Part shown: piece by piece, positions 1-64,000 of the stretch | How positions within the stretch are numbered: the first letter of the stretch is position 1 | How the letters are laid out: every line of letters starts with the position of its first letter | Assembly: GCA_963719085.1 (NCBI GenBank) | Contig: CAVRAL010000001.1 | Location: 992,001 to 1,056,000, forward strand | DNA: 64,000 bases | Origin: a candidate division FCPU426 bacterium | Lineage (GTDB): Bacteria > Oederibacteriota > Muellerivitia > Muellerivitales > Muellerivitaceae | Direction: 5' to 3' | The notes under the pieces: model-generated | Database searches by the model: none | What the model saw: only the letters and a program-made list of their open reading frames with translations | Told to the model about the DNA's origin: nothing | Translations under genes and position numbers: made by a program

Positions 1-42
1 TAATGGATTGGGTGAAGGATGGGCCAAAGAGGCCACCTGCTC

Positions 43-2391
43 TCAGGGTTTATTCAACAATTTCCACAACTCGGTTTGAGCTTCCTTGTTTTGAGGGTCA
101 ATTTTAAGAACCCCCCGTAAAGCCTCCTCGGCCTCTTGCCGGTTCCCTGTTTTTTCCATCAAAAGCGCCAAAGCCATTTGGGACTCCAGTCTTTGCGGAT
201 TCATTCGCACGGCGGATTCCAAAAGATTTTGAGCCGCCTTCACATTTCCATCCTTCTCGTAAAGCTGTCCCAAGTGATATTGGGCGTCCGCCAAGACGCT
301 GTTGAGCCGGACGGTTTCATTCAACAAGTCCAAAACCGCCGCGTCATTGGCGCCGTTTTTCATTTTATTCTGGTCCATTTCCCCCATGACTTCCTTGATC
401 CTGGCCGGGTAGGTTTTTACAATTTTCTCAAAATCCATCCTGGCCGCCTCCAATAAATTATCCTGGGTATAAATCAAGGCCAAGGATTGTTTGGAAATGG
501 TGTCGTTGGGATCCAAACTGAGGGCCCTTTCATAACTGCGGATCGCGGCCGAATATTGCCGCTGTCCCAGAAGCCATTGCCCCAAGCCGTCGAATCCTTC
601 CACATAGCGGTGGTAGTATCGGGCCGCGGGCCCGTCGCTCGCATCCTTTGCCTGCACCACATCGGTCAAATCGTAACGGGCTTGGACATCCTCCACCTTT
701 TCCGGGCTCAACGTATTCGGGCTGAATCGTTGGGTGAGCAAGGTCGGAACCGCCGCCGGACCGTCCCAGTTTGCCGGCAGCGAAGCGATATCCCAATCAA
801 TTTCCCTTCCACTTTCGTTGGATCGGATCAAATCAATCAGGACCGATTCGCTGGAGCCGTTAATTTTGGAGAAAAGCAAAGCCGAGTCCCGGCCGATGAC
901 TTGGGACAAATACCATTTTTGGTTCAAATCCTGCTCATCCAAAATGAGGATGCCGGGGGTCAGGGGTTCAGAAAGGCGGGCCACCCGGCAGGCGGCCGCC
1001 TCAAATGGATCTTGGCAAATAAGGACACCGTTGGCGTCAAGCCCCCGAATGAGATTAAGCGCGTGCTGCTGCGGGAACAAAAAATCCCCCCGAAGAGAGG
1101 ACTGCCCCGGAAGAAAAGCGGCCGCGCAAGACAAAAGAGCCCCGGCGGCCAATGTTCCCGCCCAGAGACGAAGGGACACTCCGGCGGCCGATTTACGGTC
1201 ATAATGCTTTTCGCCGGTCCGAATTAACAGCTCGGCCAACCCGGCGAAAACCCAAAGTCCGGTCGGCCCCGCCTGCCAGGACGACTCGGACGCGAAACCA
1301 ACCGCCAGGATCAACGCCGCAGCCCAAACGATAAAATCTTTTCCGGCCGAGAAGGCGCCCGTGATCTTCCACCGGTAAATCAGAAGAAACAAAAGCGCGA
1401 GTAAAAATGGAACGAGCGCCCAGCCTAAAAAACCGAACGAATCCAGGAAACCCCAGTCAAAAAGAAAATGCCTTTCCACGAGATCTTTGGCCTGCGTCAT
1501 CCCGACGCTAAAAGGCGAGGCGCCGCCCCAGGAGGGAAAAAATTGAAGGGTTCTAAAAACCACCCATAAAAAAGGGCTAAGCCCCAAGACTAAAAACAAA
1601 AAGGCCCTTTTCGGTCTTTCCACTTCCCGTGAATCGGCCAGCCCCAGGTTAAGAAGTCCTAAGACGCCCCAGGCCGGATGCACGCTCCAAAGCAGTCCCG
1701 TGAGAAGCCCCAAACTTTCCCCTTGGACTTCCCCCGCCTTTAAGGAAAGCCTTTGCCAAACAAAAAGTAAAAGTCCCAGCATGGCCACGGATCCGGAAGC
1801 GATCGTTCCCGCTTCCCAAAAAGGACGGCTGGCCAGCACGGATCCGGATAAAAGGAGAAGAACCACAAACGAACCGGCCGTTTTTTCCCGGACCAGGGTG
1901 AACCACCAAAGCGCTATCAAGACAAAACTAAAACCCGCCAAAACCACAGCCTGCATGGGCAGGGTAAAAAAATCCCCGTGAAAAATATAAATTGAGGCTT
2001 GCCCCAGCAGATAAGTCAGCGGTGACCAAAGCGGCTGGGTGACCGCGCCGGCTTGAACCGCCAAAAAGTAATCCGGATCCCGGCCCCAGTAAAAAGAAGG
2101 CGCCTGGGTCAAACCATATAGCGCCACCGCGCCCACGCCGCTGAGCCCGGCCCCCAGCCACGCGAAAGAGGAAAACGGGTGGAGCCGATGCGCGCCCCAG
2201 CCCGCCAAAAAAGCCGCGAACGACAACAATATCCAAACGGATCCCAAGCCCATGTTGCCTTGGGCAAAAACGAACCATCCTCCCAAACCCATGGCGACGC
2301 CCGCCGCATTGGCGGCTTTTCGGAAAATCCGCCGTTGGTGGCGGCGAACCCGGATCTGCTCTTCGGCGGCGACTTCCTCAATATTACGCAT
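43..2391 (-). CDS. Polytopic membrane protein with C-terminal TPR repeats (DUF2723/GT-C glycosyltransferase-like, tentative)
   Basis: 782 aa ORF; many hydrophobic segments in the N-terminal half; TPR-like motifs (LGQWLLGQRQYSAAIRSYERALSLDP, AQYHLGQLYEKDG...AVRMNP) at the C-terminus. Confidence 0.65.
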   Translation of the reverse strand: MRNIEEVAAEEQIRVRRHQRRIFRKAANAAGVAMGLGGWFVFAQGNMGLGSVWILLSFAAFLAGWGAHRLHPFSSFAWLGAGLSGVGAVALYGLTQAPSFYWGRDPDYFLAVQAGAVTQPLWSPLTYLLGQASIYIFHGDFFTLPMQAVVLAGFSFVLIALWWFTLVREKTAGSFVVLLLLSGSVLASRPFWEAGTIASGSVAMLGLLLFVWQRLSLKAGEVQGESLGLLTGLLWSVHPAWGVLGLLNLGLADSREVERPKRAFLFLVLGLSPFLWVVFRTLQFFPSWGGASPFSVGMTQAKDLVERHFLFDWGFLDSFGFLGWALVPFLLALLFLLIYRWKITGAFSAGKDFIVWAAALILAVGFASESSWQAGPTGLWVFAGLAELLIRTGEKHYDRKSAAGVSLRLWAGTLAAGALLSCAAAFLPGQSSLRGDFLFPQQHALNLIRGLDANGVLICQDPFEAAACRVARLSEPLTPGILILDEQDLNQKWYLSQVIGRDSALLFSKINGSSESVLIDLIRSNESGREIDWDIASLPANWDGPAAVPTLLTQRFSPNTLSPEKVEDVQARYDLTDVVQAKDASDGPAARYYHRYVEGFDGLGQWLLGQRQYSAAIRSYERALSLDPNDTISKQSLALIYTQDNLLEAARMDFEKIVKTYPARIKEVMGEMDQNKMKNGANDAAVLDLLNETVRLNSVLADAQYHLGQLYEKDGNVKAAQNLLESAVRMNPQRLESQMALALLMEKTGNRQEAEEALRGVLKIDPQNKEAQTELWKLLNKP

Positions 2392-3139
2392 GCATTCTCC
2401 CGGCCGCGAGCGCCAATCCCATTAAAGTCAAATCCGGCTCGATTTCCCGGAACAATCCCGTGTCCTCAAATACATGGCACCAGCCGCCCGTGGCCACCGC
2501 CGGGCAGCGCGCCGCGCCCAGTTCTTTTCGGATCCGCGAGAGAATCTCACGGGTCTCTCCCAAGGTTCCGTAATAGATGCCGGAACGGATGGCTTCGGTC
2601 GTTGTGCGGCCCACGGTTTTTTTCACTTTGGCGAACTTGACCAGAGGCAGTTTAGCCGTTTGGTCGTGCATGGCCTTCAGCGACATGCCGATCCCGGGAA
2701 CAATGACGCCGCCCCGGTAGGCGCCGGCCTTATCCACCACGTCAAAGGTCGTGCCGGTCCCGTAATCCACCACAATGACGGGAGCGCCATAAAGATGTTG
2801 GGCCGCCAGGCTGTTCACGATCCTGTCCGCTCCAACTTCGCGCGGTTTTTTATAACGGATTTCAATGCCAAGCTTGGGATCGCCCGGAACCACAAAATCG
2901 GCTCTTTTCCCAAAAACTTTCAGAACCGCCTTGGCGACGATGGAATCCACCGGCGGAACCACGCTGGAAACAACCACTTGGTCCGCTTCCCCGATCCCGC
3001 CAAGCGCCCGGGCCCATCGCAGGGCGGTCGAAGGGGCATGAAGCGCCTGGGTCTGGGCGGCATGGCGGCGGACGACTTTTAAATGACGCATCAGCCCTGA
3101 AACCACCCGGCTGTTTCCAATATCAATGGCCCAAATCAT
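2384..3139 (-). CDS. coaX: Type III pantothenate kinase
   Basis: AIDIGNS, SSVVP, GADR, VVDYGTGTTFD, GGVIVPG and VATGG motifs; next to birA. Confidence 0.95.
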   Translation of the reverse strand: MIWAIDIGNSRVVSGLMRHLKVVRRHAAQTQALHAPSTALRWARALGGIGEADQVVVSSVVPPVDSIVAKAVLKVFGKRADFVVPGDPKLGIEIRYKKPREVGADRIVNSLAAQHLYGAPVIVVDYGTGTTFDVVDKAGAYRGGVIVPGIGMSLKAMHDQTAKLPLVKFAKVKKTVGRTTTEAIRSGIYYGTLGETREILSRIRKELGAARCPAVATGGWCHVFEDTGLFREIEPDLTLMGLALAAGRMHA

Positions 3140-4188
3140 TTTTTCCTCGTTTTTAACGAACGGTTATGGATTTTTCGCTTCGAGAGGCGCAAAAGTTCCA
3201 CGTCCCCCGCTAAGATTTTTTCCACCATGCCCAAATCATTGCGGACCAAAAGGGCGCCGCCCTCATCCACACCCACCACTTGGGCGTATAAAACCCGGTT
3301 CGATTGATGGATCCGAACCTGGCGCTGATTCAATAAAGAGCGTTTACGCCATTCCGCCAGCACCCGCTGAAACTGCCGCTTGCGGACCCACCCTTCCACT
3401 TTTTGTAAATGAAGAAGCAAATTTTGAAAAAAGGCGACCCGATCGATTTTTTTACCCGTATGCCGGTAATAACTGGTCGCCTGGCTTCGTAAGTCCCGGG
3501 AAAAATCGCCGGATTCCTGGTTCAAATTGACGCCAATGCCTAAAACCGCGAAAGCTATTTTATCCTGTTTTCCCCGGGTTTCCGTCAAAATGCCGCAAGC
3601 TTTACGCCCCCCCAAATAAACGTCATTGGGCCATTTGATCTTCGGCTTCAATTTCCAGTTTTCAAAAGTAAAGGCCACCGCCACCGCCGCCGCCAAGGTG
3701 AGCTCCGAGGCTTCTTGAAAGGACAGCGTCGGCCGCAAAATCACCGAAAAGGCCAAACCTTTGCCCTCGGACGAAATCCAGCTTCGCCCCTGCCGGCCCC
3801 GTCCGCGGGTTTGGTTTTCAGCGACTAAGACCGTTCCGTCCGCCGCCCCTTTTTCGCCCAGGAGCAGGGCCCGGTCATTGGTGGAGGCGATGGTTTCAAA
3901 AGCCTGAAGCGTCTTGCCGAGCCGGTCGGTCTCCAAGCCCCGTAATAATCTTTCAGGAAAAAAACGGTCCGGTTCGGACGCGAGCCTTAATTTTCCATCC
4001 GCTTGCGTCTCAAACCCATAACCATCCCGGGCCATCGACGCCAATTCTTTTTCCAATTCGTGAACGGTGAGTCCCGCCGCCGAAGCCAACTTCCCCGGAA
4101 AAACAGGGCGGCCTTCCCCCTTGGCCAACAAAGTAAGAATCTTGAATTGAGAGGGAGAAAAACGATAAGCCGCCGTCTCGACGCTCAT
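3136..4188 (-). CDS. birA: Bifunctional biotin--[acetyl-CoA-carboxylase] ligase with N-terminal HTH
   Basis: STND, QTRGRGRQGRSW, IKWPND, KACGILTE and GIGVNL motifs. Confidence 0.95.
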   Translation of the reverse strand: MSVETAAYRFSPSQFKILTLLAKGEGRPVFPGKLASAAGLTVHELEKELASMARDGYGFETQADGKLRLASEPDRFFPERLLRGLETDRLGKTLQAFETIASTNDRALLLGEKGAADGTVLVAENQTRGRGRQGRSWISSEGKGLAFSVILRPTLSFQEASELTLAAAVAVAFTFENWKLKPKIKWPNDVYLGGRKACGILTETRGKQDKIAFAVLGIGVNLNQESGDFSRDLRSQATSYYRHTGKKIDRVAFFQNLLLHLQKVEGWVRKRQFQRVLAEWRKRSLLNQRQVRIHQSNRVLYAQVVGVDEGGALLVRNDLGMVEKILAGDVELLRLSKRKIHNRSLKTRKK

Positions 4189-4203
4189 GAAGGCTCCCGG
4201 AAA

Positions 4204-5085
4204 TTATTTTGATACGGGAAACAACGCCATGGAAAAATCAATGGAAGGCGCCGAATGGGTGAGCGCTCCGGACGAGAACCGGTCCACCGGCAAGGAAGCG
4301 TAACGCCCGATGTTCTTCAAGGTCAGCCCACCCGAAGTCTCGATTTGGACCCGGCCCTTGGTCTTTTTAATAATCTCGCGGAAAAGCCGGGGCAAGGCGT
4401 TATCGACCAAAATAAGGTCGGCGCCGGCCGCGACGGCCGCCAAAGCGTCCTTTAGATTCTCGACCTCCACCTCAATGAACTCCCGGCGCCCATAGCGCTG
4501 GCGGGCCGCGGTGACCGTTTGGGTGACGCCACCGCCGAGGGACAAGTGGTTGTCCTTGATCAGCACATGGCCGGAAAGATTGAAGCGGTGGTTTTTGCCG
4601 CCACCCACCCGGACCGCGTACCGCTCCAATGGACGCAGGAGCGGTGTGGTCTTGCGGGTATCGTAAATACGAGGGCTACCCAATTCATCCCGGAAACGCC
4701 GGGTCAAGGTGGCCACCCCCGAAAGACGGCTGAGAAAATTCAGCGAGAGACGCTCGCCGGATAAAAGCGCTTGGGCCGGTCCGGAAAGGACCGCCACCTT
4801 AGTTTCTTTTTTGATTTCCCGGCCTTCTTGGCGCAGCGCCAGGACCCGGCAGCGGGAATCCAGCAATCGATAAATGGACGCGACCAAGGGAAGTCCGGCC
4901 AGAACGCCCGGCTGTTTGGCGCGGATCTCGCCCCGGGCCCAAAGGGACCGGGGCACGGTGGCCCGGGTGGTGCGGTCGTTCTGCGCGCCGTCCTCTTCCA
5001 GGGCTTGGTGCAAAATTTTTTGAAGCGAGGCTTTCGAGAAGCCTTCGGCGCTTAAATCCAGGGGTCGGACGGGGATCGGGCTCAA
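4204..5085 (-). CDS. nadC: Nicotinate-nucleotide diphosphorylase (carboxylating)
   Basis: DTRKTTP, NHRFNL, LIKDNH, IEVEV, ILVDN and ETSGG motifs. Confidence 0.95.
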
Positions 5086-7745
5086 GTTTTTAAAAATTCC
5101 AGGTTCTTTCGGATCCGGGCCGCTTTTTCCCGGGCCTCGGACAGCTTCGCCTTTTCCGCCGCGATGACCTCGGCCGGGGCGCGGCTGACGAACTGCTCGT
5201 TGGAAAGTTTCCCTTCCACCGACTGAACAAATTTTTCCAGTTTTTGCACCTCTTTCTCTTGCCGCGCCGATTCGGCGGCCAAATCGATAAGACCCTCCAA
5301 ATGGACATAAACTTCGCCCCCGCCGACCACGGCGATGGCCGTCTTCGCGGGCCGGGACGCCGCTTGGCCGATCTCGCTCACCTTGCAGAGTTTTTTCATC
5401 AGTTCTTCCGAGCCGGCCAACTTGGACAAAAAGGCCTTCTCCTGGAGAAGGGAAACCCGGATCTCGGTGGCCGGCGGGACGTTCAATTCACTGCGGGCGG
5501 TCCTCACCGCCGTCACCACTTCCTGTAAAAACTCAAAAGCCGCCACCGAGTCGGGCGCTTGGGGATATTCGGAAGCGCTGGGCCATGGGGCCAGCATCAG
5601 ACTCTGTCGTGAACCCGGTAAGCGGTGCCAAAGTTCTTCCGTCACGAAAGGCATGATCGGCTGCAAAAGCCTCAACACCGCGTCCAAAACCGCCACGGCC
5701 AGAGCCGCGGTTTCTTGTTTCACGGGAGAATCCGCCGGCAGATAAAGCCGGGGCTTGATCGATTCCCAATACCAATCACAGACCTCGTTCCAGAGGAAGC
5801 GGTAAAGGGTTTGGGACAGTTCAGCCACCTTGTAACTTTCGTAATAACGGCCCGCCTCCTCGATCACCCGCGACAAACGGGTGACAATCCACTTGTCTTC
5901 CAAGCGGGTCAAAGGGGTCTTTTTAAAATCATAAACCGAGACTTCCTGAGTTCCCACCGCCATCAAAAGAAACCGGGTGGCGTTATAAAGTTTATTCACG
6001 AAATTTCGGGATGATTCCAGCCGATCCGGCGTCAAGGACACGTAGCGTTGGCGGGTCTCAATGGAGGTCAAGGTGAAGCGCAAAGCGTCGGTGCCGTATT
6101 TGTCGATCATGTCCAAAGGATCCACCACGTTCCCCTTGGACTTGCTCATCTTTTTGCCCTCTTCGTCCGCCACCAGGGAATAAATGTAAACCTGCTCAAA
6201 GGGCACCCGGTCCATGAATTTCAGCCCCATCATCATCATGCGGGCGACCCAGAAAAAAAGAATGTCCCAGCTGGTCACCAAAACGGAGGTGGGGTAAAAA
6301 AGCTCCAACTCTTTGGTTTTTTCAGGCCAACCCAAGGTCGAAAAAGGCCAGAGGGCCGACGAGAACCAGGTGTCGAGCACATCGGGATCTTGCTCAAAAA
6401 CCTGTTTGCCGCAATTGGAGCAAACCTTCGGCTCCCCGTCGGAGGCCATTTGATGGGAACAGGCCTTGCAGTTATAAACCGGGATCCGGTGGCCCCACCA
6501 AATTTGGCGGCTGATGCACCAATCCTGGATATTGTTGAGCCAGCGGTCATACTCGGCCCGCCACATCTCGGGAATGAACTGGGTTTTTCCGTCGGCCACA
6601 GCCTTCAAAGCCCGTTCGGCCAGCGGTTTCATTTTGACGAACCATTGTTTGGAGTAGTAGGGTTCCACCACGGTCCCGCATCGGTAGCAATGGCCCACGT
6701 TATGCTCATGGGGCTCGACTTTTAAGAGCAGGCCCGAGGCTGTCAGGTCTTCCACAATTTTTTTACGCGCGGCAAACCGGTCCAACCCCTTATAAACTCC
6801 CGCGTTCTCATTCAGGGTTCCGTCCGGATTGAGGATGTTGATCTGGGGAAGTTTATGCCGGTTGCCGACTTGGAAATCGTTGAAGTCATGGGCGGGGGTA
6901 ATCTTGACCACGCCGGTTCCAAAATCCTTATCCACATAGGTGTCTTGGATGATCGGAATACGCCTTCCCGTCAAAGGCACCGCGACGGATTTCCCCACCA
7001 GCCCGGCGTAACGGTCGTCATCCGGATGGATGGCCACCGCGGTGTCCCCCAAAAGGGTCTCCGGCCGGGTCGTCGCCACTTCCAACCCGTCCTTGGGGTC
7101 ATGCACAAAGGGATAGCGGATATGGTAGAAAAAACCCTGGGTCGGTTTATGTTCCACCTCAATGTCCGAGAGGGCGGTTTGGCAGCTGGGGCACCAATTA
7201 ATTAAATAGTAGTCCTGATAAATTAACTTATCATTGTAAAGCGAGATAAAAACCTGGCGGACGGCCTTGGAAAGACCCTCGTCCAAGGTGAACCGCTCCC
7301 GGCTCCAATCGCAGGAAGCCCCCATTTTGCGGATCTGTTGGGTAATGGCGGTTCCGTATTTTTCTTTCCATTCCCAGGTGCGTTTCACGAAAGCCTCGCG
7401 CCCCAGGTCATAACGGGTTTTGCCTTCCTTGCGCAATTCCCTTTCCACCACGTTTTGGGTGGCGATCCCAGCGTGATCGGTTCCCGGAAGCCAGAGCACG
7501 TTAAAACCATTCATGCGTTTGTAACGGGCGATCAAATCCTGCAGGGTGTGGTTCAAGGCGTGGCCCATATGCAGACGGCCCGTCACGTTCGGCGGCGGGA
7601 TCACCATGGAAAAAGGCGGCTTTTCTTTTGAGGTGGAGGCCGTGAAATAGCCGGATTTTTCCCAAAACTCATACCAGCGGCCCTCCAGATCCTTTGGATC
7701 GTAAGCGGGCGGCATCAAATTGGGGTCATTGTTTTCCATAAACAT
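5082..7745 (-). CDS. valS: Valine--tRNA ligase
   Basis: [13 protein letters not shown] (HIGH), [17 protein letters not shown] and C-terminal coiled coil. Confidence 0.98.
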
Positions 7746-8397
7746 CCTCAGTGGAATTCGTGGCGTTGGAAGCCGTCGTCGCGCTTTCCGTGGTTCCCAG
7801 GGCGTAATGCCCGGCTAGGCTGGGCGCGTCCAAACCATTCACCAAAAGCTTGATTTGCTTCACTTCCGAAAAATTCTTAGTCAAGGTCTCAATGAGGCCC
7901 CGAACAAACAAAAGCTCCTCATAAAAACCCATGGAGCCCGCCGTCAAATTGGCGGTGGAAACGTCCACGACCGCTCCTTCTTGCGGCGTAAAATAAACCT
8001 CATTCACCGTGAGCCCCGCGGGAATATCCAGACGATTGCTCTGGGCCACAAAAGCCAGAACGGCTTGTTTCATTTGGTTCAATCGGCTTTTGCTTTGGCG
8101 GATAGTCACGGGGAAATCAGCCCATTTCCCGGTTCGAAGATCCAATCCTTTTAAGTTAATCTTCAGCGGTTTATCCTCGGGCGCGAACAAGGGCAATTCA
8201 ACGCTGCCGGCATCCGTCACCGCCGGCGCGCTGGTTTTCAACGCCCGGTCATGGAGCGCCGCGATGCCGAGTGCCGCCCCCAAAAACAGGGCGCTCGCCG
8301 CCGAAAGAATCCATTTGTTTTTCAGGTTCAATCTCAATCCAAGCCTCCGAAATAAAACCGCGTCATTCGTTGGGAATCCGAAGATACTCGTCCACAC
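7726..8397 (-). CDS. GerMN-domain membrane-anchored protein (start uncertain)
   Basis: N-terminal TM helix; IPAGLTV...AVVDVS...[21 protein letters not shown]...LAGH pattern typical of GerMN; follows an amidase gene. Confidence 0.75.
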
Positions 8398-9088
8398 CCT
8401 TGACGGCTTTGGAACAAAAGGAATCGATGGCGGCCGAATCGGAAAATTTCTTGAGATCGGACGCGTTGGTTAAAAACAAAGGAATCACGTCCACCGAAGG
8501 GATCGTCAAGTTCCTCAAGCTTTGCTCCGGCGCGCAAAGAATCCGGCCCGTCGCCGTGCCCGACTCCCCTAAAAGTCCCCGGCTGTCCGAAAGGGCCGAG
8601 AACTCCTGGTTGGTCCCTAACTGAATGGCCAAAGCCCGGGCCAAGCGAAGGCTGGCGCGGTATTGGGTTAAAGTCACAATGCCCCAACGGCTGATTTCGT
8701 CCCCCGGCGCGAAGTCCGGATGATTGGGCGGCTCGACCACTAAAAAAGGCCCCGGAATGATCCCGCTCATTTCCCGATCCGCGTGAATCACCAAAACAGC
8801 GGCCGCGCCCGAAGTGTTGATGAGTTGGGCCCTTTTGTCGGGATCCAGCGCGATATCCCCGTCCCGGGAGAGCGTCACGTCAAATCCCGCGCGCGCGAAA
8901 GCCCCCTTGAGGGCCAGCGCGAACTTCAAATCCCAAACTTTTTCCTGTTCTTTGCCGGCCACACTCCCGCTGTCCGGACCGCCATGGGCCGCGTCGATAA
9001 AAATAAGCGGATTGGCGAAGGCTTTCGGACCCAAACAAAGAAACAGGCCGAAGAGAAATAAAATTTTAAAGCTTAATTTTTTCGCCAC
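8363..9088 (-). CDS. N-acetylmuramoyl-L-alanine amidase (Amidase_3) homolog, catalytic Glu apparently absent
   Basis: Signal peptide; IFIDAAHGG, EK, VTLSRDGD..L..RA..IN and VIHAD motifs. Confidence 0.8.
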   Translation of the reverse strand: MAKKLSFKILFLFGLFLCLGPKAFANPLIFIDAAHGGPDSGSVAGKEQEKVWDLKFALALKGAFARAGFDVTLSRDGDIALDPDKRAQLINTSGAAAVLVIHADREMSGIIPGPFLVVEPPNHPDFAPGDEISRWGIVTLTQYRASLRLARALAIQLGTNQEFSALSDSRGLLGESGTATGRILCAPEQSLRNLTIPSVDVIPLFLTNASDLKKFSDSAAIDSFCSKAVKGVDEYLRIPNE

Positions 9089-9165
9089 GTCAATTTTCCC
9101 CTCATGGGATGGTTTGAAAACAATCCGGCCGAAATATTCGACTACGAGTTCCGAGCCGTCCGGTC

Positions 9166-10017
9166 TTATTTGTCGCGGAAAACGCCGATTTGTCGGAACT
9201 TCTCGTAGCGTTGCTTTTCAAGGGCTTCAGGCGAGAGTTTAACGAGGGCCTTCAAATTTCGCACCAGCGCGGTCTTCAGATTACGGGCCGATTTGTCCCA
9301 ATCCAAGTGCGCGCCGCCGGCGGGTTCCGGCACAATTTCCTCCACGATCTTGAAGCGAAGGAGGTCTTCCGCCGAGGGCTTCAATACTTCCGCGGCTTGC
9401 TGGACCATTTCGCGGTCATTCCAAAGGATGGCCGCGCAGCCTTCGGGGGAAATCACCGAGTACCAGGCGTTTTCCATCATGAGCACTTTATTGGCCACAC
9501 CAATGCCTAAGGCTCCGCCGCTTCCACCCTCGCCCAAAATGACCGCGACGATGGGCACCCGTAGTTTGGCCATTTCCAAAAGATTACGGGCGATAGCTTC
9601 CGCCTGGCCCCGCTCCTCGGCGCCCAACCCCGGATAAGCGCCCGCCGTGTCGATGAAGGTGATAACGGGCTTGTTAAACTTTTCAGCCAATTTCATAATC
9701 CGAAGGGCCTTGCGGTAGCCCTCGGGATGCGGCATGCCGAAATTACGGCGCAAATTTTCTTTGGTATCGTGGCCCTTTTGTTGGCCGATCACCGCCACCG
9801 GTTGGTTTTCAATAAAAGCGAACCCGCCCAAGGTGGATAAGTCATCACCAAAGGCCCGGTCTCCGTGGATCTCGAGAAAATCGGTGAAAATCAGCCGGGT
9901 ATAGTCGGACGCGTTGGGCCTTTGAGGATGACGGGCCAACTGGACCTTTTCCCAGGGGGTCAGCTTTCCCGGGGTCTTTTTGGGGGCTGGTTTCACGCTA
10001 TTTTTTTGGTCTTTCAT
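9166..10017 (-). CDS. accA: Acetyl-CoA carboxylase carboxyltransferase alpha subunit
   Basis: [38 protein letters not shown] and YSVISPEG motifs. Confidence 0.98.
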
Positions 10018-10137
10018 GAAAAGCGACGCCTTTCCGGATCAAAAATGAGGGCTCATTATAAGCGGGTTTAAGCGGGTGCCGCAACTCGCAACTTATTGTT
10101 AAGGCCTTTGTGGTTTAGGGATGGAAATTTGAATCGC

Positions 10138-12378
10138 TTAAGCTAGCGGGACATCAAGCCAAATGGACGAGAGGGGTGGCAGTTCAACCACCGCCGAATG
10201 GGACAAACCATGCCAGGGATGCGATTGCGCGTGGACGCCGCCGCCGTTTCCAAAATTACTTCCGCCGTAATGGCTCGAATCGGTATTGAGGATTTCCGGG
10301 TAATAGCCCTCCCGGGGCAATCCCACCCGGTAGCCCGGACGGATGACGGGTGAAAAATTGCAAATACAAATAAGCCGCTTGCCGGAAGCCGGGGCGGTGC
10401 GCATAAAGGCCACCACATTGTCATCGGCGTTGCTCGCGTCAATCCACTGAAAGCCGGCGGGCTCCACATCCGCCTCAAATAATTGCGGGAGGCTTTTGTA
10501 AAGCCGGTTCAAATCCTTCATCAAATCCTGCAGGCGCCAATGATCCGCCCATTGGGTCAGATGCCAATCCAAACTGCGCGAATGCGACCATTCGCTGAAT
10601 TGACCGAACTCACAGCCCATAAACAATAATTTTTTCCCCGGATGGGCCCACATGTAGGCCAATAGCGCGCGCATATTGGCGAACTTTTGCCAACGGTCGC
10701 CCGGCAGTTTGTCGATCAAAGATCCTTTTCCGTGCACCACCTCATCATGGGAAATGGGCAGCACAAAATTCTCGCTCCAAGCGTAGAGGAATCCAAAAGT
10801 TAAATTGTTGTGGTGATAGCGGCGATGGATGGGGTCCCGGCTGAAATAATGCAGGGTGTCATGCATCCATCCCATGTTCCACTTGAAACCAAACCCCAAG
10901 CCACCCGTATAGGTCGGACGGCTGACGCCCGGCCAGGCCGTGGATTCTTCCGCGATCATGAGGGTGCCGGGATATTTGGCGTAAACCACCTCATTCAGTT
11001 TTTTCAGAAATTGAATGGCTTCGAGATTTTCATTGCCGCCATGGATATTGGGAACCCATTCCCCTTCCTTACGGCTGTAGTCCAGGTAAAGCATGGAAGC
11101 CACGGCGTCCAGACGCAACCCGTCGATATGGAACTCCGAGATCCAGTAGAGGGCGTTGGACAAAAGAAAATTTTTCACTTCGTTGCGGCCGAAGTTAAAG
11201 ACATAAGTGCCCCAATCCGGATGCTCGCCTTGGCGGGGGTCCAAATGCTCATAAAGGGCGGTGCCGTCAAAGCGGCCCAGCGCGAACGCGTCTTTGGGAA
11301 AATGGGCGGGCACCCAATCCAAAATGACGCCGATTCCATTTTGATGAAGGGTATCGACCAAATATTTAAAATCGTCAGGGCCCCCAAACCGCGCCGTGGG
11401 GGCAAAATAAGCCGAGACTTGGTATCCCCAGGAGCCGCCAAAAGGATGTTCCATGATGGGCATGAGCTCCACGTGCGTGAAACCCATTTCTTTCACATAC
11501 TCGGTCAATTCGCCGGCCAGCTCCCGATAGGTCAGGGGACGGTCCCCTTCTTCCGGTACATGCCGCCAGGATTCCAAATGCAGTTCGTAAATCGACAAGG
11601 GTGATTTGAGCGCGTCCTGGAATTTTATTTTTTCAGTCCAAGCTTGGTCTTTAAAGTGGTATTGGGTCTGGTAAAGCACCGAAGCGGTCAGGGGCGGGCA
11701 TTCGGTGGCGAAGGCGTAAGGATCGGCTTTTAAAAGATGACCGCCGCCATGGGTGTGGATTTCATATTTATAGCGTTGTCCGGCTTTGAGGCCCGGAATG
11801 AAGATTTCCCAGATGCCCGAGGAGCCCAGGCACCGCATGGGATGGAGCCGGCCGTCCCACGAATTGAAATCCCCCACCACGCTCACGGACCGCGCGCCGG
11901 GCGCCCAAACCGCAAAGGCCGCCCCGTCCACGCCCTGCCATTCCTTCAGATGGGCGCCCATGCGCTCATAAAGATTCTCATGGGTGCCTTCGCCCAAAAG
12001 GTAAAGGTCCATCTCGCCCAAGGTGGGCCAAAATGAGAAAGGATCCCAATAGCGAAACTGGTTTCCATCCGGATATTGGGCTTCCACTTCGTAAGGTTCC
12101 AGCCTTTGGAGCCCCAAGAAAAGCTTCTCGAACAAACCGCTTTCATGGGTCTTCTCCAGTTTTTCCCACTTGGCTTTTCCGATGGAGACCCTAACTTCCA
12201 GAGCGCCGGGCCTAAAAACCCGGATCACCGCGCCCTTGGGCGCCGGGTGGATGCCTAAAAAGGAATGGGGATCGCCGTGGTTCAAGTGAAGGAGTTTTTG
12301 AAGCTCATTCGACACCGAGGGCGCGGGAGCCGATTTTTTAACCGGCGACTTTTTGCGCGGCTGCGACTTAGATGCCAT
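10138..12378 (-). CDS. glgB: 1,4-alpha-glucan branching enzyme (GH13)
   Basis: [44 protein letters not shown] and SHDEVVHGK motifs. Confidence 0.98.
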
Positions 12379-12389
12379 GATGCCTCGGT

Positions 12390-14846
12390 TTAAACGGCGG
12401 CGGGAATCGCCTTCCGTCTTTCGTTATTTTTCAACAAGAGCAAGTCCGTCCGCATATCGAGCAAATCGCTCAACTCCGCCATCTTGGGAAAAGCCGCGGA
12501 GTTTTCAGCGGCCCCGTAAACCGCTTCCTGCGCCAAATAAAGGTTGGAGTCCAACCCCAGCTTTTTAGCCAACTGGACGACCGCCAAAGCCGCCTTAATA
12601 TTCTCATCGGTGGGATTGGCCACGGACGATTCCACAATCTCGGTGATCAAATTCCGGAAGGTGTGTTCCGCCACGAAACGGTCAATTTGATAACCATGCT
12701 GGGTCACGTCATCCGCCAAAGCCAAAAGATTTTGATAGGCCAGCGAATCCTTGAACCATTCCTTCTTTTGAATCTCTTCCTCGAAAATCCGTCCGAAGGT
12801 GAACTCGGCCGCGGCCCGGATTTCCCGGGGTAATTCAAACCCGACCGACTGGAGCATTTCCAGGTTCCGTCGGTTGTCCTCATACAAACGCACGTATTGC
12901 TCGGAGAAATGTTCCACCAGGCTGCCGAACACCTTCCGGAATATCTTCTGGCGGCTCTCCGGAAGCAATTGTTCCACACTGAGTTCCTGGGGTCCGAACT
13001 CTTCCTGCATCAACCGAAGCAGCTTGGGCAAAGAAACGGTGTAGAACTGGCCCCAAAGTTTTTTGACCGATTTTTGGAAATTTTCGGCCCGCAAATAAGG
13101 ACGCACGGCCCCGTAAAAATCGATCCCTCCCAAGTGGAGCCCGGCGAAAGCGTACCGAAAATGCTGGCGGGTCATGGTTTGCTCCAATAAGACATGGCCC
13201 GTGACGAGCGCGAACCGGCCATGTTCTTCCCGGCGCACATCCGCCAATTCGTATAGAAACCCCCCGGCCTCGGCCCTTTCGGGCAAATGTTCCTCCACCA
13301 AATAGGACATGGCCAAATGGGCCACCACGCCCTCGGGCGCGACCCGGCTGGGTTCGGCGAATTTATGGAAAATATCGGCCGCGTTGCCAAACTCCGGAAT
13401 GTTGCTCTGGGCCTGGGAAAGGATTTCCAAAAACTCGGATTCGGGCGATTCGTAGCCAAGCGACTCCAAAAGGTCGAATATTTGAGCCGCGTATTTCAAA
13501 ACCTGGACCGTCTCAATTCCGGAAACCTCGGTGAAAAACCATCCGCAGCTGGTGTACATCAGCATGGCGCTTCGTTGGATTTCAAGTTGGGTCAGGGCCC
13601 GCACGATTTCCAAGTCGGTCAAGGTTTTTCCCGCGTGCTTTTCCAAAAATTCTTTTCGGGAAAGCGCGGGGTCTAGCAGAAGGTCGATATAGTCGTCGCG
13701 GGTTTTCCAAGGATCGATAAAAAGCTTCCCTTTTTCATCCTCAAAGTAGCCTGAAACCTTGTCCCGCAATAAATCAAAAGCTTTGCGCAAAGGTCCCCGC
13801 CAGGCCTGCTGCCAGCCTTCCCGGCCCCCGGTTTGACAGCCGCAATCCCTGAACCAGCGGCCCACCCCATGGGCGCAACTCCAGGATGTGCCCAGACCGT
13901 CCTCACCGAGCTTAATTTCCACTTCCATCGTGGGAGGGTGCTTTTCCAGGAACGCGCCGTAGTTGGTGACCCAATAATCCCGGCGGGGCGCCTCGACCGC
14001 CAAAGCATAGGCCAAGCTTCGATCGCCGAACTTGGTGTGATGTCCGTAAGACTCCCCGTCGGTAGCGGCCTGGATGACCCGGCCTTCCCCGCCTCCGGCG
14101 CGGGAAATCCGGTCAATGAGGGTTTGGCTTGAGATCAGGGCCCCCTCAAAGGCGATGGAGCGGGCGATGGCCATGTCATAAAAGAAAATATCGATATGAC
14201 GGCCTGAGCCGTCCCGGTGGAAATAACGATAAGCCATTCCCGGATCGATCGATCCATTGGAAACATTGTGCCAATCCCCACCGCTTAAGGGACGGACCCG
14301 CTCGGCTTGATCCGGGGATAAAAGGACATAGGAAAGCCCCTCATCGATCAAAGTGCTTAAGGTGGCGTCATTGCAGGCGGTTTCCGGAAGCCAAAGCGAT
14401 TCCGGATCGCGCTTAAAGCGGGACTTAAAATCCGCGATGCCCCACTTCACCTGGGTCACCCGGTCCTTTTCATTACAAAGCGGCAGGATGGTGTGGTTGT
14501 AGCCTTGGGCGATGGCGTTGCCGTGGCCGTTATTTTTGACCAGACTTTCCCGGTCCGCTTCCAAAATACGGCGGTAGGTGTTGGGATGGTACTTTTCCAC
14601 CCAACTCATCAGCGTCGGCCCCATATTGAAGCTGATCTGGCTGTAATTATCGATGATGCTCTCAATCCGCCCGCTCTTGAGGTCGATAACCCGGGCAAAA
14701 GCGTTGGGACGGTAGCATTCGTAATAAATGCGCTCATTCCAATTGGGAAAGGGTTGGGCGCTGGGCTGGTCGTCAATGAGGCCGGTCCAGGGATTTTCCC
14801 GGGGCGGCTGATAAAAATGTCCATGAATAATAAGGGCGGTTGCCAT
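12390..14846 (-). CDS. Glycoside hydrolase family 57 protein with DUF3536
   Basis: [40 protein letters not shown] and MYTSCGWFF motifs; adjacent to glgB. Confidence 0.9.
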
Positions 14847-14927
14847 TCAAGCCTCGAAAAGCGGGAGTGAAGAAGGCCCTATTCTGCCGGGTGGGACCCG
14901 CTAATTCAAACCGAAAATAGGCGTTTT

Positions 14928-16226
14928 TTAGGCCAAGTCCTGGATCATGCCGGCGGCGACCGTGTTATTGGTCAATTCGTCAATCAAAATGAAACTTCCC
15001 GTTCCCCGGTTTCGGGAATAAGGATCGAAACAAATGGGCTTCAAGGTTTGAATTTCCACCTCAGCGATGTCATTGAGATTCAATTGTTCGGCCGTGTTTT
15101 TGTTCATCGTCTTCATATCCCGAACCCAGCGAATGCCGTCAATCATGGCTTTCACCTCGCCGGTCCCCAATTTTAAAAGATACTTTTTCCTCAAAGCCAT
15201 CTGTTCCTTCACCATCCAACAAAGCTTGGCGGAAAAATGTTTACCGGTCTTCGGCTCATTCCCCGGGTAAACCAGCATATCCCCGCGGGAAATGTCGATT
15301 TCAGTTTCAAGCCGCAGGGTCACGCAAGAAGGCGGCCAGGCCTCCTCGAGCTCGCCGTCAAAAGTATCGATCGATTTAATGGTCGAAACCGCTCCCGAAG
15401 GAAGCGCCATGATCTTCTGTCCCTTTTTCGCCACGCCCGAAACCACTTTCCCGGCGAAACCCCGGTAATCCAAATTAGGCCTCAAAACAATTTGCACCGG
15501 GAAACGGAAATCCTCAAGATTGCGGTCTTTGGAAATTTCAACCGTTTCCAAATACTCCAGCAATGACTTCCCCTGGTACCAGGGCATGGCGGCGCTTTTC
15601 ACCGTCACGTTGTCCCCTTTCAAGGCCGACAAAGGAATAAACTCAAGATTCTTCATCGACGGGGGAGCCGGGTTCTCATCCGCCAATTGTTTAAAAAACG
15701 CGGTGTATTCTTTTTTAATCTCCTCAAACTTCGCCTCGCTGAATTCAACCAAATCCATTTTGTTGACCGCCACCACGATATGGGGAATGCCCAAAAGTTT
15801 GGCGATATAGCCATGGCGTTTGGACTGGATCATGACCCCGTTGCGGGCGTCAATCAAGATGATGGCTAAATCCGCGGTCGAGGCCCCCGTCACCATGTTG
15901 CGGGTGTACTGCTCGTGGCCCGGGGTGTCGGCGATGATGAACTTGCGCTTGGCCGTGACGAAATAACGGTAGGCCACGTCAATGGTGATCCCTTGCTCGC
16001 GCTCCGCGGAAAGCCCATCGGTGATCAAGGCGAAATCGATGTCTTCGCCTCCCTTTTTTTCCGTGGTGCGGCGGATCGCCTCCAATTGGTCCTCAAAGAC
16101 TCCCTTGGAATCATAAAGAAGACGTCCGATGAGGGTTGACTTGCCGTCGTCCACGCTGCCCGCAGTGGTAAACCGGAGCAAATCCATCTTTTCGTAATTG
16201 AGGAGGGTTTTGGCTTCGAGGGTCAA
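14928..16226 (-). CDS. cysN: Sulfate adenylyltransferase subunit 1 (GTPase); in this sequence in-frame with the upstream cysD
   Basis: [30 protein letters not shown] and NKMD motifs; probable ancestral TTG start at 16226. Confidence 0.93.
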
Positions 16227-17147
16227 AAGTAACCTTCCTTTTTCTTTTGTTCCATCGAGTCTGTCGGAGCCGTGGTCGATGATCCGGTTTTCCCGTTCGC
16301 TTTTGCGGGTGGTGATCAGATCCTCGATAATCCCCCTAAGGTCCGTCACTTCCTTATCCGACTGCACCGCGCCCGTACAGGACATACAGCCTAAAGACCT
16401 AAAACGCACCCGCATGTCTTTGACTTCATCCCCGGGCAAAATCGGGATGTGGGAAACAAAAGGAATCAGCAGGTTTTTGCGTTGGATAATCTTACGGGTG
16501 TGGGTGAAATAAATCGGGACCACGGGAATATTTTCCATCTCGATATAAAGCCAAATATCCAGTTCGGTCCAATTGGACAAGGGGAATACCCGGATCGACT
16601 CGCTCTCGTTGATCTTGGAGTTGTAAAGGTCCCATAATTCGGGTCTTTGGTTTTTAGGATCCCATTGTCCAAAGGCGTCCCGGAAGGAGTAAACCCGTTC
16701 CTTGGCCCGCGATTTTTCCTCTTCCCGCCGCGCCCCGCCGAAAGCCGCGTCAAAACCATGCTTCCCCAGCCCGTCCAATAATCCTTGGGTTTTTAAAAGT
16801 CCGCAGCATTTTTGAACGCCATATTTAAAGGGGCTGGATCCGCCGGCAATGGCTTCCTCGTTACGTTCCACAAGGAGTTTGGCCCCGATTTCCTTGACCA
16901 GCTTGTCCCGGAACTCGTACATTTCGGGGAATTTATAGCCTGTGTCCACGTGGAGCAGCGGAAAAGGGATCTTGCCGGGGAAAAAGGCCTTTTGGGCCAG
17001 CCGCAGCATGACACTGGAGTCCTTGCCGACCGAATAAAGCATGACCGGGTTTTTAAATTCCGCCACGACTTCACGGATAATGAAGATACTTTCCGCTTCC
17101 AACTGACGAAGATGGGATAGGGTTTGAGATTGGGCGGCCGTTGACAT
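16223..17147 (-). CDS. cysD: Sulfate adenylyltransferase subunit 2; apparent one-base insertion near 16260 fuses it to cysN (ORF 14928..17147)
   Basis: [35 protein letters not shown] and RFRSLGC motifs; canonical C-terminus [15 protein letters not shown] lies in a shifted frame ending at 16223. Confidence 0.92.
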
Positions 17148-17369
17148 TTTTTCCTCAAAAGCGATTTGAGCTCATTGTTGGACTTTCAGCTAAAAACGTC
17201 CAGGGGGCGGCCAAAAGCCCAACAAAAATACTATGTTTCGGGGTCAAACTCAATGCCAAAGAAGCCACCAAGACATTTGCCACAGATGTCCCGTGGCTCC
17301 CTATAAGTGTCAAGGATGCCCGGGACGATGCCGCTCCCCCTTAACTTTGATATGGAGGAGCGGCGCGCA

Positions 17370-17506
17370 CACAGATCAATACTGATGAACACAGATGAGG
17401 AAAATCTTTAATTTAAAGGCTCGGACGGCGAAAAACGACTTTTGAGGAAAAACTTTCTTTGCGTCCTTAGAAAATCTTCATCCGTGTTCATCAGTGTGCA
17501 TCTGTG
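17370..17506. repeat. Intergenic inverted repeat with ~10-nt periodic arms (REP/MITE-like)
   Basis: Left arm CACAGATCAATACTGATGAACACAGATGAGGA; right arm reverse complement CACAGATGCACACTGATGAACACGGATGAAGA. Confidence 0.75.
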
Positions 17507-17538
17507 GATAAAAAAGGTTTCGGCTTTTAGCTTTGGTT

Positions 17539-18579
17539 TTAAAGCGGAAAAACGTGGAAGGCGGTGATAGCGGCGTAGACTTCCTGGTTTTCCTTGAAGC
17601 CGCTGGCCAGGGCCACGCCCTTGGGCAGTTGGGCCGAGATGATCTTATCCTCACCGATATCGAGTTTGTACTCGATGACGGTCCCCTTGAAACGGGTTTG
17701 GACAATCTTTGCCTTGACCTGCAGGGTCTCAAAGGACTCGGTCACATAAACATCGTTGGGCCTGAAATAGATCCGGATTTTTTGCTTCACTTGAAATCCC
17801 CGGCTGATGGGGAACCGGAAAGGCCCCCAGATGGCCAAACCCGGCTCGGCGATTTCGGTGTCGATAAAATTGGTTTCCCCCACGAATTGGGCGATGAAAT
17901 GGGTCGCGGGCTCATCAAAAATTTGAATCGGTGTTCCGTCCTGCTCGATCTCGCCGTGATTCATAATGAGGATCCGGCTGGCCACTTCCAACGCCTCGTG
18001 CTGGTCATGGGTCACGAAAAGGGTGGTCACCCGGCTTTGCTCATGCAGTTTTAAAAGCCAGTCCCGCAATTCTTCTCTCACCTTGGCGTCCAACGCGCCG
18101 AAGGGTTCATCCAACAAAAGCACCTCGGGCCGGGGCGCCAGAGCCCGTGCCACGGCCACCCTTTGGCGCTGTCCCCCCGACAATTGGGAAGGATAACGCC
18201 TCTCGTATCCGGTCAATTGAATGAGGTTTAAAAGCTCATAAACCCGGTTTTTCACCTCGGCCTCCGGCGTCTTGCGCACCCGAAGACCGAAGGCGATGTT
18301 CTCGAAAATGCTCATGTGTTTAAACAACGCGTAATGCTGGAACACAAAACCCACATTCCGTTCTTTGGCCGAAACGTAAGTGGCTTCCCGTCCCGTCAAA
18401 TGGATCTCACCCGAATCCGGCACCTCAAGCCCGGCGATCATGCGCAGTAAGGTGCTTTTGCCCGAACCCGAAGGGCCCAGCAAGGCGACCAGCGACCCGG
18501 TCTCCAGCTTCAGGCTGATGTCCTTCACCGCCTGAAACTTGTTGAAGGTTTTGCTTAAGTTCCGGACCTCAATACTCAT
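17539..18579 (-). CDS. cysA: Sulfate/thiosulfate ABC transporter ATP-binding subunit
   Basis: GPSGSGKST, LSGGQRQR, LLLDEPFGALD and VGFVFQHYALF motifs; operon context. Confidence 0.96.
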   Translation of the reverse strand: MSIEVRNLSKTFNKFQAVKDISLKLETGSLVALLGPSGSGKSTLLRMIAGLEVPDSGEIHLTGREATYVSAKERNVGFVFQHYALFKHMSIFENIAFGLRVRKTPEAEVKNRVYELLNLIQLTGYERRYPSQLSGGQRQRVAVARALAPRPEVLLLDEPFGALDAKVREELRDWLLKLHEQSRVTTLFVTHDQHEALEVASRILIMNHGEIEQDGTPIQIFDEPATHFIAQFVGETNFIDTEIAEPGLAIWGPFRFPISRGFQVKQKIRIYFRPNDVYVTESFETLQVKAKIVQTRFKGTVIEYKLDIGEDKIISAQLPKGVALASGFKENQEVYAAITAFHVFPL

Positions 18580-19490
18580 AAGATGCCCTCTTGTGTTATG
18601 GATAAATTGGACAGCTCACGTTCCCGATCGACCCGGGCTTCCACAAAGCTTTTGGCGACCAAGGTCACCAGCGCGAGAAAAGCCAAAAGCGACGCGGCGG
18701 CGAAGGCCGCGGTAAAGTCATACTCGTTATAGAGAATCTCCACGTGCAAGGGCAGGGTATTGGTCAAACCCCGGATATGGCCCGACACCACCGATACGGC
18801 GCCAAACTCGCCCATGGCCCTGGCGTTACAAAGAATGACTCCATAGAGAAGCCCCCATTGAATATTAGGAACCGTGATAAGGCGGAATATTTGCCAACCG
18901 CTGGCCCCCAGCACCATGCCGGCTTCTTCCTCATCCGAGCCTTGTTCTTCCATGAGCGGAATCAATTCCCGGGAAACGAAAGGAAAGGTCACGAAAATCG
19001 TGGCCAGAATGATCCCCAGCGGCGCGAAAATGATCTGAATGTTGTGGTCCTTGAGCCAATGGCCCATCAAACCCTGGAGCCCGAATAACAGCACAAAAAC
19101 CAAACCCGAGATGACCGGGGATACCGTGAAGGGGATGTCCACCAGGGTAATCAGGAGGTTTTTTCCCGGAAAACGAAAGCGGGTAATGGCCCAAGCCGCG
19201 GCCAACCCGAACAAAGTATTTAGAAGCACCGAAAAGAAGGCCGTGATCAGCGTCAAGCGGATGGCCGAAATGGCGGCCGGGTCGGTAACCGCTTGAAAGT
19301 AGTAGCCAATTCCCTTTTCAAAGGCCGTGCAAAAAACCACCCCCAGCGGCAAAAGCAAAAAAAGTCCCAGAAATAAAAGGGAGATCCCAATCAAAATAAA
19401 CCGGACCCACTTGGGTTCGGTCAGGGCCGCCGCCGGATCGGCGACTTGCCCTTCCCTTCTTAAACTAACCAAAAGCACTTCCCGTTCCAT
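18576..19490 (-). CDS. cysW: Sulfate ABC transporter permease CysW (start may be slightly downstream)
   Basis: DIPFTVSPVISG, ARAMGEFGAVSVVSGHIRG and TLPLHVEILYNEY motifs. Confidence 0.95.
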   Translation of the reverse strand: MEREVLLVSLRREGQVADPAAALTEPKWVRFILIGISLLFLGLFLLLPLGVVFCTAFEKGIGYYFQAVTDPAAISAIRLTLITAFFSVLLNTLFGLAAAWAITRFRFPGKNLLITLVDIPFTVSPVISGLVFVLLFGLQGLMGHWLKDHNIQIIFAPLGIILATIFVTFPFVSRELIPLMEEQGSDEEEAGMVLGASGWQIFRLITVPNIQWGLLYGVILCNARAMGEFGAVSVVSGHIRGLTNTLPLHVEILYNEYDFTAAFAAASLLAFLALVTLVAKSFVEARVDRERELSNLSITQEGIL

Positions 19491-19497
19491 AAATCCC

Positions 19498-20340
19498 TCA
19501 GTGAATAACGCGGTGCTGGCCGATTTTCGATTGCAGCCAGTTAATCAGTAAAAGCAAACCAAAAGAAATCGTCAGCATCACCACGGCGATCGAAGTGGCC
19601 CCGGCGTAGTCATATTGTTCCAGCTTGGTCATGATCAGGAGCGGCGCGATCTCGGTTTTCATGGGCATATTGCCTGAGATGAAAACCACCGAGCCGTATT
19701 CCCCCACCGCCCGGGCGAAAGCCAAGGAGAAACCCGTGATCCAAGCCGGGGCCAAGGAAGGCAAAATCACCCGGCTCAAGGTTTGCCAGCGGGTCGCGCC
19801 CAGACTGACCGCGGCCTTTTCAATTTCCGGATCCAAAGATTCCAATACGGGTTGAAGCGTGCGTACCACAAAAGGCAGTCCAATAAAGGTCAGCGCCACT
19901 AAAATGCCCAAGGGCGTGTAATCCACCTGGATCCCGAGAGGAACCAGAAAGCGGCCGATCCAACCGTTCGGCGCGTAAACCGCGGTTAAGGCGATGCCCG
20001 CGACCGCCGTGGGAAGCGCGAAGGGAAGGTCCACCATGGCATCCACGATCCGCTTGCCCGGAAAGGAATAGCGCACCAATACCCAAGCCACCACCACCCC
20101 GAAAACGGAGTTGATCAAGGCCCCCAAAAAAGACACACCAAAGCTTAATTTATAAGAAGCCAATACCCGCGGGCTGGATACCTCTTGGACAAATTGGGCC
20201 CAGGTAATGGTGGTCGTCTTTAATATCAGCGCCCCGATCGGAATTAAAACAATGAGGCTTAAATAAGTGAGGGTGTAACCCATCGACAGCCCAAAGCCGG
20301 GCAAAACGCCGGTGGATTTGAAAATCGGTTTGGAGTTCAC
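19498..20340 (-). CDS. cysT: Sulfate ABC transporter permease CysT/CysU
   Basis: VLPGFGLS, DLPFALPTAVAG, ARAVGEYGSV and KLEQYDY motifs. Confidence 0.96.
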   Translation of the reverse strand: MNSKPIFKSTGVLPGFGLSMGYTLTYLSLIVLIPIGALILKTTTITWAQFVQEVSSPRVLASYKLSFGVSFLGALINSVFGVVVAWVLVRYSFPGKRIVDAMVDLPFALPTAVAGIALTAVYAPNGWIGRFLVPLGIQVDYTPLGILVALTFIGLPFVVRTLQPVLESLDPEIEKAAVSLGATRWQTLSRVILPSLAPAWITGFSLAFARAVGEYGSVVFISGNMPMKTEIAPLLIMTKLEQYDYAGATSIAVVMLTISFGLLLLINWLQSKIGQHRVIH

Positions 20341-20371
20341 GGATTAAAATTCCTCTTAATACTGCGGGGTT

Positions 20372-20653
20372 CTAAATCTCGCCGCTTTTGTCTTTCCACT
20401 CTTTGAGCAATTGCCGGATCGCCTCAACGGCCTCGGAGGCGTCCTCTCCCTCGGCCGAAAACTCCAGCACACTACCATAAATCGCCCCAATCGTTAATAA
20501 GTCGATCAAGTTCTTGGCGTTCACCGCGTAGCCGCTACCGTTCGAAACCAGTATTTTGCTTTTAAAACGGCTAACTACCTTCACGAGTTGCGCCCCGGCC
20601 CGCAAATGAATGCCCAGTTGATGGAGTACGGGTATCTTTAATTTCTTTTTCAT
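20372..20653 (-). CDS. HPr-family phosphocarrier-like protein (alternative in-frame start at 20794 with strong RBS)
   Basis: GIHLRAGAQLVK (HPr GLHARP-like), VNAKN and LEFSAEGEDASEAVEAI motifs; GAGG RBS before ATG 20653. Confidence 0.85.
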   Translation of the reverse strand: MKKKLKIPVLHQLGIHLRAGAQLVKVVSRFKSKILVSNGSGYAVNAKNLIDLLTIGAIYGSVLEFSAEGEDASEAVEAIRQLLKEWKDKSGEI

Positions 20654-20834
20654 GGCCTCATCCCCATTTAAGCCGCTCAAGACGACTAGTTTCGCCTTCT
20701 TGTCCCAATGTCCGCCTTTTTTCAACTTGTCCGGGCGCCAGCCCTGTTTCGGGATCTCAAAAAGAGGGTTGATGGTCGAATATTTAATCAACATCGTTTC
20801 CCCCTTCCTCAAATCCAGACTTTGGTTTTTCCAC

Positions 20835-20877
20835 AAAATAAAAACGCGGGAAAGCGTCCCTGTCCACTTCCCCGCGC
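20835..20877 (-). terminator. Intrinsic terminator between sbp and the HPr-like gene
   Basis: Minus strand CGCGGGGAAGTG-GACAGGGA-CGCTTTCCCGCG followed by TTTTTATTTT. Confidence 0.7.
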
Positions 20878-21020
20878 CAGGCCTTTAGCCCTTACAGCCA
20901 CCAGGCATAAGCAGCTGTCTCATGCCTTGAACAAAAACTCGTCTCTCAATCGACGGCGGGACAGGCCCTCCGTCAAACACTCAGGACTAACGCTCAATCC
21001 GATCTGGCATGAGACGCTTT
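20878..21020 (-). ncRNA. Unidentified structured RNA/attenuator candidate
   Basis: GTCTCATGCC/GGCATGAGAC long-range stem; apical GACGGAGGG-CCTGT-CCCGCCGTC hairpin; alternative GGCATGAG/CTTATGCC pairing. Confidence 0.4.
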
Positions 21021-21041
21021 GACTCCTATTACACTCCAGTC

Positions 21042-22067
21042 CTACTTAGGCTGATAAATCTGGTCAAACACCCCGCCATCACCGAAGAAAGCCGGTTGGG
21101 CTTTGCTCCAGCCGCCGAACACCTTGTTGATGGTGAAAAGGTTGATCTTCGGGAAAGTTTTGGCGTATTCCGCCGCCACTTTCTTGTCCCTCGGCCGGTA
21201 GTAATTCCGAGCGACCACTTCCTGGCCTTCGGGCGAGTACAAATAGGTCAAGTAGGCTTGCGCCAAGTCGGTTGTGCCGTGCTTCTGGGTATTTTGATCC
21301 ACCCAGGCCACCGGCGGCTCGGCCAAAATGCTGACCGAAGGGACCACGATCTCAAACTTGTCCTTGCCCAATTCATTGACCGCGAGAAACGCGTCGTTTT
21401 CCCAGGCGATTTCCACGTCCCCCACGCCCCGTTCCACGAAAGTCGTGGTCGATCCGCGCGCGCCCGAATCCAAGACCGGCACATTCTTGTAAAGCTTGGT
21501 CACGAATTCCCGCGCCTTGTCCTCGCTGCCGTATTTTTTCAAGGCGTAACCCCAGGCCGCCAAAAAGTTCCAGCGGGCCCCCCCGGAAGTCTTCGGGTTC
21601 GGCGTAATCACCGAAACATCCGGCCGGACCAAGTCATCCCAGTCGCGGATGTTTTTGGGGTTGCCCTTGCGCACCAACAACACGATGGTGGACGTATAAG
21701 GCGTGCTGTGCTGGGGCAAACGGCTTTGCCAGCTGTCCGGCAAAAGCTGGGCCTTGCTGGCGATGGCGTCGATATCCCCCGCCAGGGCCAATGTCACCAC
21801 GTCGGCTTCCAAACCGTCGATGACCGCCCGGGCTTGCTTGCCCGATCCTCCGTTGGACAAGTCAATCGTCACATCCTGTCCGGTCTTCTTTTTCCAATAA
21901 TCGGCGAAGACCTTGTCGTAATCAGCGTAAAGCTCACGCGTCGGGTCATACGACACATTCAGCAAATGCGCCGCGCCCGCCGGGGCGCCATCCGCCCGGA
22001 CAACCGAGACGGAAGTCGCGGTCAGCGCGAAACTTAAGATTCCCGCTATCCATTTTTTCTTATTCAT
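21042..22067 (-). CDS. sbp: Sulfate ABC transporter periplasmic sulfate-binding protein
   Basis: Signal peptide; [46 protein letters not shown] and AWENDA motifs. Confidence 0.97.
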
Positions 22068-22141
22068 TTTTCTCTCCTTGAGAATGTTCGGCCAATTAGA
22101 TCCTTCCGGAAGCCCTCGGGGCTCCCGGAAGAAATCCCGAA

Positions 22142-23455
22142 TTAAAGGTTGATTTCAGCCTGTCCGATAACCGCCTGGTATTGCTTGAAATGGTCCTCGA
22201 CATTGAGCGAGAGCTTAAAGCGGTCCTTGGCTTGGTACCAATCAATGCCGGCGGTCGCCACATCGTTGTTCCAATGGGCGGGTCCGTTATAGACGTTGGC
22301 GATATAAGACTCGCCACGCACCCCGAAACGCACGTCGCCGATCCGGTACTGCGCCGTCAAGTAATAACCTTGGGGCCAAGATTCCTTCGTGGTGCTCGGA
22401 TTGTAGTAGTTGCCCGGTTCCAGCTTGCCCTGGATATATTCTCCTTGCAGTTTGAATCCGTTGTAAACCCAGCGAAGCTCAAACCCCGTGTTGCTGCGTT
22501 CCCCGGCTGGGGCGTAAACCGTGCTGGTTTTGCCCGCGGCGGAAGTGACCGAAAACAAAGCGTCCTGTTCCCAGCCGCCGTAGAAAGACAATCCGGTCCA
22601 GAGGCCGGTCGCGCCCAATCCGGTCCAATCCACGCCGCCCCGGAAAGCCGCGTCCTTGTTGTCATTGCTATCGGCGATATTTTGCCCCGCGCCCGAAACC
22701 AAGGCCAAGGCGTAATCCACCGCCACCGGTCCAACCGGAATCTTGGAAGCCGAAGCCTGCAAAGCCAAATCGCGCCGGGCTTCGAAGGCCGTCGTCACGA
22801 GGGCCGTGTTGATGAAGTCCAATTCACCCGAGGGTGTACGGCCTTCCAAGGCTTGGGCGTATTTATACTGTCCAAACTGAAGGTCCGCGAAGGGGATATA
22901 GGACGCCTTCACGTAGTAATCCTTCAATTGTTCCCCGTTGGAAACACCCGGCTTCGAGACCGCCGCCGCCGTCACCGGCGTGGCGAACGGACTCGTAAAG
23001 GAAGGACTCACCGCCGCAGTGGCGGCCGCCGGGTCATACTTCACTTGGTACGAAAGCTGTCCCGGGATGAGATCCCCGAAAAGGCCGATTTCCACCCGCT
23101 TGACCGAAAATTGGTCGTAAATGTCGTTGAATCCGGCGGCGGCCGGCGCCACCGGCGCCTTAATCCCGGGAGCCACCGTGCCGAACTGGCTGGCATTGGT
23201 GTATTGACCCTGGACCAAAAGGCTCACCTTGGCGTACTTGGCCAAGTCCGAAATTTTCTTGTTGATGAGCTCCAGGTCCGAAACCGAAATGGCCGACGGA
23301 TCATCGGCGTCCGCCGCGTCCTGAGAATCGGTCACATCGGACGTGGTGGCGGCGGTCGTATCCGTGGCCGGCGCCTTATCCTTGGCCCAAACCTTGGCGT
23401 TGCCAAAAGACAGGGACGTCAGCAAAACCAAAAAAGCAGCTAAAAACCGTTTCAT
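22142..23455 (-). CDS. Outer-membrane anion-selective porin (OprO/OprP-like), putative sulfate porin
   Basis: Signal peptide; beta-strand-rich; [12 protein letters not shown] and [23 protein letters not shown] resemble Porin_O_P motifs; first gene of the sulfate-uptake operon. Confidence 0.7.
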
Positions 23456-23521
23456 GATCTACCCCTTTAAATATAAATTTGTCCTCATTTAACGGCGCGG
23501 ACTTTCGCCGAAAAGGGACCC

Positions 23522-23755
23522 AAACAAAAAATCCCGGGTCCCGCTGGCTTCAGCGGACTCGGGATTAGGAAAAATTCCATAATCACTAAGACCGCTTTAG
23601 CGCCCAGTTCGCCTTTGCAGGCACGGTCGGGGCAAGTTGGTGGCGGATACGGACAAAGTCCGCAACCGCCCCGGGTGTGGTCCCATTCTTTCCGGGTCCA
23701 CGGGTATTCCGTATCTTTTTGGGATTCGGAATAACGCCGGTTAAAGCCTCACCGT
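23522..23755 (-). ncRNA. SAM-II-like riboswitch unit plus terminator (third in porin/sbp leader; ~100-nt multi-hairpin insertion)
   Basis: ACGGT-GAG-GCTTTAA ... CCAAC-TTGC-CCCG-ACCGT-GCCT(GCAA)AGGC-GAACTGGGC-GCTAAAGCGG; then terminator AATCCCGAGTCCGCTG-AAGC-CAGCGGGACCCGGGATT-TTTTGTTT. Confidence 0.7.
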
Positions 23756-23790
23756 TTCATCGATTGTTCAGAGGGGATTTTTGTTGGATG

Positions 23791-23986
23791 AAAACAAAAA
23801 TCCCGAACCACTTGGCTTAGAGCGGTTCGGGATTCGGGAAATTCTCGAATTCTTCACCGCTTTAGCCCCCAGTTTTTTTCGACCCCAATGACGGGCCAAA
23901 AACGGTCGGGGCAAGTTGGTCAATCCTCTTTCAAGGACCGTTGGAAAAGCCTTGTTCAGACTTTTCGCCAATTAAAGCCACACCGC
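23791..23986 (-). ncRNA. SAM-II-like riboswitch unit plus terminator (second in porin/sbp leader; ~50-nt insertion)
   Basis: GCGGT-GTG-GCTTTAA ... CCAAC-TTGC-CCCG-ACCGT ... AACTGGGG-GCTAAAGCGG; terminator AATCCCGAACCGCT-CTAAGCCA-AGTGGTTCGGGATT-TTTGTTTT. Confidence 0.7.
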
Positions 23987-24012
23987 TTGAAGCGAATGAC
24001 AAATCCAGGGTT

Positions 24013-24145
24013 AAAACAAAAAACCCGGGCCGCTTTAAAAGCGGTCCGGGTTTAGGGATTTCTCTCTAAATCGTCATTTCCGCTTTAGCTCGCTGTTCGG
24101 CTCTTTCGAGCCACGCCGGAGCAAGTTGAAACTTAAAGCCCGCGC
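24013..24145 (-). ncRNA. SAM-II-like riboswitch unit plus terminator (first in porin/sbp leader)
   Basis: GCGCGG-GCTTTAAGTTTCAAC-TTGC-TCCGGCGT-GGCTC(GAAA)GAGCC-GAACAGCGA-GCTAAAGCGG; terminator AAACCCGGACCGCTTT-T-AAAGCGGCCCGGGTTT-TTTGTTTT. Confidence 0.78.
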
Positions 24146-24156
24146 TTGATGTTGGA

Positions 24157-24185
24157 AATATAGCTCGCCACCGATTTCCTGTCAA
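24157..24185 (-). promoter_or_regulatory. Sigma70-type promoter for porin-sbp-cys leader
   Basis: TTGACA-17 nt-TATATT with AT-rich upstream tract, about 10 nt before the first riboswitch-like unit. Confidence 0.8.
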
Positions 24186-24202
24186 CCGAAATTATTTTTT
24201 TA

Positions 24203-24370
24203 TTATCCACCTACCGTTAAATCAAATCGCTTCTTTTTCAATCGGTTCAGGTGTCCCTCAAGCAGCTTTCGAATCCTCGAAAGTTCTTTCACCCATCGAA
24301 GCAGTGTCTCGCGGGAGAAGCCGCGATCCGATTTTCTTCCCAGCCGTTTAAAATTTTTCCTTTTCGGCAT
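24203..24370 (-). CDS. Possible small basic protein (55 aa) downstream of the cysteine desulfurase
   Basis: GGAG RBS, ATG at 24370 (MPKRKNFKRLGRK...), double TAA stop; no recognised homology. Confidence 0.3.
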   Translation of the reverse strand: MPKRKNFKRLGRKSDRGFSRETLLRWVKELSRIRKLLEGHLNRLKKKRFDLTVGG

Positions 24371-24401
24371 CTGGCTTCTCCCGACATCCGTATCCAAAAA
24401 A

Positions 24402-26324
24402 TCACCGAGCCGACGGAACCCTTCCCCCCACCAACCGACAAAGAGCGGACTCCAAGGCGTCCAAATCCTCGAAGGTGTTATAAAAGGCCAACGAAGCCCG
24501 AACGGTTCCCTCCAGCCCAAAACGACGCAGGATTGGCTGGGCGCAATGGTGCCCTGACCTGACCGCGATCCCTTCCTTATCCAACGCCTGTCCAATCTCC
24601 TCGTTCTTAAACCCATCGATCACAAACGATAGCACCCCGGCCTTTTCCGCGGCGTTGCCAATAATCCGCAATCCCGGGATGGCCTTTAGCTTTTGAGTCC
24701 CATAAACCAGCAGTTCATGCTCATGACGGGCCACATTCTCCAGCCCGACCCGATCCAGATAATCGAGCGCCGCGCCCAAACCCACCGCGTCGGCGATATT
24801 GCCGGTCCCGGCCTCAAATCGTCCGGGAGCAGGCTGGTAAAGGGTCTTCTCGAAAGTCACATCGGCGATCATGTTTCCCCCTCCCTGCCAGGGCTGGAAG
24901 GAATTTAAAAGAGCTTCCTTGCCGTGCAAAACCCCGATTCCCGTCGGCCCAAAAACCTTGTGACCCGAAAAAACATAAAAATCACTATCCAGCTCCGCCA
25001 CATTCACCCGGAGATGGGAAACCGCCTGGGCCCCATCCACCAATATTTTCGCACCATGGCGGTGGGCGATTTCAATCAACTGCTTCACCGGCGTCAACGT
25101 TCCCAAGGCGTTGGAAACTTGCGTCACCGAAACCAACTTCGTCTTGTCCGTTAAAAGTTTCTCGTACTCGTCGAGTAGGACCTGTCCCGAATCATCCACA
25201 GGAATGACCCGCAGTTTCGCGCCCTTGGCGGAGGCGAGATGCTGCCATGGAACGATATTGGCGTGGTGTTCGAGCCAGCTGACGATAATCTCGTCGCCCG
25301 CCCCGATGTTCTGCTCTCCCCAGGCCTTGGCCACCAGATTGATGGCCTCGGTGGCGCCCCGAACGAAAACAATTTCTTTCGCCGAAGAAGCCCCCAAAAA
25401 TCGCCGCGCTTTTTCTCGGGCCCCCTCGTAAGCGTCCGTAGCCCGGGCGGCCAGGGTATGGGCGGCGCGGTGAACGTTGGAATTCTCGTTGGCGTAAAAA
25501 TAATCCAACCGGTCAATGACGGTTTGGGGTTTTTGCGTGGTGGCCGCGTTGTCCAACCAAACCAAGGGCTTCCCGTTGATCTTCTGCCGCAGGATGGGAA
25601 AATCTTTTTTATACCAGGCCGCGTCAAAGACCGGACGCGGACCGCCCGAACTCAGGGGAGCCACCACTGGCGTAAAAGCATAAGGATCCGCCAAGACGGC
25701 CCCCGGTTCATTTCCGCCCTCCAAAAGAACCGATCCCGGCACGCCGCTCGTTCCCGCCGAAAAAATTTCAGAGGATGGCTGGGTCGACGCGGGGACGCTG
25801 TTTATCTGATCGGACACTTTGGATGGCGCCTCAGCCGGGGACTTCGCTTTTGGATTTTCCTCAAGTTTCAAATCCTCGGGAAAAACCGCCGGAAATGAAA
25901 AAGCCCTGCCATCCGTTCCGATCGGCAGCGCGGAACCGGAAAAAGGGTTCACCGTTTCCGAATGGGAACTGGGGGCGGAAAAAAAAGCCGACAACCCTAA
26001 ACCCGCCGGAATCCCGGCCAAAACCCCCGAGTCCAAGGGTTCGGTCAACAGTCCGGCCGGCGATGAAATCGGCGTGAAGGGCTGGAACGAGGCCAAACTG
26101 CCGGTGGGTCCTCCCGGAACCGGTGAGGGCGCCGCGATGGCCGGTGAAGGGCTTGAAACCACCGAGGGCAACGGCGGCTGCCCCGACAAAACAGAGCCCG
26201 CGGACGGCGTCGCCGGATGTCCCGGAACGGCCCTGAAAAACTCGTTGGCCAACTCGGTCAACAAGGCCGGATCCGGAGCCAAGGTCCCCCAAGAGGATTC
26301 AGGATTGGGGTTACTTGTAGTCAT
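24402..26324 (-). CDS. SufS-type (class II) cysteine desulfurase with ~230-aa disordered N-terminus: family 2A encapsulin cargo
   Basis: WLDNAATTQKP, VHRAAH, FSGHK (PLP Lys) and RSGHHCA motifs; P/S/G/A-rich N-terminal extension with LTELANEFF motif; ATG overlaps the end of the encapsulin gene. Confidence 0.93.
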   Translation of the reverse strand: MTTSNPNPESSWGTLAPDPALLTELANEFFRAVPGHPATPSAGSVLSGQPPLPSVVSSPSPAIAAPSPVPGGPTGSLASFQPFTPISSPAGLLTEPLDSGVLAGIPAGLGLSAFFSAPSSHSETVNPFSGSALPIGTDGRAFSFPAVFPEDLKLEENPKAKSPAEAPSKVSDQINSVPASTQPSSEIFSAGTSGVPGSVLLEGGNEPGAVLADPYAFTPVVAPLSSGGPRPVFDAAWYKKDFPILRQKINGKPLVWLDNAATTQKPQTVIDRLDYFYANENSNVHRAAHTLAARATDAYEGAREKARRFLGASSAKEIVFVRGATEAINLVAKAWGEQNIGAGDEIIVSWLEHHANIVPWQHLASAKGAKLRVIPVDDSGQVLLDEYEKLLTDKTKLVSVTQVSNALGTLTPVKQLIEIAHRHGAKILVDGAQAVSHLRVNVAELDSDFYVFSGHKVFGPTGIGVLHGKEALLNSFQPWQGGGNMIADVTFEKTLYQPAPGRFEAGTGNIADAVGLGAALDYLDRVGLENVARHEHELLVYGTQKLKAIPGLRIIGNAAEKAGVLSFVIDGFKNEEIGQALDKEGIAVRSGHHCAQPILRRFGLEGTVRASLAFYNTFEDLDALESALCRLVGGRVPSAR

Positions 26325-27234
26325 AGTATTGCGCCACATCGACGTCCTCGAGCACCGCCACCGCGTCATCGGTCAAAACAGCCAAGGAGCAGTAGAGGGA
26401 AATCAAATAAGACGCGATCGCTTTGCTGTCGATGCCCATGAACCGCACGGACAAACTGGGGCTGACTTCCCCCGGCAGTCCGGGCTGAAAAAGACCGATG
26501 ACCCCCTGTTTTTTCTCCCCGGTTCGGATGAGGAGAATATTCGTCTTGTTCTTTTCGTCGATCTTGACCTTATCGCTCGACACGATCGGGATTCCGCGCC
26601 AAGTCAAAAAGGGCGATCCAAACAAAGTCGTCGTCGGAGGCGGAACACCCCGGCGGGTGCATTCCCGCCCAAAGGCCGCCACGGCTTTGGGGTGGGCCAA
26701 AAAGAAAGAAGGCTCTTTCCAGACCTTCGTGATCAATTCGTCTAAATCGTCAGGCGTTGGGCGGCCCTGGCGGGTCTTGATCTTTTGCGAATCCAAGGCC
26801 GAATGGATCAGGCCGTATTCCTTGTTGTTGATCAACTCGCCTTCCTGGCGTTCCTTAACCCGTTCGATCAAAAGCCGCAATTGCTCCTGTATCTGGTCGA
26901 TCGGCTTGCTGTAAAGGTCGGAAACGCGGGTCTGCACATGCAGGACCGAGGTCACCGCGTTCAACCATAATTCTTTCGGGAACTCGTCGTAATTGACGAA
27001 GGTCTGGGGCAAATCGGCGTCTCCCCGCGGGCTGCATTCCACATCCGGTCCGTTGCTTTTATCTTTTACTTTATTCAGCCGGAAAATCCCCGATTCCACC
27101 GGCACCCATTGAAGAAATGGCACCAGCCACCGCGGCGTGATCCCCTCCCATTGGGCGTGTGTCTTCGTGACATTCGCCAACTGCGTGGCCGCGTTTTCTC
27201 CCAGCGTTCTGCGCACTTCTATTGATTCCGCCAT
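26311..27234 (-). CDS. Family 2A encapsulin shell protein (SrpI/major membrane protein I-like)
   Basis: AATQLANVTKT..QW..ITPRWL, LPQTFVNY, QLRLLIERVKERQE.EL, PTPDDLDELI.KVWKEP and ECTRRGVPPP motifs; 307 aa; upstream of a cysteine desulfurase. Confidence 0.93.
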   Translation of the reverse strand: MAESIEVRRTLGENAATQLANVTKTHAQWEGITPRWLVPFLQWVPVESGIFRLNKVKDKSNGPDVECSPRGDADLPQTFVNYDEFPKELWLNAVTSVLHVQTRVSDLYSKPIDQIQEQLRLLIERVKERQEGELINNKEYGLIHSALDSQKIKTRQGRPTPDDLDELITKVWKEPSFFLAHPKAVAAFGRECTRRGVPPPTTTLFGSPFLTWRGIPIVSSDKVKIDEKNKTNILLIRTGEKKQGVIGLFQPGLPGEVSPSLSVRFMGIDSKAIASYLISLYCSLAVLTDDAVAVLEDVDVAQYYDYK

Positions 27235-27290
27235 GACCGCCTCCCTGAATGAAATAGTTCGTCCACTACCGGCTCAACGTTTCATAAGAC

Positions 27291-27551
27291 TCAAAAACCG
27301 CTCCGACCGGCGCTTGGAAGATGGGTCGTGGTTTTAGCCCTGTTGACGGACCAATCCAATTCCGACTTCCCGGCCTTCCTGAAGCCATTCCTGAAATAGG
27401 CCCGCCAAACAATCCCCAGGCTTCCCAAAAACAGAATGGGACCGCTTTTAAAGCTCGAGGCCAAAAACCAAAGGGTCAGTCGCTTGGAAGCGACCAAGTC
27501 CCGCTCAATTTCCCGCCTCCACAAAATCAATTGCTTCGTTTCTGAATTCAT
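27291..27551 (-). CDS. Possible small hypothetical protein (86 aa) between riboswitch leader and encapsulin
   Basis: GGAGG RBS before ATG at 27551 (MNSETKQLILWRREIE...); one hydrophobic stretch; no recognised homology. Confidence 0.4.
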   Translation of the reverse strand: MNSETKQLILWRREIERDLVASKRLTLWFLASSFKSGPILFLGSLGIVWRAYFRNGFRKAGKSELDWSVNRAKTTTHLPSAGRSGF

Positions 27552-27572
27552 CTTTTCCTCCCGCGGCGGGAT

Positions 27573-27709
27573 AAAAAAAAATCCCAAACCGCCTGATACT
27601 CGCGGTTTGGGATTAGGGGAAAAACCCGATAATCTTCTTTCCGCTTTAGCGCCCTGTTGACCCCTCGCGGGGCACGGCCGGGGCAATTAGGTCAACAAAG
27701 CCTCGCCGG
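27573..27709 (-). ncRNA. SAM-II-like riboswitch unit plus terminator (second in encapsulin leader)
   Basis: CCGGC-GAG-GCTTTGTTGACCTAA-TTGC-CCCG-GCCG-TGCCCC(GCGA)GGGGTC-AACAGGGC-GCTAAAGCGG; terminator AATCCCAAACCGC...GCGGTTTGGGATT-TTTTTTT. Confidence 0.72.
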
Positions 27710-27767
27710 TATCCCGATTCTTGTGAAATCGGGAAAAAAGCATTGAATTTAAGGGTTTTTTGCCCAT

Positions 27768-27898
27768 AAACAAAAAACCCGGGCCGCTTTAAAAGCGGTC
27801 CGGGTTTAGGGATTTCTCTCTAACACGATCTTCGCCGCTTTAGCTCGCTGTTCGACCCGAAGGTCACGCCGGAGCAAGTTGGAACTTAAAGCCCGCGT
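27768..27898 (-). ncRNA. SAM-II-like riboswitch unit plus terminator (first in encapsulin leader)
   Basis: ACGCGG-GCTTTAAGTTCCAAC-TTGC-TCCGGCGT-GACC(TTCG)GGTC-GAACAGCGA-GCTAAAGCGG; same terminator as the unit at 24013-24145. Confidence 0.78.
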
Positions 27899-27911
27899 TT
27901 GAATCTTTTAA

Positions 27912-27939
27912 ATCCTACCACTCCCTTTCGGCATGTCAA
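27912..27939 (-). promoter_or_regulatory. Sigma70-type promoter for the encapsulin leader
   Basis: TTGACA-16 nt-TAGGAT with extended -10 TG, just upstream of the first unit. Confidence 0.7.
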
Positions 27940-28121
27940 CCGGAATTTTATTTTTATTTGATAATCTCTCCCGGCGAAGACAAGATGCTTTTTTCCGCGG
28001 TCCATAGACAAACGCCATTCCAAAATAAAAAACCGAGACTCCTGTAAATACAATGAAGTCCCGGTTTTCCAATTGCCTCGGCCATAGTTATTCGACGGAG
28101 GCCTATAGAATTTTAACCTGA

Positions 28122-29522
28122 TTAAAACAGCCAAAACCTTTTGTGACTGGAAGCCTTCAGCTTGTTCGAGTCCAATTCTTCCACCGGATTTTCCGAATGG
28201 GGCGTCCCGGCGGGAACCCAGTCATAAGGAACAGGCTGGGCCCGATAAACCCAGTTCACAATGATCCCCTGCCCGCTTTGGTCCCAACCATCATGGGCTT
28301 GGTTAACGTAGGGGTTGACATATTCCCAGACGATCTCCCCAGTCGGAGTCACTTGGAAAAACCGTCCATCCCGTCCCTCGTCGATCAGCGTATTACCATT
28401 GGGAAGCCTGCGGGCGCTGCTGATGAAATGGCTCTGGAAAGACCAAATGGGCCGACCGGAGTTCTCGCCCGTGTACTGCCAAACGATCTGCTTGGTCACC
28501 GGATTAATTTCCAAAACCCGGGATCCGCCAATCAAAGAAACCGGCGGCCATCCCGCGCTGCCCTGGTTGTCGAACACCAACAGGTCACCCGCGCCCGGCA
28601 AGCCTTCGGGAATGATATGGGCGTCATGTTGGCCGGAGATCTGGTCCACGGGCCGCGGCACTTTGGATCCCTTAACCGGCGGATAATCCGGTCCTTGGCG
28701 CCAAACGACCTTGCCTGTGTGCCGATCGATGATCACGATGAAATTAGCGTTGCGGGAATCAAGAAGGATATTATCCGGATTGAAGCGCTTGTCTCCCGCG
28801 TCAAACCAATGGTTCGGACCCACTACGTTGAACTTATTAATGGTCAAGAAGCCGCTGCCTTTTTGCGGCGCGTTGTCCCCTTGGTGAATTTGTTTTTTCA
28901 GGTAGGCGATCCCCGCCGGTGAAATGCCAAACTCGCTTAAGTGGTCTCCCGCCACCCATTTCCAGACGATTTTACCGTCCGGCGTCACTTCATAAATGGC
29001 TTGGTCGGCGATGTCTTGGTCGCCCAATTCCTTGATTTTGTGGACCACGGTGACATCCAGCAGCGTATTGCCGTTGGGCAGTCGGTGCCAGTCATGGTTC
29101 TGGCGGGCCGCCCCGCCCGGCGCTTGTTCGCCCCACTCCCAAACGGTTTTTCCGTCCCAGTCCAATTCCCCAACGGTTTTATTGTGGAAAATCCCGCCCC
29201 AAGTATCTTTGCCGTCCGAAGAAAGTTGGACCAGCACATGACCCAGCTTTCCGCCGGTGATTTTGGGATCCAGCAATTCACTGGGAAAACCCCAATGGTT
29301 CCATCGGTGGACCTCATTTCCATCCAAGTCAATCAGATGGGTATTTCCATCCGGGGCCCCGAAGAGTACATAGCTGTTATAGGCTTTGGCCGGATCGTAG
29401 ATCGTGGTTCCCGTCAGGTAAACCCGGGGTGCCGCCGACAATTCCCCCGTTCCGATGGCGGTCAAAAGAACGGCCGCCGGCAATATCAGATTCTTTTTTG
29501 AAAAAAATTGACACAGTCTCAT
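28122..29522 (-). CDS. Arylsulfate sulfotransferase (ASST) family protein, paralog 3
   Basis: Signal peptide; NHDWHRLPNGNTL, DSRNAN, GQHDAH, LLVFDN and SSARRLPNGNTLIDEG motifs. Confidence 0.88.
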   Translation of the reverse strand: MRLCQFFSKKNLILPAAVLLTAIGTGELSAAPRVYLTGTTIYDPAKAYNSYVLFGAPDGNTHLIDLDGNEVHRWNHWGFPSELLDPKITGGKLGHVLVQLSSDGKDTWGGIFHNKTVGELDWDGKTVWEWGEQAPGGAARQNHDWHRLPNGNTLLDVTVVHKIKELGDQDIADQAIYEVTPDGKIVWKWVAGDHLSEFGISPAGIAYLKKQIHQGDNAPQKGSGFLTINKFNVVGPNHWFDAGDKRFNPDNILLDSRNANFIVIIDRHTGKVVWRQGPDYPPVKGSKVPRPVDQISGQHDAHIIPEGLPGAGDLLVFDNQGSAGWPPVSLIGGSRVLEINPVTKQIVWQYTGENSGRPIWSFQSHFISSARRLPNGNTLIDEGRDGRFFQVTPTGEIVWEYVNPYVNQAHDGWDQSGQGIIVNWVYRAQPVPYDWVPAGTPHSENPVEELDSNKLKASSHKRFWLF

Positions 29523-29545
29523 TTTCTTATCCTTTTCTTAAAATT

Positions 29546-30994
29546 TTATTTCTGTGCGGTCGGAGGTGGATTAAAAATCTCAGGCTCCGCCACCGGCTTT
29601 TCCGAATGGGGCGTTCCCGTCGGCACCCATTCGTACGGCACCGGGATAGCCCGGTAAACGTAATTACTGATCACCTGAGCGTTTCCCGTGGGCGCCCAAA
29701 CCTTGTCGCCGGGTTGGTTCACGTAGGGATTAACGTATTCCCAGACGATCTTGCCGGTTGGGGTGATCTGGAAGAATCTTCCGTCACTTCCCTCATCGAT
29801 AAAAGTATTGCCGTTGGGAAGACGCCTGGCATCGCTGACGAAATGACTGCGGAAGGTCCAAGCCGTGCGACCCGAATCCTCACCCGTGTATTGCCAAATG
29901 ATCTGTTTGGTCACCGGGTTGATTTCCAACACCCGGGAGCCGCCCAACAAGGAAACCGGGGGATAGCCCGCGCTTCCCTGGTTGTCAAATACCAAAAGAT
30001 TGCCGGCGCCCGGCAAGCCCTCGGGAATAATCTGGGCGTCATGCTGGCCCGAGATTTGATCCACCGGACGGGGCAATTGGCTCTGCGGATTGTCCACGAA
30101 TTGGCTGGTCACCTTCACTTTGACGCGGGGAAAATCCGGACCCAGGCGCCAAACGACCTTCCCCGTTTTTTTGTCGATGATGATGATGAAGTTGGCGTTG
30201 CGGGAATCCGTGATGATGTTGTCCGGATTAAACCGCTGGTCACCTTCGTCAAACCAATGGTTGGGCCCTATGGGTTTCATGTTGTTGAAATGAAGATACT
30301 CGACATTCTTGCCCCGCCCCACGACCTCACGCAGATATTGCAGGTCGCTCGGGGTAAAACCGAACTCGGCCAAATGGTCCCCTGCGGTCCAAGTCCAGGC
30401 GATTTTCCCATCGGGCGTGACTTCATAAAAGACTTGGTCATGCACCGGCGCCTTTACCAATCCCTTTACCGGATGGGTGACATTCGAGAGGATCAGGGTA
30501 TTGCCGTTGGGCAGGCGCGCCCAATCATGGTGCTGGTCCGCGGCCCCGCCGGGGGCATTCTGGCCCCATTCCCAAACGGTTTTGCCGTCCCAATCCAGCT
30601 CACCGAATATCTGGTTGTTGAAAAAGCCCCGTTCCCGTCCCGGCGCGTTCTTGAGTTGTAGCAGAACATGCCCCAACTGTCCGCCCGCCAGCTTCGGGTC
30701 GAGCAACCCCGCCGGGAAACCCACATGAGGCCAGGAATGGACTTCATTCCCGTCCAAATCGATCAAGTGGGTTTTTCCGTCCGGCGCGGAAAAAATCACG
30801 TAGCTATTGTAGGCCTGGGTCGGATCGTAAATCGTGGTGCCCGTCTCAAAAATCCGGGGATTGGCCGAAAGAGTCGAAATCCCCGCCAACCCAATTCCCG
30901 CCGCCAAGGACAAAATCTTTAACGAACCCCAAAAAATTCCTGGCGGGGACGCGATGGGTCCCCGCCATTTCGATAGTTTGTCGGATTTATTCAT
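29546..30994 (-). CDS. Arylsulfate sulfotransferase (ASST) family protein, paralog 2
   Basis: QHHDWARLPNGNTL, YLHFNN, DSRNAN, GQHDAQ and LLVFDN motifs. Confidence 0.9.
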   Translation of the reverse strand: MNKSDKLSKWRGPIASPPGIFWGSLKILSLAAGIGLAGISTLSANPRIFETGTTIYDPTQAYNSYVIFSAPDGKTHLIDLDGNEVHSWPHVGFPAGLLDPKLAGGQLGHVLLQLKNAPGRERGFFNNQIFGELDWDGKTVWEWGQNAPGGAADQHHDWARLPNGNTLILSNVTHPVKGLVKAPVHDQVFYEVTPDGKIAWTWTAGDHLAEFGFTPSDLQYLREVVGRGKNVEYLHFNNMKPIGPNHWFDEGDQRFNPDNIITDSRNANFIIIIDKKTGKVVWRLGPDFPRVKVKVTSQFVDNPQSQLPRPVDQISGQHDAQIIPEGLPGAGNLLVFDNQGSAGYPPVSLLGGSRVLEINPVTKQIIWQYTGEDSGRTAWTFRSHFVSDARRLPNGNTFIDEGSDGRFFQITPTGKIVWEYVNPYVNQPGDKVWAPTGNAQVISNYVYRAIPVPYEWVPTGTPHSEKPVAEPEIFNPPPTAQK

Positions 30995-32369
30995 GGCTCA
31001 CCGCGTTCAATCCAAAGACATCCGGCTTGACGACGGCCTTTTCCGAATGGGGTGTTCCAACCGGAACCCATTCATAGGGCACCGGGATGGCCCGGTAAAC
31101 GTCATTGCTAATGATCGCGCTGCCGGTGGCGGAAAGCCTATTGACGTAGGGACTCACATATTCCCAAACAATCTCGCCCGTCGGCGTCACCTGGAAAAAC
31201 CGTCCATTCATACCTTCATCAATGAAGGTATTTCCATTGGGAAGACGCCTGGCATCGCTGATGAAATGGCTGCGGAAAGTCCAGGCCGGACGGCCCGAAT
31301 TTTCGGCCGTATATTGCCAAACGATTTCTTTTTTCACCGGGTCGATTTCCAGCACCCGGGAACCCGGGCCCGTCGCGACGGGCGGGTAACCGGCGCTTCC
31401 CTGGTTATCGAACACCAGCAAATCGCCCGCGCCTTGCAGTCCCTCCGGAATAATCTGGGCGTCATGCTGGCCCGAGATTTGGTCCACGGGCCGGGGCAAT
31501 TCGTCCTTCGGACTTACGGACAAACCCGCGGCTATTTTCAAGCGGGGATAATCTGGGCCTAATCCCCAAACCACCTTCCCGGATGGCTTGTCGATAATGA
31601 CGATGAAATTGGCGTTACGTGAATCCACGATGATGTTGTCAGGATTGAAACGTTGGTCTCCCGCCTCAAACCAATGGTTTTTTCCAACGACCTTCATGTC
31701 GTTGATGTGCAGGTAATCCACGTTCTTGCCGCGCGCGACGACCCCGCGCAGGTAGGCCAAGTCCGATGGGCTGAAACCAAACTCACTTAAATGATCTCCC
31801 GCCACCCAGGTCCAGGCGATCTTGCCGCCCGGCGTCACTTCGTAAATGACATCGTCCAAGACGTCCTGATCGGACAAAGCCTTAACCTTGTGGGTGAGGT
31901 GGGACAAAACCAGGGTGTCGCCATTGGGCAGACGGCCCCAGTCATGGTGCTGTTTGGCGGCCCCGCCGGGCGCCTCCGTTCCCCATTGCCAAACGGTTTT
32001 GCCGTCCCAGTCCAGCTCCCCAAGCACCTTGTTGTTGAAAAAACCCGTTTCAATCCCCGGGTCATTCTCGAGTTGGACGATCACATGGCCCGGTTGTCCG
32101 CCTGTTAAAGCGGGATCAAGCAACCCGGCCGGAAAAGCCACATGAGCCCAGGAATGGACCTCATGGCCGTCCAAATCGATTAAATGGGTCTTTCCATCCA
32201 ACGCCGAAAAAATCACATAGCTGTTATAGGCTTTGGCCGGATCGTAAATCGTCGTTCCCGTCTCAAAAACCGAAGGCGAGGCCAATCCCATACCAATCCC
32301 GGCCGCCCATAACAACGCCGGCATGGCCGAAATCTTCAATCTTTTTGAAAAAATTTTTTTCCAATCCAT
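30987..32369 (-). CDS. Arylsulfate sulfotransferase (ASST) family protein, paralog 1
   Basis: AAGGA RBS before ATG 32369; QHHDWGRLPNG, YLHIND, DSRNAN and GQHDAQ motifs. Confidence 0.9.
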   Translation of the reverse strand: MDWKKIFSKRLKISAMPALLWAAGIGMGLASPSVFETGTTIYDPAKAYNSYVIFSALDGKTHLIDLDGHEVHSWAHVAFPAGLLDPALTGGQPGHVIVQLENDPGIETGFFNNKVLGELDWDGKTVWQWGTEAPGGAAKQHHDWGRLPNGDTLVLSHLTHKVKALSDQDVLDDVIYEVTPGGKIAWTWVAGDHLSEFGFSPSDLAYLRGVVARGKNVDYLHINDMKVVGKNHWFEAGDQRFNPDNIIVDSRNANFIVIIDKPSGKVVWGLGPDYPRLKIAAGLSVSPKDELPRPVDQISGQHDAQIIPEGLQGAGDLLVFDNQGSAGYPPVATGPGSRVLEIDPVKKEIVWQYTAENSGRPAWTFRSHFISDARRLPNGNTFIDEGMNGRFFQVTPTGEIVWEYVSPYVNRLSATGSAIISNDVYRAIPVPYEWVPVGTPHSEKAVVKPDVFGLNAVSHE

Positions 32370-32482
32370 CGTCTTGTCCTTTTTAAGGAGAAGTATTTCC
32401 AGTGGACTGGTCAATTTTTCTCTTAGATTTCCAGGGAACCTTCGTCCCCCTTTATCGCCGTTGTCGGCGATCCGCTTCATTT

Positions 32483-32659
32483 TCAGCCGTTCTCGTCCTT
32501 CACCAACCGGATCCGCTCAATCTTGTCGATCTGCGTGATCCGGGAATTATGGACGGTGATTTGCACCGTCCCATAACGCATCCCCTTGATCGCCGCCAAT
32601 ATTTTTTGGACCAGTTGAACTTGTTCTTCTTCCGTCAAAAGCTCGTTCTTCGCCGACAT
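32483..32659 (-). CDS. YezD/DUF2292 (OscA-like) small sulfur-starvation protein, 58 aa, absent from the ORF track
   Basis: Translated by hand: MSAKNELLTEEEQVQLVQKILAAIKGMRYGTVQITVHNSRITQIDKIERIRLVKDENG; matches the RYGxVxIxVHxxxxxQIxxxExxR pattern; GGGGGA RBS. Confidence 0.85.
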   Translation of the reverse strand: MSAKNELLTEEEQVQLVQKILAAIKGMRYGTVQITVHNSRITQIDKIERIRLVKDENG

Positions 32660-32692
32660 AAAATCCCCCCCTTTCCACCGATAAACCTCAAC

Positions 32693-35068
32693 TTACAGAA
32701 TGTAAAAGCCCGCGCCCAGGTTGAATGTGGTGCCCACGTTCTCGTACACCGAGTAGTATTTCAGGTTGAAGATGTTATCCACCCCGGCCGAAATATTGCC
32801 GCCGTTAAACTTGTATTCAGCCTTGAAATTAAAGGTCGTGAAGGGATCAAAGCTCCCCTGCACGCCGTTGACCGTATCAGAGTTGTTCGAGGTGGTGTAA
32901 CGCTTGGACTGATAGGTTCCTGAGAGGGAAACCAACCAATCTTGCGGCGTGAAATCCACCCCAAAGTTCACCTCATCCGCCGGGATATTCGGCACCTGGT
33001 GCCCGACCGAAGTCGGCTGGGCCGCGTTAACCGTGATCTTGTCATCCAAATGGGTGTAGTTCCCGAAGACATCAAAATCCGCATTCACCTTTTGTTTTAA
33101 TTCCGTCTCAATGCCGTTGATTTGCGCTTGGCCCGCGTTGAAGTACTGCGTGATGGTGGTCACGCCCGCAGTCGAGGTGTCGGCGTAAATCAAATTGGTG
33201 AGCGCGTTGTTGAAATAAGTGGCCGAAACGGTTGTTTGGGTCGGCAGCTCATATTCCCCGCCGATTTCCCACGCCGTATCCAGTTCCGGCTTGAGGTTGG
33301 GATTGGGAATAGTCTCGGTGTTGGTGCCTGACGAGAAGAGGTAAAGCTCGCCCGAGGTCGCGGGGTTAAAAGCCTGCCCCCAAGAAGCGCGCAAGCTGCC
33401 GTTTTGGTCCACTTTGTAAACCAAGCTGACCTTCGGGGTCACTTGGTCAAAGCTGACCGTGGGATAGGTCACTTCCGTCGACAGTAGTGTATTGTAAATT
33501 TTTCCGTCGGCGGAAATCCAATGGTCCCAACGGGCCCCCAAAAAGGCTGTCAAGGAGGGGAAAATTTTCCATTGGTCCTGCGCGAAAAGCGAGTCCGTGG
33601 TCTCGTTGTCCCCGTTGCCTTGGCTGGTATTCTCAACGAAATCGTTGATATCCGTCCAATTGGCGAAGGTGACGTTGTAGCTGGTGAAGGCCGCGTAGTC
33701 CCAATTGAACCCCACGATCACTTCATGGTTATCCAGCTTTTGATCGGCCTGGATGTTCGCGAATCCTTCCCAATCGGCCTCCATGTCCGTTCCCGTGCCG
33801 GTTCCGGAGAAAGGAGTCGTGGCCGCCGGAAGGGCCGACTCGGCGATATGCAAAGGTCCGGCCGTCCAAGCGAAACTGCCCGTCAGGTTTAAATCCGCGT
33901 TCTCTTTGCCCTTGTATTGCAGGTAGGACCCGAAGAAACCGTTCTTCCCCGGCGCCGTCAAGAACTGCGATTGATTAACGCTGATGTTTTGTCCCGTTCC
34001 CGCCAGGGACACCGAACCGTTCAACACCGTGGCCGGGGCGCCGGTCGTGGCGTCCTTCAGGTAAGAGGTCCCGATTTGTCCCGTCGGGTTGGTGTTCGGC
34101 TGGTCCCAATAGGAATAATTGAGAAGCAGCGTGAAGATCTGGTCCTTATCGGGCGTGAAGTACAACTTACCCGTATAGTTGTTATTCTCCTGAACCGTCC
34201 GGGCGATCTCCCCGATGTTATAAAGAACGGTGGTTCCGCTGTTGTTCGTCGTTTGATTAAAGCCAGTCACCACTTCGGTGGGGGTCAACCCGGTTTTAGC
34301 CGCGGCTTGGACGAACTGATGGTCCGTGTATCCATCGATTCCGGTATTTTGAAAGCCGAAATAATAGGCGAACAAATCGTTGGGCTTATTCTCGTAGCTG
34401 ATATTGGTGGTGCGCACATTGGCGCTGTTCCAATCCTCGCTGAAATTGAAGCTCTCACCCTCGGGTTCCTTGGTGATTACGTTAATGACCCCGCCCACCG
34501 CGTTTTTACCCCACAAGGCGGAAAAAGGCCCCCGGACCACTTCCACGTGGTCCACCAATTGGGAGGGAATCCGGTTCCAGAAAACCCTTTCGTTGCCCAA
34601 CTGATTCAGCTCAAAACCATCCAGCAAAGCGAGGTTCTTTTCATATCCGGGAATCCCCCGCAAAGAAACCGTGACACCCTGGCTGCCCTCACCACCCGAG
34701 CGGTCAACCTCGACCCCCGGTAAGCCGGTCAAGGCATCGTCAAAAAATCCGATATCCTTTTTGGCCAGATCGTCTTTGGTGATGACTGAAATAGCCGCCG
34801 GCGAGTCCAGAATTTTTAATTTACTTTTGGTCCCGGTGATCACAACGGCGTTCAAGTCGTAATTCGGAGCCGTGGTCCCGGAAGCCGGGGCCAAATTGGC
34901 GGCCACCGGAGTTTGCGCCGTGGCGGTCGTGACGTCCGCGTCAGGAGCCGCCGCGGCGTCACCTGCCCCCGTATCCGGATCCGGAGTAGGGGTTGATTCC
35001 GCCCCCACCCAGGACGAAAGTCCTAAAAATAAACCCGCGGTCAAAACGAATGAAAATAACTTAGACAT
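32693..35068 (-). CDS. TonB-dependent outer-membrane receptor
   Basis: Signal peptide (ATG 35068, GAGG RBS); TonB box AVVITGTK; plug motifs VSLRG and VEVVRGPFSALWGKNAVGGVINVITK; LKPE; aromatic C-terminal strand. Confidence 0.93.
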   Translation of the reverse strand: MSKLFSFVLTAGLFLGLSSWVGAESTPTPDPDTGAGDAAAAPDADVTTATAQTPVAANLAPASGTTAPNYDLNAVVITGTKSKLKILDSPAAISVITKDDLAKKDIGFFDDALTGLPGVEVDRSGGEGSQGVTVSLRGIPGYEKNLALLDGFELNQLGNERVFWNRIPSQLVDHVEVVRGPFSALWGKNAVGGVINVITKEPEGESFNFSEDWNSANVRTTNISYENKPNDLFAYYFGFQNTGIDGYTDHQFVQAAAKTGLTPTEVVTGFNQTTNNSGTTVLYNIGEIARTVQENNNYTGKLYFTPDKDQIFTLLLNYSYWDQPNTNPTGQIGTSYLKDATTGAPATVLNGSVSLAGTGQNISVNQSQFLTAPGKNGFFGSYLQYKGKENADLNLTGSFAWTAGPLHIAESALPAATTPFSGTGTGTDMEADWEGFANIQADQKLDNHEVIVGFNWDYAAFTSYNVTFANWTDINDFVENTSQGNGDNETTDSLFAQDQWKIFPSLTAFLGARWDHWISADGKIYNTLLSTEVTYPTVSFDQVTPKVSLVYKVDQNGSLRASWGQAFNPATSGELYLFSSGTNTETIPNPNLKPELDTAWEIGGEYELPTQTTVSATYFNNALTNLIYADTSTAGVTTITQYFNAGQAQINGIETELKQKVNADFDVFGNYTHLDDKITVNAAQPTSVGHQVPNIPADEVNFGVDFTPQDWLVSLSGTYQSKRYTTSNNSDTVNGVQGSFDPFTTFNFKAEYKFNGGNISAGVDNIFNLKYYSVYENVGTTFNLGAGFYIL

Positions 35069-35215
35069 TGCTAACCTCGCATCAATTTGATGAGCAACGC
35101 CAGTGGACTGGAAGTTACCGAATTTTTTCACTTCGTTACCGAGCGGAAGTCCGCGCCGTTTAAAATAACCACAAAACCAATGCCCCTTCTGCCAACCCGC
35201 CATAAGCTCCTTCGC

Positions 35216-35794
35216 TCAATTCAGCTGGAACAAAATCGGAAGCGTCACTTCACAGGCCACCGGCGCGCCGTTCGCGTCGCAAGCCGGGGTGAAAATGCCG
35301 GCCTTGACCTTTCGGATCGCGAATTCATTCAAAACCTCGTAAGTTCCCTTCAGCAGCCGAACCTCCTGAACCAGCCCCTGGGCGTCAATGTGGAGCAGAA
35401 GCACCACCCGGCCGTCGCTGCCCGACTGGCGGGCCACCGAGGGATAATCGTCCGGATCAATCAAATTCCCCACCCAACGGGGCTTGCGAGAGGTCTGCGA
35501 TTCGGGCACCCAAACCGTCTGCGATTGGACCGGTTCCAGATGTACTTTTTCCGGAACGACTTTCTCGGCGGCCTGGTGCCCTTTTTTCGGCAAGGTCCAT
35601 TTAAAAGGCGGCTGGGTCACAACCGGGTTCATTTCCAGGTCCGTGATGACGACCGAGCGATGCGCGAAAAACAACAGGTACAAGATCAAGAACAAAGCCG
35701 TGTGGACCAAAATGGAAAGGCTAGTTCCCGCCGCCAAGGGCTCTCCCCAGAACTGCGCGAAACCGGCTTTATTTGTCAGAGACAAGTGCGACAT
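35216..35794 (-). CDS. tonB: Energy transducer TonB
   Basis: TM segment SILVH; C-terminal YPSVARQ...GRVVLLLHID..G.V..V and FTPA motifs; follows exbD. Confidence 0.88.
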   Translation of the reverse strand: MSHLSLTNKAGFAQFWGEPLAAGTSLSILVHTALFLILYLLFFAHRSVVITDLEMNPVVTQPPFKWTLPKKGHQAAEKVVPEKVHLEPVQSQTVWVPESQTSRKPRWVGNLIDPDDYPSVARQSGSDGRVVLLLHIDAQGLVQEVRLLKGTYEVLNEFAIRKVKAGIFTPACDANGAPVACEVTLPILFQLN

Positions 35795-36170
35795 GGTCGA
35801 CCCCCGCTTGTTTAATCACATCTAAAGCCGACACCACCTGCTGGTAAGGCAATCTACTGTCCGCCGCCAGCGTGATTCGAACCCCCGGATTTTCCGCCAC
35901 CTCCTGGGCCAGCGCGGTCTTCAGTGCAGCCAAGTCCGTCTTGTCTTTTCTCAAGTAAACTTGGCCCTTGTCGTCGATGGAAACAGAAAGGGTCGGAGCC
36001 GCCGGACTGTCCCCCGTTTCGGTTTTCGGCAAATTGATCTTGAGGCTCGCCTCCGACACGAAAGTTCCCGCCACCATGAAAATAATCAAAAGTACCAGCA
36101 TGATGTCCACCATCGGGGTGACATTGATGCCGGTCACCGTGCCATCTTCTTCGATATAATTTGAGCTCAT
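35769..36170 (-). CDS. exbD: Biopolymer transporter ExbD
   Basis: INVTPMVDIMLVLLIIFMV and AD..LPYQ.VV..LD motifs. Confidence 0.93.
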   Translation of the reverse strand: MSSNYIEEDGTVTGINVTPMVDIMLVLLIIFMVAGTFVSEASLKINLPKTETGDSPAAPTLSVSIDDKGQVYLRKDKTDLAALKTALAQEVAENPGVRITLAADSRLPYQQVVSALDVIKQAGVDHVALVSDK

Positions 36171-36225
36171 GGTCCCCCTCTTTCTTCTTCACTTTTTTAA
36201 CGGCTTAACTCCCGGCTCAACTTCA

Positions 36226-36915
36226 TCAAGAAACGGCCGCCGGATGCCGTCCCTCCACTTTTTGCTGGCTCTTGATGGCGCGGCGCAAAAGTCCCTCACT
36301 CTCATCCCGGAGATAAACCTGAAGCAGATGGATCAGGCTTTGGGTATTCGCGATCTTTTTGCGCAAACTGGTTTGGAAAACGTTGTTGGCCACCACCGCC
36401 GGAATCGCCACGAAAATCCCGAAGGCTGTGGCGATGAGCGCCGAGGAAATGCCCGCCATCACCACCGAAACTCCGGAGTTGCCGCTGACCGCCAGGTCAT
36501 TGAAAGCCTTGATGATTCCCAGCACTGTCCCCAAAAGTCCGACAAAGGGGGCGTTGTTGCCCAGGGTTCCCAAGATGATGAGGTGTTTTTCCAACCGGTT
36601 TCGCTCAAGCACCAGGCGGGAAGTCATGGCCTCTTCCACCGAAGCGTAGCCCTTATGCAGATGGGTCAATCCCGCCAAGGCCACATGGGCTTCCACACCG
36701 GAAGCTTTTTTCACCGTTTCTTTCGCTCCGTTTAAATTCCCCTTTTCGAGGAAATCCGAAAGCTTGTCCAAAAGCTGGGAGAAATCCACCGCGCTGGCCT
36801 TAAATACCCGCCAACGCTCAAAAATCACACCCAAGGAAAGCACGCTGGCGGCCACCAGCGTCCACAAGGCCCAAACATCCCCGGCCAAAGCCAGTTTTTT
36901 GAATAGTTCCGTCAT
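36226..36915 (-). CDS. exbB: MotA/TolQ/ExbB proton channel
   Basis: LGTLGNNAPFVGLLGTVLGII and GISSALIATAFGIFVAIPA motifs; AGGAG RBS before ATG 36915. Confidence 0.92.
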   Translation of the reverse strand: MTELFKKLALAGDVWALWTLVAASVLSLGVIFERWRVFKASAVDFSQLLDKLSDFLEKGNLNGAKETVKKASGVEAHVALAGLTHLHKGYASVEEAMTSRLVLERNRLEKHLIILGTLGNNAPFVGLLGTVLGIIKAFNDLAVSGNSGVSVVMAGISSALIATAFGIFVAIPAVVANNVFQTSLRKKIANTQSLIHLLQVYLRDESEGLLRRAIKSQQKVEGRHPAAVS

Positions 36916-36957
36916 AAGTCCGCTCCTTTTAGGTCTTGCCCGAAAAAACCGGGCTGA

Positions 36958-37103
36958 CAACAAAAAACCCGAACCGCTTTCAAACGGTTCGGGTCATGAA
37001 ATAAATCATTGCCTTCAAACCGCTTTAGTTCCCGATTCGCCCAAGGGTTGAAACCTCAAACCTTGGAGCCGGCTGGGGGCAAGTTGGTACTTAAATCCCG
37101 CCG
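36958..37103 (-). ncRNA. SAM-II-like riboswitch unit plus terminator (third in exbB leader)
   Basis: CGGCGG-GATTT-AAGTACCAAC-TTGC-CCCCA-GCCG-[CCAAGG..CCTTGG hairpin]-GAATCGGGA-ACTAAAGCGG; terminator ACCCGAACCGTTT-G-AAAGCGGTTCGGGT-TTTTTG. Confidence 0.72.
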
Positions 37104-37117
37104 TAAAAATAATCCGT

Positions 37118-37258
37118 AAAAAAAAAATCCCAAAACCACTTCTTGTTGAAGCGGGTTGGGATTCCGGATCGTCCGATAATCTTGTTCCGCTTTAGCGCCC
37201 TGTTTATCCCCTCTCGGGGGATACGGCCGGGGCAAGTAGGTCAACAAAGCCTCGCCGG
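37118..37258 (-). ncRNA. SAM-II-like riboswitch unit plus terminator (second in exbB leader)
   Basis: CCGGC-GAG-GCTTTGTTGACCTAC-TTGC-CCCG-GCCG-TATCCCCC(GAGA)GGGGATA-AACAGGGC-GCTAAAGCGG; terminator AATCCCAACCCGCTTC-AACAA-GAAGTGGTTTTGGGATT plus T-run. Confidence 0.75.
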
Positions 37259-37355
37259 TGTTCCAATCCTCCCAAAATTCATCAGCCGGAGGTTGAAACC
37301 ACACCCGCTTCGATTCGGAGCGGGAAAAAGCTTAAATTTAAGGGTTTTTCGCCAT

Positions 37356-37486
37356 AAACAAAAAACCCGGGCCGCTTTAAAAGCGGTCCGGGTTTAGGGA
37401 TTACTCTCTAACTCGTTCGACACCGCTTTAGCTCACTGTTCGACCCGAAGGTCACGCCGGAGCAAGTTGGAACTTAAAGCCCGCGC
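37356..37486 (-). ncRNA. SAM-II-like riboswitch unit plus terminator (first in exbB leader)
   Basis: GCGCGG-GCTTTAAGTTCCAAC-TTGC-TCCGGCGT-GACC(TTCG)GGTC-GAACAGTGA-GCTAAAGCGG; terminator identical to those at ~24030 and ~27790. Confidence 0.78.
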
Positions 37487-37499
37487 TTGATGCTTTTGA

Positions 37500-37528
37500 A
37501 ATTTATTTCAATCGACGAAAAATGTCAA
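37500..37528 (-). promoter_or_regulatory. Sigma70-type promoter for the exbBD-tonB-receptor-ASST leader
   Basis: TTGACA-17 nt-TAAATT with AT-rich upstream tract. Confidence 0.75.
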
Positions 37529-37554
37529 CACGAAAAATAAATATATTTTTCAAT

Positions 37555-38283
37555 CTAACCGTTGGCCGCGCAAACCGCTTCCGACAAAACCTGAACCCGT
37601 CCCTGACCGCAAGCCGGACAATCCGGGTTTCGCTTCGGAACCATCGTTCGAATCCGCCGTTGCGCCGCGTCCACTTTGAAAAGCCGCAAGGGGCCCTTTC
37701 CTTGCCCCAGACGCCTCGCTTCCCGAGCCACCCAATAGCCGATCGACTGCGAAAAGGCGCCTAAGACGCCCGCTTCCTGGCAAGTCGGCATGGCGAAAGG
37801 CGGGGGAATTTTCGGCAGAAGACATCGCAGGCAAGCCGTTTGGCCCGGCCGAACGCCGAGCACTTGGCCTTCCAGCTTCACCACGCCCGCGTGCACATAG
37901 GGCTTGTCGAGTTTGACGCACCAGTCGTTCAAGAAAAATTTCTTTTCCAACCGATCAAGCCCGTCAACGACCAAGTCATATTGGGGAAGATTTTCTTTCA
38001 AACTTTCGGCCGTCATCATTCCCTCAAGGGGAATAATCTTAGTCTTAGGAAAACGGGAGTTCAGATAATCTCGGGCCGCCGCGACCTTGGGCCGCCCCAC
38101 ATCTTGGGCGGCGTAAAGGATTTGACGATGTAAGTTGGAAAGTTCTACTTTGTCAAAATCCATCAATCCCAAGGTTCCCACCCCGGCTTCGGCCAAGGCC
38201 AAGCCCGAAGGGCATCCCAGCCCTCCCACACCCACGATTAAAATTTTTAAATCGCTGAAATTCCTCAAAGTCACCCGCTCCAC
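37555..38283 (-). CDS. HesA/MoeB/ThiF family adenylyltransferase (E1-like), lacking the N-terminal RxxRQ segment
   Basis: GVGGLG, DFDKVELSNLHRQ, DGLD, CLRC, TCQEAG and CPAC motifs. Confidence 0.9.
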   Translation of the reverse strand: MERVTLRNFSDLKILIVGVGGLGCPSGLALAEAGVGTLGLMDFDKVELSNLHRQILYAAQDVGRPKVAAARDYLNSRFPKTKIIPLEGMMTAESLKENLPQYDLVVDGLDRLEKKFFLNDWCVKLDKPYVHAGVVKLEGQVLGVRPGQTACLRCLLPKIPPPFAMPTCQEAGVLGAFSQSIGYWVAREARRLGQGKGPLRLFKVDAAQRRIRTMVPKRNPDCPACGQGRVQVLSEAVCAANG

Positions 38284-38285
38284 CC

Positions 38286-39410
38286 CTAGTTCGACGACAA
38301 AGGCATTTTACGGATAACCTGGCCATCTTTGGAATAGCGCAGTGAATAAGTTTCGATTGGAAGGCTTCGGCCGGCGCTATCCTTCCCGTCCCATTGCACC
38401 CAAACCTGCTCACTGCCGGTGAGCGTCTTTTTCAACAAGGTTTGGACCAGCTGCCCCGACTCATCCGTGACATCCAACTGATAAATCCCCGGGCCGTCCA
38501 TCAAGCTGACATAAAAGCTTTGGGGTTGCTGAATTCCCGCCGGAACCGGTGTCAGCGTGACCGTGGGCCAAGGAGTGTTCGTCGGAAATATTGTGGGCGC
38601 CATATGTACCTCCATCGTTTCGGGCGCCTCCCAGGAATCCGCCACCCGCGCTTGACGGTCCGGCGCGTCGACCCCATTGCCCGCGGGAATCTCGGGCGTC
38701 GGCGTGGGGGAAACCCACGAGGGCGTCGGAGTGAAGGCCTCTTCTTGCGCGAAGTAAAAAGGCGTCGGGGTCGGCCGATTGGACCTCGTCTCGCAACGGG
38801 GATTGGGCAGTACATCCAAGTGAAACTGGATTCGAAAAAGTTGTTTTTCGCCCTTTTGGCTCACCGCCCCGGAAGAACCGGAAGCCGAAAGAAAGGCCAC
38901 TTGATCCCCATCCGGATCGGGCAGGATGGCGGCGTAAGGCACATGCCCCGCGTCAAAAGCCTTCACCCAGGCATGGTCGTCAAAACCGGGTTGCTGCCAT
39001 CCGTAGGGTTCCAAGTCCCCCGGAAGGTATAACGCCCGATGCTGGTCCACCTCGCTGCTGGTGAAAATTTGATGGCTGCCGTCCGAAAGGACCAACCGAA
39101 GGATATAAGCCACGCCGATGGTGGAATGCCCGGGGCTTTCAACGCGGATGGCCAGGGTATTGTCCCGTTGAAAAAAACAAAGATGATCCGGGAGGGCGAT
39201 CCGGGTCTGGGGCCCGCTTTCCAATCCGGTATAGTTTTGGGTAAAAAGATGATGGCCGTTCAACCAAAAATCCGCGGTCTGATCCGCCGAAACCTGAAAA
39301 GACGCTTCTTGGATATAGCGGTCGGTCATTTGGGCGTGAAGGCTGGAGCCCCAGGCGCCCGCCGCCCAAAAGACGCCGATCATTATTTTATCGCGCAAGT
39401 CCCATTTCAT
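38286..39410 (-). CDS. Secreted hypothetical protein with P/T-rich linker and C-terminal FlgD-Ig-like domain (start uncertain)
   Basis: N-terminal hydrophobic stretch; PTPTP linkers; C-terminal QLVQTL...VQWDGKDSAGRSLP..Y motif. Confidence 0.6.
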   Translation of the reverse strand: MKWDLRDKIMIGVFWAAGAWGSSLHAQMTDRYIQEASFQVSADQTADFWLNGHHLFTQNYTGLESGPQTRIALPDHLCFFQRDNTLAIRVESPGHSTIGVAYILRLVLSDGSHQIFTSSEVDQHRALYLPGDLEPYGWQQPGFDDHAWVKAFDAGHVPYAAILPDPDGDQVAFLSASGSSGAVSQKGEKQLFRIQFHLDVLPNPRCETRSNRPTPTPFYFAQEEAFTPTPSWVSPTPTPEIPAGNGVDAPDRQARVADSWEAPETMEVHMAPTIFPTNTPWPTVTLTPVPAGIQQPQSFYVSLMDGPGIYQLDVTDESGQLVQTLLKKTLTGSEQVWVQWDGKDSAGRSLPIETYSLRYSKDGQVIRKMPLSSN

Positions 39411-39451
39411 GGGCCATAGTATAATCAGAAAAAGGCGGGCGATTAAAACCG

Positions 39452-40411
39452 ATGGCCGAAAAAACAATCCTCCAATCCAAAGTGAAGGCGGCCTGCGCCG
39501 GCCAAACGCTGCTGGATTACGTCTCGGGGCGTTTCCGCTATCAAAGCCGGGATCATTGGGAAAAAACGATCGAAAGCGGGGATTTGACCCTCAATGGAAA
39601 AAAAACCTCGGCCCAAGTCCCGCTTCAAACCGGCGATCTTTTAGCCTATGCCGTGGTCCTCAATGAGCCTCCCGTCGACACCGACATCCAAATTTTACAT
39701 GAGGAAGAGGGCTTTCTGGTGGCCGTGAAGCCCGGATGGCTCCCTTCCCACGCCGATGGAAACTTCATCAAAAACACTTTCATCCATTTGGTGCAAAAGA
39801 CGCTCAAACAAAAGGGCTGGGGCGGCAAGGCCCACCTGGCCCATCGTTTGGATCGGGAAACCAGCGGGCTGATGGTGGTGGCGAAAACCAAAGACGCCCT
39901 CCGCCACCTGACCCGGCAATTTGAGACTGGGTTAGTGCGCAAACAATACCAAGCTATCGTCCAGGGCCTGGTCAAGGAGGATTCCTTCGAGGTCGGCGGC
40001 GCCATCGGCCTGGATCCCCAAAGCCAAATTTCCATGCGCCGAACGGTGGTTCCCTTGGAAACCCCCGGCGCCCAAAAAGCCTCGACTCATTTTGAGGTGC
40101 TCCAGCGGCTCGTCCAAAACACCTTGGTGCTTTGCCAGCCCCAAACCGGCCGCACGGGCCAGATCCGGGTTCACTTGGCTTCCATCGGCCATCCTTTGGT
40201 GAACGACAAGCTATATGGCCGCTCCGATGAGCAGTTTTTGGAGTTCGTTCGGGATTCCAAAGCCGGTTTGTGGGAAAAGGACCCCGGCCGGCGGCCCCGC
40301 CATTTGCTGCACGCTTCCCGCCTTGAGTTTGCCCATCCCGCCACCGGGAAGACCGTGGTTTTTGAATCCGAACTGCCTAAAGACATGAAATCATTTTTAG
40401 AGTCCGAATAG
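39452..40411 (+). CDS. RluA/RluD family pseudouridine synthase with S4 domain
   Basis: VKPGWLPSH, HRLDRETSG, TGRTGQIRVHL...GHPLVND.LYG and LHASRL.FAHP motifs. Confidence 0.93.
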   Translation: MAEKTILQSKVKAACAGQTLLDYVSGRFRYQSRDHWEKTIESGDLTLNGKKTSAQVPLQTGDLLAYAVVLNEPPVDTDIQILHEEEGFLVAVKPGWLPSHADGNFIKNTFIHLVQKTLKQKGWGGKAHLAHRLDRETSGLMVVAKTKDALRHLTRQFETGLVRKQYQAIVQGLVKEDSFEVGGAIGLDPQSQISMRRTVVPLETPGAQKASTHFEVLQRLVQNTLVLCQPQTGRTGQIRVHLASIGHPLVNDKLYGRSDEQFLEFVRDSKAGLWEKDPGRRPRHLLHASRLEFAHPATGKTVVFESELPKDMKSFLESE

Positions 40412-40541
40412 AAAACGCCTCTTTTTTCAAAGGAATCAGGGTAACGTTATCCCAATAATACCCTTCTTTTGTTTTGCCTTCTTTCTGTCTCCCTTTAGAA
40501 TGATGCGAATTATTAGCCAACTTTATTTGAAAGAAAAACCA

Positions 40542-40916
40542 ATGGACTCTGCCCAGTCGCTGGTCGCCTCCAAGGATAAAAGAAATCATCCTCGAACTAA
40601 TTGCCACATCCCCGTCAAACTCCGCAATATGGATCCGGACGATCTTCCCAAAGAGGCCAAATCCCTCCGGCCGCAAACACTTCAAACGTTCATCTCGGAT
40701 CTCAGTTTGGGGGGCGCATTCTTGGAGTTTCCGGGGGCGTTGAAAGCCGGTAAGCTTTATCACCTTCAAGTGGAGATGCCAAAACCTTATACCGCCTTGG
40801 TGGCTTTCATCGAGGTACGTTGGGCGAATGACAAGGGCGGGGGGATCCAATTCTTGGCCATCCAAGAAGAACGGCTCAAAGACCTCAAAAACTACCTGCA
40901 AACCCAGCCAGCTTAA
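40542..40916 (+). CDS. PilZ-domain (c-di-GMP-binding) protein
   Basis: KRNHPR (RxxxR) and DLSLGG (DxSxxG) motifs; VRW...GIQF. Confidence 0.85.
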   Translation: MDSAQSLVASKDKRNHPRTNCHIPVKLRNMDPDDLPKEAKSLRPQTLQTFISDLSLGGAFLEFPGALKAGKLYHLQVEMPKPYTALVAFIEVRWANDKGGGIQFLAIQEERLKDLKNYLQTQPA

Positions 40917-40935
40917 GAAACCACAACAAAAACTC

Positions 40936-41012
40936 AAATCCATTTAACAATGATGTCCCGGGTGTCTTTGACTTCAATAGGGGACCCCGGGGCATCATTG
41001 CTAAATGGATTT
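40936..41012. repeat. Long imperfect palindrome between convergent pilZ and cysK (possible bidirectional terminator or REP-like element)
   Basis: AAATCCATTTAACAATGATGTCCCGGG ... CCCGGGGCATCATTGCTAAATGGATTT. Confidence 0.7.
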
Positions 41013-41024
41013 TTGTTAGAGACT

Positions 41025-41981
41025 CTAAGGCTTTTTCTCGAACTCATCTTCCAAACTAAAATAACGCTCGCCCATGTCGCAACAGATCGTCACGATCCGC
41101 GCCTGAGGGCCATACCGGCGGGATAAGCGCAGCGCCGCCGCCACATTCGCGCCGGAGGAAATACCCAGCATCAGCCCTTCCTCCTGGGCCAGGCGTTTGG
41201 TCATTTGAAAAGCTTCCTCATCCCCGACCGTCACCACTTCATCCAAAATCGACCGATCCAACACCGGCGGAATGAACCCGGCGCCGATGCCTTGGATACG
41301 GTGCGTACCGGGCGCGCCGCCGCTTAAAACCGCGGACTGGGCCGGTTCCACGCCCACTATCTTTATCGCCGGATTCTTCGCCTTAAAGTAGCGTCCCACT
41401 CCGGTGATGGTCCCGCCCGTTCCGATACCCGCCAGAAAAAGATCGAACTGGCCCTGGGTGTCATGGTCGATCTCGGGCGCGGTGGTCTTGAAATGGGCTT
41501 CCGGATTGGCCGGATTGGCGAACTGTTCCGGCATAAAATAATCCGGGTGCGCCTCTTTCAAGACCCGCGCCCGATCGATCGCCGCTTTCATGAGTCCCGC
41601 CGCCGGCGTCAGGATCAGTTCCGCGCCATAAGCCTTGAGCAGGACCCGTCGCTCGTGGCTCATGTCTTCGGGCATGGTGAGAATCAACCGGTAGCCCCTT
41701 TGGGCGCAAATCATGGCCAAGCCGATTCCCGTATTGCCGCTGGTAGGCTCCACCACCGTTCCGCCGGGTTTTAAAAGACCCTTCGCCTCCGCGTCCGACA
41801 GCATGGCCAAGGCGATCCGATCTTTCACGCTTCCGCCCGGATTGTTGAACTCAAGCTTGCAAAGAATTTGGGCGTGGTCTTTTTCGGGGACGCGTTGAAG
41901 CTTTAAAAGGGGGGTTTTGCCGATGAGCTGGGTAACGTCGGCGGCCGCCGAAAGCCGGGGGGAATCTTGCGGATCGGTCAT
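41025..41981 (-). CDS. cysK: Cysteine synthase A (O-acetylserine sulfhydrylase)
   Basis: KLEFNNPGGSVKDR, EPTSGNTGIGLA, GIGTGGT, HRIQGIGAGF and GISSGA motifs. Confidence 0.95.
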   Translation of the reverse strand: MTDPQDSPRLSAAADVTQLIGKTPLLKLQRVPEKDHAQILCKLEFNNPGGSVKDRIALAMLSDAEAKGLLKPGGTVVEPTSGNTGIGLAMICAQRGYRLILTMPEDMSHERRVLLKAYGAELILTPAAGLMKAAIDRARVLKEAHPDYFMPEQFANPANPEAHFKTTAPEIDHDTQGQFDLFLAGIGTGGTITGVGRYFKAKNPAIKIVGVEPAQSAVLSGGAPGTHRIQGIGAGFIPPVLDRSILDEVVTVGDEEAFQMTKRLAQEEGLMLGISSGANVAAALRLSRRYGPQARIVTICCDMGERYFSLEDEFEKKP

Positions 41982-42652
41982 GGGGTGACTTTCGCGCCCC
42001 GGGCAATCAAATCCGCCGGGCATTTGGATGAGGGAAAAACCGGATGATGAAAAGACAAGCCCTCATTAAGCGAGGTGATCCAAACCTTATTTTCCACCGG
42101 GCTCTCGTTCGTTAATAGCCATTGCAAAAGCTCCGCCGCCGCCATGGCGCCTAAAAGACGCCGCGCCTCCGGGCTTCCCTCGTTAAAGGCTTTGGGATTT
42201 AAGGTCTCAAAACACTCAAAGCAGGGACCCGAGGATGATTGAAAGCGGGAGAAGAAAAGCGCCCAACCGCTGCCCGCGCACCAGCCAAAAAAGGCGGGCC
42301 GGGGCTTCAAACGCAAAGAACGATTCAGGCCTCGGCGAAGTTCCGGATCGTCGGTGAGGATTAACAGGGCCGAAAGATCCTCGGAGTCCCTCAGGGATTT
42401 TGAAAGCCTGAGATCGCTTTCGGGATAGCGCTTTTTCCAGGAAACCAGGTCGAACGATTCGGCGGTTTGAAGACGGATCGACGAAAGGCCGGAAGTCGTC
42501 AGGGCGAGAAGAGCCGCTTCCAAAGCGGTTCCCTCCCCCACAAGCCCCACGGCGGTTTGGGCCCATTTTTCCTGGCCCGCCTCGCCCACGGCCGGAAGGA
42601 TCACTTGGCGGCTGAACCGCTCTTTCCACTGGCTTCGGTCGGAAATTTCCAC
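41978..42652 (-). CDS. Degenerate ThiF/MoeB-like protein (retains RFSRQ, lost ATP-binding motifs)
   Basis: RFSRQVILPAVGEAGQEKW N-terminus and PCFECF present; GxGxxG reduced to GEGTAL; no SNLxRQ motif. Confidence 0.75.
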   Translation of the reverse strand: MEISDRSQWKERFSRQVILPAVGEAGQEKWAQTAVGLVGEGTALEAALLALTTSGLSSIRLQTAESFDLVSWKKRYPESDLRLSKSLRDSEDLSALLILTDDPELRRGLNRSLRLKPRPAFFGWCAGSGWALFFSRFQSSSGPCFECFETLNPKAFNEGSPEARRLLGAMAAAELLQWLLTNESPVENKVWITSLNEGLSFHHPVFPSSKCPADLIARGAKVTP

Positions 42653-42657
42653 CCGGA

Positions 42658-42903
42658 TTACTCGACGACGTCTTTTTCGATCGGGTTGACATCGATGCCT
42701 TGGCTCGTTAATTCAGCCAGGGCCCTCTTCACCTCGGCCTCATCCCCGCTGATCTCGGCTTGGACATAGCCGAACCCTTTGGTGATGCTGGCCCGGCGGA
42801 TGTTCATCAAAATATCGTATTTTTTAATGAGATGGGCCAAGACGGGCTCGGTGACCAAATTCGTCGGATAATCCAATTCAATGATTTTATTGATCCGGCC
42901 CAT
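42658..42903 (-). CDS. Stand-alone NIL-domain (ACT-like) protein
   Basis: EPVLAHLIKKYDILMNIRRASI...G...AEISG pattern of NIL domains; 81 aa. Confidence 0.85.
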   Translation of the reverse strand: MGRINKIIELDYPTNLVTEPVLAHLIKKYDILMNIRRASITKGFGYVQAEISGDEAEVKRALAELTSQGIDVNPIEKDVVE

Positions 42904-42960
42904 GGCGCCCTCGAAATTTTAAAAGAAGGAATAAAAACTAGAAGCTTTAACAAAACCTAA

Positions 42961-43139
42961 TTAACAATGATGGACGCGGATGAACGCAGAAAAGAAAACA
43001 TCCCGAATCCCAATATTTTTAAAATCTGCGTTTTCGCCGCTTTTCCTTTAATCAAGTTGTGGGAAGCGGCATTATCCCGCACTCATTCGAATGATATTTA
43101 ACAACGATTTGCGGGGCATCAGCGTTCATCATTGTTCAA
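42961..43139. repeat. Intergenic inverted repeat with periodic GATG arms
   Basis: Left TTAACAATGATGGACGCGGATGAACGCAGA; right arm reverse complement TTGAACAATGATGAACGCTGATGCCCCGCAAA. Confidence 0.7.
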
Positions 43140-43166
43140 TGCCTTTGAATTTTGGTAAATGGCCTC

Positions 43167-43448
43167 TTAGAACAATCCGCCCGCGATGGCCGGCACAATC
43201 GAGATTTGATCCCCGTCCTTCACCACGGTCGCTTCCCCTTGCAGGAAGCGGATATCCTCTTCATTGAGGTAGATGTTCACGAAACGGCGGATCTTGCCGT
43301 TCTCGTCGCAAAGGCGGTCCTTCAGTCCGGCGTATTTTTTTCCCAAGGAATCAATCAATTGAGAGATGGTGGCGCCGTCGGCGGCCACTTCGGCCTCATT
43401 ATTGGTCAAGTTGCGTAAGGGAGTGGGAATCAACACTTTCGCGGCCAT
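43167..43448 (-). CDS. MoaD/ThiS/CysO-family sulfur carrier protein with C-terminal GG-LF
   Basis: IPTPLR, IRRFVNIYLNEEDIRFL and ISIVPAIAGG-LF motifs; GGAGG RBS. Confidence 0.92.
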   Translation of the reverse strand: MAAKVLIPTPLRNLTNNEAEVAADGATISQLIDSLGKKYAGLKDRLCDENGKIRRFVNIYLNEEDIRFLQGEATVVKDGDQISIVPAIAGGLF

Positions 43449-43537
43449 GAACAGCCTCCTCAAGGATGATAAGTCTCTGGATTATGGACGAAGCGCGGGA
43501 GGATTTTCCAGTGGAAAATCAGGGCTTTTTTAAACGA

Positions 43538-44773
43538 TCAACGGCCCGCGGTGGCCAATTGGGTCTTTTCAAAAGCTTCCAGATTCGGCTGAATCACCGT
43601 GACTTTTCCCAAATGATCCGCGACCGCCTCTTGGGTCTTCAGTCCGGTTCCCGTGATATAAGCCACCGTCACCGCGTCCGGATCCAGATCGCCCGACTCG
43701 GCGAGTTTTTTCAAACAAGCGATGGTCACACCGCCGGCGGTCTCGGCGAAAATCCCCTCGGTGCGGGCCAGGAGCTTAATGCCTTCCACAATCTCATCGT
43801 CATTGGCCATTTCGGCCCCGCCGTTGGACTCCGCGATGGTCCTCAAAGCGTAATAACCGTCCGCCGGATTTCCAATGGCCAAAGACTTGGCGATGGTGTT
43901 GGGTTTCACCGGCCGGAAGGTATCCGTCTTGGCTTTATAGGCCGTGGTGACTGGAGAGCAGCCTTCCGCTTGCGCGCCGAAGACCCGCATTTTCTTTTCG
44001 GAAATGAGCCCCACCTTCACGAATTCCTGGGTGCCTTTCCAAATTTTGGTTAAAAGCGAGCCCGACGCCACCGGGACCACGACTTGGTCCGGCGCCTGCC
44101 AGCCCAATTGCTCGGCCGTCTCAAAAGCCAGGGTCTTGGACCCCTCCGCGTAATAGGGCCGCATGTTGATGTTCACGAAAGCCCATTTATATTTTCCGGC
44201 GATCTCGCTGCAAAGACGGTTGACGTCGTCGTAATTGCCGTTAACCCCGATTAAGTTAGGATCATAAACCAAGGCGCCCACAACCTTTCCCTTTTCCAGA
44301 TTGGAAGGAATAAAGACAAAGCGCTTAAGTCCGCCGCGCGCGCCATAGGCCGCCACCGCGTTGGCCAAGTTCCCCGTGGAAGCGCAGGCCAAGGTGTCAA
44401 AACCAAGCTCGATGGCCCGGGTCGAAGCCACCGCCACCACCCGGTCCTTAAAGGAGTGGGTCGGGTTGGCGCAATCGTTTTTCAGATAAAGATTTTTGAG
44501 TCCCAGCTCTTTGCCCAGCCGGTCGGCCCGCAGGAGGGGCGTGTAGCCTTCTTGCAGGGTGTTGTATTGGGTGCCTTCCACGGGCAAAAGTTCCCGATAG
44601 CGCCAAATATTGAGGTCGCGGGAACGGATCTTTTCGCGGGAAATGTCTTTTTTGATTTTGTCGTAGTCGTAAGCGGCTTCCAGGGGGCCAAAGCAAAACT
44701 CGCAAACATATTTCGCGGTCTTCTCGTATTCCTGGCCGCATTCCCGGCATTTTAAGGACTTCACGTAACTCAT
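43538..44773 (-). CDS. Threonine synthase-like PLP enzyme (Zn-ribbon N-terminus), SAM-I regulated; probable sulfur-incorporating paralog
   Basis: CREC...CEFC, NPTHSFKDR, CASTGNLANA, EGSKT and PVASGSL motifs; downstream of SAM-I and upstream of the sulfur carrier gene. Confidence 0.88.
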   Translation of the reverse strand: MSYVKSLKCRECGQEYEKTAKYVCEFCFGPLEAAYDYDKIKKDISREKIRSRDLNIWRYRELLPVEGTQYNTLQEGYTPLLRADRLGKELGLKNLYLKNDCANPTHSFKDRVVAVASTRAIELGFDTLACASTGNLANAVAAYGARGGLKRFVFIPSNLEKGKVVGALVYDPNLIGVNGNYDDVNRLCSEIAGKYKWAFVNINMRPYYAEGSKTLAFETAEQLGWQAPDQVVVPVASGSLLTKIWKGTQEFVKVGLISEKKMRVFGAQAEGCSPVTTAYKAKTDTFRPVKPNTIAKSLAIGNPADGYYALRTIAESNGGAEMANDDEIVEGIKLLARTEGIFAETAGGVTIACLKKLAESGDLDPDAVTVAYITGTGLKTQEAVADHLGKVTVIQPNLEAFEKTQLATAGR

Positions 44774-44807
44774 GATTCTTTTCCTCCGACGCCCGGAGCC
44801 TTTCACC

Positions 44808-44843
44808 AAAAGAAAAAGGCTTCCATCCCGAGATGGAAGCCTA
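44808..44843 (-). terminator. Intrinsic terminator of the SAM-I expression platform
   Basis: AGGCTTCCATC-TCGG-GATGGAAGCCT-TTTTCTTTT; upstream GAGATGGAA can pair with the 5' arm as an antiterminator. Confidence 0.85.
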
Positions 44844-44857
44844 GATTCGGATTTCCA

Positions 44858-44980
44858 TCTCTCATCGACCCCGGCCTAAAGCCGGAGCAGGAATTGGCAC
44901 CTAGCAATTCCCCCCCTACGGGGGAAATCCGGTTGCCGTGGTTTCATAGGGCCTGTCCCTCCACCACTCTGGATAAGAGC
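44858..44980 (-). ncRNA. SAM-I (S-box) riboswitch
   Basis: CTCTTATCCAGAG-TGGTGGAGGGACAGGCCCTATGAAACCAC-GGCAACC ... AGGTGCCAATTCC ... GATGAGAG matches the canonical S-box consensus. Confidence 0.95.
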
Positions 44981-44997
44981 GTTAAATTGTCCCAACA

Positions 44998-45026
44998 ATA
45001 GTATAAAAGTCGCCAGGCCCTGTCAA
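44998..45026 (-). promoter_or_regulatory. Sigma70-type promoter for the SAM-I leader
   Basis: TTGACA-17 nt-TACTAT. Confidence 0.7.
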
Positions 45027-45043
45027 GGGAGCCGGGCCGCGGC

Positions 45044-45523
45044 TTAAGCCTCCGCCACCGATATTTTCAAAATCTCGTACTTCAAAACACCCGCCGGAAC
45101 GGGAATTTCAACCTGTTCGCCGATTTTTTTCCCGATCAAACCCCGGGCGATCGGCGTGCTGATCGAGATTTTCCCCAGCGCGAAGTTCGCCTCTTCCTCG
45201 CCCACCAAGGTGTAAACTTCCTGCTCTTTGCTTTTAAGATCCTTCACCGTCACCACGCAACCGATGGACACATGTTCCCCGGTGATCTTCTCGTCTTCCA
45301 AAATGCGGGCGCGGGCCAGCTTGTCCTCGATCTCGCGGATCCGGGCTTCCAAAAGAGCCTGTTCTTGCTTCGCCGCGTCATACTCGGCGTTTTCTTTTAA
45401 ATCCCCATGAGCGCGCGCCTCTTCCAACGCCCGGGCGACCTGGGGCCGCCGGACCACCTTCAATTGCTTCAACTCATCTTGTAATTTGTCGCGGGTCGCC
45501 CGCGAAACCAGAAAATCAGCCAT
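45044..45523 (-). CDS. greA: Transcription elongation factor GreA
   Basis: ARAHGDLKENAEYDAAK and ISISTPIARGLIGK motifs. Confidence 0.96.
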   Translation of the reverse strand: MADFLVSRATRDKLQDELKQLKVVRRPQVARALEEARAHGDLKENAEYDAAKQEQALLEARIREIEDKLARARILEDEKITGEHVSIGCVVTVKDLKSKEQEVYTLVGEEEANFALGKISISTPIARGLIGKKIGEQVEIPVPAGVLKYEILKISVAEA

Positions 45524-45802
45524 AGAACTCTCCAGGCTTAGGATGATTACCAAAGGATAAGCCTTTGGTAACTAATTACCCGTCTTCGCTACGCTTCGCC
45601 GGGTATCCTGACGTTTCAAGAACGAAATCCGGCATAGCATTAATAACTAATTCCCGATGTCAGCGAACCGCTGGCGAAGCCGGATAAAAACCAGTCAAAA
45701 GACTTTTAAAGGCTCAAACATCCGAGGATGAGCCGAACAGGTGGTCTCTAAAGTATACCGGGAAGGAGGCCCTATCTTACAAGATTCCCCTGGCCGGCGT
45801 TG

Positions 45803-46261
45803 TTATTTTTCGTTCTTTTGGCACTTTTGGCAGAGGCCATAAAGCTGCATGCGGTGGGACGTGATTTTAAAACCGTGTTTTCGGCCTACCAACTCCTGCA
45901 GGGCCTCGATCTGGGGGTTCAAAAACTCCACATAGGTCCCGCACCGGGTGCAAATGAGATGGTCATGGTGTTCCCGCTCGAATTCCCGCTCATATTTAAT
46001 CCGGTCATCCCCAAAATCAAGCTCCCGCGCCAACCCGCACTGGGTCATGTGCTTGAGGGTGCGGTAAACCGTGGCGAAGCCCACATGGGCCTGTTTTTGG
46101 CGGGCCTTCTGATAAAGCTCCTCGGCCGAAATGTGGCCGGGATGGCCCAAAAAAGTATCCAAAATCAACGCCCGTTGGGACGTCAACTTCAGATGACGTT
46201 CCTTCAGATAACGATTAAAAAGATCGTATTCCCGGGGCAAGACTTTTGTGTTTTCTCGCAT
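45803..46261 (-). CDS. fur: Fur-family transcriptional regulator
   Basis: TSQR, HISAEELY, GFATVYRTL, HHDHLICTRCG and YGLCQKC motifs. Confidence 0.92.
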   Translation of the reverse strand: MRENTKVLPREYDLFNRYLKERHLKLTSQRALILDTFLGHPGHISAEELYQKARQKQAHVGFATVYRTLKHMTQCGLARELDFGDDRIKYEREFEREHHDHLICTRCGTYVEFLNPQIEALQELVGRKHGFKITSHRMQLYGLCQKCQKNEK

Positions 46262-46278
46262 GACCTTTTTCCGAGGGT

Positions 46279-46713
46279 TTAATTCAGCATGACCGGCATC
46301 AATACGTTGGACCGCACGACGTGCTGAAAGGCGCCCGCAATATTGTCCGTGGCGTCGCTCAAGGTTTGGAGGTAATCCTCTTCCACTTCCCGGCTTTCCA
46401 CCAAAAACGAGGTCTTCAAAAGTACCGACAGCTGGCCCTTGATGACCTTGGAAACCTTCACCATTTGGTTATGGAAATAATCCGGATGGTCTTTGCGCAG
46501 CCGCTTGGCGGTCCGGGGCTTGAGATACTTCTTTTGGTTGACCGCGATCGTGGCGATCATCTGGGCCAAGTGATTCTCCAGCATGGCGCGGTCCACCCGC
46601 TGGTTGTGGATCAAGCGCTCGATGGCCGTTTCCATAAAAGAAACGTGGGAAAACAATTCCCGATAAAGTTCCAGGAAATTCTCGCGCGTGTCATCTTCAT
46701 GCGACAGGCCCAT
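46279..46713 (-). CDS. Hypothetical helical protein
   Basis: 144 aa ORF with RBS-like AGGGG, codirectional and 17 nt upstream of fur. Confidence 0.6.
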   Translation of the reverse strand: MGLSHEDDTRENFLELYRELFSHVSFMETAIERLIHNQRVDRAMLENHLAQMIATIAVNQKKYLKPRTAKRLRKDHPDYFHNQMVKVSKVIKGQLSVLLKTSFLVESREVEEDYLQTLSDATDNIAGAFQHVVRSNVLMPVMLN

Positions 46714-46795
46714 GGTTTCCCCCTTATCCGGCTGATCAAATTATAACGCCCTCACTGTATGAAACAAGCCGTCCAAAAACAAGCCAACCAGGCCC

Positions 46796-47335
46796 TTAAT
46801 GGGCGGCCGGGACGGGCTCGGCCAAAAGCTGTTGAAAGAGCGCGGCAAAATCCTCTTCCGAATGCAGCCCGATAAACGAAGCGGCCACCTTGCCTTCGCG
46901 ATCGATAAAAAAGCTCGCTGGAATGCTGTTGATGCCGTAATCGGCGGCGGTTTTGTTGCTGGCCAATCCCGTGGGATAGGTAATATCGTTTTGGGTCAAA
47001 AACTGATCGAAAAGGCCCCGGGGAACGTTGCTGTTGATTTCCACCGAGAGCGCGAGAAACTCCACGCCCTGGGGATGATAGGTTTGATAAAGCTTAATAA
47101 GCGAGGGGATTTCCGCGCGGCAAGGCCCGCACCAGGTGGCCCAAAAATTGAGCAAGACCACTTTTCCCCGGAGTTTTTCCAAATTCGGCGAGTCCGGCAC
47201 ATTCAAAAAGTATCCGCTCACCTCCGGCGCGGCTGCCCTTTGGCTCGGATCCGTGACTTTAGGACCCGAACCGCCCCCGGCGCCGCAACCGGCCAAAAAC
47301 GCGGCCAAGACTGAAAGCAAAAATACCTTTTTCAC
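46796..47335 (-). CDS. TlpA/ResA-family thiol:disulfide oxidoreductase lipoprotein
   Basis: Lipobox LAGC; LLNFWATWCGPC; IP cis-Pro motif. Confidence 0.92.
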   Translation of the reverse strand: MKKVFLLSVLAAFLAGCGAGGGSGPKVTDPSQRAAAPEVSGYFLNVPDSPNLEKLRGKVVLLNFWATWCGPCRAEIPSLIKLYQTYHPQGVEFLALSVEINSNVPRGLFDQFLTQNDITYPTGLASNKTAADYGINSIPASFFIDREGKVAASFIGLHSEEDFAALFQQLLAEPVPAAH

Positions 47336-47358
47336 GGCGCCGCCTACTTTCCCATGGG

Positions 47359-48063
47359 TCAGAAAAAGCTGACATACTGGATTCGAAGGATCCTGGAGAA
47401 CAACGCGGCGTTATTGATGTCCCGGAAATCCACGCCCACCCGCAGGGGACTGTCATAGTCAAAAATACAGTTGGCGTTGAACTGCCAATCCTTCATCAAG
47501 ACATCGTTGAGTTCCAGGTTGAAAACCAGGGATGAAGTCAGGGCGAAGGAGGTTCCCCCAAAAAGTCCCAGATCATTGGACGTGTTGAAGTTATCGAACG
47601 TGACGGCGTTGACGCCCCCATGAAGCTGGATGAAACCGGCCGCCGGCATTTCTTTGCTGGCCACCACGTAAAAGCCCTTTTGAAGTCCGGGGAAAAAACG
47701 GCCGCCCGACTCAACCCCATAACCGCGGTTGTCGTAAGCCGCCGCCAAAGAGAATGGCGTTCTTTTTTCATCTAAAAGTTTCACTTTAAAAAAGAGACCG
47801 GGTGTTTGAATTTGAATTGTTCCGGTTCCAATGACGTTGGTGGCGTTGCCCGAAAAGCCAAACATGAAAATATCTTTAAAACCGACATCACCCCTGAGGA
47901 AAAGACCTCCCTGTTCATACATCCGCATGACCAGGTCATATCCGCCATGGGGCAGGATATAAGCCGTGGGGGCTTCCACCATTTCATAGTTGGAAGGACC
48001 GGTCTCTAAGGTGCCGGCGGCCCAAAGGCATGAACTTAAAGACCCAAAAACAACGATGAGCAA
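47359..48063 (-). CDS. Hypothetical exported beta-rich (outer-membrane-like) protein
   Basis: Signal-like N-terminus; PTAYILPHG; beta-strand pattern; C-terminal Phe. Confidence 0.6.
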   Translation of the reverse strand: MLIVVFGSLSSCLWAAGTLETGPSNYEMVEAPTAYILPHGGYDLVMRMYEQGGLFLRGDVGFKDIFMFGFSGNATNVIGTGTIQIQTPGLFFKVKLLDEKRTPFSLAAAYDNRGYGVESGGRFFPGLQKGFYVVASKEMPAAGFIQLHGGVNAVTFDNFNTSNDLGLFGGTSFALTSSLVFNLELNDVLMKDWQFNANCIFDYDSPLRVGVDFRDINNAALFSRILRIQYVSFF

Positions 48064-48140
48064 AGCGCGTGGGAATTTAACGGGAGACCTCCGTTTTTTA
48101 TAATTTTAAGGGCCAAAGGCCCAAAGTCAACCGACGGACC

Positions 48141-48944
48141 TTAATACTTCTCGATGAAAACCCGCTCCACTTTTTGAATGCTTTTCCCCAAAAAGCGCTG
48201 GGCATGCTCCTTGAATTTGCGGGAGACATCGCTGACGTAATAAGAACCGCCTCCATGGCCCAAAAGCTCAATGCCGTGGGTTTCTAAATTGCGGTGCAGG
48301 CTCCTGGCCGTTTCCTCGGCCGAATCAACGATGCGCACCTTGGGCCCCGCGACCTTGGCCAGCGTTTTTCGAAGCAGGGGATAATGGGTGCATCCCAAAA
48401 GAAGCGTGTCCACCCCGGAGCGCAAAAGCGGCTTCAAATATTCCCGGACAACCGCCTCCGCCACCGGACCGGTCACCTTCCCCTCTTCCACCAGCGGCAC
48501 GAAAAGCGGGCAGGCTTGGGTAAAAACCTTCGCCTTGGGATACAAAGCGTGGATGGCTTCTGGATAGGCTTTGGAATAAATCGTCCCTTCGGTGCCGATG
48601 ACGCCGATCTTCCCGTTGCGGGTGACCTCCACCGCGGCGTAAGCCCCCGGCTCAATGACTCCCAAAATGGGAATGTCGAATTCCCTCCGCAAACTTTTTA
48701 GTGCCCAGGCCGAGGAGGTGTTGCAGGCCACCACGATGGCCTTCACTTTTTCTTTTTTGATCAGGAACCGGACGATTTGCCGGGAGTAATGAATGATGGT
48801 CTCGGGAGCCTTGGTGCCGTAGGGGATACGAGCCGTGTCGCCAAAATAAGCCAGTTTTTCCTTGGGCAGTTCTTTGTGAATGGCTTTCACGACCGTTAAG
48901 CCGCCCAAGCCTGAGTCAAAAACACCGATGGGTCTGGACTTCAA
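48141..48944 (-). CDS. murI: Glutamate racemase
   Basis: PIGVFDSGLGGLTV, PYG, VACNT and LGCTHYP motifs; GAGGAG RBS before TTG 48944. Confidence 0.96.
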   Translation of the reverse strand: MKSRPIGVFDSGLGGLTVVKAIHKELPKEKLAYFGDTARIPYGTKAPETIIHYSRQIVRFLIKKEKVKAIVVACNTSSAWALKSLRREFDIPILGVIEPGAYAAVEVTRNGKIGVIGTEGTIYSKAYPEAIHALYPKAKVFTQACPLFVPLVEEGKVTGPVAEAVVREYLKPLLRSGVDTLLLGCTHYPLLRKTLAKVAGPKVRIVDSAEETARSLHRNLETHGIELLGHGGGSYYVSDVSRKFKEHAQRFLGKSIQKVERVFIEKY

Positions 48945-48985
48945 GATCGGCTCCTCGATTGACGAAATAAAAACCACTTCCCCGC

Positions 48986-50020
48986 TTAAAGACACCCAAA
49001 CCAAGTTGGGGTTCCGCCCAAATTTTCCGCCAGCGGGATCCAACGGCTGTCCAAACGGGCCGCCAAATTGTACAAAAGACCGCTGGTCTTCGGGTCCCAC
49101 TTTCCTGAAAAACCCTTCACCCCCGCCTCACGTCTTTTCGCGTCAAAAGCGACAGTGGAATGAACAAACTCAATATGGGATTCTTTTCCCTCAGCGAAAG
49201 GCTCGAGCCACTCCAAGGCTTTTTCCAGCGACGCGCCCTTCGAGTTGGTGAGATGAAGCCAATCCTGTCCATGGGCCTTGGCCGCCAAAGCCGACAGCGC
49301 CAGGGGTTCCAAATCGTAAACCGTGTAATGGATCGCGTCCCTTTCGCTGTAGTCAATGGTCGATCCGTCGGCGTTAAGGTTCACCTCAAGTTGTTTTTGA
49401 AAAGCGGCCTTCGCCCGGGAAATAAGTTCCGCGTCGCCCAGCGCGAAAGCCGCTAAAACCGCCAGCTTCACCCGGTGGCTTTGCCAGTTATTGGTCCGCG
49501 TCCCTTCCATCGTGATATTTCGGCCTTCTAAATAACCCGTGGCCATGTCCCGCAAAAACGCTTTCATCCTTACTTGGGTCGGGGCCTCGAGTTTGGCGCC
49601 CACCAAGTCATACCCAAGAACAAAGGAATCAAAACGGGTTTCGTCAATCGGATTGAAGCTAGGATGATAAACCGTGAGCCAAGCGTCGTAATAGTTTTGA
49701 CAAGCCGTCAAATAGCCGGCCTTTTCGCTCAATTGATAAGCCGCGGCTAAATCCAGGATCGCCTCCATATCCTTGAGCGATTCAAGGCTTTGATCGTAAA
49801 TGCCCTGGTGCGGAAGCGTGCCTTCCACGTGGATTAAAGCGATGGCTTTTGGCGCGCGATGGGAGGCCGCGTCGGCGGACGAAAGGATTTTTTCAGCGAT
49901 TGGGCCCGTGACCGGCGTGGAAAAGACCGGCGGGTTCAAGACGGCGAAATCCCGCGCGTTGACCGGGAGCGTCAGCCCCCCAAACAAAAAAGCGATTCCT
50001 AAGAAAACCTTCCGGCTCAA
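48986..50020 (-). CDS. Exported alginate-lyase-family (alpha/alpha toroid) polysaccharide lyase
   Basis: Signal peptide; TNNWQSH, DGSTIDY..RDAIHY..YDL motifs resemble the alginate lyase family. Confidence 0.7.
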   Translation of the reverse strand: MSRKVFLGIAFLFGGLTLPVNARDFAVLNPPVFSTPVTGPIAEKILSSADAASHRAPKAIALIHVEGTLPHQGIYDQSLESLKDMEAILDLAAAYQLSEKAGYLTACQNYYDAWLTVYHPSFNPIDETRFDSFVLGYDLVGAKLEAPTQVRMKAFLRDMATGYLEGRNITMEGTRTNNWQSHRVKLAVLAAFALGDAELISRAKAAFQKQLEVNLNADGSTIDYSERDAIHYTVYDLEPLALSALAAKAHGQDWLHLTNSKGASLEKALEWLEPFAEGKESHIEFVHSTVAFDAKRREAGVKGFSGKWDPKTSGLLYNLAARLDSRWIPLAENLGGTPTWFGCL

Positions 50021-51600
50021 GATTTGCGTCTTTCACGGTCTTTCAAAAGCTTGTATTCAATCGAGTCGACCAAGGCCTCCCAGGAAGCCTCGATGATATT
50101 TTCGGAAACACCCACGGTTCCCCAACTGTCTTTCTTATCCTGACTCTCGATTAAAACCCGAACCTTGGCCGCGGTTCCTTCTTTGGCGTCCAAGACCCGA
50201 ACCTTAAAATCGGTCAAACGGACGTCTTTGAGGCTGGGATAAAATTTCGTCAGCGCTTTTCGCAAAGCCTGGTCCAGGGCGTTGATGGGACCATCTCCCT
50301 CGCCCACGGTATTTTCTAAAACCCCGTTCACCTTCACCTTAATGGTGGCTTCGGAAACCATGTCCCCTTCGTTGCGGTTTTCAACGATAACCCGGAAACC
50401 CACCAAATCGAAAAAACTCCGGTGTTGGCCCATGGCCTTTTTCAAGAGCAAGTCGAAGGACGCTTCCGCTCCCTCAAATTGATAGCCTTCGCTCTCCATC
50501 TTTTTAACGGTCTCAATGACTTCCCGGGCTTCGGACTTGTCTTTATTGAGGCGGATGTTTTTGCTGCCCGCCTTATGCATCACGACGGCCAAACCGGCCT
50601 GGTCGGACATCAGGATATTTCGGGCGTTACCCACCCGCGCCGGATCGATATGTTCATAGGTCTTGGCGAATTTATTGACCGCCGCGATGTGGACCCCCGC
50701 CTTGTGGGCGAAGGCGCTTTTACCGACATAGGGGGCGTTATCCCGGGGGTGTAGATTACAAATTTCATCCACCCGGCGCGAAACTTCGGTTAAGCGGTCA
50801 AGATGAATGGGTTTGATAAAAGACGCTTGGTACTTCAGGACCAAATTCGGAATCATGGAGGTCAAATTGGTGTTGCCCGTGCGTTCGCCGTAACCGTTCA
50901 CGCAGCCTTGAATCTGGGTCACGCCCGCCGCCACCGCCGCGTGGCTGTTGGCCACGGCCAAGTCGCCATCATTATGGCAATGAATGCCCAAAACCGCTTC
51001 AGGAAATCGCTGGCGGACCCGGGTGACCACGGCGTCCACGTCTTCCGGCAAGGACCCGCCGTTGGTATCGCAAAGCACCAAACAGTCGGCGCCTCCGGCC
51101 AGCGCCGCCTCCAAACATTGCAAAGCGTATTCGGGATTGGCTTTATAGCCGTCGAAAAAATGCTCGGCGTCGTAAAACATCTCGTCCACGCGGGATTTTA
51201 AAAATTTCACCGAATCCTGGATCAGCTCAAGATTGGCGCCCAGTGAGATTTTAAGCGCGTGCTCCACGTGAAAGTCCCAGCTTTTGCCGAAAATGGTGAC
51301 GGTGGAAACACCCGCCTTGACGAGATTGACCAAGACCGGATCTTGGGCCGCTTTGCGGTTCGCCCTGCGGGTCATTCCAAAAACCGACAATTTGGCGTTT
51401 TTGAGTTTTAATTTTTTGGCTTCCTTGAAAAAAGCGTCGTCCTTCGGGTTCGCGCCGGGCCAGCCGCCCTCAATGTAATGAAGGCCCAAGCTGTCCAAAG
51501 CTTCCGCCAGGCGCAGCTTATCCTTCACGGATAAATTGATCCCTTGGGTTTGGGGCCCTTCCCTGAGGAGGGCATCGTAAAGAACCAGCTTTTCGCTCAA
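50017..51600 (-). CDS. cimA: Citramalate synthase (LeuA family)
   Basis: LREG.Q, IEGGWPGANPKD, FGKSWDFHV, DAEHFFDG, HCHND, NGYGER and GVSENIIEASW motifs. Confidence 0.92.
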   Translation of the reverse strand: MSEKLVLYDALLREGPQTQGINLSVKDKLRLAEALDSLGLHYIEGGWPGANPKDDAFFKEAKKLKLKNAKLSVFGMTRRANRKAAQDPVLVNLVKAGVSTVTIFGKSWDFHVEHALKISLGANLELIQDSVKFLKSRVDEMFYDAEHFFDGYKANPEYALQCLEAALAGGADCLVLCDTNGGSLPEDVDAVVTRVRQRFPEAVLGIHCHNDGDLAVANSHAAVAAGVTQIQGCVNGYGERTGNTNLTSMIPNLVLKYQASFIKPIHLDRLTEVSRRVDEICNLHPRDNAPYVGKSAFAHKAGVHIAAVNKFAKTYEHIDPARVGNARNILMSDQAGLAVVMHKAGSKNIRLNKDKSEAREVIETVKKMESEGYQFEGAEASFDLLLKKAMGQHRSFFDLVGFRVIVENRNEGDMVSEATIKVKVNGVLENTVGEGDGPINALDQALRKALTKFYPSLKDVRLTDFKVRVLDAKEGTAAKVRVLIESQDKKDSWGTVGVSENIIEASWEALVDSIEYKLLKDRERRKS

Positions 51601-52826
51601 GATTTTCTCCCAGCTTTATCCAACCGGAATTTCTTGTGGATGGCGTTAACGGCCTTGGCCACGTCTTTTTGGTCGATGATCACCGATATTTTGATCTCCG
51701 ACGTGGAGATCATCTCGATGTTCACGCCTTCTTCGGCCAGCGCTTTAAACATACCCGCGGCCACGCCCGAATGGGACCGCATCCCCACCCCGACCACCGA
51801 CACCTTGGCGATATCCTCGTCGGCGATGACGCCGGCGGGCTTCAAAGTCTTAGCCGCTTCCGTGACGACCTTCATGGCTTTTTTGAATTCCGATTTGTCC
51901 ACGGTGAAGGAAACGTCCGAATGGCCCTTCTCCCCGATGTTTTGGATGATCATGTCCACGTTCACGCCAGCGGTTCCCAATTTGGAGAAAAGGATGGAAG
52001 CGACCCCCGGCCGGTCCGGCACGCCCCGCACCGTGATCTTGGCCTCGTTTTTATTGTAGGTCACCCCGCTGATGACCACTTTTTCCATGGCTTTGGTCTC
52101 ATGCATCACGATGGTCCCTTCCTTTTCATTAAATGTCGGCCGGACATGGATTTTGATGTCAAAGTTTTTGGCGAATTCCACGGACCGGGCGTTCAAAACT
52201 TGGGCTCCCGCGCTGGCCATCTCGAGCATCTCATCGTAACTGATGGCCGAAAGCTTCCGGGCGTTTTTCACGATTCCCGGATTGGCGGTAAAAACACCGT
52301 CCACATCCTTATAAAACTCACAAACATCGGCTTTCAGCGCCGCCGCGATGGCCACGGCCGTCAAGTCGCTTCCGCCCCGGCCCAAGGTGGTGATTTCATG
52401 CTCCTTATTTTCGCCTTGGAAACCGGCCACGATGACGACCTTGCCTTCGTTCAAAGCCTTGCGCAGGGTCGAGTCGCCGACTTTAACGATGCGGGCCTTT
52501 CCGTGAGCGCTGTCGGTCACGATCCCCACCTGGGGGCCGGTGAAGGATATCGCGTCGCAACCCAGGCTTTTCAAGGCAATGGCCAAAAGCGCGATCGATT
52601 GCTGCTCCCCGGTGGCGAGCAAAACGTCCATTTCCCGCTCGTCAGGTTCGTCGGTGATTTTCCAGGCCAAGTCGATGAGATTATCCGTCGTGTCCCCGGG
52701 CGCCGAAACGACGACCACGATTTGGTTTCCCTGCTTTCGGTTTTTGGCGATCCGTTTGGCCACTTCCAACATCTTGGCGGCGTCCGCCACCGAGGATCCG
52801 CCGAATTTTTGAACGAGTAGGGCCAA
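51597..52826 (-). CDS. lysC: Aspartate kinase with two ACT domains
   Basis: VQKFGGSSV, TTLGRGGSD, DVDGV and ISTSEIKIS motifs. Confidence 0.96.
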   Translation of the reverse strand: MALLVQKFGGSSVADAAKMLEVAKRIAKNRKQGNQIVVVVSAPGDTTDNLIDLAWKITDEPDEREMDVLLATGEQQSIALLAIALKSLGCDAISFTGPQVGIVTDSAHGKARIVKVGDSTLRKALNEGKVVIVAGFQGENKEHEITTLGRGGSDLTAVAIAAALKADVCEFYKDVDGVFTANPGIVKNARKLSAISYDEMLEMASAGAQVLNARSVEFAKNFDIKIHVRPTFNEKEGTIVMHETKAMEKVVISGVTYNKNEAKITVRGVPDRPGVASILFSKLGTAGVNVDMIIQNIGEKGHSDVSFTVDKSEFKKAMKVVTEAAKTLKPAGVIADEDIAKVSVVGVGMRSHSGVAAGMFKALAEEGVNIEMISTSEIKISVIIDQKDVAKAVNAIHKKFRLDKAGRKS

Positions 52827-52828
52827 GG

Positions 52829-53890
52829 TTAAATCCCCATAATTTTTAAGATGTCTTGAACTTCCGGCTTCACCACGTGATGCTTCGCCTTTTGTTTCAC
52901 CGCCGTGTCCGGATCTTTCAAACCATGCCCGGTCAGCGTGCAAACGATCCGCTTTTGACCGTCCAGGAAAAATTTTTCTTTGTTCTTTTTAATCACGCCC
53001 GCCAAGGAAGCCGCGGAGGCAGGCTCACAAAAGATGCCTTCCATGGACGCCAGCATGTTATAGGCTTCCAAAATCTCATCGTCGGTGACCGCCTCGATCA
53101 ATCCCCGGGACTCGTCCCGGGCGGCTTCCGCCGGCTTCCAGGAATAGGGATTCCCAATCTTGATGGCGGTGGCGATGGTCTTGGGATCCGAAATGATCTT
53201 TTTTTCCACGATCGGCGCCGAGCCCGCGGCTTGGAACCCGCACATTTTAGGAAGCTGCTTGGCGATTCCCTTGCGTTGGTATTCCTTATAACCCTTCCAA
53301 TAAGCCGTGATATTACCGGCGTTGCCCACAGGAATGGCGTGATATTCGGGCGCGTCGCCCAAGGTATCCACGATCTCAAAGGCGGCGGTTTTTTGGCCCT
53401 CAATGCGGTAAGGGTTGGCCGAGTTGACCAGGGTCACCGGATATTGGGTCGTGATCTCACGGACCAAGTCGAGGGCTTTATCGAAGTTGCCCTCAATCGC
53501 GATGACTTCAGCCCCGTGGATGAGGGTCTGGGCGATCTTACCCAGCGCGATGGCTCCGTGCGGTAAAATTACGCAGCATTTCAATCCCGCCGCGGCCGCG
53601 TAAGCCGCCGCGGAGGCTGAGGTGTTGCCGGTGGAGGCGCACATGACGATTTTACTTTTTTCCTCAACCGCCTTGGAAATGGCCATGGTCATGCCCCGGT
53701 CCTTGAAGGAACCGGTCGGATTAAGACCCTCAAACTTCATGTAAATTTTAAGACCGTTGCCGAGTTTTTCAGAAATGTGGCGAGCGAACAAAAGCGGCGT
53801 GTCGCCTTCCTTTAAGGTGATGACGGGGGTGGCATCGGTGACCGGCAGATAGGGGCGGTATTCCTCAATGAGGCCCTTCCAATAGGCCAT
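52829..53890 (-). CDS. thrC: Threonine synthase
   Basis: EGLNPTGSFKDRGM, CASTGNTSAS, PVGNAGN and TGHGLKD motifs; in hom-thrC-lysC cluster. Confidence 0.95.
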   Translation of the reverse strand: MAYWKGLIEEYRPYLPVTDATPVITLKEGDTPLLFARHISEKLGNGLKIYMKFEGLNPTGSFKDRGMTMAISKAVEEKSKIVMCASTGNTSASAAAYAAAAGLKCCVILPHGAIALGKIAQTLIHGAEVIAIEGNFDKALDLVREITTQYPVTLVNSANPYRIEGQKTAAFEIVDTLGDAPEYHAIPVGNAGNITAYWKGYKEYQRKGIAKQLPKMCGFQAAGSAPIVEKKIISDPKTIATAIKIGNPYSWKPAEAARDESRGLIEAVTDDEILEAYNMLASMEGIFCEPASAASLAGVIKKNKEKFFLDGQKRIVCTLTGHGLKDPDTAVKQKAKHHVVKPEVQDILKIMGI

Positions 53891-53891
53891 C

Positions 53892-55211
53892 TTATTCTCC
53901 CCGGTCCATGCGGATGAGAAGCGTTTCTTCCCGCACGAAAGGCAGGCCATTGATCTTTTTCAAGGCTTCCTGCACGTTTTTCTCAACAGCCTCATAGGTC
54001 ACGATCACCACCGGCACCTTGTCGCCCTTTTTCTGTTCTTTTTGGATGACCGAGGCGATGGAAATTTGATGCTCCCCCAGAATTCGGGCAATGGCCGAAA
54101 GCACGCCCGCCTGGTCCACCACGCTGAACTTTAAATAATAGCGGGACTTGATGTCGCCCATCTTGCGGATGCGCTTTACTTGGGGGTTATCGCTCAAAAA
54201 CCAGTTGTTGGACGTCTCGCCCGCCACATTGTCATGTACGGCGCGGCTGACATAAATGAGATCGCTCATGACCGCGGAGGCCGTGGGGTTTTTCCCGGCG
54301 CCCAGGCCGTAATACATGGTGGTTCCCACGAAATCGCCGGTCACCAGGACGCCGTTATATTCCCCATCCACCTTGGCCAGCAAATGGTCTTCCGGAATCA
54401 AAGTAGGATGCACCCGAACTTCCAGCTCATCGCCCTCAACTTCAGCGATGGCGAAAAGTTTTACCACGCGGCCAAACTCTTCCTTGGCGAACTCAATATC
54501 CTGGACCGTAATGCGCTCAATGCCCTCAACATAAATGTCCTCGACCTTGACCCGTTTGGAAAAGGCCAGCGACGCCAGGATGGCCAGCTTGTGGGCCGCG
54601 TCCATGCCGTTGATGTCGAGCGTTGGATCGGCTTCGGCCAAACCCTTTTTCTGGGCCATTTGCAAAGCTTCTTTGAAAGTTTTCTTTTCCTCGGTCATCT
54701 TCTGAAGGATGAAATTGGTGGTGCCGTTCACGATGCCGTAAATGGAAGTGATGTTATTGGGAGCCAATCCGTCGTTGATGGCTTGAATGACCGGTATCCC
54801 GCCGCAGACGGCGGCCTCGAAATAAATGTCCACTTTATTCTGGCGGGCGGTTTGGATGAGCTCATCCCAATGCACCGACAAGACCGCCTTGTTGGCCGTG
54901 ACGATATGTTTGCCCTGGCGCATGGCGTCCAGGAGATAGGTGCGGGCCGGCTCGTAGCCGCCCATCAGTTCCAAAACGATATCGATCTCGGGATCGCCGA
55001 CAATATCCTCGAAACTGGTGGTCATCATGCCTTCGGGCACGACCACTTCCCGAACCTTGGCGATGTCCTGCACCAGGATTTTTTTGATCTTGATCTGGGC
55101 GCCGATCTTGTCTTCGATCAGGGTGCGGTTTTTTTCCAATAGACGGTAAAGCCCCTGGCCCACATTGCCGAAGCCCACCATGCCAATTTGAATGACCGAT
55201 TTTTCAGCCAT
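53892..55211 (-). CDS. hom: Homoserine dehydrogenase with ACT domain
   Basis: GFGNVG, VTANK, FEAAVCGGIP, NGTTNFIL, AEADPTLD and GAGKNPTASAV motifs. Confidence 0.96.
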   Translation of the reverse strand: MAEKSVIQIGMVGFGNVGQGLYRLLEKNRTLIEDKIGAQIKIKKILVQDIAKVREVVVPEGMMTTSFEDIVGDPEIDIVLELMGGYEPARTYLLDAMRQGKHIVTANKAVLSVHWDELIQTARQNKVDIYFEAAVCGGIPVIQAINDGLAPNNITSIYGIVNGTTNFILQKMTEEKKTFKEALQMAQKKGLAEADPTLDINGMDAAHKLAILASLAFSKRVKVEDIYVEGIERITVQDIEFAKEEFGRVVKLFAIAEVEGDELEVRVHPTLIPEDHLLAKVDGEYNGVLVTGDFVGTTMYYGLGAGKNPTASAVMSDLIYVSRAVHDNVAGETSNNWFLSDNPQVKRIRKMGDIKSRYYLKFSVVDQAGVLSAIARILGEHQISIASVIQKEQKKGDKVPVVIVTYEAVEKNVQEALKKINGLPFVREETLLIRMDRGE

Positions 55212-55236
55212 GCCAACGGTCTCCTGGAATTACCGG

Positions 55237-55270
55237 AATAGAAAACGCCCGGGACCAACGGCCCGGGCGT
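55237..55270 (-). terminator. Putative intrinsic terminator between aminotransferase and hom
   Basis: ACGCCCGGGCC-GTT-GGTCCCGGGCGT-TTTCTATT. Confidence 0.6.
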
Positions 55271-55334
55271 CTAAAAGCGAGTGGAAATACTAACGAAAAA
55301 AGCCTTTGTTTTCAACCAAAAGACCCGTGGCGGC

Positions 55335-56501
55335 CTAAGCCACCGCGTCTTTAAAGCGCTTCAGGCCTTCTTCAATGACCTTTTCGCTGGTGGCGTAAGA
55401 AAGCCGCAAATAACCCTCGGCCCCAAAGGCGATTCCGGGAGCCAAGGCCAATTTGGCCTTCTCGAGTAGGTAGTCCGAAAGCTCCAGGGAGTTGGCGCGG
55501 CCTGGTTTGAAAAGCCCCTTCACGTTGGGAAACACGTAAAAGGCCCCCGCCGGCTTCAGGCACTTCACGCCCGGAATGGCGTTAAGGCCGTCCACGATCA
55601 TGTCCCGGCGTTTTTGGAAAATCGCCACCATCTTTTGAATTTCGGAGTCCGGCAAGGTCAAGGCCGCGACGGCCGCCTTTTGGGAAATCGAGGAGGGGTT
55701 GGAAGTCGAGTGGCTTTGGAAATCCCCCACCGCCTTCATCACGTTCGCGGGTCCGGCCATATAACCGATGCGCCAGCCAGTCATGGCGTAGGCTTTCGAC
55801 ATCCCGTTGATCAGGATCGTTTGAGCCGCCACTTCTTTGGACAAGGTCGGAAAACAAACATGCGTTTCCCCATAAACGAGCTTGGCGTAAATTTCGTCCG
55901 AAATGACCCAGAGCTTATGTTGAAGCGCCAACTCCGCGATGCCTTCCATCGTTTTGCGGTCAACTACCGCGCCCGTGGGGTTGCTGGGCGAATTGAGCAG
56001 AATGACTTTGGTCTTCGGGGTGATCTTGGCTTTCAAAGCCGCCGCCGTCAATTTGAAGCCATCGGCTTCCGGACATTCCACGTAAACCGGAACGCCCCCG
56101 GCCATCTTGACTTGCTCCGGATAGGTCACCCAATAGGGTGAAGGAATCAAAACCTCGTCACCCGGATTGACCAAGGCCAGCATGGCATTATAAAGCGAAT
56201 GTTTGGCGCCATTGGAGATGACAATGTCGTTCGGGGAATATTGGATTTTATATTCGCGGTTCAGGTAATCCCCCACGGCTTTACGGAGTTCAACGGTTCC
56301 CGCCGCGGGCGTGTATTTATGGTGGCCTTCGTCGATAGCCTTCTTGGCGGCGTCACAGGCGATTTGCGGCGTGTTGAAATCGGGTTCCCCTGCGCCGAAA
56401 TTGAGGATGTCTTGGCCTTCTTCTTTGAGCTTTTTGGCCTTCGCGTCGATGGCCAAAGTCATCGAGGGGGCGATTTGCTTCATGCGTTCAGCGATATCCA
56501 T
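55335..56501 (-). CDS. Class I/II PLP aminotransferase (aspartate aminotransferase AspB-like)
   Basis: GAGEPDF, NGAKHSL, NSPSNPTG, SDEIY and SKAYAMTGWRIG motifs. Confidence 0.92.
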   Translation of the reverse strand: MDIAERMKQIAPSMTLAIDAKAKKLKEEGQDILNFGAGEPDFNTPQIACDAAKKAIDEGHHKYTPAAGTVELRKAVGDYLNREYKIQYSPNDIVISNGAKHSLYNAMLALVNPGDEVLIPSPYWVTYPEQVKMAGGVPVYVECPEADGFKLTAAALKAKITPKTKVILLNSPSNPTGAVVDRKTMEGIAELALQHKLWVISDEIYAKLVYGETHVCFPTLSKEVAAQTILINGMSKAYAMTGWRIGYMAGPANVMKAVGDFQSHSTSNPSSISQKAAVAALTLPDSEIQKMVAIFQKRRDMIVDGLNAIPGVKCLKPAGAFYVFPNVKGLFKPGRANSLELSDYLLEKAKLALAPGIAFGAEGYLRLSYATSEKVIEEGLKRFKDAVA

Positions 56502-56541
56502 TTCTCAATCTCCTGAATTTTAAAACTTCTTCGAAAACCCA

Positions 56542-56640
56542 TTTCACCACCAAGACACCAAGGCACCAAAAACGAATTATTCCGATTTAATCAAAACTTT
56601 TTCTCTTGCCACCTTGGCGTCTTGGTGCCTTGGTGGTAAA
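56542..56640. repeat. Intergenic inverted repeat with CACCAAG periodic arms
   Basis: TTTCACCACCAAGACACCAAGGCACCAA ... TTGGCGTCTTGGTGCCTTGGTGGTAAA. Confidence 0.8.
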
Positions 56641-56652
56641 AGCCTTTTTTCA

Positions 56653-57834
56653 TTAAGAAAACAGCTTCTTCATATTCCGCAAGGCCTGACGGCTGCGGTC
56701 TTTGTTTTCCACCAGGGCCATGCGGATATAGCCTTCGCCCAAGTCCCCAAAACCCGTGCCCGGAGCGACAGCCACACCCGCTTCTTTTAAGAGCATCATG
56801 GAAAAGTCCAGCGAGTTCATTTTCGAAAACTTCGGCGGGATTTTCGCCCACAAATACATGGCGGCGCGGGGCTTATCCACCGGCCAGCCCATTTGATTCA
56901 TGCCCTCCACCATAATGTTGCGGCGCTCTTGGTAAACCGCCGCCAACTTGCGCAGGTTTTCTTCCGGGCTATCCAATGCCGTAATCGCCGCCACCTGGAT
57001 CGGGGTGAAGATTCCGTAATCCATGTAGCTCTTGATTTTGGCCAAGGCCCCGATAATTTTTGGATTCCCGGCCGCGAAGCCAATGCGCCAGCCCGCCATG
57101 TTATAGGACTTGGACATGGTGAAAACCTCAACGCCCACGTCTTTGGCGCCCTTCACCGAAAGAAAGCTCGGCGACTTGTAGCCGTCATAAACAATGTCGG
57201 CATAAGCCAGATCATGGACAACCGTCACCTGGGTTTTCTTGGCCCACTTCACGATGTCCTTGAAATATTCTTGGTCCACGCTGACGGTCGTCGGGTTATG
57301 GGGGAAATTGATGATCAGCACCTTCGGCTTGGGGCTGGATTTTTTATAAGCCTTTTCCAGGTTTTTAAAAAAGACTTCCGGACCCTCGATGATGGGCACG
57401 GAAACGATTTTTCCGCCGGCGATGATGATGCTGTAATGGTGGATCGGGTAAGTGGGATTCGGCACCAAAATTTTGTCGCCCCGGTTGAAAAGCGCCAACC
57501 CTAAATGGGCCAACCCTTCTTTGGAACCGATGACCGAGACCGCTTCGGTCTTAGGATCAATGGAAACGTTATATTTGCGCTCGTACCAGCGGGAAACCGC
57601 CTTGAGGAAGGCCGGAATCCCTTTGGACGTGGAATAGCGGTGGGCTTTCTTGTCCCGCACGACCTCAATCAATTTGTCCACGATGGGCTGGGGAGTTTGG
57701 TTGTCCGGATTCCCCATGCCGAAGTCGATCACATCCACGCCCTTGTGGCGCGCCGCCAGTTTTTCGGCGTTCAACCGCGCGAAAATATAAGGCGGGAATT
57801 TTTTGATGAGTTCGGACTCAAATTGAAAAGCCAT
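56653..57834 (-). CDS. Class I/II aminotransferase (AlaC/LL-DAP aminotransferase-like)
   Basis: PPYIF, DFGMGNPD, GSKEGLAHL, NFPHNPT, SKSYNMAGWRIG and KSYMDYG motifs. Confidence 0.88.
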   Translation of the reverse strand: MAFQFESELIKKFPPYIFARLNAEKLAARHKGVDVIDFGMGNPDNQTPQPIVDKLIEVVRDKKAHRYSTSKGIPAFLKAVSRWYERKYNVSIDPKTEAVSVIGSKEGLAHLGLALFNRGDKILVPNPTYPIHHYSIIIAGGKIVSVPIIEGPEVFFKNLEKAYKKSSPKPKVLIINFPHNPTTVSVDQEYFKDIVKWAKKTQVTVVHDLAYADIVYDGYKSPSFLSVKGAKDVGVEVFTMSKSYNMAGWRIGFAAGNPKIIGALAKIKSYMDYGIFTPIQVAAITALDSPEENLRKLAAVYQERRNIMVEGMNQMGWPVDKPRAAMYLWAKIPPKFSKMNSLDFSMMLLKEAGVAVAPGTGFGDLGEGYIRMALVENKDRSRQALRNMKKLFS

Positions 57835-57911
57835 GGTGTCTCACTTGTCGCTAATAAAGTACAAGCGCGAAGGTTCGCCCTTCGCGCTTGCGGGTGTGGC
57901 TGTTGATTGGT

Positions 57912-58832
57912 TTATAATTTTACGGTAGGAAGGCTCGCGAATCGATAAAATTCTTTGGCCCTTTGGCGCACCTTGCCCAAGGTCAAGCCCGCCACGCCCT
58001 TCACGCCCAACTGCTCCACCGTGAAGGAAGCGGTGAGGCTTCCCGCCACAATGGCTTGCTTCAAGGTTTCCAGATTCACTTTGCCCAGACGGGCCAGATA
58101 GCCGATAAAACCTCCGGCAAAAGTATCTCCCGCGCCGGTCGGATCCACCACCCGTTCCAAGGGCATCGCCGGGGATAAAAAGACGCCTTCCGGGCCGATG
58201 AGCATGGCGCCATGCTCCCCCTTCTTGACAATGACCCGCTTGGGCCCCATTTTCAAAATCGCCCGGGCCGCCTGCTTCAAATGGGCCTCGCCGGTCAAGA
58301 GACGCACTTCCTGGTCGTTCAAAACCATGAGATCGACTTTGCCCATGACCTTCAACAAATCCTTTCGGGCGATATTGATCCAAAGGTTCATGGTATCCAA
58401 GAGCGTGAATTTGGGATGACGCATTTGCTGGGTGACCTTGTATTGAAGCGCCGGGTGAATGTTAGCTAGGAATAGGAACGGAATATTTCGGTCCTTTTCG
58501 GGAATCTTCGGATCAAAGGTGGCGAAAACATTCAAGTCGGTTTTCAGGGTATAGGCGATGTTCATGTCTTCCTTCTTATAGAAGCCCTTCCAATAAAAGG
58601 TCTTGCCCTTGGCCCGAACCAAGCCGTCCAATCCGATTTTTTTCGACTTGAGCAATTTGAGATCGTTAGGATGAAAGTCTTCCCCGACTACACCCACAAT
58701 ATGGGTTTTGGTATAAAGGGACGAGGCCAAGCTGGAATAGGTCGCGGCGCCGCCCAGCGTGCGTGGGGTAGAACCATAGGGGGTTTTCAATCCGTCATAA
58801 GCCACCGACCCAACAATGAGTACTTCGGACAT
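57912..58832 (-). CDS. PfkB-family sugar/nucleoside kinase
   Basis: VGSVAYD, LGGAATY, KKGEHGA and DPTGAGDTFAGG motifs. Confidence 0.92.
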   Translation of the reverse strand: MSEVLIVGSVAYDGLKTPYGSTPRTLGGAATYSSLASSLYTKTHIVGVVGEDFHPNDLKLLKSKKIGLDGLVRAKGKTFYWKGFYKKEDMNIAYTLKTDLNVFATFDPKIPEKDRNIPFLFLANIHPALQYKVTQQMRHPKFTLLDTMNLWINIARKDLLKVMGKVDLMVLNDQEVRLLTGEAHLKQAARAILKMGPKRVIVKKGEHGAMLIGPEGVFLSPAMPLERVVDPTGAGDTFAGGFIGYLARLGKVNLETLKQAIVAGSLTASFTVEQLGVKGVAGLTLGKVRQRAKEFYRFASLPTVKL

Positions 58833-58910
58833 TTCAAAAACCTTTCCAAATAATTGATTTCAAGCTAAAGCCCAGACTTTCACAATCCCGACGCGAGCAT
58901 CGTTATAGCT

Positions 58911-59588
58911 TCATTTCCCCGACTTTTCAAATCTCGAATCACCAATCCGCTTCATTTTTTTGACCGACCCCACTTCCACGGTTCCCCGCTCTTTTCCCGC
59001 GCCGATTTTCGCTTGTTCATAGCTTTCAGATTCGGTCAGGCTTAATCGAATCATTCGCAGTTCCTCGATGTTTTCCAAAAGGGCCCGGCAAAGCGGGTCG
59101 TTGCTTTTCGTCTCCACCGATTCCCGATAGGCCTCGGTCAATGGATTTTTCCCGTCCACTTTTTGGAAATATTTTTCAGATTCCACCGGCCCCAATCCGA
59201 TGGCGATCCCTTCCACGACCTGGCGCTGCCAATCGCTGACTTTGGAATAGAAATCCTTATCATCCGAATGGGCGCCTAGCTTCCCGCCTTCGTTAATGAT
59301 GAAATCCAGGTAGGACTTGAAAAAATTCTTGGAGGTGAAATCAAACCGTTCTTTCCGCCGAAGCGAATATTCAATGGCCGACCACCACAAGAGGGCCAGC
59401 CAACCAATCACCCAGGCATACCAAGGAACCCATTTCTCAATTGCGAGGATAGGTTTTGTCATAGCCCAAGGTGGAACAAGACCAACAACAAATCCGGCAA
59501 TTTGGAGAATGGCTAGAACTACGAGGAGCGGCGAATGTTGAAAGATGAGTTGGATGAGTTGAAAACGATCTTTAAACCATTTGATCAT
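58911..59588 (-). CDS. Hypothetical membrane protein (two N-terminal TM helices)
   Basis: 225 aa ORF with RBS-like AGGA; codirectional with neighbours. Confidence 0.6.
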   Translation of the reverse strand: MIKWFKDRFQLIQLIFQHSPLLVVLAILQIAGFVVGLVPPWAMTKPILAIEKWVPWYAWVIGWLALLWWSAIEYSLRRKERFDFTSKNFFKSYLDFIINEGGKLGAHSDDKDFYSKVSDWQRQVVEGIAIGLGPVESEKYFQKVDGKNPLTEAYRESVETKSNDPLCRALLENIEELRMIRLSLTESESYEQAKIGAGKERGTVEVGSVKKMKRIGDSRFEKSGK

Positions 59589-59607
59589 TCAAAATCCTAA
59601 GGAAGTA

Positions 59608-60072
59608 TCAGACGGGTTTAAAAAGCACCAAACCGCGGCTCGAGCAAAATAGGACAAACACCAATAACGCCAGCAAGGTATCCCCCACTAACCTCAAAAC
59701 CAGCGGGTTATCCTCATCCTTGTTGCATTGAACCTTAAGGCCGTGGGCGGTCGCGCCGATGAAGTAATAGTGGCGGTCATGGTCATAAGTCTGAGCCGGG
59801 ATTAACCCGGCCTGGACCAACTTAGATTCGTCAAATCCCTTGTCTTTGTCGTCGGAGTCCGTCATGGCTTGGTCGGGATGGGCGGTGTTCCATTGATTCA
59901 CCGCTTTTTGGAAAAGGGCGACCCGGGCGTAGCAATCCAGTTCCTCTTTAGGAATTAGGATTTGCCGAAGGCCCCAAACCACCGCTACGGTGGCGACCCA
60001 GCAAATCAGAAAAATTGCCCATCCCTTTTTCCAGGTCAAGACTTCAAGTTTTTTTGTTTTAATGACCATCAT
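59608..60072 (-). CDS. Hypothetical membrane protein
   Basis: AGGAG RBS before ATG 60072; N- and C-terminal TM segments. Confidence 0.6.
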   Translation of the reverse strand: MMVIKTKKLEVLTWKKGWAIFLICWVATVAVVWGLRQILIPKEELDCYARVALFQKAVNQWNTAHPDQAMTDSDDKDKGFDESKLVQAGLIPAQTYDHDRHYYFIGATAHGLKVQCNKDEDNPLVLRLVGDTLLALLVFVLFCSSRGLVLFKPV

Positions 60073-60124
60073 TTTCTCCTGTCGAATTGCGCCGAGTATA
60101 CCAAAAAACCTCAATCAAAACCTG

Positions 60125-60236
60125 TTCACCGCCAAGACGCCAAGTTCGCCAAGAAAAACTAACAAGATTGAATTTACAAATATTTAAACGCTTATTCTTT
60201 CGCCGTTCTTGGCGAACTTGGCGTCTTGGCGGTGGA
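60125..60236. repeat. Intergenic inverted repeat with CGCCAAG periodic arms (same family as 56542-56640)
   Basis: TTCACCGCCAAGACGCCAAGTTCGCCAAGAA ... TTCTTGGCGAACTTGGCGTCTTGGCGGTGGA. Confidence 0.8.
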
Positions 60237-60241
60237 GGTTT

Positions 60242-61351
60242 CTATCCCCTGCGGGTGCCCACCAAAACCGGACGGCGGTTGGCGTAGGAAATATTCAAAA
60301 GCATGCCGATGGCCGCGTAGCTGAAAACCAACGAGGTTCCGCCGTAGCTGATAAAAGGAAGCGTCAGCCCCGTGACCGGCAAAATGCCGATGGTCATCCC
60401 CACGTTCACCACGATCTGCACGGCGAAAATGCTGGAAATTCCCAGAGCCAAAAGGGCGCCTTCCCGGTCCCGGGCCTTGCGGGCGATTTGAAACGACTTT
60501 TGAATCATAAAGTAATAAAGACCCAGTACCACCAGACATCCCACGAAACCCCATTCTTCCCCGACCACCGAAAAGATAAAGTCCGTGTGATGTTCCGGGA
60601 TAAAAGAAAGCTGGGTCTGGGTTCCCTGCAAATAGCCTTTGCCCGACACGCCGCCGGAGCCGATGGCGATGATGGATTGAATCAGGTTATAACCGGCGCC
60701 CAAGGGATCGGCCTGGGGGCTCAAAAAAACATCCAATCGTTCCCTTTGGTAATCCTTCAAAAAATGCCAAATAATCGGAAGGCAGGACAAACCCAAGATG
60801 AGCATCCATAACAACCAGCGCAGTTGAACCCCGCCCACGTACATGAGAATGATAGAGACCGGAACCAGCAGTAGCGCCGAACCCAGGTCCGGTTGTTTGA
60901 GGATGAGGATTAAGGGAACCCCCAAAGCCAGCAAAAGGAAAAATAAACGGCTTAGGTAAAAAAGCTCCACGCTCCGGCTTCCAATATAACGGGCCAAAAA
61001 GAGGATGAGCGAAAACTTCGCCAGCTCCGAAGGCTGGAACGAGAGGATGCCGAGCCTAATCCAGCGTTGGGCGCCGTTGGTGGAACCGCCCCAAAAAAAC
61101 ACAATCACCAAACAAATGATCGACAACCAGTAAAAGATGTAAGACGCCTCGATCCAAAACCGGTAATCAATGCGGGAAAAAAGCCACATGGCGAAAAGCG
61201 CGATGCCGAACCCCACCAATTGCCTTTTCCAAAGCTGGGAAATGTCTGGATTGCGGGAAGTGGCCGAGTAAACCACAAGCAAACCAATCACGGTCAAAAG
61301 CAAAACCTGGATGACCAAGGTCCAATCCAAACCCCGAAGATAATTTTTCAA
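60242..61351 (-). CDS. rodA: Rod shape-determining SEDS peptidoglycan glycosyltransferase
   Basis: GAQRWI, QPSELAK, QPDLGS, IPEHHTDFIF and PFISYGG motifs; TTG overlaps the mrdA stop. Confidence 0.95.
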   Translation of the reverse strand: MKNYLRGLDWTLVIQVLLLTVIGLLVVYSATSRNPDISQLWKRQLVGFGIALFAMWLFSRIDYRFWIEASYIFYWLSIICLVIVFFWGGSTNGAQRWIRLGILSFQPSELAKFSLILFLARYIGSRSVELFYLSRLFFLLLALGVPLILILKQPDLGSALLLVPVSIILMYVGGVQLRWLLWMLILGLSCLPIIWHFLKDYQRERLDVFLSPQADPLGAGYNLIQSIIAIGSGGVSGKGYLQGTQTQLSFIPEHHTDFIFSVVGEEWGFVGCLVVLGLYYFMIQKSFQIARKARDREGALLALGISSIFAVQIVVNVGMTIGILPVTGLTLPFISYGGTSLVFSYAAIGMLLNISYANRRPVLVGTRRG

Positions 61352-63204
61352 GGCGCCACCCCCATGATGGGCGTCGGTTTTTCCACCGGCGTGGGCCCCA
61401 CGGTGGGCGTGGCCCAAGGCGAGACTTCCATTCCTAAAGAGGCTTCCATCAACCGCTGGGCGATGGGGGCGGAAACAATGCCGCCTTCCCCGCCGTTTTC
61501 CACCAAAACAATCACCGCCACCCGCGGATTATCCGCCGGGGCGTAAGCCGTGAACCAGGCGTGGTTGTCGCCATGGGGGTTTTCCGACGTGCCGGTTTTA
61601 CCGGCGACCAAAACACCGGGAATGCGGGCCTTCTTGCCCGTGCCCCTGTCACTGCTGATCACTTTTTCCATACAGCCTTGAATGAACTTCAAATGCTCCG
61701 GATCCAAGCTCGTCTGGCCCAACAGCTCGGGCGCCTGGTCGTAAATCGACCGGCCCGTCTTTTGGTCCACCACGCGGTAAAGCAGGTGCGGTTTGAATAT
61801 TTTACCGTTCATGGCGATCGCCGAATCCATATCCAGCATCTGCAGGGGGGTGGTCAACAGGTATCCCTGGCCGATGCTCATTTGAATGGTGTTTCCGGGA
61901 AACCAAGGCGTGTGCTGGGTGCTTTCCTTCCATTTGGGATTGGGAACCAGGCCCGGCACTTCGGAATCTAGATCCACCCCCGTCTTGCTGCCCAAGCCCA
62001 TCATGCGGGCCACCCGGTAAATCTGATCGATCTTCACCTCAAGCCCCAATTGATAAAAAAAGATATCGCAGGATTCGATGATGGCCGTCTGCAAATTCAC
62101 CCAGCCGTGTCCCGAGGTTCTCCAACAGCGATAGGGCCAGGTTTTGTACCAAAAGATGCCGCGGCAAAGAAAAACTTTTGAGTAATCGATCACATGGTCT
62201 TCCAACGCCGCCAGGGCCGTGATGAGTTTAAAAATCGATCCCGGCGGATACTGGCCCTGGATGGCCCGGTTTTCCAGGGGAAAGGTTTTGTCTTTGATCA
62301 GCTTGTTCCAATCCTTGAAAGAAATGCCGCTGACGAATTGGTTCGGATCGTAATTGGGCGTACTGACCATGGCCAAGATCTCGCCCGTGCTGGGATCGGT
62401 GACGATGATCGCGCCGATATTGTCGCCCATCAATTCTTCGGCGAGCTTTTGAACCTTATAGTCAATCGACAACATCACGGTCTGGCCTTGGATTGGATTT
62501 TTATAGGCCAAGGTCCGGCGCTGAACCCCGGAAGCGTCCACCTCGACTTCCACGCCCCCGTTCTCGCCCCGAAGCACATTGTCGTAGGTCCGTTCCACGC
62601 CCTTCTGCCCGACCCAATCCCCCTCATGATAACCATCGTCCTTCAAGCGGCCCAACTGTTGTTCGCTGATCTCGCCGATATAGCCCAATACGTGGGAAGC
62701 CAATTCGCCATGGGGGTAATAGCGCTCCGGCTCCATTTGAATATAAATTCCGGGCAGGTGAACCAGGTTCTCCTCGATCTGGGAAATCAAGACGGGGTCC
62801 AAATGGGTGCGCAGGCGGATCGGCTCAAACTTTCGCGTCTCGCGGCGGCTCTCGACCAACAGTTCCATGTCCGAAAGGGGCTCGCCCAATATCTGGCTCA
62901 ACTTCACCAAGGTCGGGCCGTAAGCCTGGACTTCGGCGGGCACCAAAAAGAGCGAATAGGTGGGGCGGTTAGTGGCCAAAATCTCCCCGTTGCGGTCCGT
63001 AATGATTCCGCGCGGGGCCTTTTCCGGGATGAGGCGCAGGCTGTTGACGTCCGACAAGTTTCGGTAATAGGGATAATTGAGAATTTGGATATAAAAAAGA
63101 CGGGCAAAAATACAAAAGAAACCCAACGAGATCAGCGCGAGCAAAAGATTCATCTTTTTCTCGGGCGACCGGCCGAATTTTAAGTTGGTTCTTTTAAAAG
63201 ACAT
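61348..63204 (-). CDS. mrdA: Penicillin-binding protein 2
   Basis: APRGIITDRNG, PPGSIFK (SxxK), SCD and KTGT motifs; mre operon context. Confidence 0.95.
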   Translation of the reverse strand: MSFKRTNLKFGRSPEKKMNLLLALISLGFFCIFARLFYIQILNYPYYRNLSDVNSLRLIPEKAPRGIITDRNGEILATNRPTYSLFLVPAEVQAYGPTLVKLSQILGEPLSDMELLVESRRETRKFEPIRLRTHLDPVLISQIEENLVHLPGIYIQMEPERYYPHGELASHVLGYIGEISEQQLGRLKDDGYHEGDWVGQKGVERTYDNVLRGENGGVEVEVDASGVQRRTLAYKNPIQGQTVMLSIDYKVQKLAEELMGDNIGAIIVTDPSTGEILAMVSTPNYDPNQFVSGISFKDWNKLIKDKTFPLENRAIQGQYPPGSIFKLITALAALEDHVIDYSKVFLCRGIFWYKTWPYRCWRTSGHGWVNLQTAIIESCDIFFYQLGLEVKIDQIYRVARMMGLGSKTGVDLDSEVPGLVPNPKWKESTQHTPWFPGNTIQMSIGQGYLLTTPLQMLDMDSAIAMNGKIFKPHLLYRVVDQKTGRSIYDQAPELLGQTSLDPEHLKFIQGCMEKVISSDRGTGKKARIPGVLVAGKTGTSENPHGDNHAWFTAYAPADNPRVAVIVLVENGGEGGIVSAPIAQRLMEASLGMEVSPWATPTVGPTPVEKPTPIMGVAP

Positions 63205-63227
63205 GATTCCCCATTTTTAACCGGCGC

Positions 63228-63707
63228 TTAAGCCGTGGCCGGGTCAAACCGCCGGCGCCTGAAACGCACCACCCCGAAACACACCACCGCCCCCACCAAT
63301 GAGGTGAGGAAAATCGAGGGCAAGGCGATCCACAAGGCGTCCACGAAGGTGGGGGCTTTGCCGTCCCATTTCATCAATATCCAAATGACGATTTGTTGGA
63401 TGGAAATATTAGCCAGGATCAGCAAGGCCTGGGTGGGGATGCGCTCCCTGTAAATTTTCTTTTGGGCCAAAACCGCGATCAAGGCCGTCAAAACCTTGGC
63501 GATCAGGTTGGGGCCGATCCACCCCGCGGATAGAAGATCCTGGCTCAATCCCATCACGAAACCGATGGAAGCGGCCTTTAAGGGCGTCGTCCTCAAGCCC
63601 ACCAAGGAGACAAAAATGAGCGGCAGGTCGATTCCCCAAATCGCCGCGAAGGATTGCTGGAAAAAGAAAACGCCGAAAGCCCATAAAAAAAGCGCCGGGG
63701 GCCTCAT
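63228..63707 (-). CDS. mreD: Rod shape-determining protein MreD
   Basis: Hydrophobic 159 aa; GFVMGLSQDLLS; between mreC and mrdA. Confidence 0.85.
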   Translation of the reverse strand: MRPPALFLWAFGVFFFQQSFAAIWGIDLPLIFVSLVGLRTTPLKAASIGFVMGLSQDLLSAGWIGPNLIAKVLTALIAVLAQKKIYRERIPTQALLILANISIQQIVIWILMKWDGKAPTFVDALWIALPSIFLTSLVGAVVCFGVVRFRRRRFDPATA

Positions 63708-63731
63708 AGCGCCTGCTCTTGAAAGGAGTGC

Positions 63732-64000
63732 CTATTGGTAAACATTAATGGGCTCCAACACAAACACATAGTCCAAGACCGCGAAATCCACCGCCGGCAC
63801 CATCTCGATTTCGGTGTAAAGGCCGTTATCCGATTGGGTTTTACTCAAGACCGTCCCTAAGGCGTAGCCCTTGGGAAAAACCCCGCCCAGCCCGGAGGAA
63901 ACAATGGCGTCACCGGATTGAATGTCCTCGCCGATGTCCACGTAATCAAACTTCAACCGGTTGCGTCCCGATCCCACCGCGACCCCCGTCACCCGGGACC
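63732..64000 (-). CDS. mreC: Rod shape-determining protein MreC (3' part; truncated by window edge)
   Basis: GDAIVSSGLGGVFPKGYALG and PAVDF..LDYVFV motifs. Confidence 0.9.
   Translation of the reverse strand, partial: SRVTGVAVGSGRNRLKFDYVDIGEDIQSGDAIVSSGLGGVFPKGYALGTVLSKTQSDNGLYTEIEMVPAVDFAVLDYVFVLEPINVYQ

Follow-up and report, generated by a model that had tools for sequence, protein, structure and literature searches.

Tandem terminator-linked copies of one RNA motif: a riboswitch candidate for sulfur sufficiency in the leader of a bacterial sulfate-uptake operon

What controls a sulfate-uptake operon whose transcript has to pass three terminators before it reaches the first start codon? 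The question is raised by a 64,000-nucleotide stretch of DNA from a candidate division FCPU426 bacterium (contig CAVRAL010000001.1, positions 992,001 to 1,056,000), referred to below as the window, in whose coordinates positions are given. On the minus strand, three aptamer-plus-terminator units lie between a promoter and the porin ATG at 23455, giving a leader of about 695 nucleotides if transcription starts near 24150 (Table 1). An earlier note had described the promoter, TTGACA-17-TATATT at 24185-24157, as near-consensus, and this was borne out: it agrees with 11 of 12 consensus positions and is the sole strong promoter-like site in 23300-24500. The promoter scan returned three promoter-like sites, against 0.6 ± 0.7 in shuffles. 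A main promoter 3′ of 23522, past the last terminator, had been named as an outcome that would contradict the proposed layout; the scan found no promoter-like site there. The U tracts, which had been predicted from the sequence, are where they were placed, with ends near 24013, 23791 and 23522. The assignment to a porin–sbp sulfate-uptake operon also holds, as Porin_O_P, the sulfate-type binding protein and CysT, CysW and CysA lie behind the leader. A 67-codon open reading frame occupies 23768-23971 within it.

The same note spoke of three different aptamer–terminator units. Three complete units do stand in series, but they are not separate kinds: all three are variants of a single RNA motif. 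They share the core GGCUUUA...CCAACUUGCYCCGRC-hairpin-GAAC(A/U)G..GCUAAAGCGG, and 3′ of each core a linker of 20-30 nucleotides leads to a GC-rich hairpin and a U tract. A generic terminator scan flagged the second terminator alone (23835-23798), and an RNAfold-based scan recovered all three. With model R2, the whole-genome CM E-values of units 1, 2 and 3 were 2.8e-15, 5.0e-7 and 5.9e-5; units 2 and 3 score lower because an insertion of 60-110 nucleotides splits the aptamer. In unit 2 it comprises two hairpins (about 60 nucleotides, from the P1 5′ strand to CCAACUUGC) and in unit 3 several (about 110 nucleotides), and in both units the 5′ strands can be read in place despite it. Large multi-hairpin insertions occur at one fixed site of the aptamer, GGCUUUAA to CCAACUUGC, in units 2 and 3 and in a copy upstream of a peroxiredoxin gene.

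Table 1. Features of the leader, of the operon behind it and of the related arrays (window coordinates unless another locus is given)
Feature	Position	Strand	Details
Sigma-70-type promoter TTGACA-17-TATATT	24157..24185	-	11/12 positions; inferred start near 24150
Unit 1 aptamer, compact 'ACGC-type'	24080..24146	-	CM match 24077-24146, 82.3 bits, E 2.4e-17 genome-wide
Unit 1 pseudoknot helix	24145-24142 with 24116-24113	-	
Unit 1 P1 (putative)	24139-24134 with 24087-24082	-	
Unit 1 P2	24122-24118 with 24093-24088	-	
Unit 1 P3 hairpin	24112-24099	-	tail GG 24081-24080
Unit 1 intrinsic terminator	24013..24052	-	AACCCGGACCGCUUUUAAAGCGGCCCGGGUU plus U tract; RNAfold-based scan, -20.6 kcal/mol
Unit 2 aptamer	23857..23987	-	core CM match 23854-23931, E 5.0e-7; 5′ strands read from sequence
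Unit 2 pseudoknot	CGGU 23986-23983 with ACCG 23906-23903	-	
Unit 2 P1 (putative)	23979-23974 with 23864-23859	-	
Unit 2 P2	23912-23908 with 23870-23865	-	
Unit 2 intrinsic terminator	23791..23835	-	generic scan: 15 pairs, 7 GC, U tract; RNAfold-based scan, -22.4 kcal/mol
Unit 3 aptamer	23592..23755	-	core CM match 23589-23666, E 5.9e-5; 5′ strands read from sequence
Unit 3 pseudoknot	CGGU 23754-23751 with ACCG 23627-23624	-	
Unit 3 P1 (putative)	23747-23742 with 23599-23594	-	
Unit 3 P2	23633-23629 with 23605-23600	-	P3 23622-23611
Unit 3 intrinsic terminator	23522..23566	-	RNAfold-based scan, -22.6 kcal/mol
Insertions	23973-23920 and 23741-23641	-	peroxiredoxin copy: L006 ~1605-1560 (-)
Porin (Porin_O_P)	22142-23455	-	first gene of regulated operon 17539..23455
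Sulfate-type binding protein, SBP_bac_11 (Sbp)	21042-22067	-	
HPr-domain ORF	20372-20836	-	PTS HPr residues 67-145 of 154; start codon uncertain
CysT-like permease	19498-20340	-	
CysW-like permease	18576-19490	-	
CysA-like ATPase	17539-18579	-	
Second array, two units with terminators	27573..27903	-	units 27832-27899 and 27638-27709; CM
Third array, three units with terminators	36959..37491	-	units 37421-37487, 37183-37258 and 37016-37104; CM

The motif recurs well beyond this leader. The 12-mer CAACTTGCNCCG, allowing at most one mismatch, has nine occurrences in the window, where shuffles give 1.76 ± 1.27 and none of 100 reached nine. Seven of the nine are on the minus strand, distributed over three leaders. 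A CM search of the 3.04-Mb genome yielded nine motif copies, each on the strand of the gene downstream: three at the porin–sulfate ABC locus, two at an encapsulin–cysteine desulfurase locus, three at a locus of ExbBD, TonB receptor and arylsulfotransferase-like genes, and a ninth, on another contig, upstream of a 1-Cys peroxiredoxin. The seed of the model was restricted to the six compact copies among these nine because MAFFT misaligned the 5′ strands of insertion-bearing units. The two-unit array of the window precedes a small open reading frame, an SrpI-type encapsulin (26311-27234) and a 655-residue cysteine desulfurase (24402-26369). The second three-unit array precedes ExbB, ExbD, TonB, a TonB-dependent receptor and three arylsulfotransferase-like genes (28122-36915). 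In all three arrays of the window a TTGACA-type promoter can be read directly before the first unit, and these first units are nearly identical to one another.

Two of these gene neighbourhoods merit description in their own right. The encapsulin is of type 2A (SrpI-like) and adjoins a cysteine desulfurase bearing an N-terminal extension of about 270 residues (24402-27234, minus strand); the pairing of encapsulin and cysteine desulfurase is linked to sulfur starvation in cyanobacteria. At 28122-32480 (minus strand), three consecutive ASST genes lie 3′ of the TonB-dependent receptor and ExbB–ExbD–TonB, and together the ASST and receptor genes of this region look like an outer-membrane system for scavenging organosulfur compounds.

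We next consider the fold. The aptamer spans about 70 nucleotides, and more where a variable domain is inserted. An alignment of 135 matches, 106 of them distinct, contains about 25 invariant bases and four helices, in which 91.7% of cells are paired against 79.9% in shuffles; none of 500 shuffles reached the observed covariation score, although related genomes are not independent and these shuffle statistics thereby overstate significance. Sliding the partners past each other lowered pairing from 91.7% to 33-50%. In the pseudoknot helix, the four 5′-terminal bases are paired with RCSK, which directly follows the P2 5′ strand; the pair types are CG48/AU38/GU5/UA4, GC61/CG41 and CG84/UA15/UG4, and 95.7% of cells are paired across the 106 sequences. 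Support for this helix is independent, because it was absent from the search model. In the same sequences all five pairs of P3 covary, as do two pairs of P2 (GCYCC with GG(G)NGC), whose single bulge shifts position between variants. P1 (GCUUUA with UAAAGC) is plausible but unproven: it shows no covariation in the 106-sequence alignment or in a second one of 116 sequences, because its 3′ strand is invariant, and mismatches occur at two positions in 18 and 7 of the 106 sequences. The second alignment, of 116 distinct metagenome sequences (80 loci, with six overlapping duplicates left out), reproduced the result, with the pseudoknot 97.2% paired and three of its four pairs changing on both sides. 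The topology is that of an H-type pseudoknot in which the 3′ strand stacks P2 on P1, and CCAACUU forms a conserved bulge at which insertions are tolerated. A possible junction pairing, between GUUC and the GAAC that follows P3, was considered and dropped, as the junction varies without compensation while GAACAG is fixed. The leader accordingly holds a conserved, structured and covarying 5′ domain of the sort that characterizes riboswitches.

The motif was present in 35 of 61 relatives. In a phylum-wide set of 93 genomes of at least 80% completeness, the CM search found it in 31, including 25 of the 27 genomes of family f1, to which the genome studied here belongs, 3 of 5 of f3, the single genome of f2 and 1 of 4 of f5; outside f1, it occurs in 5 of the 10 genomes of these three families, and it was found in none of the 55 genomes of 19 further families. 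By their record titles the carriers are Elusimicrobiota, and several carrier MAGs with other labels nevertheless belong to the GTDB family of the genome studied here. An exact-pattern scan of 185,579 species genomes returned 52 stretches, and in metagenome contigs it yielded at least 155. One pattern match, in an Opitutales-labelled genome (L079), was set aside as chance, there being no CM match in that genome. Three motif-bearing MAGs of 1.8-2.2 Mb carry the label Acidobacteria (L049, L065 and L066); in them the motif precedes proteins of about 90-100 residues without a Pfam family, which start MENRNNAKGFF... or are relatives of these.

Tandem arrangement is common among these loci. Counting arrays uncut by a locus edge gave 139 distinct arrays (69 single, 56 double and 14 triple), so that 70 of the 139 hold two or three units, and some of the singles may hide units below threshold. 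Of the 56 doublets, 46 begin with the ACGC-type variant, as do 12 of the 14 triplets, and later units are mostly CGGY-type. Because the ACGC-type stands first in most doublets and triplets, the order of variants within arrays is taken to be old and conserved. Such an order would fit units that differ in function or affinity, and is compatible with the differing affinities that the earlier note had proposed.

A hairpin and U tract lie 20-30 nucleotides downstream in 108 of the 123 distinct units with enough downstream sequence, the remaining 15 having no recognizable terminator. CCGC is found in the 5′ half of 96 of these 108 terminators, but only 57 have its complement GCGG in the 3′ half, which means that the 5′ arm is under some constraint beyond its terminator partner. 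The invariant GCGG of the aptamer tail is the obvious candidate for the other partner of CCGC. Folded without the 3′ arm, 105 of the 108 units give a minimum-energy structure in which the aptamer tail is paired with the 5′ arm; in unit 1, for example, the 5′ arm CCGCUUU is complementary to the tail AAAGCGG. Judged by sequence complementarity, the tail UAAAGCGG can thus pair either inside the aptamer or with the conserved CCGC of the terminator 5′ arm, an alternative pairing that overlaps the aptamer as in riboswitch expression platforms. The putative antiterminator is short, at 4-7 bp, and was not seen in whole-unit minimum-energy folds, in which the terminator persisted in all eight units folded; the choice between the two would therefore have to be kinetic, made during transcription. 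Some relatives' loci carry, in third position before porin genes, a 'GG-AUUUAA' variant (L016:2623-2810, L018, L020, L025 and L039), with a hairpin that lacks a U tract, inside UCUUCG...CGAAGA, and is followed by a conserved CCCCGAGCGG segment. These units look like a different expression platform, possibly translational or Rho-dependent.

Taken together, the pairings suggest how each unit may operate. The four bases at the 5′ end close the H-type pseudoknot by pairing with RCSK. Within the pseudoknot loop, the first part of the 3′ strand GG(G)NGC-UAAAGC pairs back to GCYCC and the second would pair with GCUUUA, with P3 in between. In an aptamer held in this fold, presumably by a metabolite that is abundant when sulfur is replete, the tail UAAAGC would be locked in P1 and the terminator could form. 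In an unfolded aptamer, the free tail AAAGCGG would instead pair with CCGC(UUU) of the terminator 5′ arm and polymerase would read through. Because P1 and the antiterminator use the same bases, the folded aptamer is expected to free the terminator, which makes OFF the predicted direction of switching. With three such OFF decisions in series, the sulfate-uptake operon would be kept tightly shut until sulfur runs low.

The genes behind the motif bear on this direction. Downstream genes were assigned as the first open reading frame with a Shine–Dalgarno sequence, an assignment that may be wrong in places. Among 73 distinct first genes from genomes, Porin_O_P is the most frequent (15), followed by 1-Cys peroxiredoxin (13), the O-acetylhomoserine-sulfhydrylase type (9), ExbB (4), DsrE-like (4) and sulfate-type SBP, DUF2292 and DUF3034 (3 each); 15 have no family, and PALP, an ABC ATPase, a methyltransferase and a nitroreductase fragment occur once each. 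The 64 distinct first genes from metagenomes include OscA-like 'sulfur starvation response protein' (7), homocysteine synthase (5), ExbB/TolQ (5), peroxiredoxin (4), sulfate binding protein (3), taurine/sulfonate-type ATPase (2), SsuA (1) and CysE (1), and 31 of the 64 are without a family. Several products are poor in sulfur. The porin and Sbp contain no cysteine and no internal methionine, and cysteine plus methionine make up 0.36% of the TonB-dependent receptor and 0.2% of two of the three ASST-like proteins, against a median of 2.54% and a 5th percentile of 0.87% among 1248 long open reading frames of the genome. CysT (2.15%), CysW (1.98%) and ExbD (2.27%) are not depleted, lying just under the median. 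Proteins made under sulfur starvation are characteristically sulfur-sparing, and these genes must therefore be ON when sulfur is scarce; this fits an OFF switch that responds to a sulfur-replete signal and counts against an inducer such as O-acetylserine.

Other sulfur genes of the window stand apart from the motif. A fused gene of the CysD–CysN type at 14928-17147 (minus strand) encodes 739 residues with a PAPS_reduct domain and an EF-Tu-like GTPase, and the 390-nucleotide gap between it and cysA contains no motif copy. The only SAM-I riboswitch of the genome (44859-44979, minus strand, 83.6 bits) precedes a gene at 43538-44809 (minus strand) for a PALP enzyme of 423 residues whose N terminus shows a short NinF-like zinc-ribbon match, and ThiF-family and second PALP genes lie nearby (37555-38283 and 41025-42652). 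This arrangement suggests a sulfur-carrier-type route to cysteine or methionine under separate SAM control.

Comparison with catalogued RNAs returned no known family for the motif. At gathering score, the sole match of Rfam 15 (4227 families) in the window is the SAM-I riboswitch, with none in the motif leaders, and 20 related motif-bearing loci gave no matches. At E ≤ 10, the leader yielded nine chance-level matches to unrelated families, the best at 23.9 bits against a 50-bit cut-off, none of them a riboswitch. A T-box leader was also considered and discarded, as no T-box match appeared in the leader at E ≤ 10. A literature search outside subscription journals found no published description of the motif and no published cysteine, sulfide, sulfate, APS or sulfur riboswitch. 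The aptamer class thus appears undescribed, whereas riboswitches that terminate transcription in tandem are a known kind of system.

A review (PMC9481103) attributes a steeper, more digital response to same-class tandem ('pseudo-cooperative') riboswitches, and counts triplets for c-di-GMP-I (12), c-di-GMP-II (9), FMN (4), glutamine (4), glycine (2), Moco (2), SAM-I (1), guanine (1) and Li+-I (1). The serial, independent read-through decisions that the earlier note had envisaged accord with that account. One such system is the triple c-di-GMP-I riboswitch Bc3-5 of Bacillus thuringiensis (PMC4759541). Like these, the tandem arrays found here line up two or three full units of the same class within one leader, and the leader of the porin operon has three, each with its terminator, between one promoter and the ATG. 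Here, by contrast, the aptamer fits no class described so far, tandem arrays are the norm and not the exception, and the variants keep a fixed order.

How firmly the motif can be read as a riboswitch depends on how well other explanations account for the same observations. We are very confident that it is a conserved cis-regulatory RNA that, with its terminators, controls a sulfur-starvation regulon. A non-regulatory repeat, REP/MITE-like or left by recent local duplication, whose terminator-like hairpins arose by chance, could explain why the first units of the three arrays are so alike. It is nonetheless extremely improbable, as every copy lies between a promoter and a sulfur gene in the orientation of that gene, the helices are preserved by covariation across genera, and the order of variants in doublets and triplets is conserved. 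A divergent member of the SAM-II/SAM-V type (RF00521, RF01826), for which the ligand would be SAM and the class not new, deserves more weight. SAM-II and SAM-V riboswitches are small H-type pseudoknots in which base pairs form between a 3′ strand and the loop of a 5′ helix, and S-box (SAM) riboswitches control sulfate assimilation in some bacteria. The motif shares this topology, including a 3′ AAAGC-containing strand that pairs into the loop, as well as the link to sulfur metabolism, and O-acetylhomoserine sulfhydrylase genes fall within the regulon. The models do not recognize the motif, however: SAM-II (RF00521, SAM_alpha) gave 14 genome matches at E ≤ 10, the best at 19.2 bits against a cut-off of 36 and none at the nine copies, and no SAM family matched the leader at E ≤ 10. 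The motif also differs in its extra variable hairpin, continuous P2–P1 stack, long conserved bulge (CCAACUU) and transcription terminator platform. A SAM-I switch is already present in the genome, on a different gene, and the regulon is mostly one of sulfur scavenging as opposed to methionine or SAM metabolism. A SAM-binding relative of these classes is, on balance, quite improbable.

An alternative that retains the regulatory function is a protein-dependent attenuator, in which the conserved RNA would be bound by a sulfur-responsive RNA-binding protein that senses the metabolite, stabilizes the fold and so favours termination, by analogy with PyrR. The pyr operon of Bacillus subtilis has three PyrR-dependent attenuators, and the presence of several attenuators per transcription unit and of a strand toggling between two helices, a competition of the anti-antiterminator type, fits such a mechanism equally well. 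An HPr-domain open reading frame sits between the binding protein and the permeases of the sulfate ABC operon, that is, inside the regulated operon, and might speak for it. However, the motif has a pseudoknot and three or four helices, about 25 of its unpaired bases are invariant, and one site accepts large insertions; such elaboration is typical of metabolite aptamers and goes beyond most protein sites. PyrR sites are simple protein-binding hairpins, whereas the fold here is a pseudoknot. We therefore hold a protein-dependent attenuator to be unlikely, if the most serious of the rivals. We favour the riboswitch reading: direct sensing of a metabolite by the motif is probable on the strength of its architecture, and we hold with a similar degree of confidence that the motif is a new class of RNA switch that acts in cis by terminating transcription, a riboswitch candidate reporting sulfur sufficiency, in this leader through three units in series. 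Candidate ligands would be cysteine or homocysteine, sulfide or thiosulfate, APS/PAPS, and SAM.

The regulon itself resembles those that proteins control elsewhere. CysB and Cbl in enterobacteria and CymR in Bacillus are protein regulators of the sulfate-starvation response, and LsfA in Pseudomonas is a 1-Cys peroxiredoxin. The gene sets share sulfate transport, organosulfur scavenging, 1-Cys peroxiredoxin, an OscA-type small protein and proteins poor in cysteine and methionine. The mode of control differs, an RNA element in each leader acting through transcription termination in place of a DNA-binding protein acting at promoters.

To our knowledge, sulfur assimilation is among the few central nutrient pathways without a dedicated riboswitch beyond the SAM classes. 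With about 70 nucleotides, a pseudoknot backed by covariation, hundreds of natural variants and a clear regulon, the motif is a compact candidate for ligand screening. In a rare natural case that would be useful for studying the dose response of serial switches, three-unit arrays are frequent here and keep a conserved internal order. In this uncultured phylum, a sulfate-starvation regulon of transporters, encapsulin–cysteine desulfurase, TonB-dependent scavenging and peroxiredoxin is wired through RNA terminators, and control appears to be exerted by RNA where other bacteria use proteins. A more ambitious reading, which we advance tentatively and think somewhat less than even in its chances, is that this is the first riboswitch class for the sulfur-starvation response, directly binding a metabolite of the cysteine pathway that no known riboswitch recognizes (cysteine or homocysteine, sulfide or thiosulfate, or APS/PAPS, for example) and replacing CysB/Cbl/CymR across an Elusimicrobiota family. 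If that is true, the scavenging genes would switch on stepwise as sulfur runs short, through ordered arrays of two and three units whose variants, distinct at each position, are tuned to different ligand concentrations.

What the first reader, a model, noticed from the sequence alone, without database searches (positions are those of the whole stretch)
23522..37486. Eight SAM-II-like pseudoknot riboswitch units in tandem arrays (3+2+3), each with its own terminator, heading three sulfur-scavenging operons
Seen: eight minus-strand units share the order P1-G(C/A)TTT-...C(A/T)A(C/A)-TTGC-P1'-hairpin-(G)AA..-(G/A)CTAAAGCGG, then a GC stem with a U tract. P1 covaries (CGC/GCG, CGGC/GCCG, ACGGT/ACCGT). 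The TTGC flank covaries with the 3' strand (GCTC/GAGC versus GCCCC/GGG(C)GC). The inserted hairpin changes sequence but mostly keeps stable tetraloops (GAAA, TTCG, GCGA, GAGA, GCAA). Known: the SAM-II H-type pseudoknot has L1 GAUUU, UUGC pairing with GCUAA, and usually acts singly on translation; triple tandem riboswitches are rare. Inference: a variant SAM-II class used as stacked transcriptional OFF switches, giving a steep response so that costly import and storage systems are made only under strong sulfur starvation. The ligand is inferred, not shown.
Basis: partly seen in the sequence, partly recalled or inferred. Interest (0 to 1): 0.93.

Follow-up and report, generated by a model that had tools for sequence, protein, structure and literature searches.

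The report
Extended SAM-II-like riboswitch in tandem arrays
These are stacked RNA switches, a longer form of a known type that senses the methyl donor SAM and one that standard RNA libraries miss, which probably shut off sulfur-uptake genes when the cell has enough sulfur; the sensed molecule is inferred, not measured.

Summary
Observation confirmed: eight minus-strand units (3+2+3), each with a terminator and each array just behind a sigma70-like promoter; a ninth unit lies elsewhere in the genome. The units belong to a family found in 28 of 30 same-family genomes and in other phyla, which no Rfam model detects at threshold. Stems covary. The four nucleotides that contact SAM in the SAM-V crystal structure are kept in register, but the pseudoknot helix and its third strand are longer, and the A before UUU is usually C. 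The aptamer's 3' end pairs with the terminator's 5' arm (95 of 108; controls 52 of 241), which predicts a ligand-OFF antiterminator switch. Downstream genes serve sulfate/sulfonate uptake and Cys/Met synthesis, never metK (0 of 147). One translational variant follows a true SAM-I/IV riboswitch. Verdict: new variant of the SAM-II/SAM-V superfamily; SAM about 80%. Corrections: SAM-II is mostly transcriptional, doublets with terminators are known, and three units steepen the response only modestly (81- to 32-fold). The scan earlier noted tandem canonical SAM-II before cysH/cysG in another genome.

The parts
37500..37528 (-). sigma70-like promoter of array A (TTGACA-17-TAAATT)
   Evidence: 10 of 12 consensus matches; consensus match only
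37358..37486 (-). unit A1: aptamer 37486-37423, antiterminator arm CCGC at 37386, terminator with U tract from 37365
   Evidence: 68.5 bits with model R1
37118..37257 (-). unit A2: aptamer 37257-37187, CCGC at 37154, terminator with U tract 37127-37118
   Evidence: 79 bits
36960..37103 (-). unit A3: aptamer 37103-37020 (GAUUU type, extra C and C-A mismatch beside the pocket, possibly weakened), CCGU at 36987, terminator
   Evidence: 52.5 bits
35216..36915 (-). exbB (36915-36226), exbD (36170-35769), tonB (35794-35216)
   Evidence: Pfam PF01618, PF02472, PF03544; exbB start
32693..35068 (-). TonB-dependent receptor
   Evidence: PF00593, PF07715
32483..32659 (-). YezD / DUF2292 small protein
   Evidence: PF10055
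28122..32369 (-). three arylsulfotransferase-family genes (32369-30987, 30994-29546, 29522-28122)
   Evidence: PF05935, PF14269
27912..27939 (-). sigma70-like promoter of array B (TTGACA-16-TAGGAT, TG before the second hexamer)
27770..27898 (-). unit B1: aptamer 27898-27835, CCGC at 27798, terminator; 94% identical to A1
27574..27708 (-). unit B2: aptamer 27708-27641, CCGC at 27605, terminator
27291..27551 (-). 86-codon ORF with no Pfam family, first ORF after array B; may not be a gene
26311..27234 (-). family 2A (SrpI-like) encapsulin shell
   Evidence: NF041162 above cut-off; PF19307
24402..26369 (-). family 2A encapsulin cargo cysteine desulfurase (longest ORF extent)
   Evidence: NF041166 above cut-off
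24157..24185 (-). sigma70-like promoter of array C (TTGACA-17-TATATT)
   Evidence: best hit of the region, 11 of 12
24016..24145 (-). unit C1: aptamer 24145-24080, CCGC at 24044, terminator; 87-88% identical to A1/B1
23793..23988 (-). unit C2: aptamer 23988-23857 with a 59-nt segment (two hairpins) between UUU and UUGC, CCGC at 23825, terminator
23524..23755 (-). unit C3: aptamer 23755-23592 with a 107-nt segment (three hairpins) between UUU and UUGC, CCGC at 23556, terminator
22142..23455 (-). porin O/P-family protein
   Evidence: PF07396
17539..22067 (-). sbp (22067-21042), HPr-like ORF (20836-20372), cysT (20340-19498), cysW (19490-18576), cysA (18579-17539)
   Evidence: NF008022, TIGR01003, TIGR02139, TIGR02140, TIGR00968
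14928..17147 (-). cysD-cysN read as one ORF; 392 nt after cysA, co-transcription with array C not shown
   Evidence: NF003587, TIGR02034
44859..44979 (-). canonical SAM-I riboswitch (the only one found in this genome), before a thrC-like gene, a small ORF and cysK; context, not part of the arrays
   Evidence: RF00162, 83.6 bits

Best explanation
Each unit is a complete transcription-terminating riboswitch whose aptamer is an extended member of the SAM-II/SAM-V H-type pseudoknot family and most likely binds S-adenosylmethionine. Shown by sequence: P1, a six-pair lower P2 with bulges, a two-pair CC/GG cap, a P3 hairpin followed by AA, and a terminator whose 5' arm is complementary to the aptamer's last bases (AAGCGG). 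Inferred: without SAM, the 3' strand is free as it leaves the polymerase, pairs with the terminator's 5' arm before the 3' arm is made, and transcription reads through. With SAM, the G(A)GG(C/A)UUU strand docks in the P2 major groove and locks AAAGCGG into the triplex and cap, so the terminator forms (OFF). Two or three such decisions in series after one promoter lower the SAM level at which the operon shuts and multiply the repression, with only a modest gain in steepness. SAM then serves as a proxy for sulfur sufficiency and gates a sulfur-starvation regulon (outer-membrane uptake, sulfate ABC transport, arylsulfotransferases, encapsulin/desulfurase, peroxiredoxin, homocysteine synthase).
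For: Ligand core, in SAM-V numbering (Huang & Lilley): U47 (adenine), A50 (aminoacyl), U9 and U20 (sulfonium) and U10, U19, G21, C46, A48, A49 are present in 109 of 109 distinct model-aligned rows, U8 in 103 of 109; the L1 strand was not part of any search pattern. C at position 18 and GCUAAAG match the Rfam SAM_alpha consensus. On four true SAM-II loci (11 kb) the best hit of model R1 is the SAM-II aptamer of L287, in register, with gaps at the extra L1 and P2 bases (9.8 bits, E 0.06). A translational variant in L116 scores 23.1 bits against SAM_V and sits directly behind a SAM-I/IV riboswitch (62.7 bits) and its terminator, before the same gene. Covariation on 62 units: 98.2% of cells paired, 69 two-sided changes against 24 in shuffles (0 of 500), slid controls 29-56% paired. 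Platform: terminator in 108 of 122 units, complement in its 5' arm in 95 of 108 against 52 of 241 control terminators; antiterminator in the nascent-RNA fold in 103 of 107; CCGY at +20 to +44 in 285 of 314 against 78 of 300. Promoters: TTGAC before 65 of 97 first or single units and 0 of 53 internal units. Genes: porin 38, peroxiredoxin 21, metY 17, exbB 11, yezD 7 of 147 arrays, plus sbp, cysK, cysD, cysH, sulfite reductase, dsrE, ssuA, metH; metH also follows L299 and L300.
Against: No binding or transcription data. No unit reaches any Rfam SAM model's threshold. The base before UUU is A in all three Rfam consensus lines but C in 242 of 314 units; U8 is G in 22 of 314. metK follows 0 of 147 arrays, and metK and metH of this genome carry no unit. 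The genome also has a SAM-I riboswitch, a co-occurrence not seen in 2007, although mixed tandems were reported later. In 6 units with AAACGG the terminator arm is not compensated (A opposite C). In full-length folds the terminator arm pairs downstream with probability 0.99-1.0 in all 8 window units whether or not the aptamer strand is blocked, so the switch needs co-transcriptional kinetics. 14 of 122 units had no U-tract terminator. The 3' half and UUGC were fixed by the search patterns for most units, the P1 parser required three pairs, and relatives are not independent.
Confidence: 0.8

Rival explanations
1. Same fold and OFF platform, but the dominant C7 subtype (GCUUU) has changed specificity to another sulfur-status metabolite (for example SAH, methylthioadenosine, decarboxylated SAM, APS/PAPS or a Cys-derived compound), while the A7 subtype (GAUUU) binds SAM. 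Arrays that mix the two (such as A1/A2 with A3) would then be two-input gates.
For: Regulon dominated by sulfate/sulfonate uptake, with metK at 0 of 147. A7 in 3 of 3 metH-linked units and 3 of 3 units before the gene that also has SAM-I/IV, but C7 in 54 of 74 porin, 35 of 41 peroxiredoxin and 19 of 20 exbB units. SAM-I exists in the same genome. Ligand-switching variants of other classes are in print (search listings only: PMC10853860, PMC9295807).
Against: All four direct SAM contacts, including the two uridines that select the sulfonium charge, are invariant in the aligned rows; position 7 is not named as a ligand contact in the text read. The carbonyl pocket should disfavour anionic APS/PAPS and neutral SAH (inference). 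C7 also precedes metY in 35 of 40 units. The A7/metH link rests on 3 related genomes.
Confidence: 0.12
2. The conserved fold is a binding site for a protein or another trans factor (for example the co-encoded YezD) that controls the antiterminator, not a small-molecule aptamer.
For: yezD is the first recognised gene after 7 of 147 arrays; the full-length fold always favours the terminator, which a protein could overcome.
Against: The conserved bases are those of the SAM pocket in SAM-II/SAM-V; the same aptamer is also used with a Shine-Dalgarno platform (L114-L116, L027, L204, L258) and in tandem with SAM-I/IV; single units occur in distant phyla before metY and metH.
Confidence: 0.04
3. The terminators are constitutive or only weakly coupled attenuators and the aptamers act otherwise (mRNA stabilisation, or small RNAs released by termination), as partly found for S. 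meliloti metA.
For: PMC9373788 (passages) describes a SAM-II followed by a terminator not predicted to respond to SAM; full-length folds favour termination; 6 AAACGG variants are uncompensated.
Against: The complement sits at a near-fixed distance (21-37 nt in 114 of 121 units with a complement), in 88% of terminators against 22% of controls; the pair flanking GCGG/CCGC is Watson-Crick in 104 of 285 against a shuffled mean of 78 and maximum of 101 in 2000 shuffles. Three constitutive terminators in series would leave the operons almost silent.
Confidence: 0.04

Closest known systems
SAM-II riboswitch (Rfam RF00521 SAM_alpha; RF01726 SAM-II long loop)
   Same: H-type pseudoknot with UUU third strand, UUGC / GCUAAA core, C before UUGC and G after UAAA in the RF00521 consensus; usually terminator-linked; model R1 aligns in register on a true SAM-II.
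   Different: Lower P2 has about three more pairs (CCCG / C-A-GGG-N) and L1 is 2-3 nt longer; the base before UUU is C in 77%; a P3 hairpin occupies the second loop in 299 of 309 units; segments of 43-134 nt occur between UUU and UUGC in 17 of 120 units; not detected by either model.
SAM-V riboswitch (Rfam RF01826; PDB 6FZ0, Huang & Lilley 2018, PMC6061858)
   Same: Order P1 - third strand - P2 - P1' - P3 hairpin - AA - P2'; U47, A50, U9, U20 in register; nt 14/15 pair with the 3' tail. Rare members of the new family end in ACUAAAAAGG(AG) just before an AUG, like SAM-V.
   Different: SAM-V has four lower P2 pairs and a 7-nt third strand and acts on translation; here about six pairs with bulges, an 8-9-nt strand, C7 and C18, and transcription termination in most units. 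Best SAM_V score 23.1 bits against a cut-off of 41.
Pseudo-cooperative tandem riboswitches (Sherlock et al. 2022, PMC9481103)
   Same: Complete aptamer-plus-terminator units in series sensing one ligand; SAM-II doublets (44), SAM-II/SAM-V pairs (149) and SAM-II with SAM-I/IV are listed; triplets are listed for SAM-I (1), c-di-GMP-I (12), FMN (4) and others.
   Different: No SAM-II triplet appears in the passages read. Here 94 of 203 distinct arrays are tandem and 20 are triples, several occur per genome, and the subtype depends on position (CGC-type P1 in 36 of 42 first units, the other type in 41 of 42 last units).
SAM-I (S-box) control of sulfur assimilation
   Same: SAM used as a proxy for sulfur status through a terminator/antiterminator OFF switch (own knowledge of B. 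subtilis S-box genes; tandem SAM before ssuA-C is listed in PMC12452182).
   Different: Unrelated fold; this genome has one SAM-I and nine units of the new variant.

Membership tests
SAM-II (RF00521 / RF01726) | Scores above the Rfam gathering threshold | tested here: not met
   No hit in the window, none at E<=10 on array A or on unit B2 alone, none at the units in genome searches (150 of 634 and 150 of 1109 candidates scored), 0 of 61 phylum genomes for RF01726, none at units in 20 related loci.
SAM-II (RF00521 / RF01726) | H-type pseudoknot with P1 enclosing the third strand and the 5' strand of P2 | tested here: met
   P1 and the distal P2 pair covary; 98.2% of cells paired.
SAM-II (RF00521 / RF01726) | GAUUU third strand | tested here: not met
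   A before UUU in 56 of 314 units, C in 242; in the window only A3 has GAUUU.
SAM-II (RF00521 / RF01726) | UUGC pairing with GCUAA around a bulged U | tested here: met
   7 of 8 window units; A3 has ACUAA. Fixed by the search pattern for most relatives; among 56 of 320 profile hits that match neither pattern, UUG and UAAA are kept in the complete ones, with one C46-to-A change (L139) and one degenerate 3' half (L117).
SAM-II (RF00521 / RF01726) | P1' follows UUGC after 1-2 nt and the second loop is unstructured | tested here: not met
   Four nt (CCCG/UCCG) intervene and pair with the 3' strand; P3 hairpin in 299 of 309.
SAM-V (RF01826) | Scores above the gathering threshold (41 bits) | tested here: not met
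   0 matches at E<=10 in the genome (140 of 140 candidates scored); 23.1 bits for the L116 variant.
SAM-V (RF01826) | P3 hairpin and AA stack after P1 | tested here: met
   Hairpin in 299 of 309; AA in 109 of 109 aligned rows (AA was in the search pattern).
SAM-V (RF01826) | Shine-Dalgarno sequence in the 3' tail; translational control | tested here: not met
   All 8 window units have terminators; only rare relatives (L114-L116, L027, L204, L258) are translational.
SAM-II/SAM-V superfamily (shared binding site) | U47 (adenine), A50 (aminoacyl), U9 and U20 (sulfonium) in register, with U-A-U triples | tested here: met
   Contacts from PMC6061858; present in 8 of 8 window units and 109 of 109 aligned rows. 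That the triples form is inferred.
SAM-II/SAM-V superfamily (shared binding site) | Binds SAM and rejects SAH | not testable with these tools
   Needs in-line probing or ITC.
SAM-II/SAM-V superfamily (shared binding site) | Precedes Met/Cys/SAM or sulfur genes | tested here: met
   metY 17, metH 1, cysK, cysD, cysH, sbp, porin 38, peroxiredoxin 21 of 147 arrays; metK 0.
Pseudo-cooperative tandem riboswitch | Each aptamer has its own expression platform, in one transcript from one promoter | tested here: met
   Terminator plus antiterminator in 8 of 8; promoter consensus only before first units. One transcript is inferred.
Pseudo-cooperative tandem riboswitch | Units have similar ligand sensitivity and give a steeper dose-response | not testable with these tools
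   Units within an array differ (39-62% identity) and A3 looks weakened; the ideal gain is 81- to 32-fold.

The most novel reading that the evidence does not exclude
The C7 (GCUUU) form is a new riboswitch class that uses the SAM-II/V scaffold to sense a different sulfur-status metabolite, and arrays that mix C7 and A7 units in a fixed order are multi-input logic gates that serve as the main sulfur-starvation regulator of an uncultured bacterial family.
Probability: 0.12. Interest if true: 0.88.

Novelty: new variant of a known kind. Interest (0 to 1): 0.6.

Why it matters
It adds a structurally distinct, Rfam-invisible branch to the SAM-II/SAM-V superfamily, with intermediates that link the two classes (terminator and Shine-Dalgarno platforms, with and without P3, 52-nt minimal forms). 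It shows how far the RNA triple helix around the pocket can be extended while the contacts stay fixed. It is also an unusually heavy natural use of stacked riboswitches (94 of 203 arrays tandem, 20 triples, up to 12 units in one genome), with position-specific subtypes, which makes the question of what stacking buys (steepness, threshold or tightness) directly testable. It suggests that this uncultured lineage runs much of its sulfur-starvation response through RNA. If the C7 form has a different ligand, it would be a new riboswitch class.

Tried and rejected
Rfam scans for an existing family: none at the units; the hits are terminator hairpins or chance. Watson-Crick pairing of GCUUU with AAAGC as an alternative helix was considered and rejected as the conserved structure: A7, U7 and G8 variants keep AAAGC unchanged, which fits a third-strand role; it could still form in the unbound RNA. 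A mobile repeat or array artefact was rejected: units covary, lie only before sulfur-related or unassigned genes, and the reversed-pattern control found 0 matches in 101 genomes. Four of 126 pattern hits (L026, L055:501, L060, L075) lacked the 5' half and were dropped as chance before the counts; L060 still enters the relaxed count as unassigned. The four-unit array L017 is a double count of one unit (corrected). The sequence-based terminator scan listed only 2 of the 8 terminators (A3, C2) because of bulges; folding found all 8. Weak R1 hits in the genome (C4:223475, C4:963137; under 20 bits) lack the motif order. RNA-seq: no RNA holder was listed. Literature: six searches listed no paper whose title or abstract start describes this variant; the library lacks most subscription papers, and I did not read the supplements of Weinberg 2010 (SAM-II long loops) or Sherlock 2022 (list of tandem SAM-II), which may bear on novelty. 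A search on YezD/DUF2292 gave nothing useful. Look-ups of earlier scan notes by sequence and by relatives returned nothing.

Full report
Observation. The window holds eight copies of CTAAAGCGG, all on the minus strand, in three clusters of 3, 2 and 3. The 3.04-Mb genome has 26 copies; 9 are units and 17 are background, or about 0.04 expected in 14 kb of one strand. The ninth unit, G000:C4:903789, precedes a peroxiredoxin. A covariance model built here (R1) finds these nine at E below 1e-6 and nothing else above 20 bits (150 of 1643 candidates scored). The three best sigma70 matches in 22000-39000 lie 12-14 nt upstream of the first unit of each array, so each transcript probably starts almost at P1. 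Units A1, B1 and C1 are 87-94% identical including the terminator and A2/B2 77%, whereas units within one array are 39-62% identical.

Genes. Array A precedes exbB, exbD, tonB, a TonB-dependent receptor, yezD and three arylsulfotransferase-family genes. Array B precedes an 86-codon ORF, a family 2A encapsulin and its cargo cysteine desulfurase. Array C precedes a porin, sbp, an HPr-like ORF and cysT, cysW, cysA, with cysD-cysN 392 nt further on. The homologous encapsulin of Synechococcus is induced by sulfate starvation (PMC8049743, abstract and outline); a storage role is not established there.

Family. A strict pattern matched 28 of 30 same-family genomes, with 0 hits for the reversed control in 101 genomes; R1 found units in 35 of 99 genomes of the phylum, up to 12 per genome. 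A scan of species-representative genomes gave 60 loci, whose titles name mostly Elusimicrobia/Elusimicrobiota MAGs and unclassified bacteria, with 'Candidatus Firestonebacteria', two Acidobacteria and one Persephonella. R1 found units in 6 of 141 genomes of the phylum of an Elusimicrobia-labelled genome and in 4 of 61 of the class of an Acidobacteria-labelled genome (both samples include the seed genomes). After dropping 4 chance hits, 120 of 122 distinct units parse as P1 - G(A)GG(C/A)UUUAA - variable - CCAAC UUGC CCCG - P1' - P3 - GAAC A GGG N GC U AAA GCGG. The 5' half was in no search pattern.

Structure. On an alignment of 62 of the 98 compact units, the pseudoknot has 98.2% of cells paired and 69 two-sided changes against 24 +/- 3 in shuffles (0 of 500); slid partners give 29-56% paired. 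Three of four P1 pairs and the distal P2 pair (G-C 55, G-U 3, A-U 2, U-A 2) change on both sides. The parser required three P1 pairs, but the fourth, not required, is paired in 117 of 120. In the UCCG subtype the bulge in lower P2 shifts by two positions, which accounts for the 14 unpaired cells at one column. P3 folds in 299 of 309 units, and GAAA is its commonest loop (73). Relatedness inflates all such counts.

Relation to SAM-II and SAM-V. No Rfam model reaches threshold on a unit. In the SAM-V structure (PMC6061858, parts 2 and 3 of 5 read) U47 pairs with the adenine, A50 with the aminoacyl end, U9 and U20 face the sulfonium, a P3 hairpin and stacked As follow P1, and nt 14/15 pair with the 3' tail. 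All of these have counterparts here: U9, U10, U19, U20, G21, C46, U47 and A48-A50 are present in 109 of 109 distinct rows of the model-fitted alignment (the 150 best of 223 hits), U8 in 103. Most of these rows were found by patterns that fix the 3' half; among the 56 of 320 profile hits that match neither pattern the core is also kept, apart from one C46 change, one degenerate copy and truncated ones. The Rfam SAM_alpha consensus has C before UUGC and G after UAAA, as here. R1's best hit in 11 kb around four true SAM-II riboswitches is one of them, in register, with gaps where the new family has extra L1 and P2 bases; the score is weak (9.8 bits, E 0.06) and two of the four were not hit. Bridging forms exist: units ending in ACUAAAAAGG just before an AUG (L114-L116), translational last units in tandem arrays (L027, L204, L258) and 52-nt forms without P3 (L119, L120). 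In L116 such a unit (SAM_V 23.1 bits, cut-off 41) follows a true SAM-I/IV riboswitch (62.7 bits) and its terminator. The differences from both classes are about three extra pairs in lower P2, a third strand 1-3 nt longer, C instead of A before UUU in 242 of 314 units, and long hairpin insertions in the turn (17 of 120).

Mechanism. 108 of 122 units have a U-tract terminator, and in 95 of these the 5' arm carries the complement of the aptamer's last bases, against 52 of 241 other terminator-like hairpins of this genome with CCGC in the 5' arm or loop. The nascent RNA up to that arm folds into the antiterminator in 103 of 107 units (-10.9 to -18.8 kcal/mol in this genome), but the full-length RNA favours the terminator with or without the aptamer strand blocked; the windows for this fold were chosen around the complement, so the count is partly circular. 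The switch must therefore be kinetic: antiterminator first unless ligand has locked AAAGCGG in the pseudoknot, in which case termination follows. Against a strict requirement, 6 AAACGG variants keep CCGC. For n identical independent units the 10-90% range is 81, 40 and 32-fold and the midpoint 1, 0.41 and 0.26 K, so stacking mainly lowers the threshold and multiplies repression. Arrays are ordered: the CGC-type P1 is first in 36 of 42 and the other type last in 41 of 42, and TTGAC precedes 65 of 97 first or single units but 0 of 53 internal ones. Over all loci, 305 distinct units form 203 arrays: 109 single, 74 double and 20 triple (60/52/16 among the 128 with both flanks known).

Ligand. Of 147 arrays with enough downstream DNA (56 too short), the first recognised gene is a porin in 38, peroxiredoxin 21, metY 17, exbB 11, yezD 7, an unknown 144-aa protein 7, ABC ATPase 6, dsrE 5, with single cysK, cysD, cysH, sulfite reductase, ssuA and metH, and 8 unassigned; metK follows none (labels). 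Two more metH-linked units came. metK and metH of this genome have no unit within 200 nt upstream, and its one SAM-I riboswitch heads a thrC-like/cysK operon 7.4 kb from array A. SAM is the best reading (0.8). A changed ligand for the C7 subtype is not excluded: A7 marks 3 of 3 metH-linked units and the 3 units before the gene shared with SAM-I/IV, while C7 dominates uptake genes, but also metY (35 of 40).

What is known. SAM-II is mostly terminator-linked (PMC2258182, passages; PMC6061858; S. meliloti metZ in PMC9373788, passages). Sherlock et al. (PMC9481103, passages and section 11) list 44 SAM-II doublets, mixed SAM-II with SAM-I/IV, and triplets of several other classes, but no SAM-II triplet in the passages read; PMC12452182 (passages) calls three SAM riboswitches in a row exceptional. 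SAM-II long loops is a Bacteroidetes/marine variant (PMC2864571, passages; supplement not read). PMC10907184 and PMC8632094 (passages) added nothing on this variant. Six literature searches listed no description of it; the original SAM-II and SAM-V papers were not read.

Verdict. Real, conserved, structured and not in Rfam: a new extended variant of the SAM-II/SAM-V superfamily used in known pseudo-cooperative fashion, but unusually often and in triples. It is not a member of RF00521, RF01726 or RF01826 as defined, but very probably works like them. Interest 0.6.

Noticed in passing
window 35100-35111 and 32399-32410 (- strand): The 12-mer CCAGTCCACTGG (a 4-bp hairpin) occurs only twice in the whole genome, just before the TonB-dependent receptor and just after yezD; related copies lie between riboswitch arrays and start codons in several relatives (L012, L013, L129, L196, L226, L240, L273). 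It may be a second, protein-bound control site of the sulfur regulon, possibly for YezD (inference).
   Followed up: partly
window 14928-17147 (- strand), junction near 16270: cysD and cysN read as one 739-aa ORF, but a CysD-like C-terminus ([11 protein letters not shown], stop) lies in another frame at the junction, and relatives L119 and L132 have two genes; the fusion may be a one-base frameshift or an assembly error.
   Followed up: partly
window 20372-20836 (- strand): An HPr-family ORF sits between sbp and cysT (TIGR01003 above cut-off); small ORFs at the same place in L132 and L133 were not identified. HPr inside a sulfate ABC operon is unexpected.
   Followed up: partly
window 44859-44979 and 41025-44809 (- strand): The genome's only SAM-I riboswitch heads a thrC-like gene, a small ORF that looks like a ThiS/MoaD sulfur carrier (by eye, not scanned), a ThiF-like gene and cysK; a moeB-like gene (37555-38283) lies just before array A. 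This looks like a sulfur-carrier route to Cys/Met.
   Followed up: partly
L116:94-348 (G002:C4:209893-210142): SAM-I/IV riboswitch plus terminator followed by a translational unit of the new family, before a TPR-containing protein of unknown function; shorter homologues in L114 and L115 keep only the second unit.
   Followed up: yes
L010:1509, L015:1509, L020:1509, L023:3303, L050:4162, L053:3009: Last units of the GAUUU type before porin genes have the hairpin but no U tract, followed by a shared GACCCC element; they may use another platform.
   Followed up: no
L030, L048, L302: In Acidobacteria-labelled genomes a single unit precedes a conserved ~95-aa protein with no Pfam family; a candidate new sulfur or SAM gene.
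   Followed up: partly
L042:3867-4211, L044:3555-3986, L011:710-1603: Unknown 115-aa and 144-aa proteins and a DUF3034 protein recur directly behind double arrays (3, 7 and 4 arrays); likely sulfur-starvation proteins.
   Followed up: partly
G000:C4:903781-903889 (L001:8781-8890, - strand): Ninth unit, single, with a long insertion, before a peroxiredoxin; this gene has double arrays in 15 of 21 cases.
   Followed up: yes

Follow-up and report, generated by a model that had tools for sequence, protein, structure and literature searches.

Stacked SAM-V-like pseudoknot units, each followed by its own terminator, precede three sulfur operons of a candidate division FCPU426 bacterium

Three neighbouring operons on the minus strand of a 64-kb stretch of DNA from an FCPU426 bacterium (the window) are each headed by repeated units in the leader, which raises the question of what these units are and why they are stacked. 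As shown in Table 1, eight units were found on the minus strand, all at the positions given in an earlier note on this DNA, in arrays of three, two and three. Our analysis suggests, with a probability of roughly 0.7, that they are an uncatalogued structural variant of the SAM-II/SAM-V superfamily that acts as serial transcriptional OFF switches and most likely senses S-adenosylmethionine (SAM). Each unit ended in CTAAAGCGG at its 3' end. This exact 9-mer occurred eight times in the 64-kb window, always on the minus strand and always at a unit end, and by simple arithmetic about 0.5 would be expected over the two strands; at no more than one mismatch, 30 matches were counted versus 15.3 on average in shuffles. 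A covariance model seeded with the six short window units, 1b and 1c being left out, picked exactly eight places in the window, with the non-seed units 1b and 1c included (E of about 2e-7), and the next best window match had E=0.12. These results bore out the 3+2+3 units of the earlier note; its P1 variants (CGC/GCG, CGGC/GCCG and CGGT/ACCG) and its alternation in the TTGC flank (GCUC/GAGC versus GCCC/GGG.GC) were also present in the window units. In units 1b and 1c, the third strand and P2 were separated by insertions of 60-100 nt, made up of two hairpins placed in the turn in 1b and of about 100 nt in 1c, and the long-insert subtype, as in 1b, was also seen in seven other loci. A relic half-unit was located 5' of unit 3b.

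Table 1. Units, promoter-like sites, terminators and genes of the three arrays, in window positions.
Feature	Position	Strand	Remark
Unit 1a aptamer, subtype a	24080..24148	-	79.1 bits, seed member; U-A at variable P2 pair
Unit 1b aptamer, long-insert subtype	23857..23989	-	34.1 bits, not in seed
Unit 1c aptamer, long-insert subtype	23592..23758	-	34.2 bits, not in seed
Unit 2a aptamer, subtype a	27835..27901	-	81.6 bits, seed member
Unit 2b aptamer, subtype b	27641..27712	-	77.0 bits, seed member
Unit 3a aptamer, subtype a	37423..37489	-	81.2 bits, seed member
Unit 3b aptamer, subtype b	37187..37261	-	79.4 bits, seed member
Unit 3c aptamer, subtype c	37020..37107	-	66.3 bits, seed member; GGAUUU third strand, long P3
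Promoter-like site, array 1	24157..24185	-	TTGACA-17-TATATT just 5' of 1a; 11/12 consensus matches
Promoter-like site, array 2	27911..27939	-	TTGACA-17 nt-TAGGAT; TTGACA computed, putative -10 hexamer by eye
Promoter-like site, array 3	37500..37528	-	TTGACA computed, putative -10 hexamer by eye
Terminator of 1a	24013..24050	-	Stem -18.0 kcal/mol, U tract
Terminator of 1b	23791..23832	-	-20.4 kcal/mol
Terminator of 1c	23522..23564	-	-20.6 kcal/mol
Terminator of 2a	27768..27804	-	-18.0 kcal/mol
Terminator of 2b	27571..27612	-	-19.7 kcal/mol
Terminator of 3a	37356..37392	-	-18.0 kcal/mol
Terminator of 3b	37117..37161	-	-16.9 kcal/mol
Terminator of 3c	36959..36993	-	-17.9 kcal/mol
Putative operon behind array 1	14928..23455	-	Porin-Sbp-HPr-like-CysT-CysW-CysA-CysD/N; Pfam, NCBIfam
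Porin O/P-like	22142-23455	-	Array-1 operon
Sulfate-binding Sbp	21042-22067	-	Array-1 operon
HPr-like	20372-20836	-	Array-1 operon
Fused CysD-CysN	14928-17147	-	Array-1 operon
Operon behind array 2	24402..27551	-	86-aa ORF, SrpI, cysteine desulfurase
86-aa ORF	27291-27551	-	Array-2 operon
Family 2A encapsulin shell SrpI	26311-27234	-	encap_f2a 511 bits, cutoff 380
Cysteine desulfurase cargo	24402-26369	-	f2_encap_cargo1 842 bits, cutoff 800
Operon behind array 3	28122..36915	-	ExbB, ExbD, TonB, receptor, arylsulfotransferases; Pfam
TonB-dependent receptor	32693-35203	-	Array-3 operon; Pfam
Three arylsulfotransferase-family paralogues	30987-32480, 29546-30994, 28122-29522	-	Array-3 operon; Pfam

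The six-unit model also found 85 further units in 44 loci of 33 other assemblies, of which about half bear the label Elusimicrobiota; this gave a set of 93 units, 83 of them full-length and used for the third-strand counts. We propose that each unit begins with a 4-nt P1 strand, a third strand G(A)GG-N-UUUAA and a turn with conserved CC, continues with the P2 5' strand (A/C)UUGCYCC, the P1 3' strand and a variable P3 hairpin, and closes with the junction AAC, the P2 strand GG-N-GC-U-AAA with U as a bulge, and the tail GCGG. The retrieval pattern fixed the 5' side of P2, the bulged U with AAA, the AA junction and the tail outside the window. Among the positions that it did not impose, G10, G12, G13, U16 and U17 were present in 83/83 full-length units, C32 in 93/93 units and A34 in 92/93, and position 31 was C in 84 and U in 7 of 93. 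U15 was found in 76 of the 83 full-length units, and the N of GG-N-UUU varied (C 65, A 15, U 3). The bulged U and AAA were present in all eight window units and in 93/93 overall, being pattern-fixed outside the window, and A132 (93/93) and A133 (92/93) likewise belonged to the pattern there.

The helices were then examined in the alignment. Compensatory changes were seen at all four P1 pairs, for example at 5-58 (CG 51, AU 7, UA 4, UG 2) and 9-51 (CG 69, UA 13, UG 3, AU 1), and at 40-139, the one variable pair of P2 (UA 17, CG 16). P2 was paired in 87.9% of cells; most of its pairs were invariant, which outside the window is partly by construction, as the 5' side was pattern-fixed. Over all helices, 88.4% of cells paired versus 84.1% in shuffles, none of 500 shuffles attained the observed paired fraction or covariation score, and pairing fell to 26-73% when the partner columns were slid. 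P3 had 89 distinct sequences among the 93 units, and 92/93 folded better than their own shuffles (z<-1). RNAalifold recovered four basal P3 pairs, each with compensatory changes, and did not recover P1; pair 5-58 was unpaired in 29/93 cells, most of them because subtype a is misaligned. No compensatory change was seen among the 93 units in the putative 2-bp P2a (CC/GG). These results answered the earlier note's call for covariation in an alignment, showing that the family recurs in other genomes with compensatory changes.

To which family do the units belong? The search that the earlier note had suggested went against a catalogued class: scans of two stretches (581 and 701 nt) and of a single unit (81 nt) gave no match of a window unit to any Rfam 15 family at E<=10. 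At the same limit, SAM_V in particular hit neither arrays 3 and 1 nor unit 2b alone, and SAM-II (RF00521), SAM-II long loops, SAM/SAH and SAM-Chlorobi were likewise without a match. The one unit with a Shine-Dalgarno tail, a translational unit of another genome (L011:4406-4504), aligned to Rfam SAM_V at full length and in register, a weak link at 13.8 bits (E=5.1), far below the gathering score of 41 bits for RF01826. Membership of SAM-V by model was rejected on these scores, the window units being unmatched and this one relative reaching 13.8 versus 41 bits. According to PMC6061858, SAM-II and SAM-V have the same pseudoknot core and ligand pocket (superposition RMSD 0.373 A). As described there, SAM-V combines a P1 of 4 bp with a third strand of 7 nt that includes UUU. 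It also has a short turn, P2 contains a single bulged U with AAA after it, the P3 stem-loop is succeeded by conserved As, and the turn forms a 2-bp P2a with the sequence 3' of P2; the bulged U, the U-A-U triples and AAA hold the adenine and the sulfonium (PMC6061858).

The units resemble SAM-V (RF01826, metY/bhmT, marine bacteria) in the H-type pseudoknot with a 4-bp P1 and P2, and in a U-rich third strand right after P1, in which GG-N-UUU corresponds to G5-G11 with U8-U10 and N resembles the bulged C6. The P2 strands ..UUG.. and ..C-U(bulge)-AAA match the bulged U47 and the AAA opposite UUG, and P3 lies between the P1 3' strand and the conserved As that precede the P2 3' strand; metY control is also common to both, and a 2-bp P2a and OFF logic probably are. 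The variant SAM-II of the earlier note stands as to pseudoknot architecture, but no Rfam model matched and SAM-V, with its P3 hairpin, is closer than SAM-II. Compared with SAM-V, the turn has about 2 nt more, and one subtype holds the structured 60-100 nt insertions in it; the units are G+C-rich, occur in MAGs labelled Elusimicrobiota, and have a regulon centred on sulfur acquisition. The tail GCGG would feed an antiterminator and terminator and is not a Shine-Dalgarno sequence: the occlusion of that sequence via P2a in SAM-V is replaced by terminators in 8/8 window units and in 78/93 overall. Column 35, equivalent to A18 of SAM-V, which pairs with the ligand-contacting A50 (PMC6061858), was C in 85 and A in 8 of the 93 units.

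The lack of Rfam matches, together with a ligand that is putative, would also suit a protein-dependent attenuator without riboswitch function, in which an RNA-binding regulator recognises the site, as in PyrR or TRAP leaders, and the resemblance to SAM-V arose by convergence; sequence conservation alone cannot separate an RNA pocket from a protein site. But all SAM-V elements are present in order, bulged U and AA junction included, covariation supports an RNA pseudoknot with a variable hairpin, and the three genes downstream of each array, in the loci examined, included no conserved regulator gene. We consider such an attenuator very unlikely.

A G+C-rich stem followed by a U tract was found 3' of 8/8 window units, in agreement with the earlier note's one terminator per unit, and each leader holds at least two complete aptamers of the same class, each with its own terminator. 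A stricter scan detected only one of the three array-1 terminators. Among all units, a hairpin with a U tract was located within 130 nt of 78/93, the eight window units among them. The 5' arm contained CCGC, complementary to the aptamer tail GCGG, in 71/78 terminators, and control 4-mers were found in 2-21 of the 78, except CCCG in 51. In the 1a terminator, the 5' arm CCCGGACCGCUUU was complementary to the tail AAAGCGG, and in 18 terminators the 3' arm had GUGG while the 5' arm kept CCGC. When transcripts were truncated ahead of the 3' arm, their minimum free energy folds paired the aptamer tail with the terminator 5' arm, a test of weak specificity (real tail 78/78 versus permuted G-rich tails 63-72/78).

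On the switch reading, the bound ligand, most likely SAM, would let the third strand dock in a putative triplex, by analogy with the SAM-V model; the tail GG would then pair with the turn CC as P2a, the downstream terminator would form and transcription would stop. Without ligand, the free tail GCGG would pair with CCGC of the terminator 5' arm, and the polymerase would read through this antiterminator. A strong terminator at the end of each unit would also fit a stacking that mainly yields stable trans-acting small RNAs, with control in cis secondary, and a SAM-II-derived sRNA has been described (PMC9373788). However, the units stand only in 5' leaders in sense orientation, the TTGACA promoter-like site lies only 5' of the first unit of each array, and in several other genomes the platform of the last unit is of the translational kind and overlaps the ribosome-binding site. 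We give the small-RNA proposal hardly any credence.

The three co-directional operons behind the arrays carry genes for sulfur acquisition and storage by Pfam and NCBIfam, as the earlier note had held; the array-1 genes probably form a single operon, judging from gene order and shared strand. The shell and cargo genes behind array 2 scored above the NCBIfam equivalog/exception cutoffs and slightly overlap, which identifies a family 2A encapsulin. In the other genomes, we found metY with metX (L024, L049, L072), metY (L017, L052, L026, L041), metH (L001), cysK-cysE (L040) and cysC-cysH (L009) downstream. Porin and sbp followed the units in 10 loci (L006, L011, L034, L044, L051, L054, L056, L058, L061, L066), and in five of these CysT/W-type permease genes were also among the three genes scanned; sbp and permease genes without a porin were found in L016 and L064, and a porin alone in L021. 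A 1-Cys peroxiredoxin was downstream in eight loci and ExbBD-TonB in three.

That metH and metX are among the controlled genes is more readily explained by a Met/SAM signal than by one based on sulfate or cysteine. The window also contains a bona fide SAM-I riboswitch (83.6 bits) upstream of a thrC-like gene and cysK, so that SAM already is a sulfur-status signal in this bacterium; the same finding speaks against the SAM reading, as a genome with SAM-I does not obviously need a second SAM class. The fold might be kept and its pocket re-tuned to SAH, methylthioadenosine, APS/PAPS or a Cys- or Met-derived compound, in which case SAM-I would serve one branch and the units sulfur acquisition. Such a change would suit the C at the A18 position, the unmatched Rfam SAM models, the separate SAM-I and a set of controlled genes that serves mostly the uptake of sulfate or organosulfur, not the synthesis of SAM, and close variants of SAM aptamers that sense another ligand have been published (PMC10853860). 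Against it, no variation is seen in the bulged U, AAA or either U-A-U triple position, units of A and C type at the A18-like position have common gene contexts, metH and metX-metY are under control, and SAH fits poorly with OFF logic on uptake genes. A re-tuned pocket is unlikely in our judgement, and SAM is kept as the most likely ligand.

If two or three independent OFF switches act in series, their read-through probabilities would multiply, so that sulfate uptake, organosulfur scavenging and the encapsulin would be expressed only at really low SAM. A steep response may result from such stacking, and serial terminators would equally predict tighter shut-off. Published accounts contradict the earlier note's view of SAM-II as usually a single, translational switch: the translational metX SAM-II is termed rare in PMC6061858, and PMC9481103 reports common use of intrinsic terminators by SAM-II and 44 SAM-II tandem doublets.

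Like SAM-I (S-box) regulons, the units would use SAM as an end-product signal at which transcription terminates and the genes for Met/Cys and sulfur assimilation are shut off; unlike SAM-I, a four-way junction, they have an unrelated fold, with no sequence similarity. "Pseudo-cooperative" tandem riboswitches are described in PMC9481103 for TPP, glycine singlets, c-di-GMP-I/II, SAM-I, Moco and glutamine, with triplets documented for several classes and no SAM-II triplet among the tandem arrays described there. As in those tandems, the units are complete riboswitch-like elements of one class that share a leader and have an expression platform each. Unlike them, doublets and triplets are the rule here and not the exception, with two to three units in 29 of the 59 arrays, and an array mixes distinct conserved subtypes whose order shows a preference: subtype a stands first in 15 of the 29 multi-unit arrays and in a later place in only one. 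Also unlike those tandems, three arrays here serve one 22-kb gene island.

The eight units on the minus strand of the window, in arrays of three, two and three (arrays 1-3), all ended in the exact word CTAAAGCGG (8/8). The window had eight occurrences of this word, all of them on the minus strand and each closing a unit; simple arithmetic gives an expectation of about 0.5 exact matches in 128 kb, both strands counted. A G+C-rich hairpin followed by a U tract (-16.9 to -20.6 kcal/mol) was found 3' of all eight units by a custom hairpin/U-tract scan, which was used instead of a simple terminator scan whose loop and stem rules overlooked two of the three array 1 terminators. The covariance model R1, built from the six short units with 1b and 1c outside the seed, matched exactly the eight unit places over the 64 kb; 1b and 1c were recovered at E ~2e-7, and the next-best window match had E=0.12. 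The 3+2+3 units with their own terminators, as described in the earlier note, are real and non-random. A TTGACA promoter-like site was present upstream of the first unit only in each of the three arrays, with 11/12 consensus matches in array 1. Immediately 5' of unit 3b, we also observed an apparent relic 5' half of a long-insert-type unit (the subtype of 1b and 1c), containing a third strand that resembles GGGUGUGGUUUCAA, the hairpin CCUCC/GGGAGG and AUUGGAAC. Because it runs directly into 3b, it suggests past recombination between units.

The three array-led operons were contiguous and co-directional. Since their genes formed sulfate uptake, SrpI/desulfurase and TonB/arylsulfotransferase sets, the label of sulfur-scavenging operons was right for all three. 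The SrpI shell scored 511 bits against a cutoff of 380, and the desulfurase cargo 842 bits against 800. In Synechococcus elongatus, the cyanobacterium of SrpI characterisation, SrpI is upregulated under sulfate starvation according to the available part of PMC8049743, whose reference list includes a title on plasmid gene transcription controlled by the availability of sulfur and by CysR.

Several other genes of the region were observed. CysD and CysN were fused in one 739-aa protein, the last of the array 1 gene string. The 86-aa ORF between the array 2 terminator and srpI had no Pfam match and no similarity to small ORFs behind units in other loci. A protein with an HPr-family (PTS phosphocarrier) domain was encoded between sbp and cysT; in several genomes, HPr-family genes lay just downstream of riboswitch-led sulfate-uptake or DUF3034 genes, and its conservation as a neighbour was unexpected. 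Directly upstream of array 3 were the genes of a ThiF/MoeB-family adenylyltransferase, which may have a role in sulfur-carrier chemistry, and of a protein with a FlgD-Ig-like C-terminal domain.

Table. Units, genes and associated features in the window and in loci fetched from other genomes (L numbers; coordinates after the colon are within the locus)
Feature	Location	Strand	Remarks
Array 1 units	1a 24148-24080, 1b 23989-23857, 1c 23758-23592	minus	minus-strand reading
Array 2 units	2a 27901-27835, 2b 27712-27641	minus	minus-strand reading
Array 3 units	3a 37489-37423, 3b 37261-37187, 3c 37107-37020	minus	minus-strand reading
Relic half-unit	~37330-37262	minus	
Array 1 operon		minus	porin O/P-like, sulfate-binding Sbp, HPr-like, CysT, CysW, CysA, fused CysD-CysN
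Array 2 operon		minus	86-aa ORF, family 2A encapsulin shell SrpI, cysteine desulfurase cargo
Array 3 operon		minus	ExbB, ExbD, TonB, TonB-dependent receptor, three arylsulfotransferase-family paralogues
CysD-CysN	14928-17147	minus	
HPr-family protein	20372-20836	minus	others at L054:1953-2294, L044:1976-2341, L032:6636-6914
86-aa ORF	27291-27551	minus	
ThiF/MoeB-family gene	37555-38283	minus	
FlgD-Ig-like-domain gene	38286-39467	minus	
SAM-I	44859-44979	minus	
Genes behind SAM-I	43538-44809, 41978-42652, 41025-42023	minus	thrC-like (threonine-synthase-like), unassigned 224-aa ORF, cysK
MetY (homocysteine synthase) + MetX	L024, L049, L072		MetY also L017, L052, L026, L041
MetH	L001		
CysK-CysE	L040		operon continues into srpI + desulfurase
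srpI + cysteine desulfurase of a relative	L040:3-4203 with L076:7929-10698		
ABC ATPase, CysC, CysH	L009		
Porin + Sbp	L006, L011, L034, L044, L051, L054, L056, L058, L061, L066		10 loci; porins of L044, L051 recognised by similarity to the window porin; CysT/W-type permease genes within three genes scanned in 5/10 (L011, L034, L051, L056, L058)
Sbp + permease genes, no porin	L016, L064		
Porin alone	L021		
NMT1-type binding proteins	L012, L063		
1-Cys peroxiredoxin			8 loci, mostly behind long-insert subtype
ExbBD-TonB-receptor	L042, L074, L076		
DsrE + class-V aminotransferase	L008		
DUF3034			3 loci
Small-protein family, ~115 aa	L042:5864-6211, L074:5362-5724, L044:5552-6031		FDIRGKV motif
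Small-protein family, ~150 aa	L042:5156-5635, L076:5088-5546, L074:5891-6439		secreted-looking, ends WSYLKGG
Small-protein family	L015:1842-2210, L047:2784-3131		confined to two MAGs labelled Acidobacteria
Relay platform	L006:3312-3420, L051:6171-6290, L054:4883-5000, L058:4910-5000, L077:1496-1611		after last unit, before porin genes

At gathering thresholds, the sole Rfam 15 match in the window was SAM-I (83.6 bits). The SAM-II, SAM-V, SAM-II-long-loop, SAM/SAH and SAM-Chlorobi models gave no match at E<=10 to array 3 (581 nt), array 1 (701 nt) or unit 2b (81 nt), so that membership in the Rfam SAM families was not borne out by model. Permissive Rfam matches in the unit regions were only terminator look-alikes (NsiR1, sraL, ncr982 and microRNA/snoRNA models). 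An Rfam SAM_V alignment was obtained from one unit only, L011:4407 in a fetched locus, full length and in register, at 13.8 bits and E=5.1 (gathering score 41). By family models, the units are outside every catalogued family. Literature searches found nothing relevant on riboswitches with encapsulins by title or abstract, no SAM-II in Elusimicrobia, and no SAM-II-like, SAM-V-like, SAM-II variant, SAM-VII or SAM-VIII; the search for Elusimicrobia riboswitches with S-adenosylmethionine returned only papers unrelated by title, and that for tandem terminator riboswitches in sulfur starvation nothing beyond a cyanobacterial review.

Relatives were retrieved by scanning genome_contigs once with the pattern TTGCYCC-N(12-42)-AAYNG-NNNN-CTAAAGCGG, which gave 92 stretches. 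R1 made 100 matches at E<=0.01 in 49 of these loci; the 43/92 loci with no R1 match came from many phyla, archaea included, and look like chance pattern matches. After redundant loci (L043 and L090, within L042; L045, within L044) and weak ones (L081 and L007, 23-24 bits) were dropped, 85 matches (E<=1e-4; 44 loci, 33 assemblies) and the eight window units were assembled into a 93-row alignment, A2, whose columns are numbered below. The assembly labels (n=33) were Elusimicrobia/Elusimicrobiota (15), Firestonebacteria (1), Acidobacteria (2), 'proteobacter*' (4) and 'bacterium' (10), with one further assembly, Candidatus Obscuribacterium magneticum, placed in Elusimicrobiota by NCBI. DNA identity between the window and the fetched loci was at most 80.6%. 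Fourteen of the 85 matches were off-pattern and found by the model alone; 13 of them still ended in CTAAAGCGG, and the fourteenth, L011:4407, ended in CUAAAAAAGGAG, a Shine-Dalgarno tail as in SAM-V. A repeat or mobile-element reading was rejected because the units were confined to sense leaders of sulfur genes.

The covariation noticed earlier held up in A2, where compensatory changes were found in P1, in P2 pair 40-139 and at the base of P3. P1 pair 5-58 was CG in 51 rows, AU in 7, UA in 4, UG in 2 and other in 29, the last mostly subtype-a rows because their 3-4-bp P1 was misaligned by one column. Pair 6-55 was GC in 63 rows and CG in 4, and pair 9-51 was CG in 69, UA in 13, UG in 3 and AU in 1. 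P2 pair 40-139 was UA in 17 rows, CG in 16 and other in 59, and the other P2 pairs were nearly invariant, in an alignment fitted to a window-built model and with the P2 5' strand, the AA and the tail fixed by the retrieval pattern. P2a showed no compensatory change in A2. Over P1 and the pseudoknot P2, 88.4% of cells were paired compared with 84.1% in shuffles; none of 500 shuffles reached the observed paired fraction or covariation score, and pairing fell to 26-73% when the 3' partners were slid. P3 had 89 distinct sequences in 93 rows, 92/93 folding better than shuffles (median MFE -9.0 kcal/mol). RNAalifold on the model-fitted A2 gave four basal P3 pairs, all with compensatory changes, at a consensus energy of ~0, and did not recover P1, so that it was of no use for judging the pseudoknot. 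Outside the retrieval pattern, G10, G12, G13, U16 and U17 were conserved in 83/83 rows, C32 in 93/93 and A34 in 92/93, and position 31 was C in 84 and U in 7.

The earlier note had called the units a SAM-II-like pseudoknot; architecture and covariation supported the pseudoknot, and the closest architecture was that of SAM-V, not SAM-II. In the SAM-V crystal structure, as described in the available part of PMC6061858, P1 has 4 bp, the third strand G5-G11 lies in the P2 major groove with C6 bulged and U8-U10 in contacts, the turn has 3 nt, and the P2 descending strand, including A18, U19, U20 and G21, is followed by the P1 descending strand and the P3 stem-loop. A40-A42 lie in the P1 minor groove; in the P2 ascending strand, U47 is a single bulge pairing with the SAM adenine, A48 and A49 form U:A.U triples and A50 holds the amino-acid end. 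The short P2a, formed on SAM binding, joins nucleotides 14-15 of the turn to the sequence that immediately follows P2 on its 3' side (PMC6061858).

Compared with this description, the units had the same block order: a 4-bp P1, G(A)GG-N-UUUAA, a turn with conserved CC, (C/A)UUGCYCC, the P1 3' strand, a variable hairpin, AAC, GG-N-GC-U-AAA and GCGG. The Rfam SAM-V consensus GGCAuUUGAACuGUAUUGUGC ... GCACUAAA.AAGGAG has the same blocks. The units differed from SAM-V in a turn ~2 nt longer, in the A18-like position (C 85/93, A 8/93), in the tail GCGG instead of a ribosome-binding site and, in the long-insert subtype including 1b and 1c, in a structured insertion in the turn made up of two hairpins, each of which covaried across 7 other loci. 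A Watson-Crick pseudoknot of GGCUUUA with UAAAGC(C) was discarded: C14 was changed to A or U in 18/83 rows at a nearly constant G146 (G in 92/93), which fits a third strand better. If confirmed, the units would be a third structural branch of the SAM-II/SAM-V superfamily. Because current Rfam models miss the motif, riboswitch annotation is blind to it in Elusimicrobiota and related uncultured lineages.

A hairpin with a U tract lay within 130 nt of 78/93 units, and one further unit ended at a contig end. With 2 loop nt counted into the terminator 5' arm, CCGC, the complement of the tail GCGG, was found in 71/78; control 4-mers were found in 2-21 arms, apart from CCCG, which is the conserved start of the stem and occurred in 51. 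Eighteen terminators combined GUGG in the 3' arm with a retained CCGC in the 5' arm, suggesting selection on tail pairing. When transcripts were cut before the 3' arm, MFE folding paired the tail, together with a few following bases, with the 5' arm, enclosing a small linker hairpin. A systematic fold test was non-discriminating (78/78 real tails paired, 63-72/78 permuted ones) since the C-rich arm accepts permuted tails as well, so the case for an antiterminator lies in the CCGC conservation.

The switch as a whole likely works as follows. With ligand bound, the third strand would dock, presumably as a triplex on the SAM-V model, and the turn CC would pair with the tail GG as a putative P2a, so that the terminator would form and the gene would be OFF. 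Without ligand, pairing of the tail with CCGC would act as an antiterminator and leave the gene ON. SAM-II-like pseudoknots stacked as transcriptional OFF switches on sulfur operons, as first proposed, are the best explanation of the units. Most of the 15 units with no U tract preceded a start codon, and 6/15 shared a conserved hairpin relay with AAAAGGGG as its last part near the ATG. After the last unit before the porin genes, it comprised a hairpin lacking a U tract, followed by GACCCCGAGCGG and then AAAAGGGG before the ATG. This relay looks like a translational platform hiding the ribosome-binding site.

Genes behind units in other genomes widened the regulon. In one relative, srpI and the cysteine desulfurase end a cysK-cysE operon with a single unit at its head, so the encapsulin-riboswitch link is kept in another operon layout. 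Several small proteins with no assignment also lay behind units. Three small-protein families had no Pfam match at E<=1e-8, and most members had their own unit or array directly upstream, L076:5088-5546 lying ~100 nt downstream of a single unit. These families are candidate new sulfur-starvation proteins, and the switch flags several small proteins as likely sulfur-starvation genes. If the reading is true, one RNA sensor would govern apparently the whole sulfur-starvation response: sulfate uptake, TonB organosulfur scavenging, cysteine and methionine synthesis, 1-Cys peroxiredoxin and the SrpI encapsulin.

The ligand is probably SAM, to which we assign a probability of roughly 0.7. With metH and metX-metY under control of the units, the signal looks like a Met/SAM end product, and the units were invariant at the bases by which SAM-V holds the adenine and faces the sulfonium. 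SAM is already a sulfur signal in this organism, since the window SAM-I controls the thrC-like gene and cysK. Because this canonical SAM-I precedes its own genes in the same window, the genome has two different SAM-type leader classes with separate regulons, the new one by its presumed ligand. The A18-to-C change, the co-resident SAM-I and the centring of the regulon on uptake would also fit the same fold with a re-tuned SAM-II/V-type pocket (C for the A18-like base) that binds another sulfur-status metabolite, which we consider unlikely. Two signals would then be read: the methionine branch would follow SAM via SAM-I, and sulfur acquisition, storage in encapsulins and the proteins of low-sulfur stress would follow the new ligand via multi-unit arrays. 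In that case riboswitches would gain a new ligand class, and a sulfur-starvation regulon would for the first time have a master regulator acting at the RNA level. SAM remains the preferred ligand.

Clustered at 450 nt, the A2 units formed at least 59 arrays (30 singles, 24 doublets and 5 triplets), counts that are lower bounds because of contig ends. The triplets outside the window (L006, L034, L044) all preceded porin-sbp operons. Units that share an array are no recent duplicates of one another. Subtype a, with U-A at the variable P2 pair, a 1-nt linker and a nearly identical terminator, was first in 15/29 multi-unit arrays, later in only one and single only once. Since independent serial terminators multiply read-through probabilities, serial units are predicted to give tighter shut-off, and a wider or steeper response if affinities differ. 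Arrays of one, two or three ordered, distinct subtypes thus offer a natural system on the benefit of serial riboswitches: steepness, tightness or a wider sensing range.

The view of SAM-II as usually single and translational did not stand, as SAM-II with terminators and in doublets was already known: the available part of the tandem-riboswitch review PMC9481103 lists 44 SAM-II doublets, in some of which each unit has its own terminator, and 149 SAM-II/SAM-V pairs. It also lists triplets of c-di-GMP-I/II, glycine, TPP, SAM-I (one), guanine, Moco, glutamine and Li+ riboswitches, with no SAM-II triplet in that part of its main text (PMC9481103). Stacking as such is therefore known, and what is unusual here, compared with published tandem riboswitches, is the frequency of stacking, the ordered subtypes and the presence of three arrays on one island.

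Follow-up and report, generated by a model that had tools for sequence, protein, structure and literature searches.

Predicted serial transcriptional OFF switches upstream of sulfur-starvation operons in a candidate division FCPU426 bacterium

The 64,000-nt stretch of DNA analysed in this study (the window) carries eight RNA units of about 65-165 nt each, all on the minus strand and grouped in three arrays of three, two and three units (Table 1). Array 1 is followed by the genes for a phosphate-porin-like porin and a sulfate ABC transporter (Sbp, CysT, a second permease and CysA), array 2 by a small ORF, a family 2A encapsulin shell and its cysteine desulfurase cargo, and array 3 by ExbB, ExbD, TonB, a TonB-dependent receptor and three arylsulfotransferase (ASST)-like proteins. 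An unusual HPr-like protein is also encoded in the sulfate operon. Ten promoter-like sites were found between positions 22000 and 38500, and each array starts a few bases 3' of one of the three best sigma-70-type matches. Every unit has the tail CUAAAGCGG at its end and then its own terminator, a G+C-rich hairpin with a T-run that lies 21-31 nt beyond the tail. The terminators of the three first-position units (U1, U4 and U6) are identical copies, and the units are clearly paralogous. RNAfold-based detection recovered the terminators of all eight units; a simple scanner recovered only two of them because it disallowed stem mismatches. MAFFT, when applied to all eight units, misplaced the 5' element of the two insert-bearing ones, and anchor-based scripts were used instead.

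Table 1. Positions of the arrays, promoters, units and other features in the window. R1 scores are from the covariance model described in the text.
Feature	Position	Strand	Remarks
Array 1, U1-U3	24145-23532	-	Ahead of the sulfate ABC transporter operon
Array 2, U4-U5	27898-27582	-	Ahead of the family 2A encapsulin/cysteine desulfurase operon
Array 3, U6-U8	37486-36968	-	Ahead of the ExbBD-TonB/receptor/arylsulfotransferase-like operon
Promoter, array 1	24157..24185	-	TTGACA-17-TATATT; 11/12 consensus positions; best of the 10 promoter-like sites in 22000-38500; directly upstream of U1
Promoter, array 2	27912..27939	-	TTGACA-16-TAGGAT, TG before it
Promoter, array 3	37500..37528	-	TTGACA-17-TAAATT
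AAAGCGG tails, array 1	24086-24080 (U1), 23863-23857 (U2), 23598-23592 (U3)	-	
AAAGCGG tails, array 2	27841-27835 (U4), 27647-27641 (U5)	-	
AAAGCGG tails, array 3	37429-37423 (U6), 37193-37187 (U7), 37026-37020 (U8)	-	
U1 aptamer	24080..24145	-	First position, GCUCC type; R1 84.0 bits
U1 linker hairpin UUUAGAG...CUCCCUAAA	24051..24070	-	Inside the antiterminator helix, abuts the terminator; MFE of the tail-to-5'-arm segment
U1 terminator hairpin	24024..24050	-	-18.0 kcal/mol; T-run from 24023; CCGCTTT at 24044-24038
U2 aptamer	23857..23987	-	Hairpin inserted in the turn
U2 terminator	23801..23832	-	ACCGCT at 23826-23821
U3 aptamer	23592..23755	-	Long insert in the turn
U3 terminator	23532..23564	-	CCGCT at 23556-23552; porin gene and sulfate ABC genes next
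U4 aptamer	27835..27898	-	First position; R1 84.3 bits
U4 terminator	27778..27804	-	CCGCTTT at 27798-27792
U5 aptamer	27641..27708	-	R1 75.8 bits
U5 terminator	27582..27612	-	Complement only CCGC, 27605-27602; small ORF, 2A encapsulin shell and cysteine desulfurase cargo next
U6 aptamer	37423..37486	-	First position; R1 86.1 bits
U6 terminator	37366..37392	-	ACCGCTTT at 37387-37380 (8 bp counting the U after the tail); includes CCGCTTT at 37386-37380
U7 aptamer	37187..37257	-	R1 76.6 bits
U7 terminator	37128..37161	-	CCGCTT at 37154-37149
U8 aptamer	37020..37103	-	GGAUUUAA type; R1 62.7 bits; 5' end placed by eye
U8 terminator	36968..36993	-	AACCGTTT at 36989-36982 (one G-U pair, two bases past the tail); ExbB onward next
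Phosphate-porin-like porin gene	22142-23455		After array 1
SAM-I (RF00162) element	44859-44979		Separate from the units; at a threonine-synthase-like gene

The earlier note had claimed that the 5' arm of every unit terminator contains a complement of the aptamer tail, and all the strings that it named were recovered on the minus strand at the positions given there. In all eight units, the complement sits on the loop side of the 5' arm of a hairpin that is followed by a T-run. Contiguous Watson-Crick complementarity to CUAAAGCGG spans 7 nt in U1, U4 and U6, 6 nt in U7, 5 nt in U2 and U3, 4 nt in U5 and 3 nt in U8, the last reaching 8 only through one G-U pair and two bases past the tail. As a yardstick, 232 generic terminators (hairpin plus T6) were collected from the rest of the source genome. 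Complements to the tail of at least 4 nt occur in 94 of these 232 terminators, so U5 alone is at chance level; complements of at least 5, 6 and 7 nt occur in 20, 5 and 1 of them, respectively. By themselves, the eight units of the window make the complementarity suggestive, not decisive.

The motif is a real family. A covariance model (R1) was built from six units on a first structural guess, in which GGCUUUAA and the tail bases UAAAGC form a Watson-Crick helix. With this model, nine copies were found in the source genome (the eight of the window and one on another contig). Of 61 related genomes, 35 had matches, among them 28 of the 30 within the same family, mostly as tandem arrays. A loose pattern scan was run on species-representative genomes; among the 80 loci examined of the matches listed, at least 28 were confirmed by R1 and 52 were chance. 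Nine of the confirmed loci are labelled Elusimicrobia/Elusimicrobiota, and the others are unclassified or carry scattered labels. After duplicate removal, the family set comprised 103 distinct units, which are related sequences and not independent ones, so that P values calculated on them overstate the case. These units fall into 63 arrays, of which many are truncated at the end of a locus; 26 arrays have two units and 7 have three. The GCUCC-type unit comes first in 20 of the 33 multi-unit arrays, a count in which the class label of one unit is mis-set.

No family of Rfam 15 matched at the units when the whole window was searched at gathering thresholds. At E <=10, a search of positions 22500-28500 and 37015-37495 (481 nt) gave weak chance matches on the terminator hairpins and no riboswitch family. 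On the whole genome, RF00521 (SAM-II) produced 14 weak matches of at most 19.2 bits (gathering threshold 36), none of them at the nine motif copies, and RF01826 (SAM-V) produced zero matches (gathering threshold 41 bits). By this covariance-model test, the units are not members of SAM-II or SAM-V. Full-text literature searches returned nothing on this motif.

The genes behind the units are a sulfur-starvation set. In addition to the three operons of the window, the ninth motif copy of the source genome lies ahead of a gene for a 1-Cys peroxiredoxin. In the family, 39 first downstream ORFs encode 1-Cys peroxiredoxins (11), porins (5), Cys/Met PLP enzymes (5), ABC ATPases (2), sulfate-type binding proteins (2), a DsrE-like protein (1) and other proteins (2), with 11 lacking a Pfam match. 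In other bacteria, the sulfate-starvation proteins include the 1-Cys peroxiredoxin LsfA and SrpI-type encapsulins. This gene content fits the repression by ligand that the earlier note had inferred.

The aptamer is, as predicted from its sequence, an H-type pseudoknot. From 5' to 3', its first half consists of one strand of a 4-6-bp helix (P1), the U-rich segment G(A)GGCUUUAA, a turn and CC-AAC-UUGCYCC; its second half consists of the P1 3' strand, a variable hairpin, AAC(A)G and GGNGC-U-AAAGCGG. Optional hairpins are inserted in the turn in 19 of 101 units. P1 pairs the 4-6 nt before G(A)GGCUUUAA with the bases just after UUGCYCC(G). It reaches at least 4 bp in 98 of the 103 units, compared with 57.3 +/- 4.1 (maximum 68) when partners are swapped, and its covariants include CGGC/GCCG, CGGU/ACCG, ACGC/GCGU, UGGC/GCCA, AGGC/GCCU and CUGGU/ACCAG. 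Covariation is also found at all five modelled pairs of the variable hairpin 3' of P1. In the lower pseudoknot helix (P2), GCYCC pairs with the bases before CUAAAG through coupled changes, GCUCC going with G(C/U/A)GAGC and GCCCC with GGGNGC; the other P2 pairs are invariant. Moreover, the CC before AAC can pair with the final GG of the tail to form a P2a-like helix. The C adjoining AAC is present in all 103 units, and the preceding base is C in 94, U in 8 and A in 1.

Conservation in the rest of the unit is also high. The sequence CCAACUUGCYCC is nearly invariant in the 103 units, within which TTGC, a word of the search pattern itself, is present in all by definition; CTAAA occurs in 103/103. 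In the tail, the bases C, U, A, A, A, C, G and G are each found in 103/103 units and the remaining G in 102/103. Long invariant stretches of the unit are CCAACUUGC and GCUAAAGCGG. Directly after P1, GGCUUUAA or a close variant of it is present in 101 of the 103 units. The Watson-Crick helix of GGCUUUAA with the tail bases UAAAGC, on which R1 had been built, showed no compensatory pairs and had mismatches in 18 of 76 units at one position; it was therefore dropped and replaced by the reading of GGCUUUAA as the third strand of a triplex. The common variant at the mismatch position is A, which is the base at the corresponding third-strand place of SAM-V in the contact tables of its structure report. 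The aptamer partner of the tail is probably the UUG-containing strand, with GGCUUUAA as the triplex third strand. The overall architecture maps onto the SAM-II/SAM-V pseudoknot, which points to the tail as the putative ascending strand of the pseudoknot helix together with a short closing helix (GG with CC).

Comparison across the family lifts the tail-terminator complementarity above chance. Terminators, called as a hairpin of <=-9 kcal/mol followed by a T-run, were found for 89 of the 103 units, including all eight in the window; 14 units had none. CCGC occurs in the 5' arm or loop of 80 of these 89 terminators but of only 48 of the 232 generic ones, of which 42 contain the control word GCGG. 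The duplex of the tail with the 5' arm has a median energy of -7.6 kcal/mol in the family versus -4.2 kcal/mol in generic terminators; it is <=-6 kcal/mol in 85/89 versus 59/232 and <=-8 kcal/mol in 36/89 versus 8/232. When the tail was paired with the loop and 3' arm, no difference was seen between family and generic terminators (-3.3 versus -3.4). In 70 of the 80 units with CCGC, this word lies 29-35 nt beyond the tail. The sequence with which CCGC pairs in the terminator stem is less well conserved than CCGC itself, reading GCGG in 47/80 and GUGG in 18/80. Nine terminators lack CCGC; five of them carry a single C-to-U change that still allows G-U pairing with the tail. The remaining four (L028, L030, L078 and L094; 4/89) have no evident complement and belong to distant lineages that keep the full aptamer.

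The contiguous Watson-Crick antiterminator formed by tail and 5' arm is 4 bp long in 16 of the 80 units, 5 bp in 28, 6 bp in 15 and 7-10 bp in 21. Its 4-bp core, GCGG:CCGC, shows zero compensatory double changes in the 80 units because the tail is invariant, so that support for the helix comes from conservation, enrichment and a single flanking position. There, the nucleotide that follows the tail is able to pair with the one preceding CCGC in 39 of 80 units (U:A in 23, C:G in 15), whereas shuffles give 26.4 +/- 3.6 and reach 39 in 3 of 5000 cases. This flanking covariation tracks the unit classes and may represent only one or two evolutionary events.

Such complementarity could also arise as a by-product, if units and terminators had spread by duplication, the CCGC...GCGG stem tops had been kept for hairpin stability and any regulation worked without tail-arm pairing. 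The paralogy of the units, the identity of the three first-position terminators, the presence of CCGC in 21% of generic terminators, the mere 4 bp of U5 and a core without compensatory change would all be compatible with this explanation. However, duplication with selection for stable stems leaves unexplained why conservation is far higher at CCGC than in the rest of the stems or in its 3' partner (GCGG, 47/80), why CCGC stands at a fixed distance from the tail, why enrichment is confined to the 5' arm, why C-to-U changes keep the pairing with the tail and why the next position covaries. We consider it improbable on these grounds.

Folding of the RNA supports a competition between two structures. 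The nascent segment, taken from ten tail bases through CCGC+3, that is, before the 3' arm exists, forms all four GCGG:CCGC pairs at probabilities that exceed 0.5 in 79 of 80 units and 0.9 in 76 of 80, in a test that is biased toward this helix because the segments were cut at the selected CCGC. The helix encloses the conserved linker hairpin. The same fold is predicted for the nascent segment of U8, at -17.2 kcal/mol. Once the 3' arm is included, the minimum free energy fold in the units of the window is the terminator (-25 to -27 versus -10.6 to -18.8 kcal/mol); the terminator state is far stabler at equilibrium, and switching must therefore be kinetic. The terminators themselves have energies of -17 to -21 kcal/mol against an antiterminator of 4-6 bp in most units, and their G+C-rich base lies outside the antiterminator. 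In the first-position units, the 3' arm of the terminator is a literal copy of the tail. The antiterminator helix overlaps the tail bases that belong to P2/P2a, namely G86-G89 and, in first-position units, also A83-A85; in the folded pseudoknot model, A83-A85 are in P2 and G88-G89 in the closing helix. Since the 5' arm of the terminator competes for the same tail bases, the two pairings are mutually exclusive.

The earlier note had further proposed that the tail invades the terminator when ligand is absent (ON) and is locked in the pseudoknot when ligand is bound, so that the terminator forms (OFF). Its first element, a tail placed either in the pseudoknot or on the 5' arm of the terminator, is supported by the conserved complement, the fixed distance, a 5' arm that is conserved better than its 3' partner, the covariation and the nascent folding. 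Beyond the observed anatomy, conservation, covariation, enrichment and folding, we infer ligand dependence, the OFF direction and the ligand. As the tail maps to the P2/P2a strand, the sequence of tail locked by ligand, terminator formed and expression switched off is the natural reading.

We therefore favour, with a probability of roughly 60%, serial transcriptional OFF switches in which each unit consists of an aptamer, a linker hairpin and an intrinsic terminator and the tail pairs with the terminator arm as antiterminator. Two or three such units would follow one another downstream of a sigma-70-type promoter and ahead of a sulfur-starvation operon. In the absence of ligand, the tail would be free, and about 31-33 nt further on, CCGC(UUU) would be presented in the loop-proximal half of the terminator 5' arm. 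Tail and arm would then pair across the pre-formed linker hairpin and block nucleation of the terminator, and the polymerase would read through to the next unit. With ligand bound, the triplex/pseudoknot would hold the tail, the 5' arm would pair with the 3' arm and transcription would stop. In the series arrangement, read-through would need every unit to be unliganded, giving tight and steep repression when sulfur is sufficient.

The same elements might be arranged the other way round, as an ON switch in which the GCGG:CCGC helix and the linker hairpin belong to the fold that ligand stabilises, a starvation signal (e.g. O-acetylserine) prevents termination and the stabler terminator wins when ligand is absent. 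The antiterminator is short and the terminator at least 10 kcal/mol stabler, so that ligand-dependent stabilisation might be needed, and conservation of the kind seen in aptamer parts extends to the tail GCGG, to CCGC, to the distance between them and to the linker hairpin. CysB in E. coli acts by an inducer logic on starvation genes, to which an ON switch would be parallel. But the helix leaves the conserved core unenclosed and overlaps the tail bases of P2/P2a, so that it excludes the pseudoknot instead of extending it. Furthermore, the four units from distant lineages keep the full aptamer without CCGC, and in the computed fold the nascent segment forms the helix by default, free of ligand. 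An ON switch is, on balance, very improbable. Equally hard to credit is a protein or other trans-acting factor that sets terminator and antiterminator through the conserved single-stranded segments in place of a small molecule, since, despite the long invariant stretches CCAACUUGC and GCUAAAGCGG, the lack of a match to known riboswitch families, the serial sites that are also typical of protein-controlled attenuators and the unusual HPr-like protein in the sulfate operon, the units have a predicted pseudoknot with a covarying P1 and hairpin and an unpaired core conserved in the pattern of the SAM-V ligand pocket (as tabulated for SAM-V), and no candidate RNA-binding regulator lies beside the arrays of the window or among the 39 downstream ORFs.

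For the favoured ligand-dependent OFF switches, the ligand may be SAM or another metabolite that reports sulfur status. The SAM-V-like core would speak for SAM, and one pocket-adjacent base that differs from SAM-V would speak against it. The presence of a SAM-I riboswitch in the same genome argues for a different signal at the units. We give SAM itself a chance slightly below even. A more far-reaching proposal is that the units form a new riboswitch class on the SAM-II/SAM-V triplex-pseudoknot fold, serving in an Elusimicrobiota-related lineage as the master sensor of the sulfate-starvation regulon, responding to a non-SAM sulfur metabolite (e.g. APS/PAPS) and acting, through variants with different thresholds, as a multi-step digital gate; in this full form it is unlikely.

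The antiterminator principle itself is textbook knowledge; new are the aptamer family, its use of a P2a-like strand as antiterminator and the conservation of arrays of two and three units in a sulfur-starvation regulon. If the proposed switch is true, it would add a riboswitch family that Rfam 15 lacks and would bring the SAM-II/SAM-V fold into a new phylum and onto a transcription-termination platform, with the P2a strand doubling as antiterminator. It would also place one RNA sensor over an entire sulfur-starvation regulon that covers the uptake of sulfate, a cysteine-desulfurase encapsulin, a 1-Cys peroxiredoxin and TonB-dependent uptake together with arylsulfotransferase-like proteins. With their two or three complete switches, the conserved arrays would provide a natural test bed for the sharpening of responses by serial riboswitches, and the link to encapsulin a handle on the regulation of a sulfur-storage compartment.

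Among known RNAs from sulfur metabolism, the sul1 motif is presumably an Rfam family, and no Rfam family matched the units at E <=10. In the part of its source available to us, sul1 is described as an orphan cis-regulatory RNA candidate upstream of sulfate transporters and sulfur genes (PMC5737381); it shares with the units the proximity to sulfate transport genes but is a different RNA.

Closer parallels are offered by SAM-II and SAM-V, which, according to the available portion of PMC6061858, are H-type pseudoknots with a major-groove triplex. That portion describes most SAM-II riboswitches as transcriptional; in SAM-V, bound ligand stabilises the triplex and P2a and thereby the ribosome-binding site is hidden (PMC6061858). 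The U-rich strand of SAM-V sits in the major groove of P2, U47 is bulged and pairs with the adenine of SAM, and A50 holds the amino-acid end of the ligand (PMC6061858). The units were mapped onto SAM-V by manual alignment, not by computation, with the contacts taken from Tables S1 and S4 of PMC6061858, and the resemblance is therefore a lead and not a proof of homology. Within the scope of these tables, the order of elements is alike: the P1 5' strand, a U-rich strand (the putative third strand of the units), a turn, a P2 strand descending directly into the P1 3' strand, a P3-like hairpin (as in SAM-V), conserved As, the ascending strand of P2 and a short P2a that links the turn with the 3' end. 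Like SAM-V, the units have a 4-bp P1, and their core bases correspond, UUU to U8-U10, UUG to U19-G21 and C-U(bulge)-A-A-A to C46-A50. The OFF logic that we infer for the units, with the 3' strand tied down by ligand, would be another likeness to both classes, as far as the same source describes them. In contrast, the lower P2 of the units is one pair longer and their putative third strand is longer than in the SAM-II/SAM-V structures covered there, a C occupies the place of the ligand-adjacent A18 of SAM-V, one extra base lies between P2 and P1, and the 3' end GCGG feeds an antiterminator where the tabulated SAM-V has a Shine-Dalgarno sequence. The units also differ from SAM-II/SAM-V in the turn inserts of 19/101 units, in belonging to another phylum and in a regulon of sulfate starvation instead of methionine synthesis.

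The sole match to SAM-I (RF00162) in the genome is the separate element of this window listed in Table 1, which lies in a methionine-type cluster with CysK and ThiF/MoeB-like genes. In SAM-I (S-box) riboswitches, as in the proposed units, the 3' strand of the ligand-stabilised helix also serves as the 5' strand of an antiterminator in competition with an intrinsic terminator, and both would be OFF switches on sulfur/methionine genes. The aptamer fold of SAM-I is unrelated, however, being a four-way junction, and S-box antiterminators are longer than the 4-8 bp of the units here. A further parallel lies in the serial arrangement. Welz and Breaker reportedly described in 2007 tandem TPP riboswitches of Bacillus anthracis, with complete aptamer-plus-terminator units in series in one leader. 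As in that system, two or more complete units per leader would be expected to give tighter and more switch-like repression. Unlike the tandem TPP riboswitches, the units described here occur up to three in series, follow this pattern throughout the family and carry sequence variants specific to their position in the array.

The variants of the RNA unit, a candidate riboswitch aptamer usually followed by a terminator, depend on position within an array, both in the window and at the related loci L002-L030. Of 33 multi-unit arrays, 20 begin with the GCUCC/GAGC type, in which GCUCC is coupled to GAGC ahead of the invariant aptamer tail, and only 2 have it in second position. This type has the longest antiterminator, and its terminator 3' arm is identical to the tail. 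The turn that links the U-rich strand to CCAACUUG tolerates hairpin inserts, which occur in 19 of 101 family units, including U2 (23987-23857) and U3 (23755-23592) in the window; with such an insert, the 5' element and UUGC are 49-169 nt apart, as against 14-18 nt in the remaining 82 units.

A different platform is present in some GGAUUUAA-type units that stand last in arrays of related genomes (L003:2696 onward, L004, L007, L014 and L024). Its hairpin, CCCGNCCCGC...GCGGGG, lacks a U-run and is enclosed by UCUUCG...CGAAGA, after which comes GACCCCGAGCGG...CCGCGAUA. CCGC is kept at the usual distance in this platform, which probably exerts control in another way than through a terminator.

Outside the window, the motif occurs once more in the same genome, as a single ninth copy equipped with a promoter-like site and a terminator of its own; the gene behind it encodes a 1-Cys peroxiredoxin of 213 residues. 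Among the genes behind the three arrays, the one for an HPr-family phosphocarrier domain is unusually located, lying between those for the binding protein and CysT within the sulfate ABC transporter operon. The three arylsulfotransferase-like (ASST) paralogues of array 3 may serve in sulfate ester scavenging; the one paralogue tested had no NCBIfam match. The small ORF of array 2 had no match in Pfam.

Coordinates of the features (window-based unless a contig is named)
Feature	Position	Strand	Remark
HPr-family phosphocarrier domain	20372-20836	-	N-terminal extension of ~60 residues
86-residue ORF	27291-27551	-	between U5 and encapsulin shell gene
Three ASST-like paralogues	28122-32480	-	after TonB-dependent receptor
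CysK cysteine synthase	41025-42023	-	after ThiF/MoeB-like fragment
ThiF/MoeB-like fragment	41978-42652	-	after threonine-synthase-like gene
Threonine-synthase-like PLP enzyme	43538-44809	-	small NinF-like N-terminal segment; first behind SAM-I riboswitch
SAM-I riboswitch, canonical	44859-44979	-	83.6 bits
Ninth motif copy (locus L144)	G000:C4:903781-903856	-	single

The SAM-I riboswitch in the window is the sole copy in the genome, and the gene cluster that it precedes may represent a sulfur-carrier-dependent route to homocysteine or methionine.
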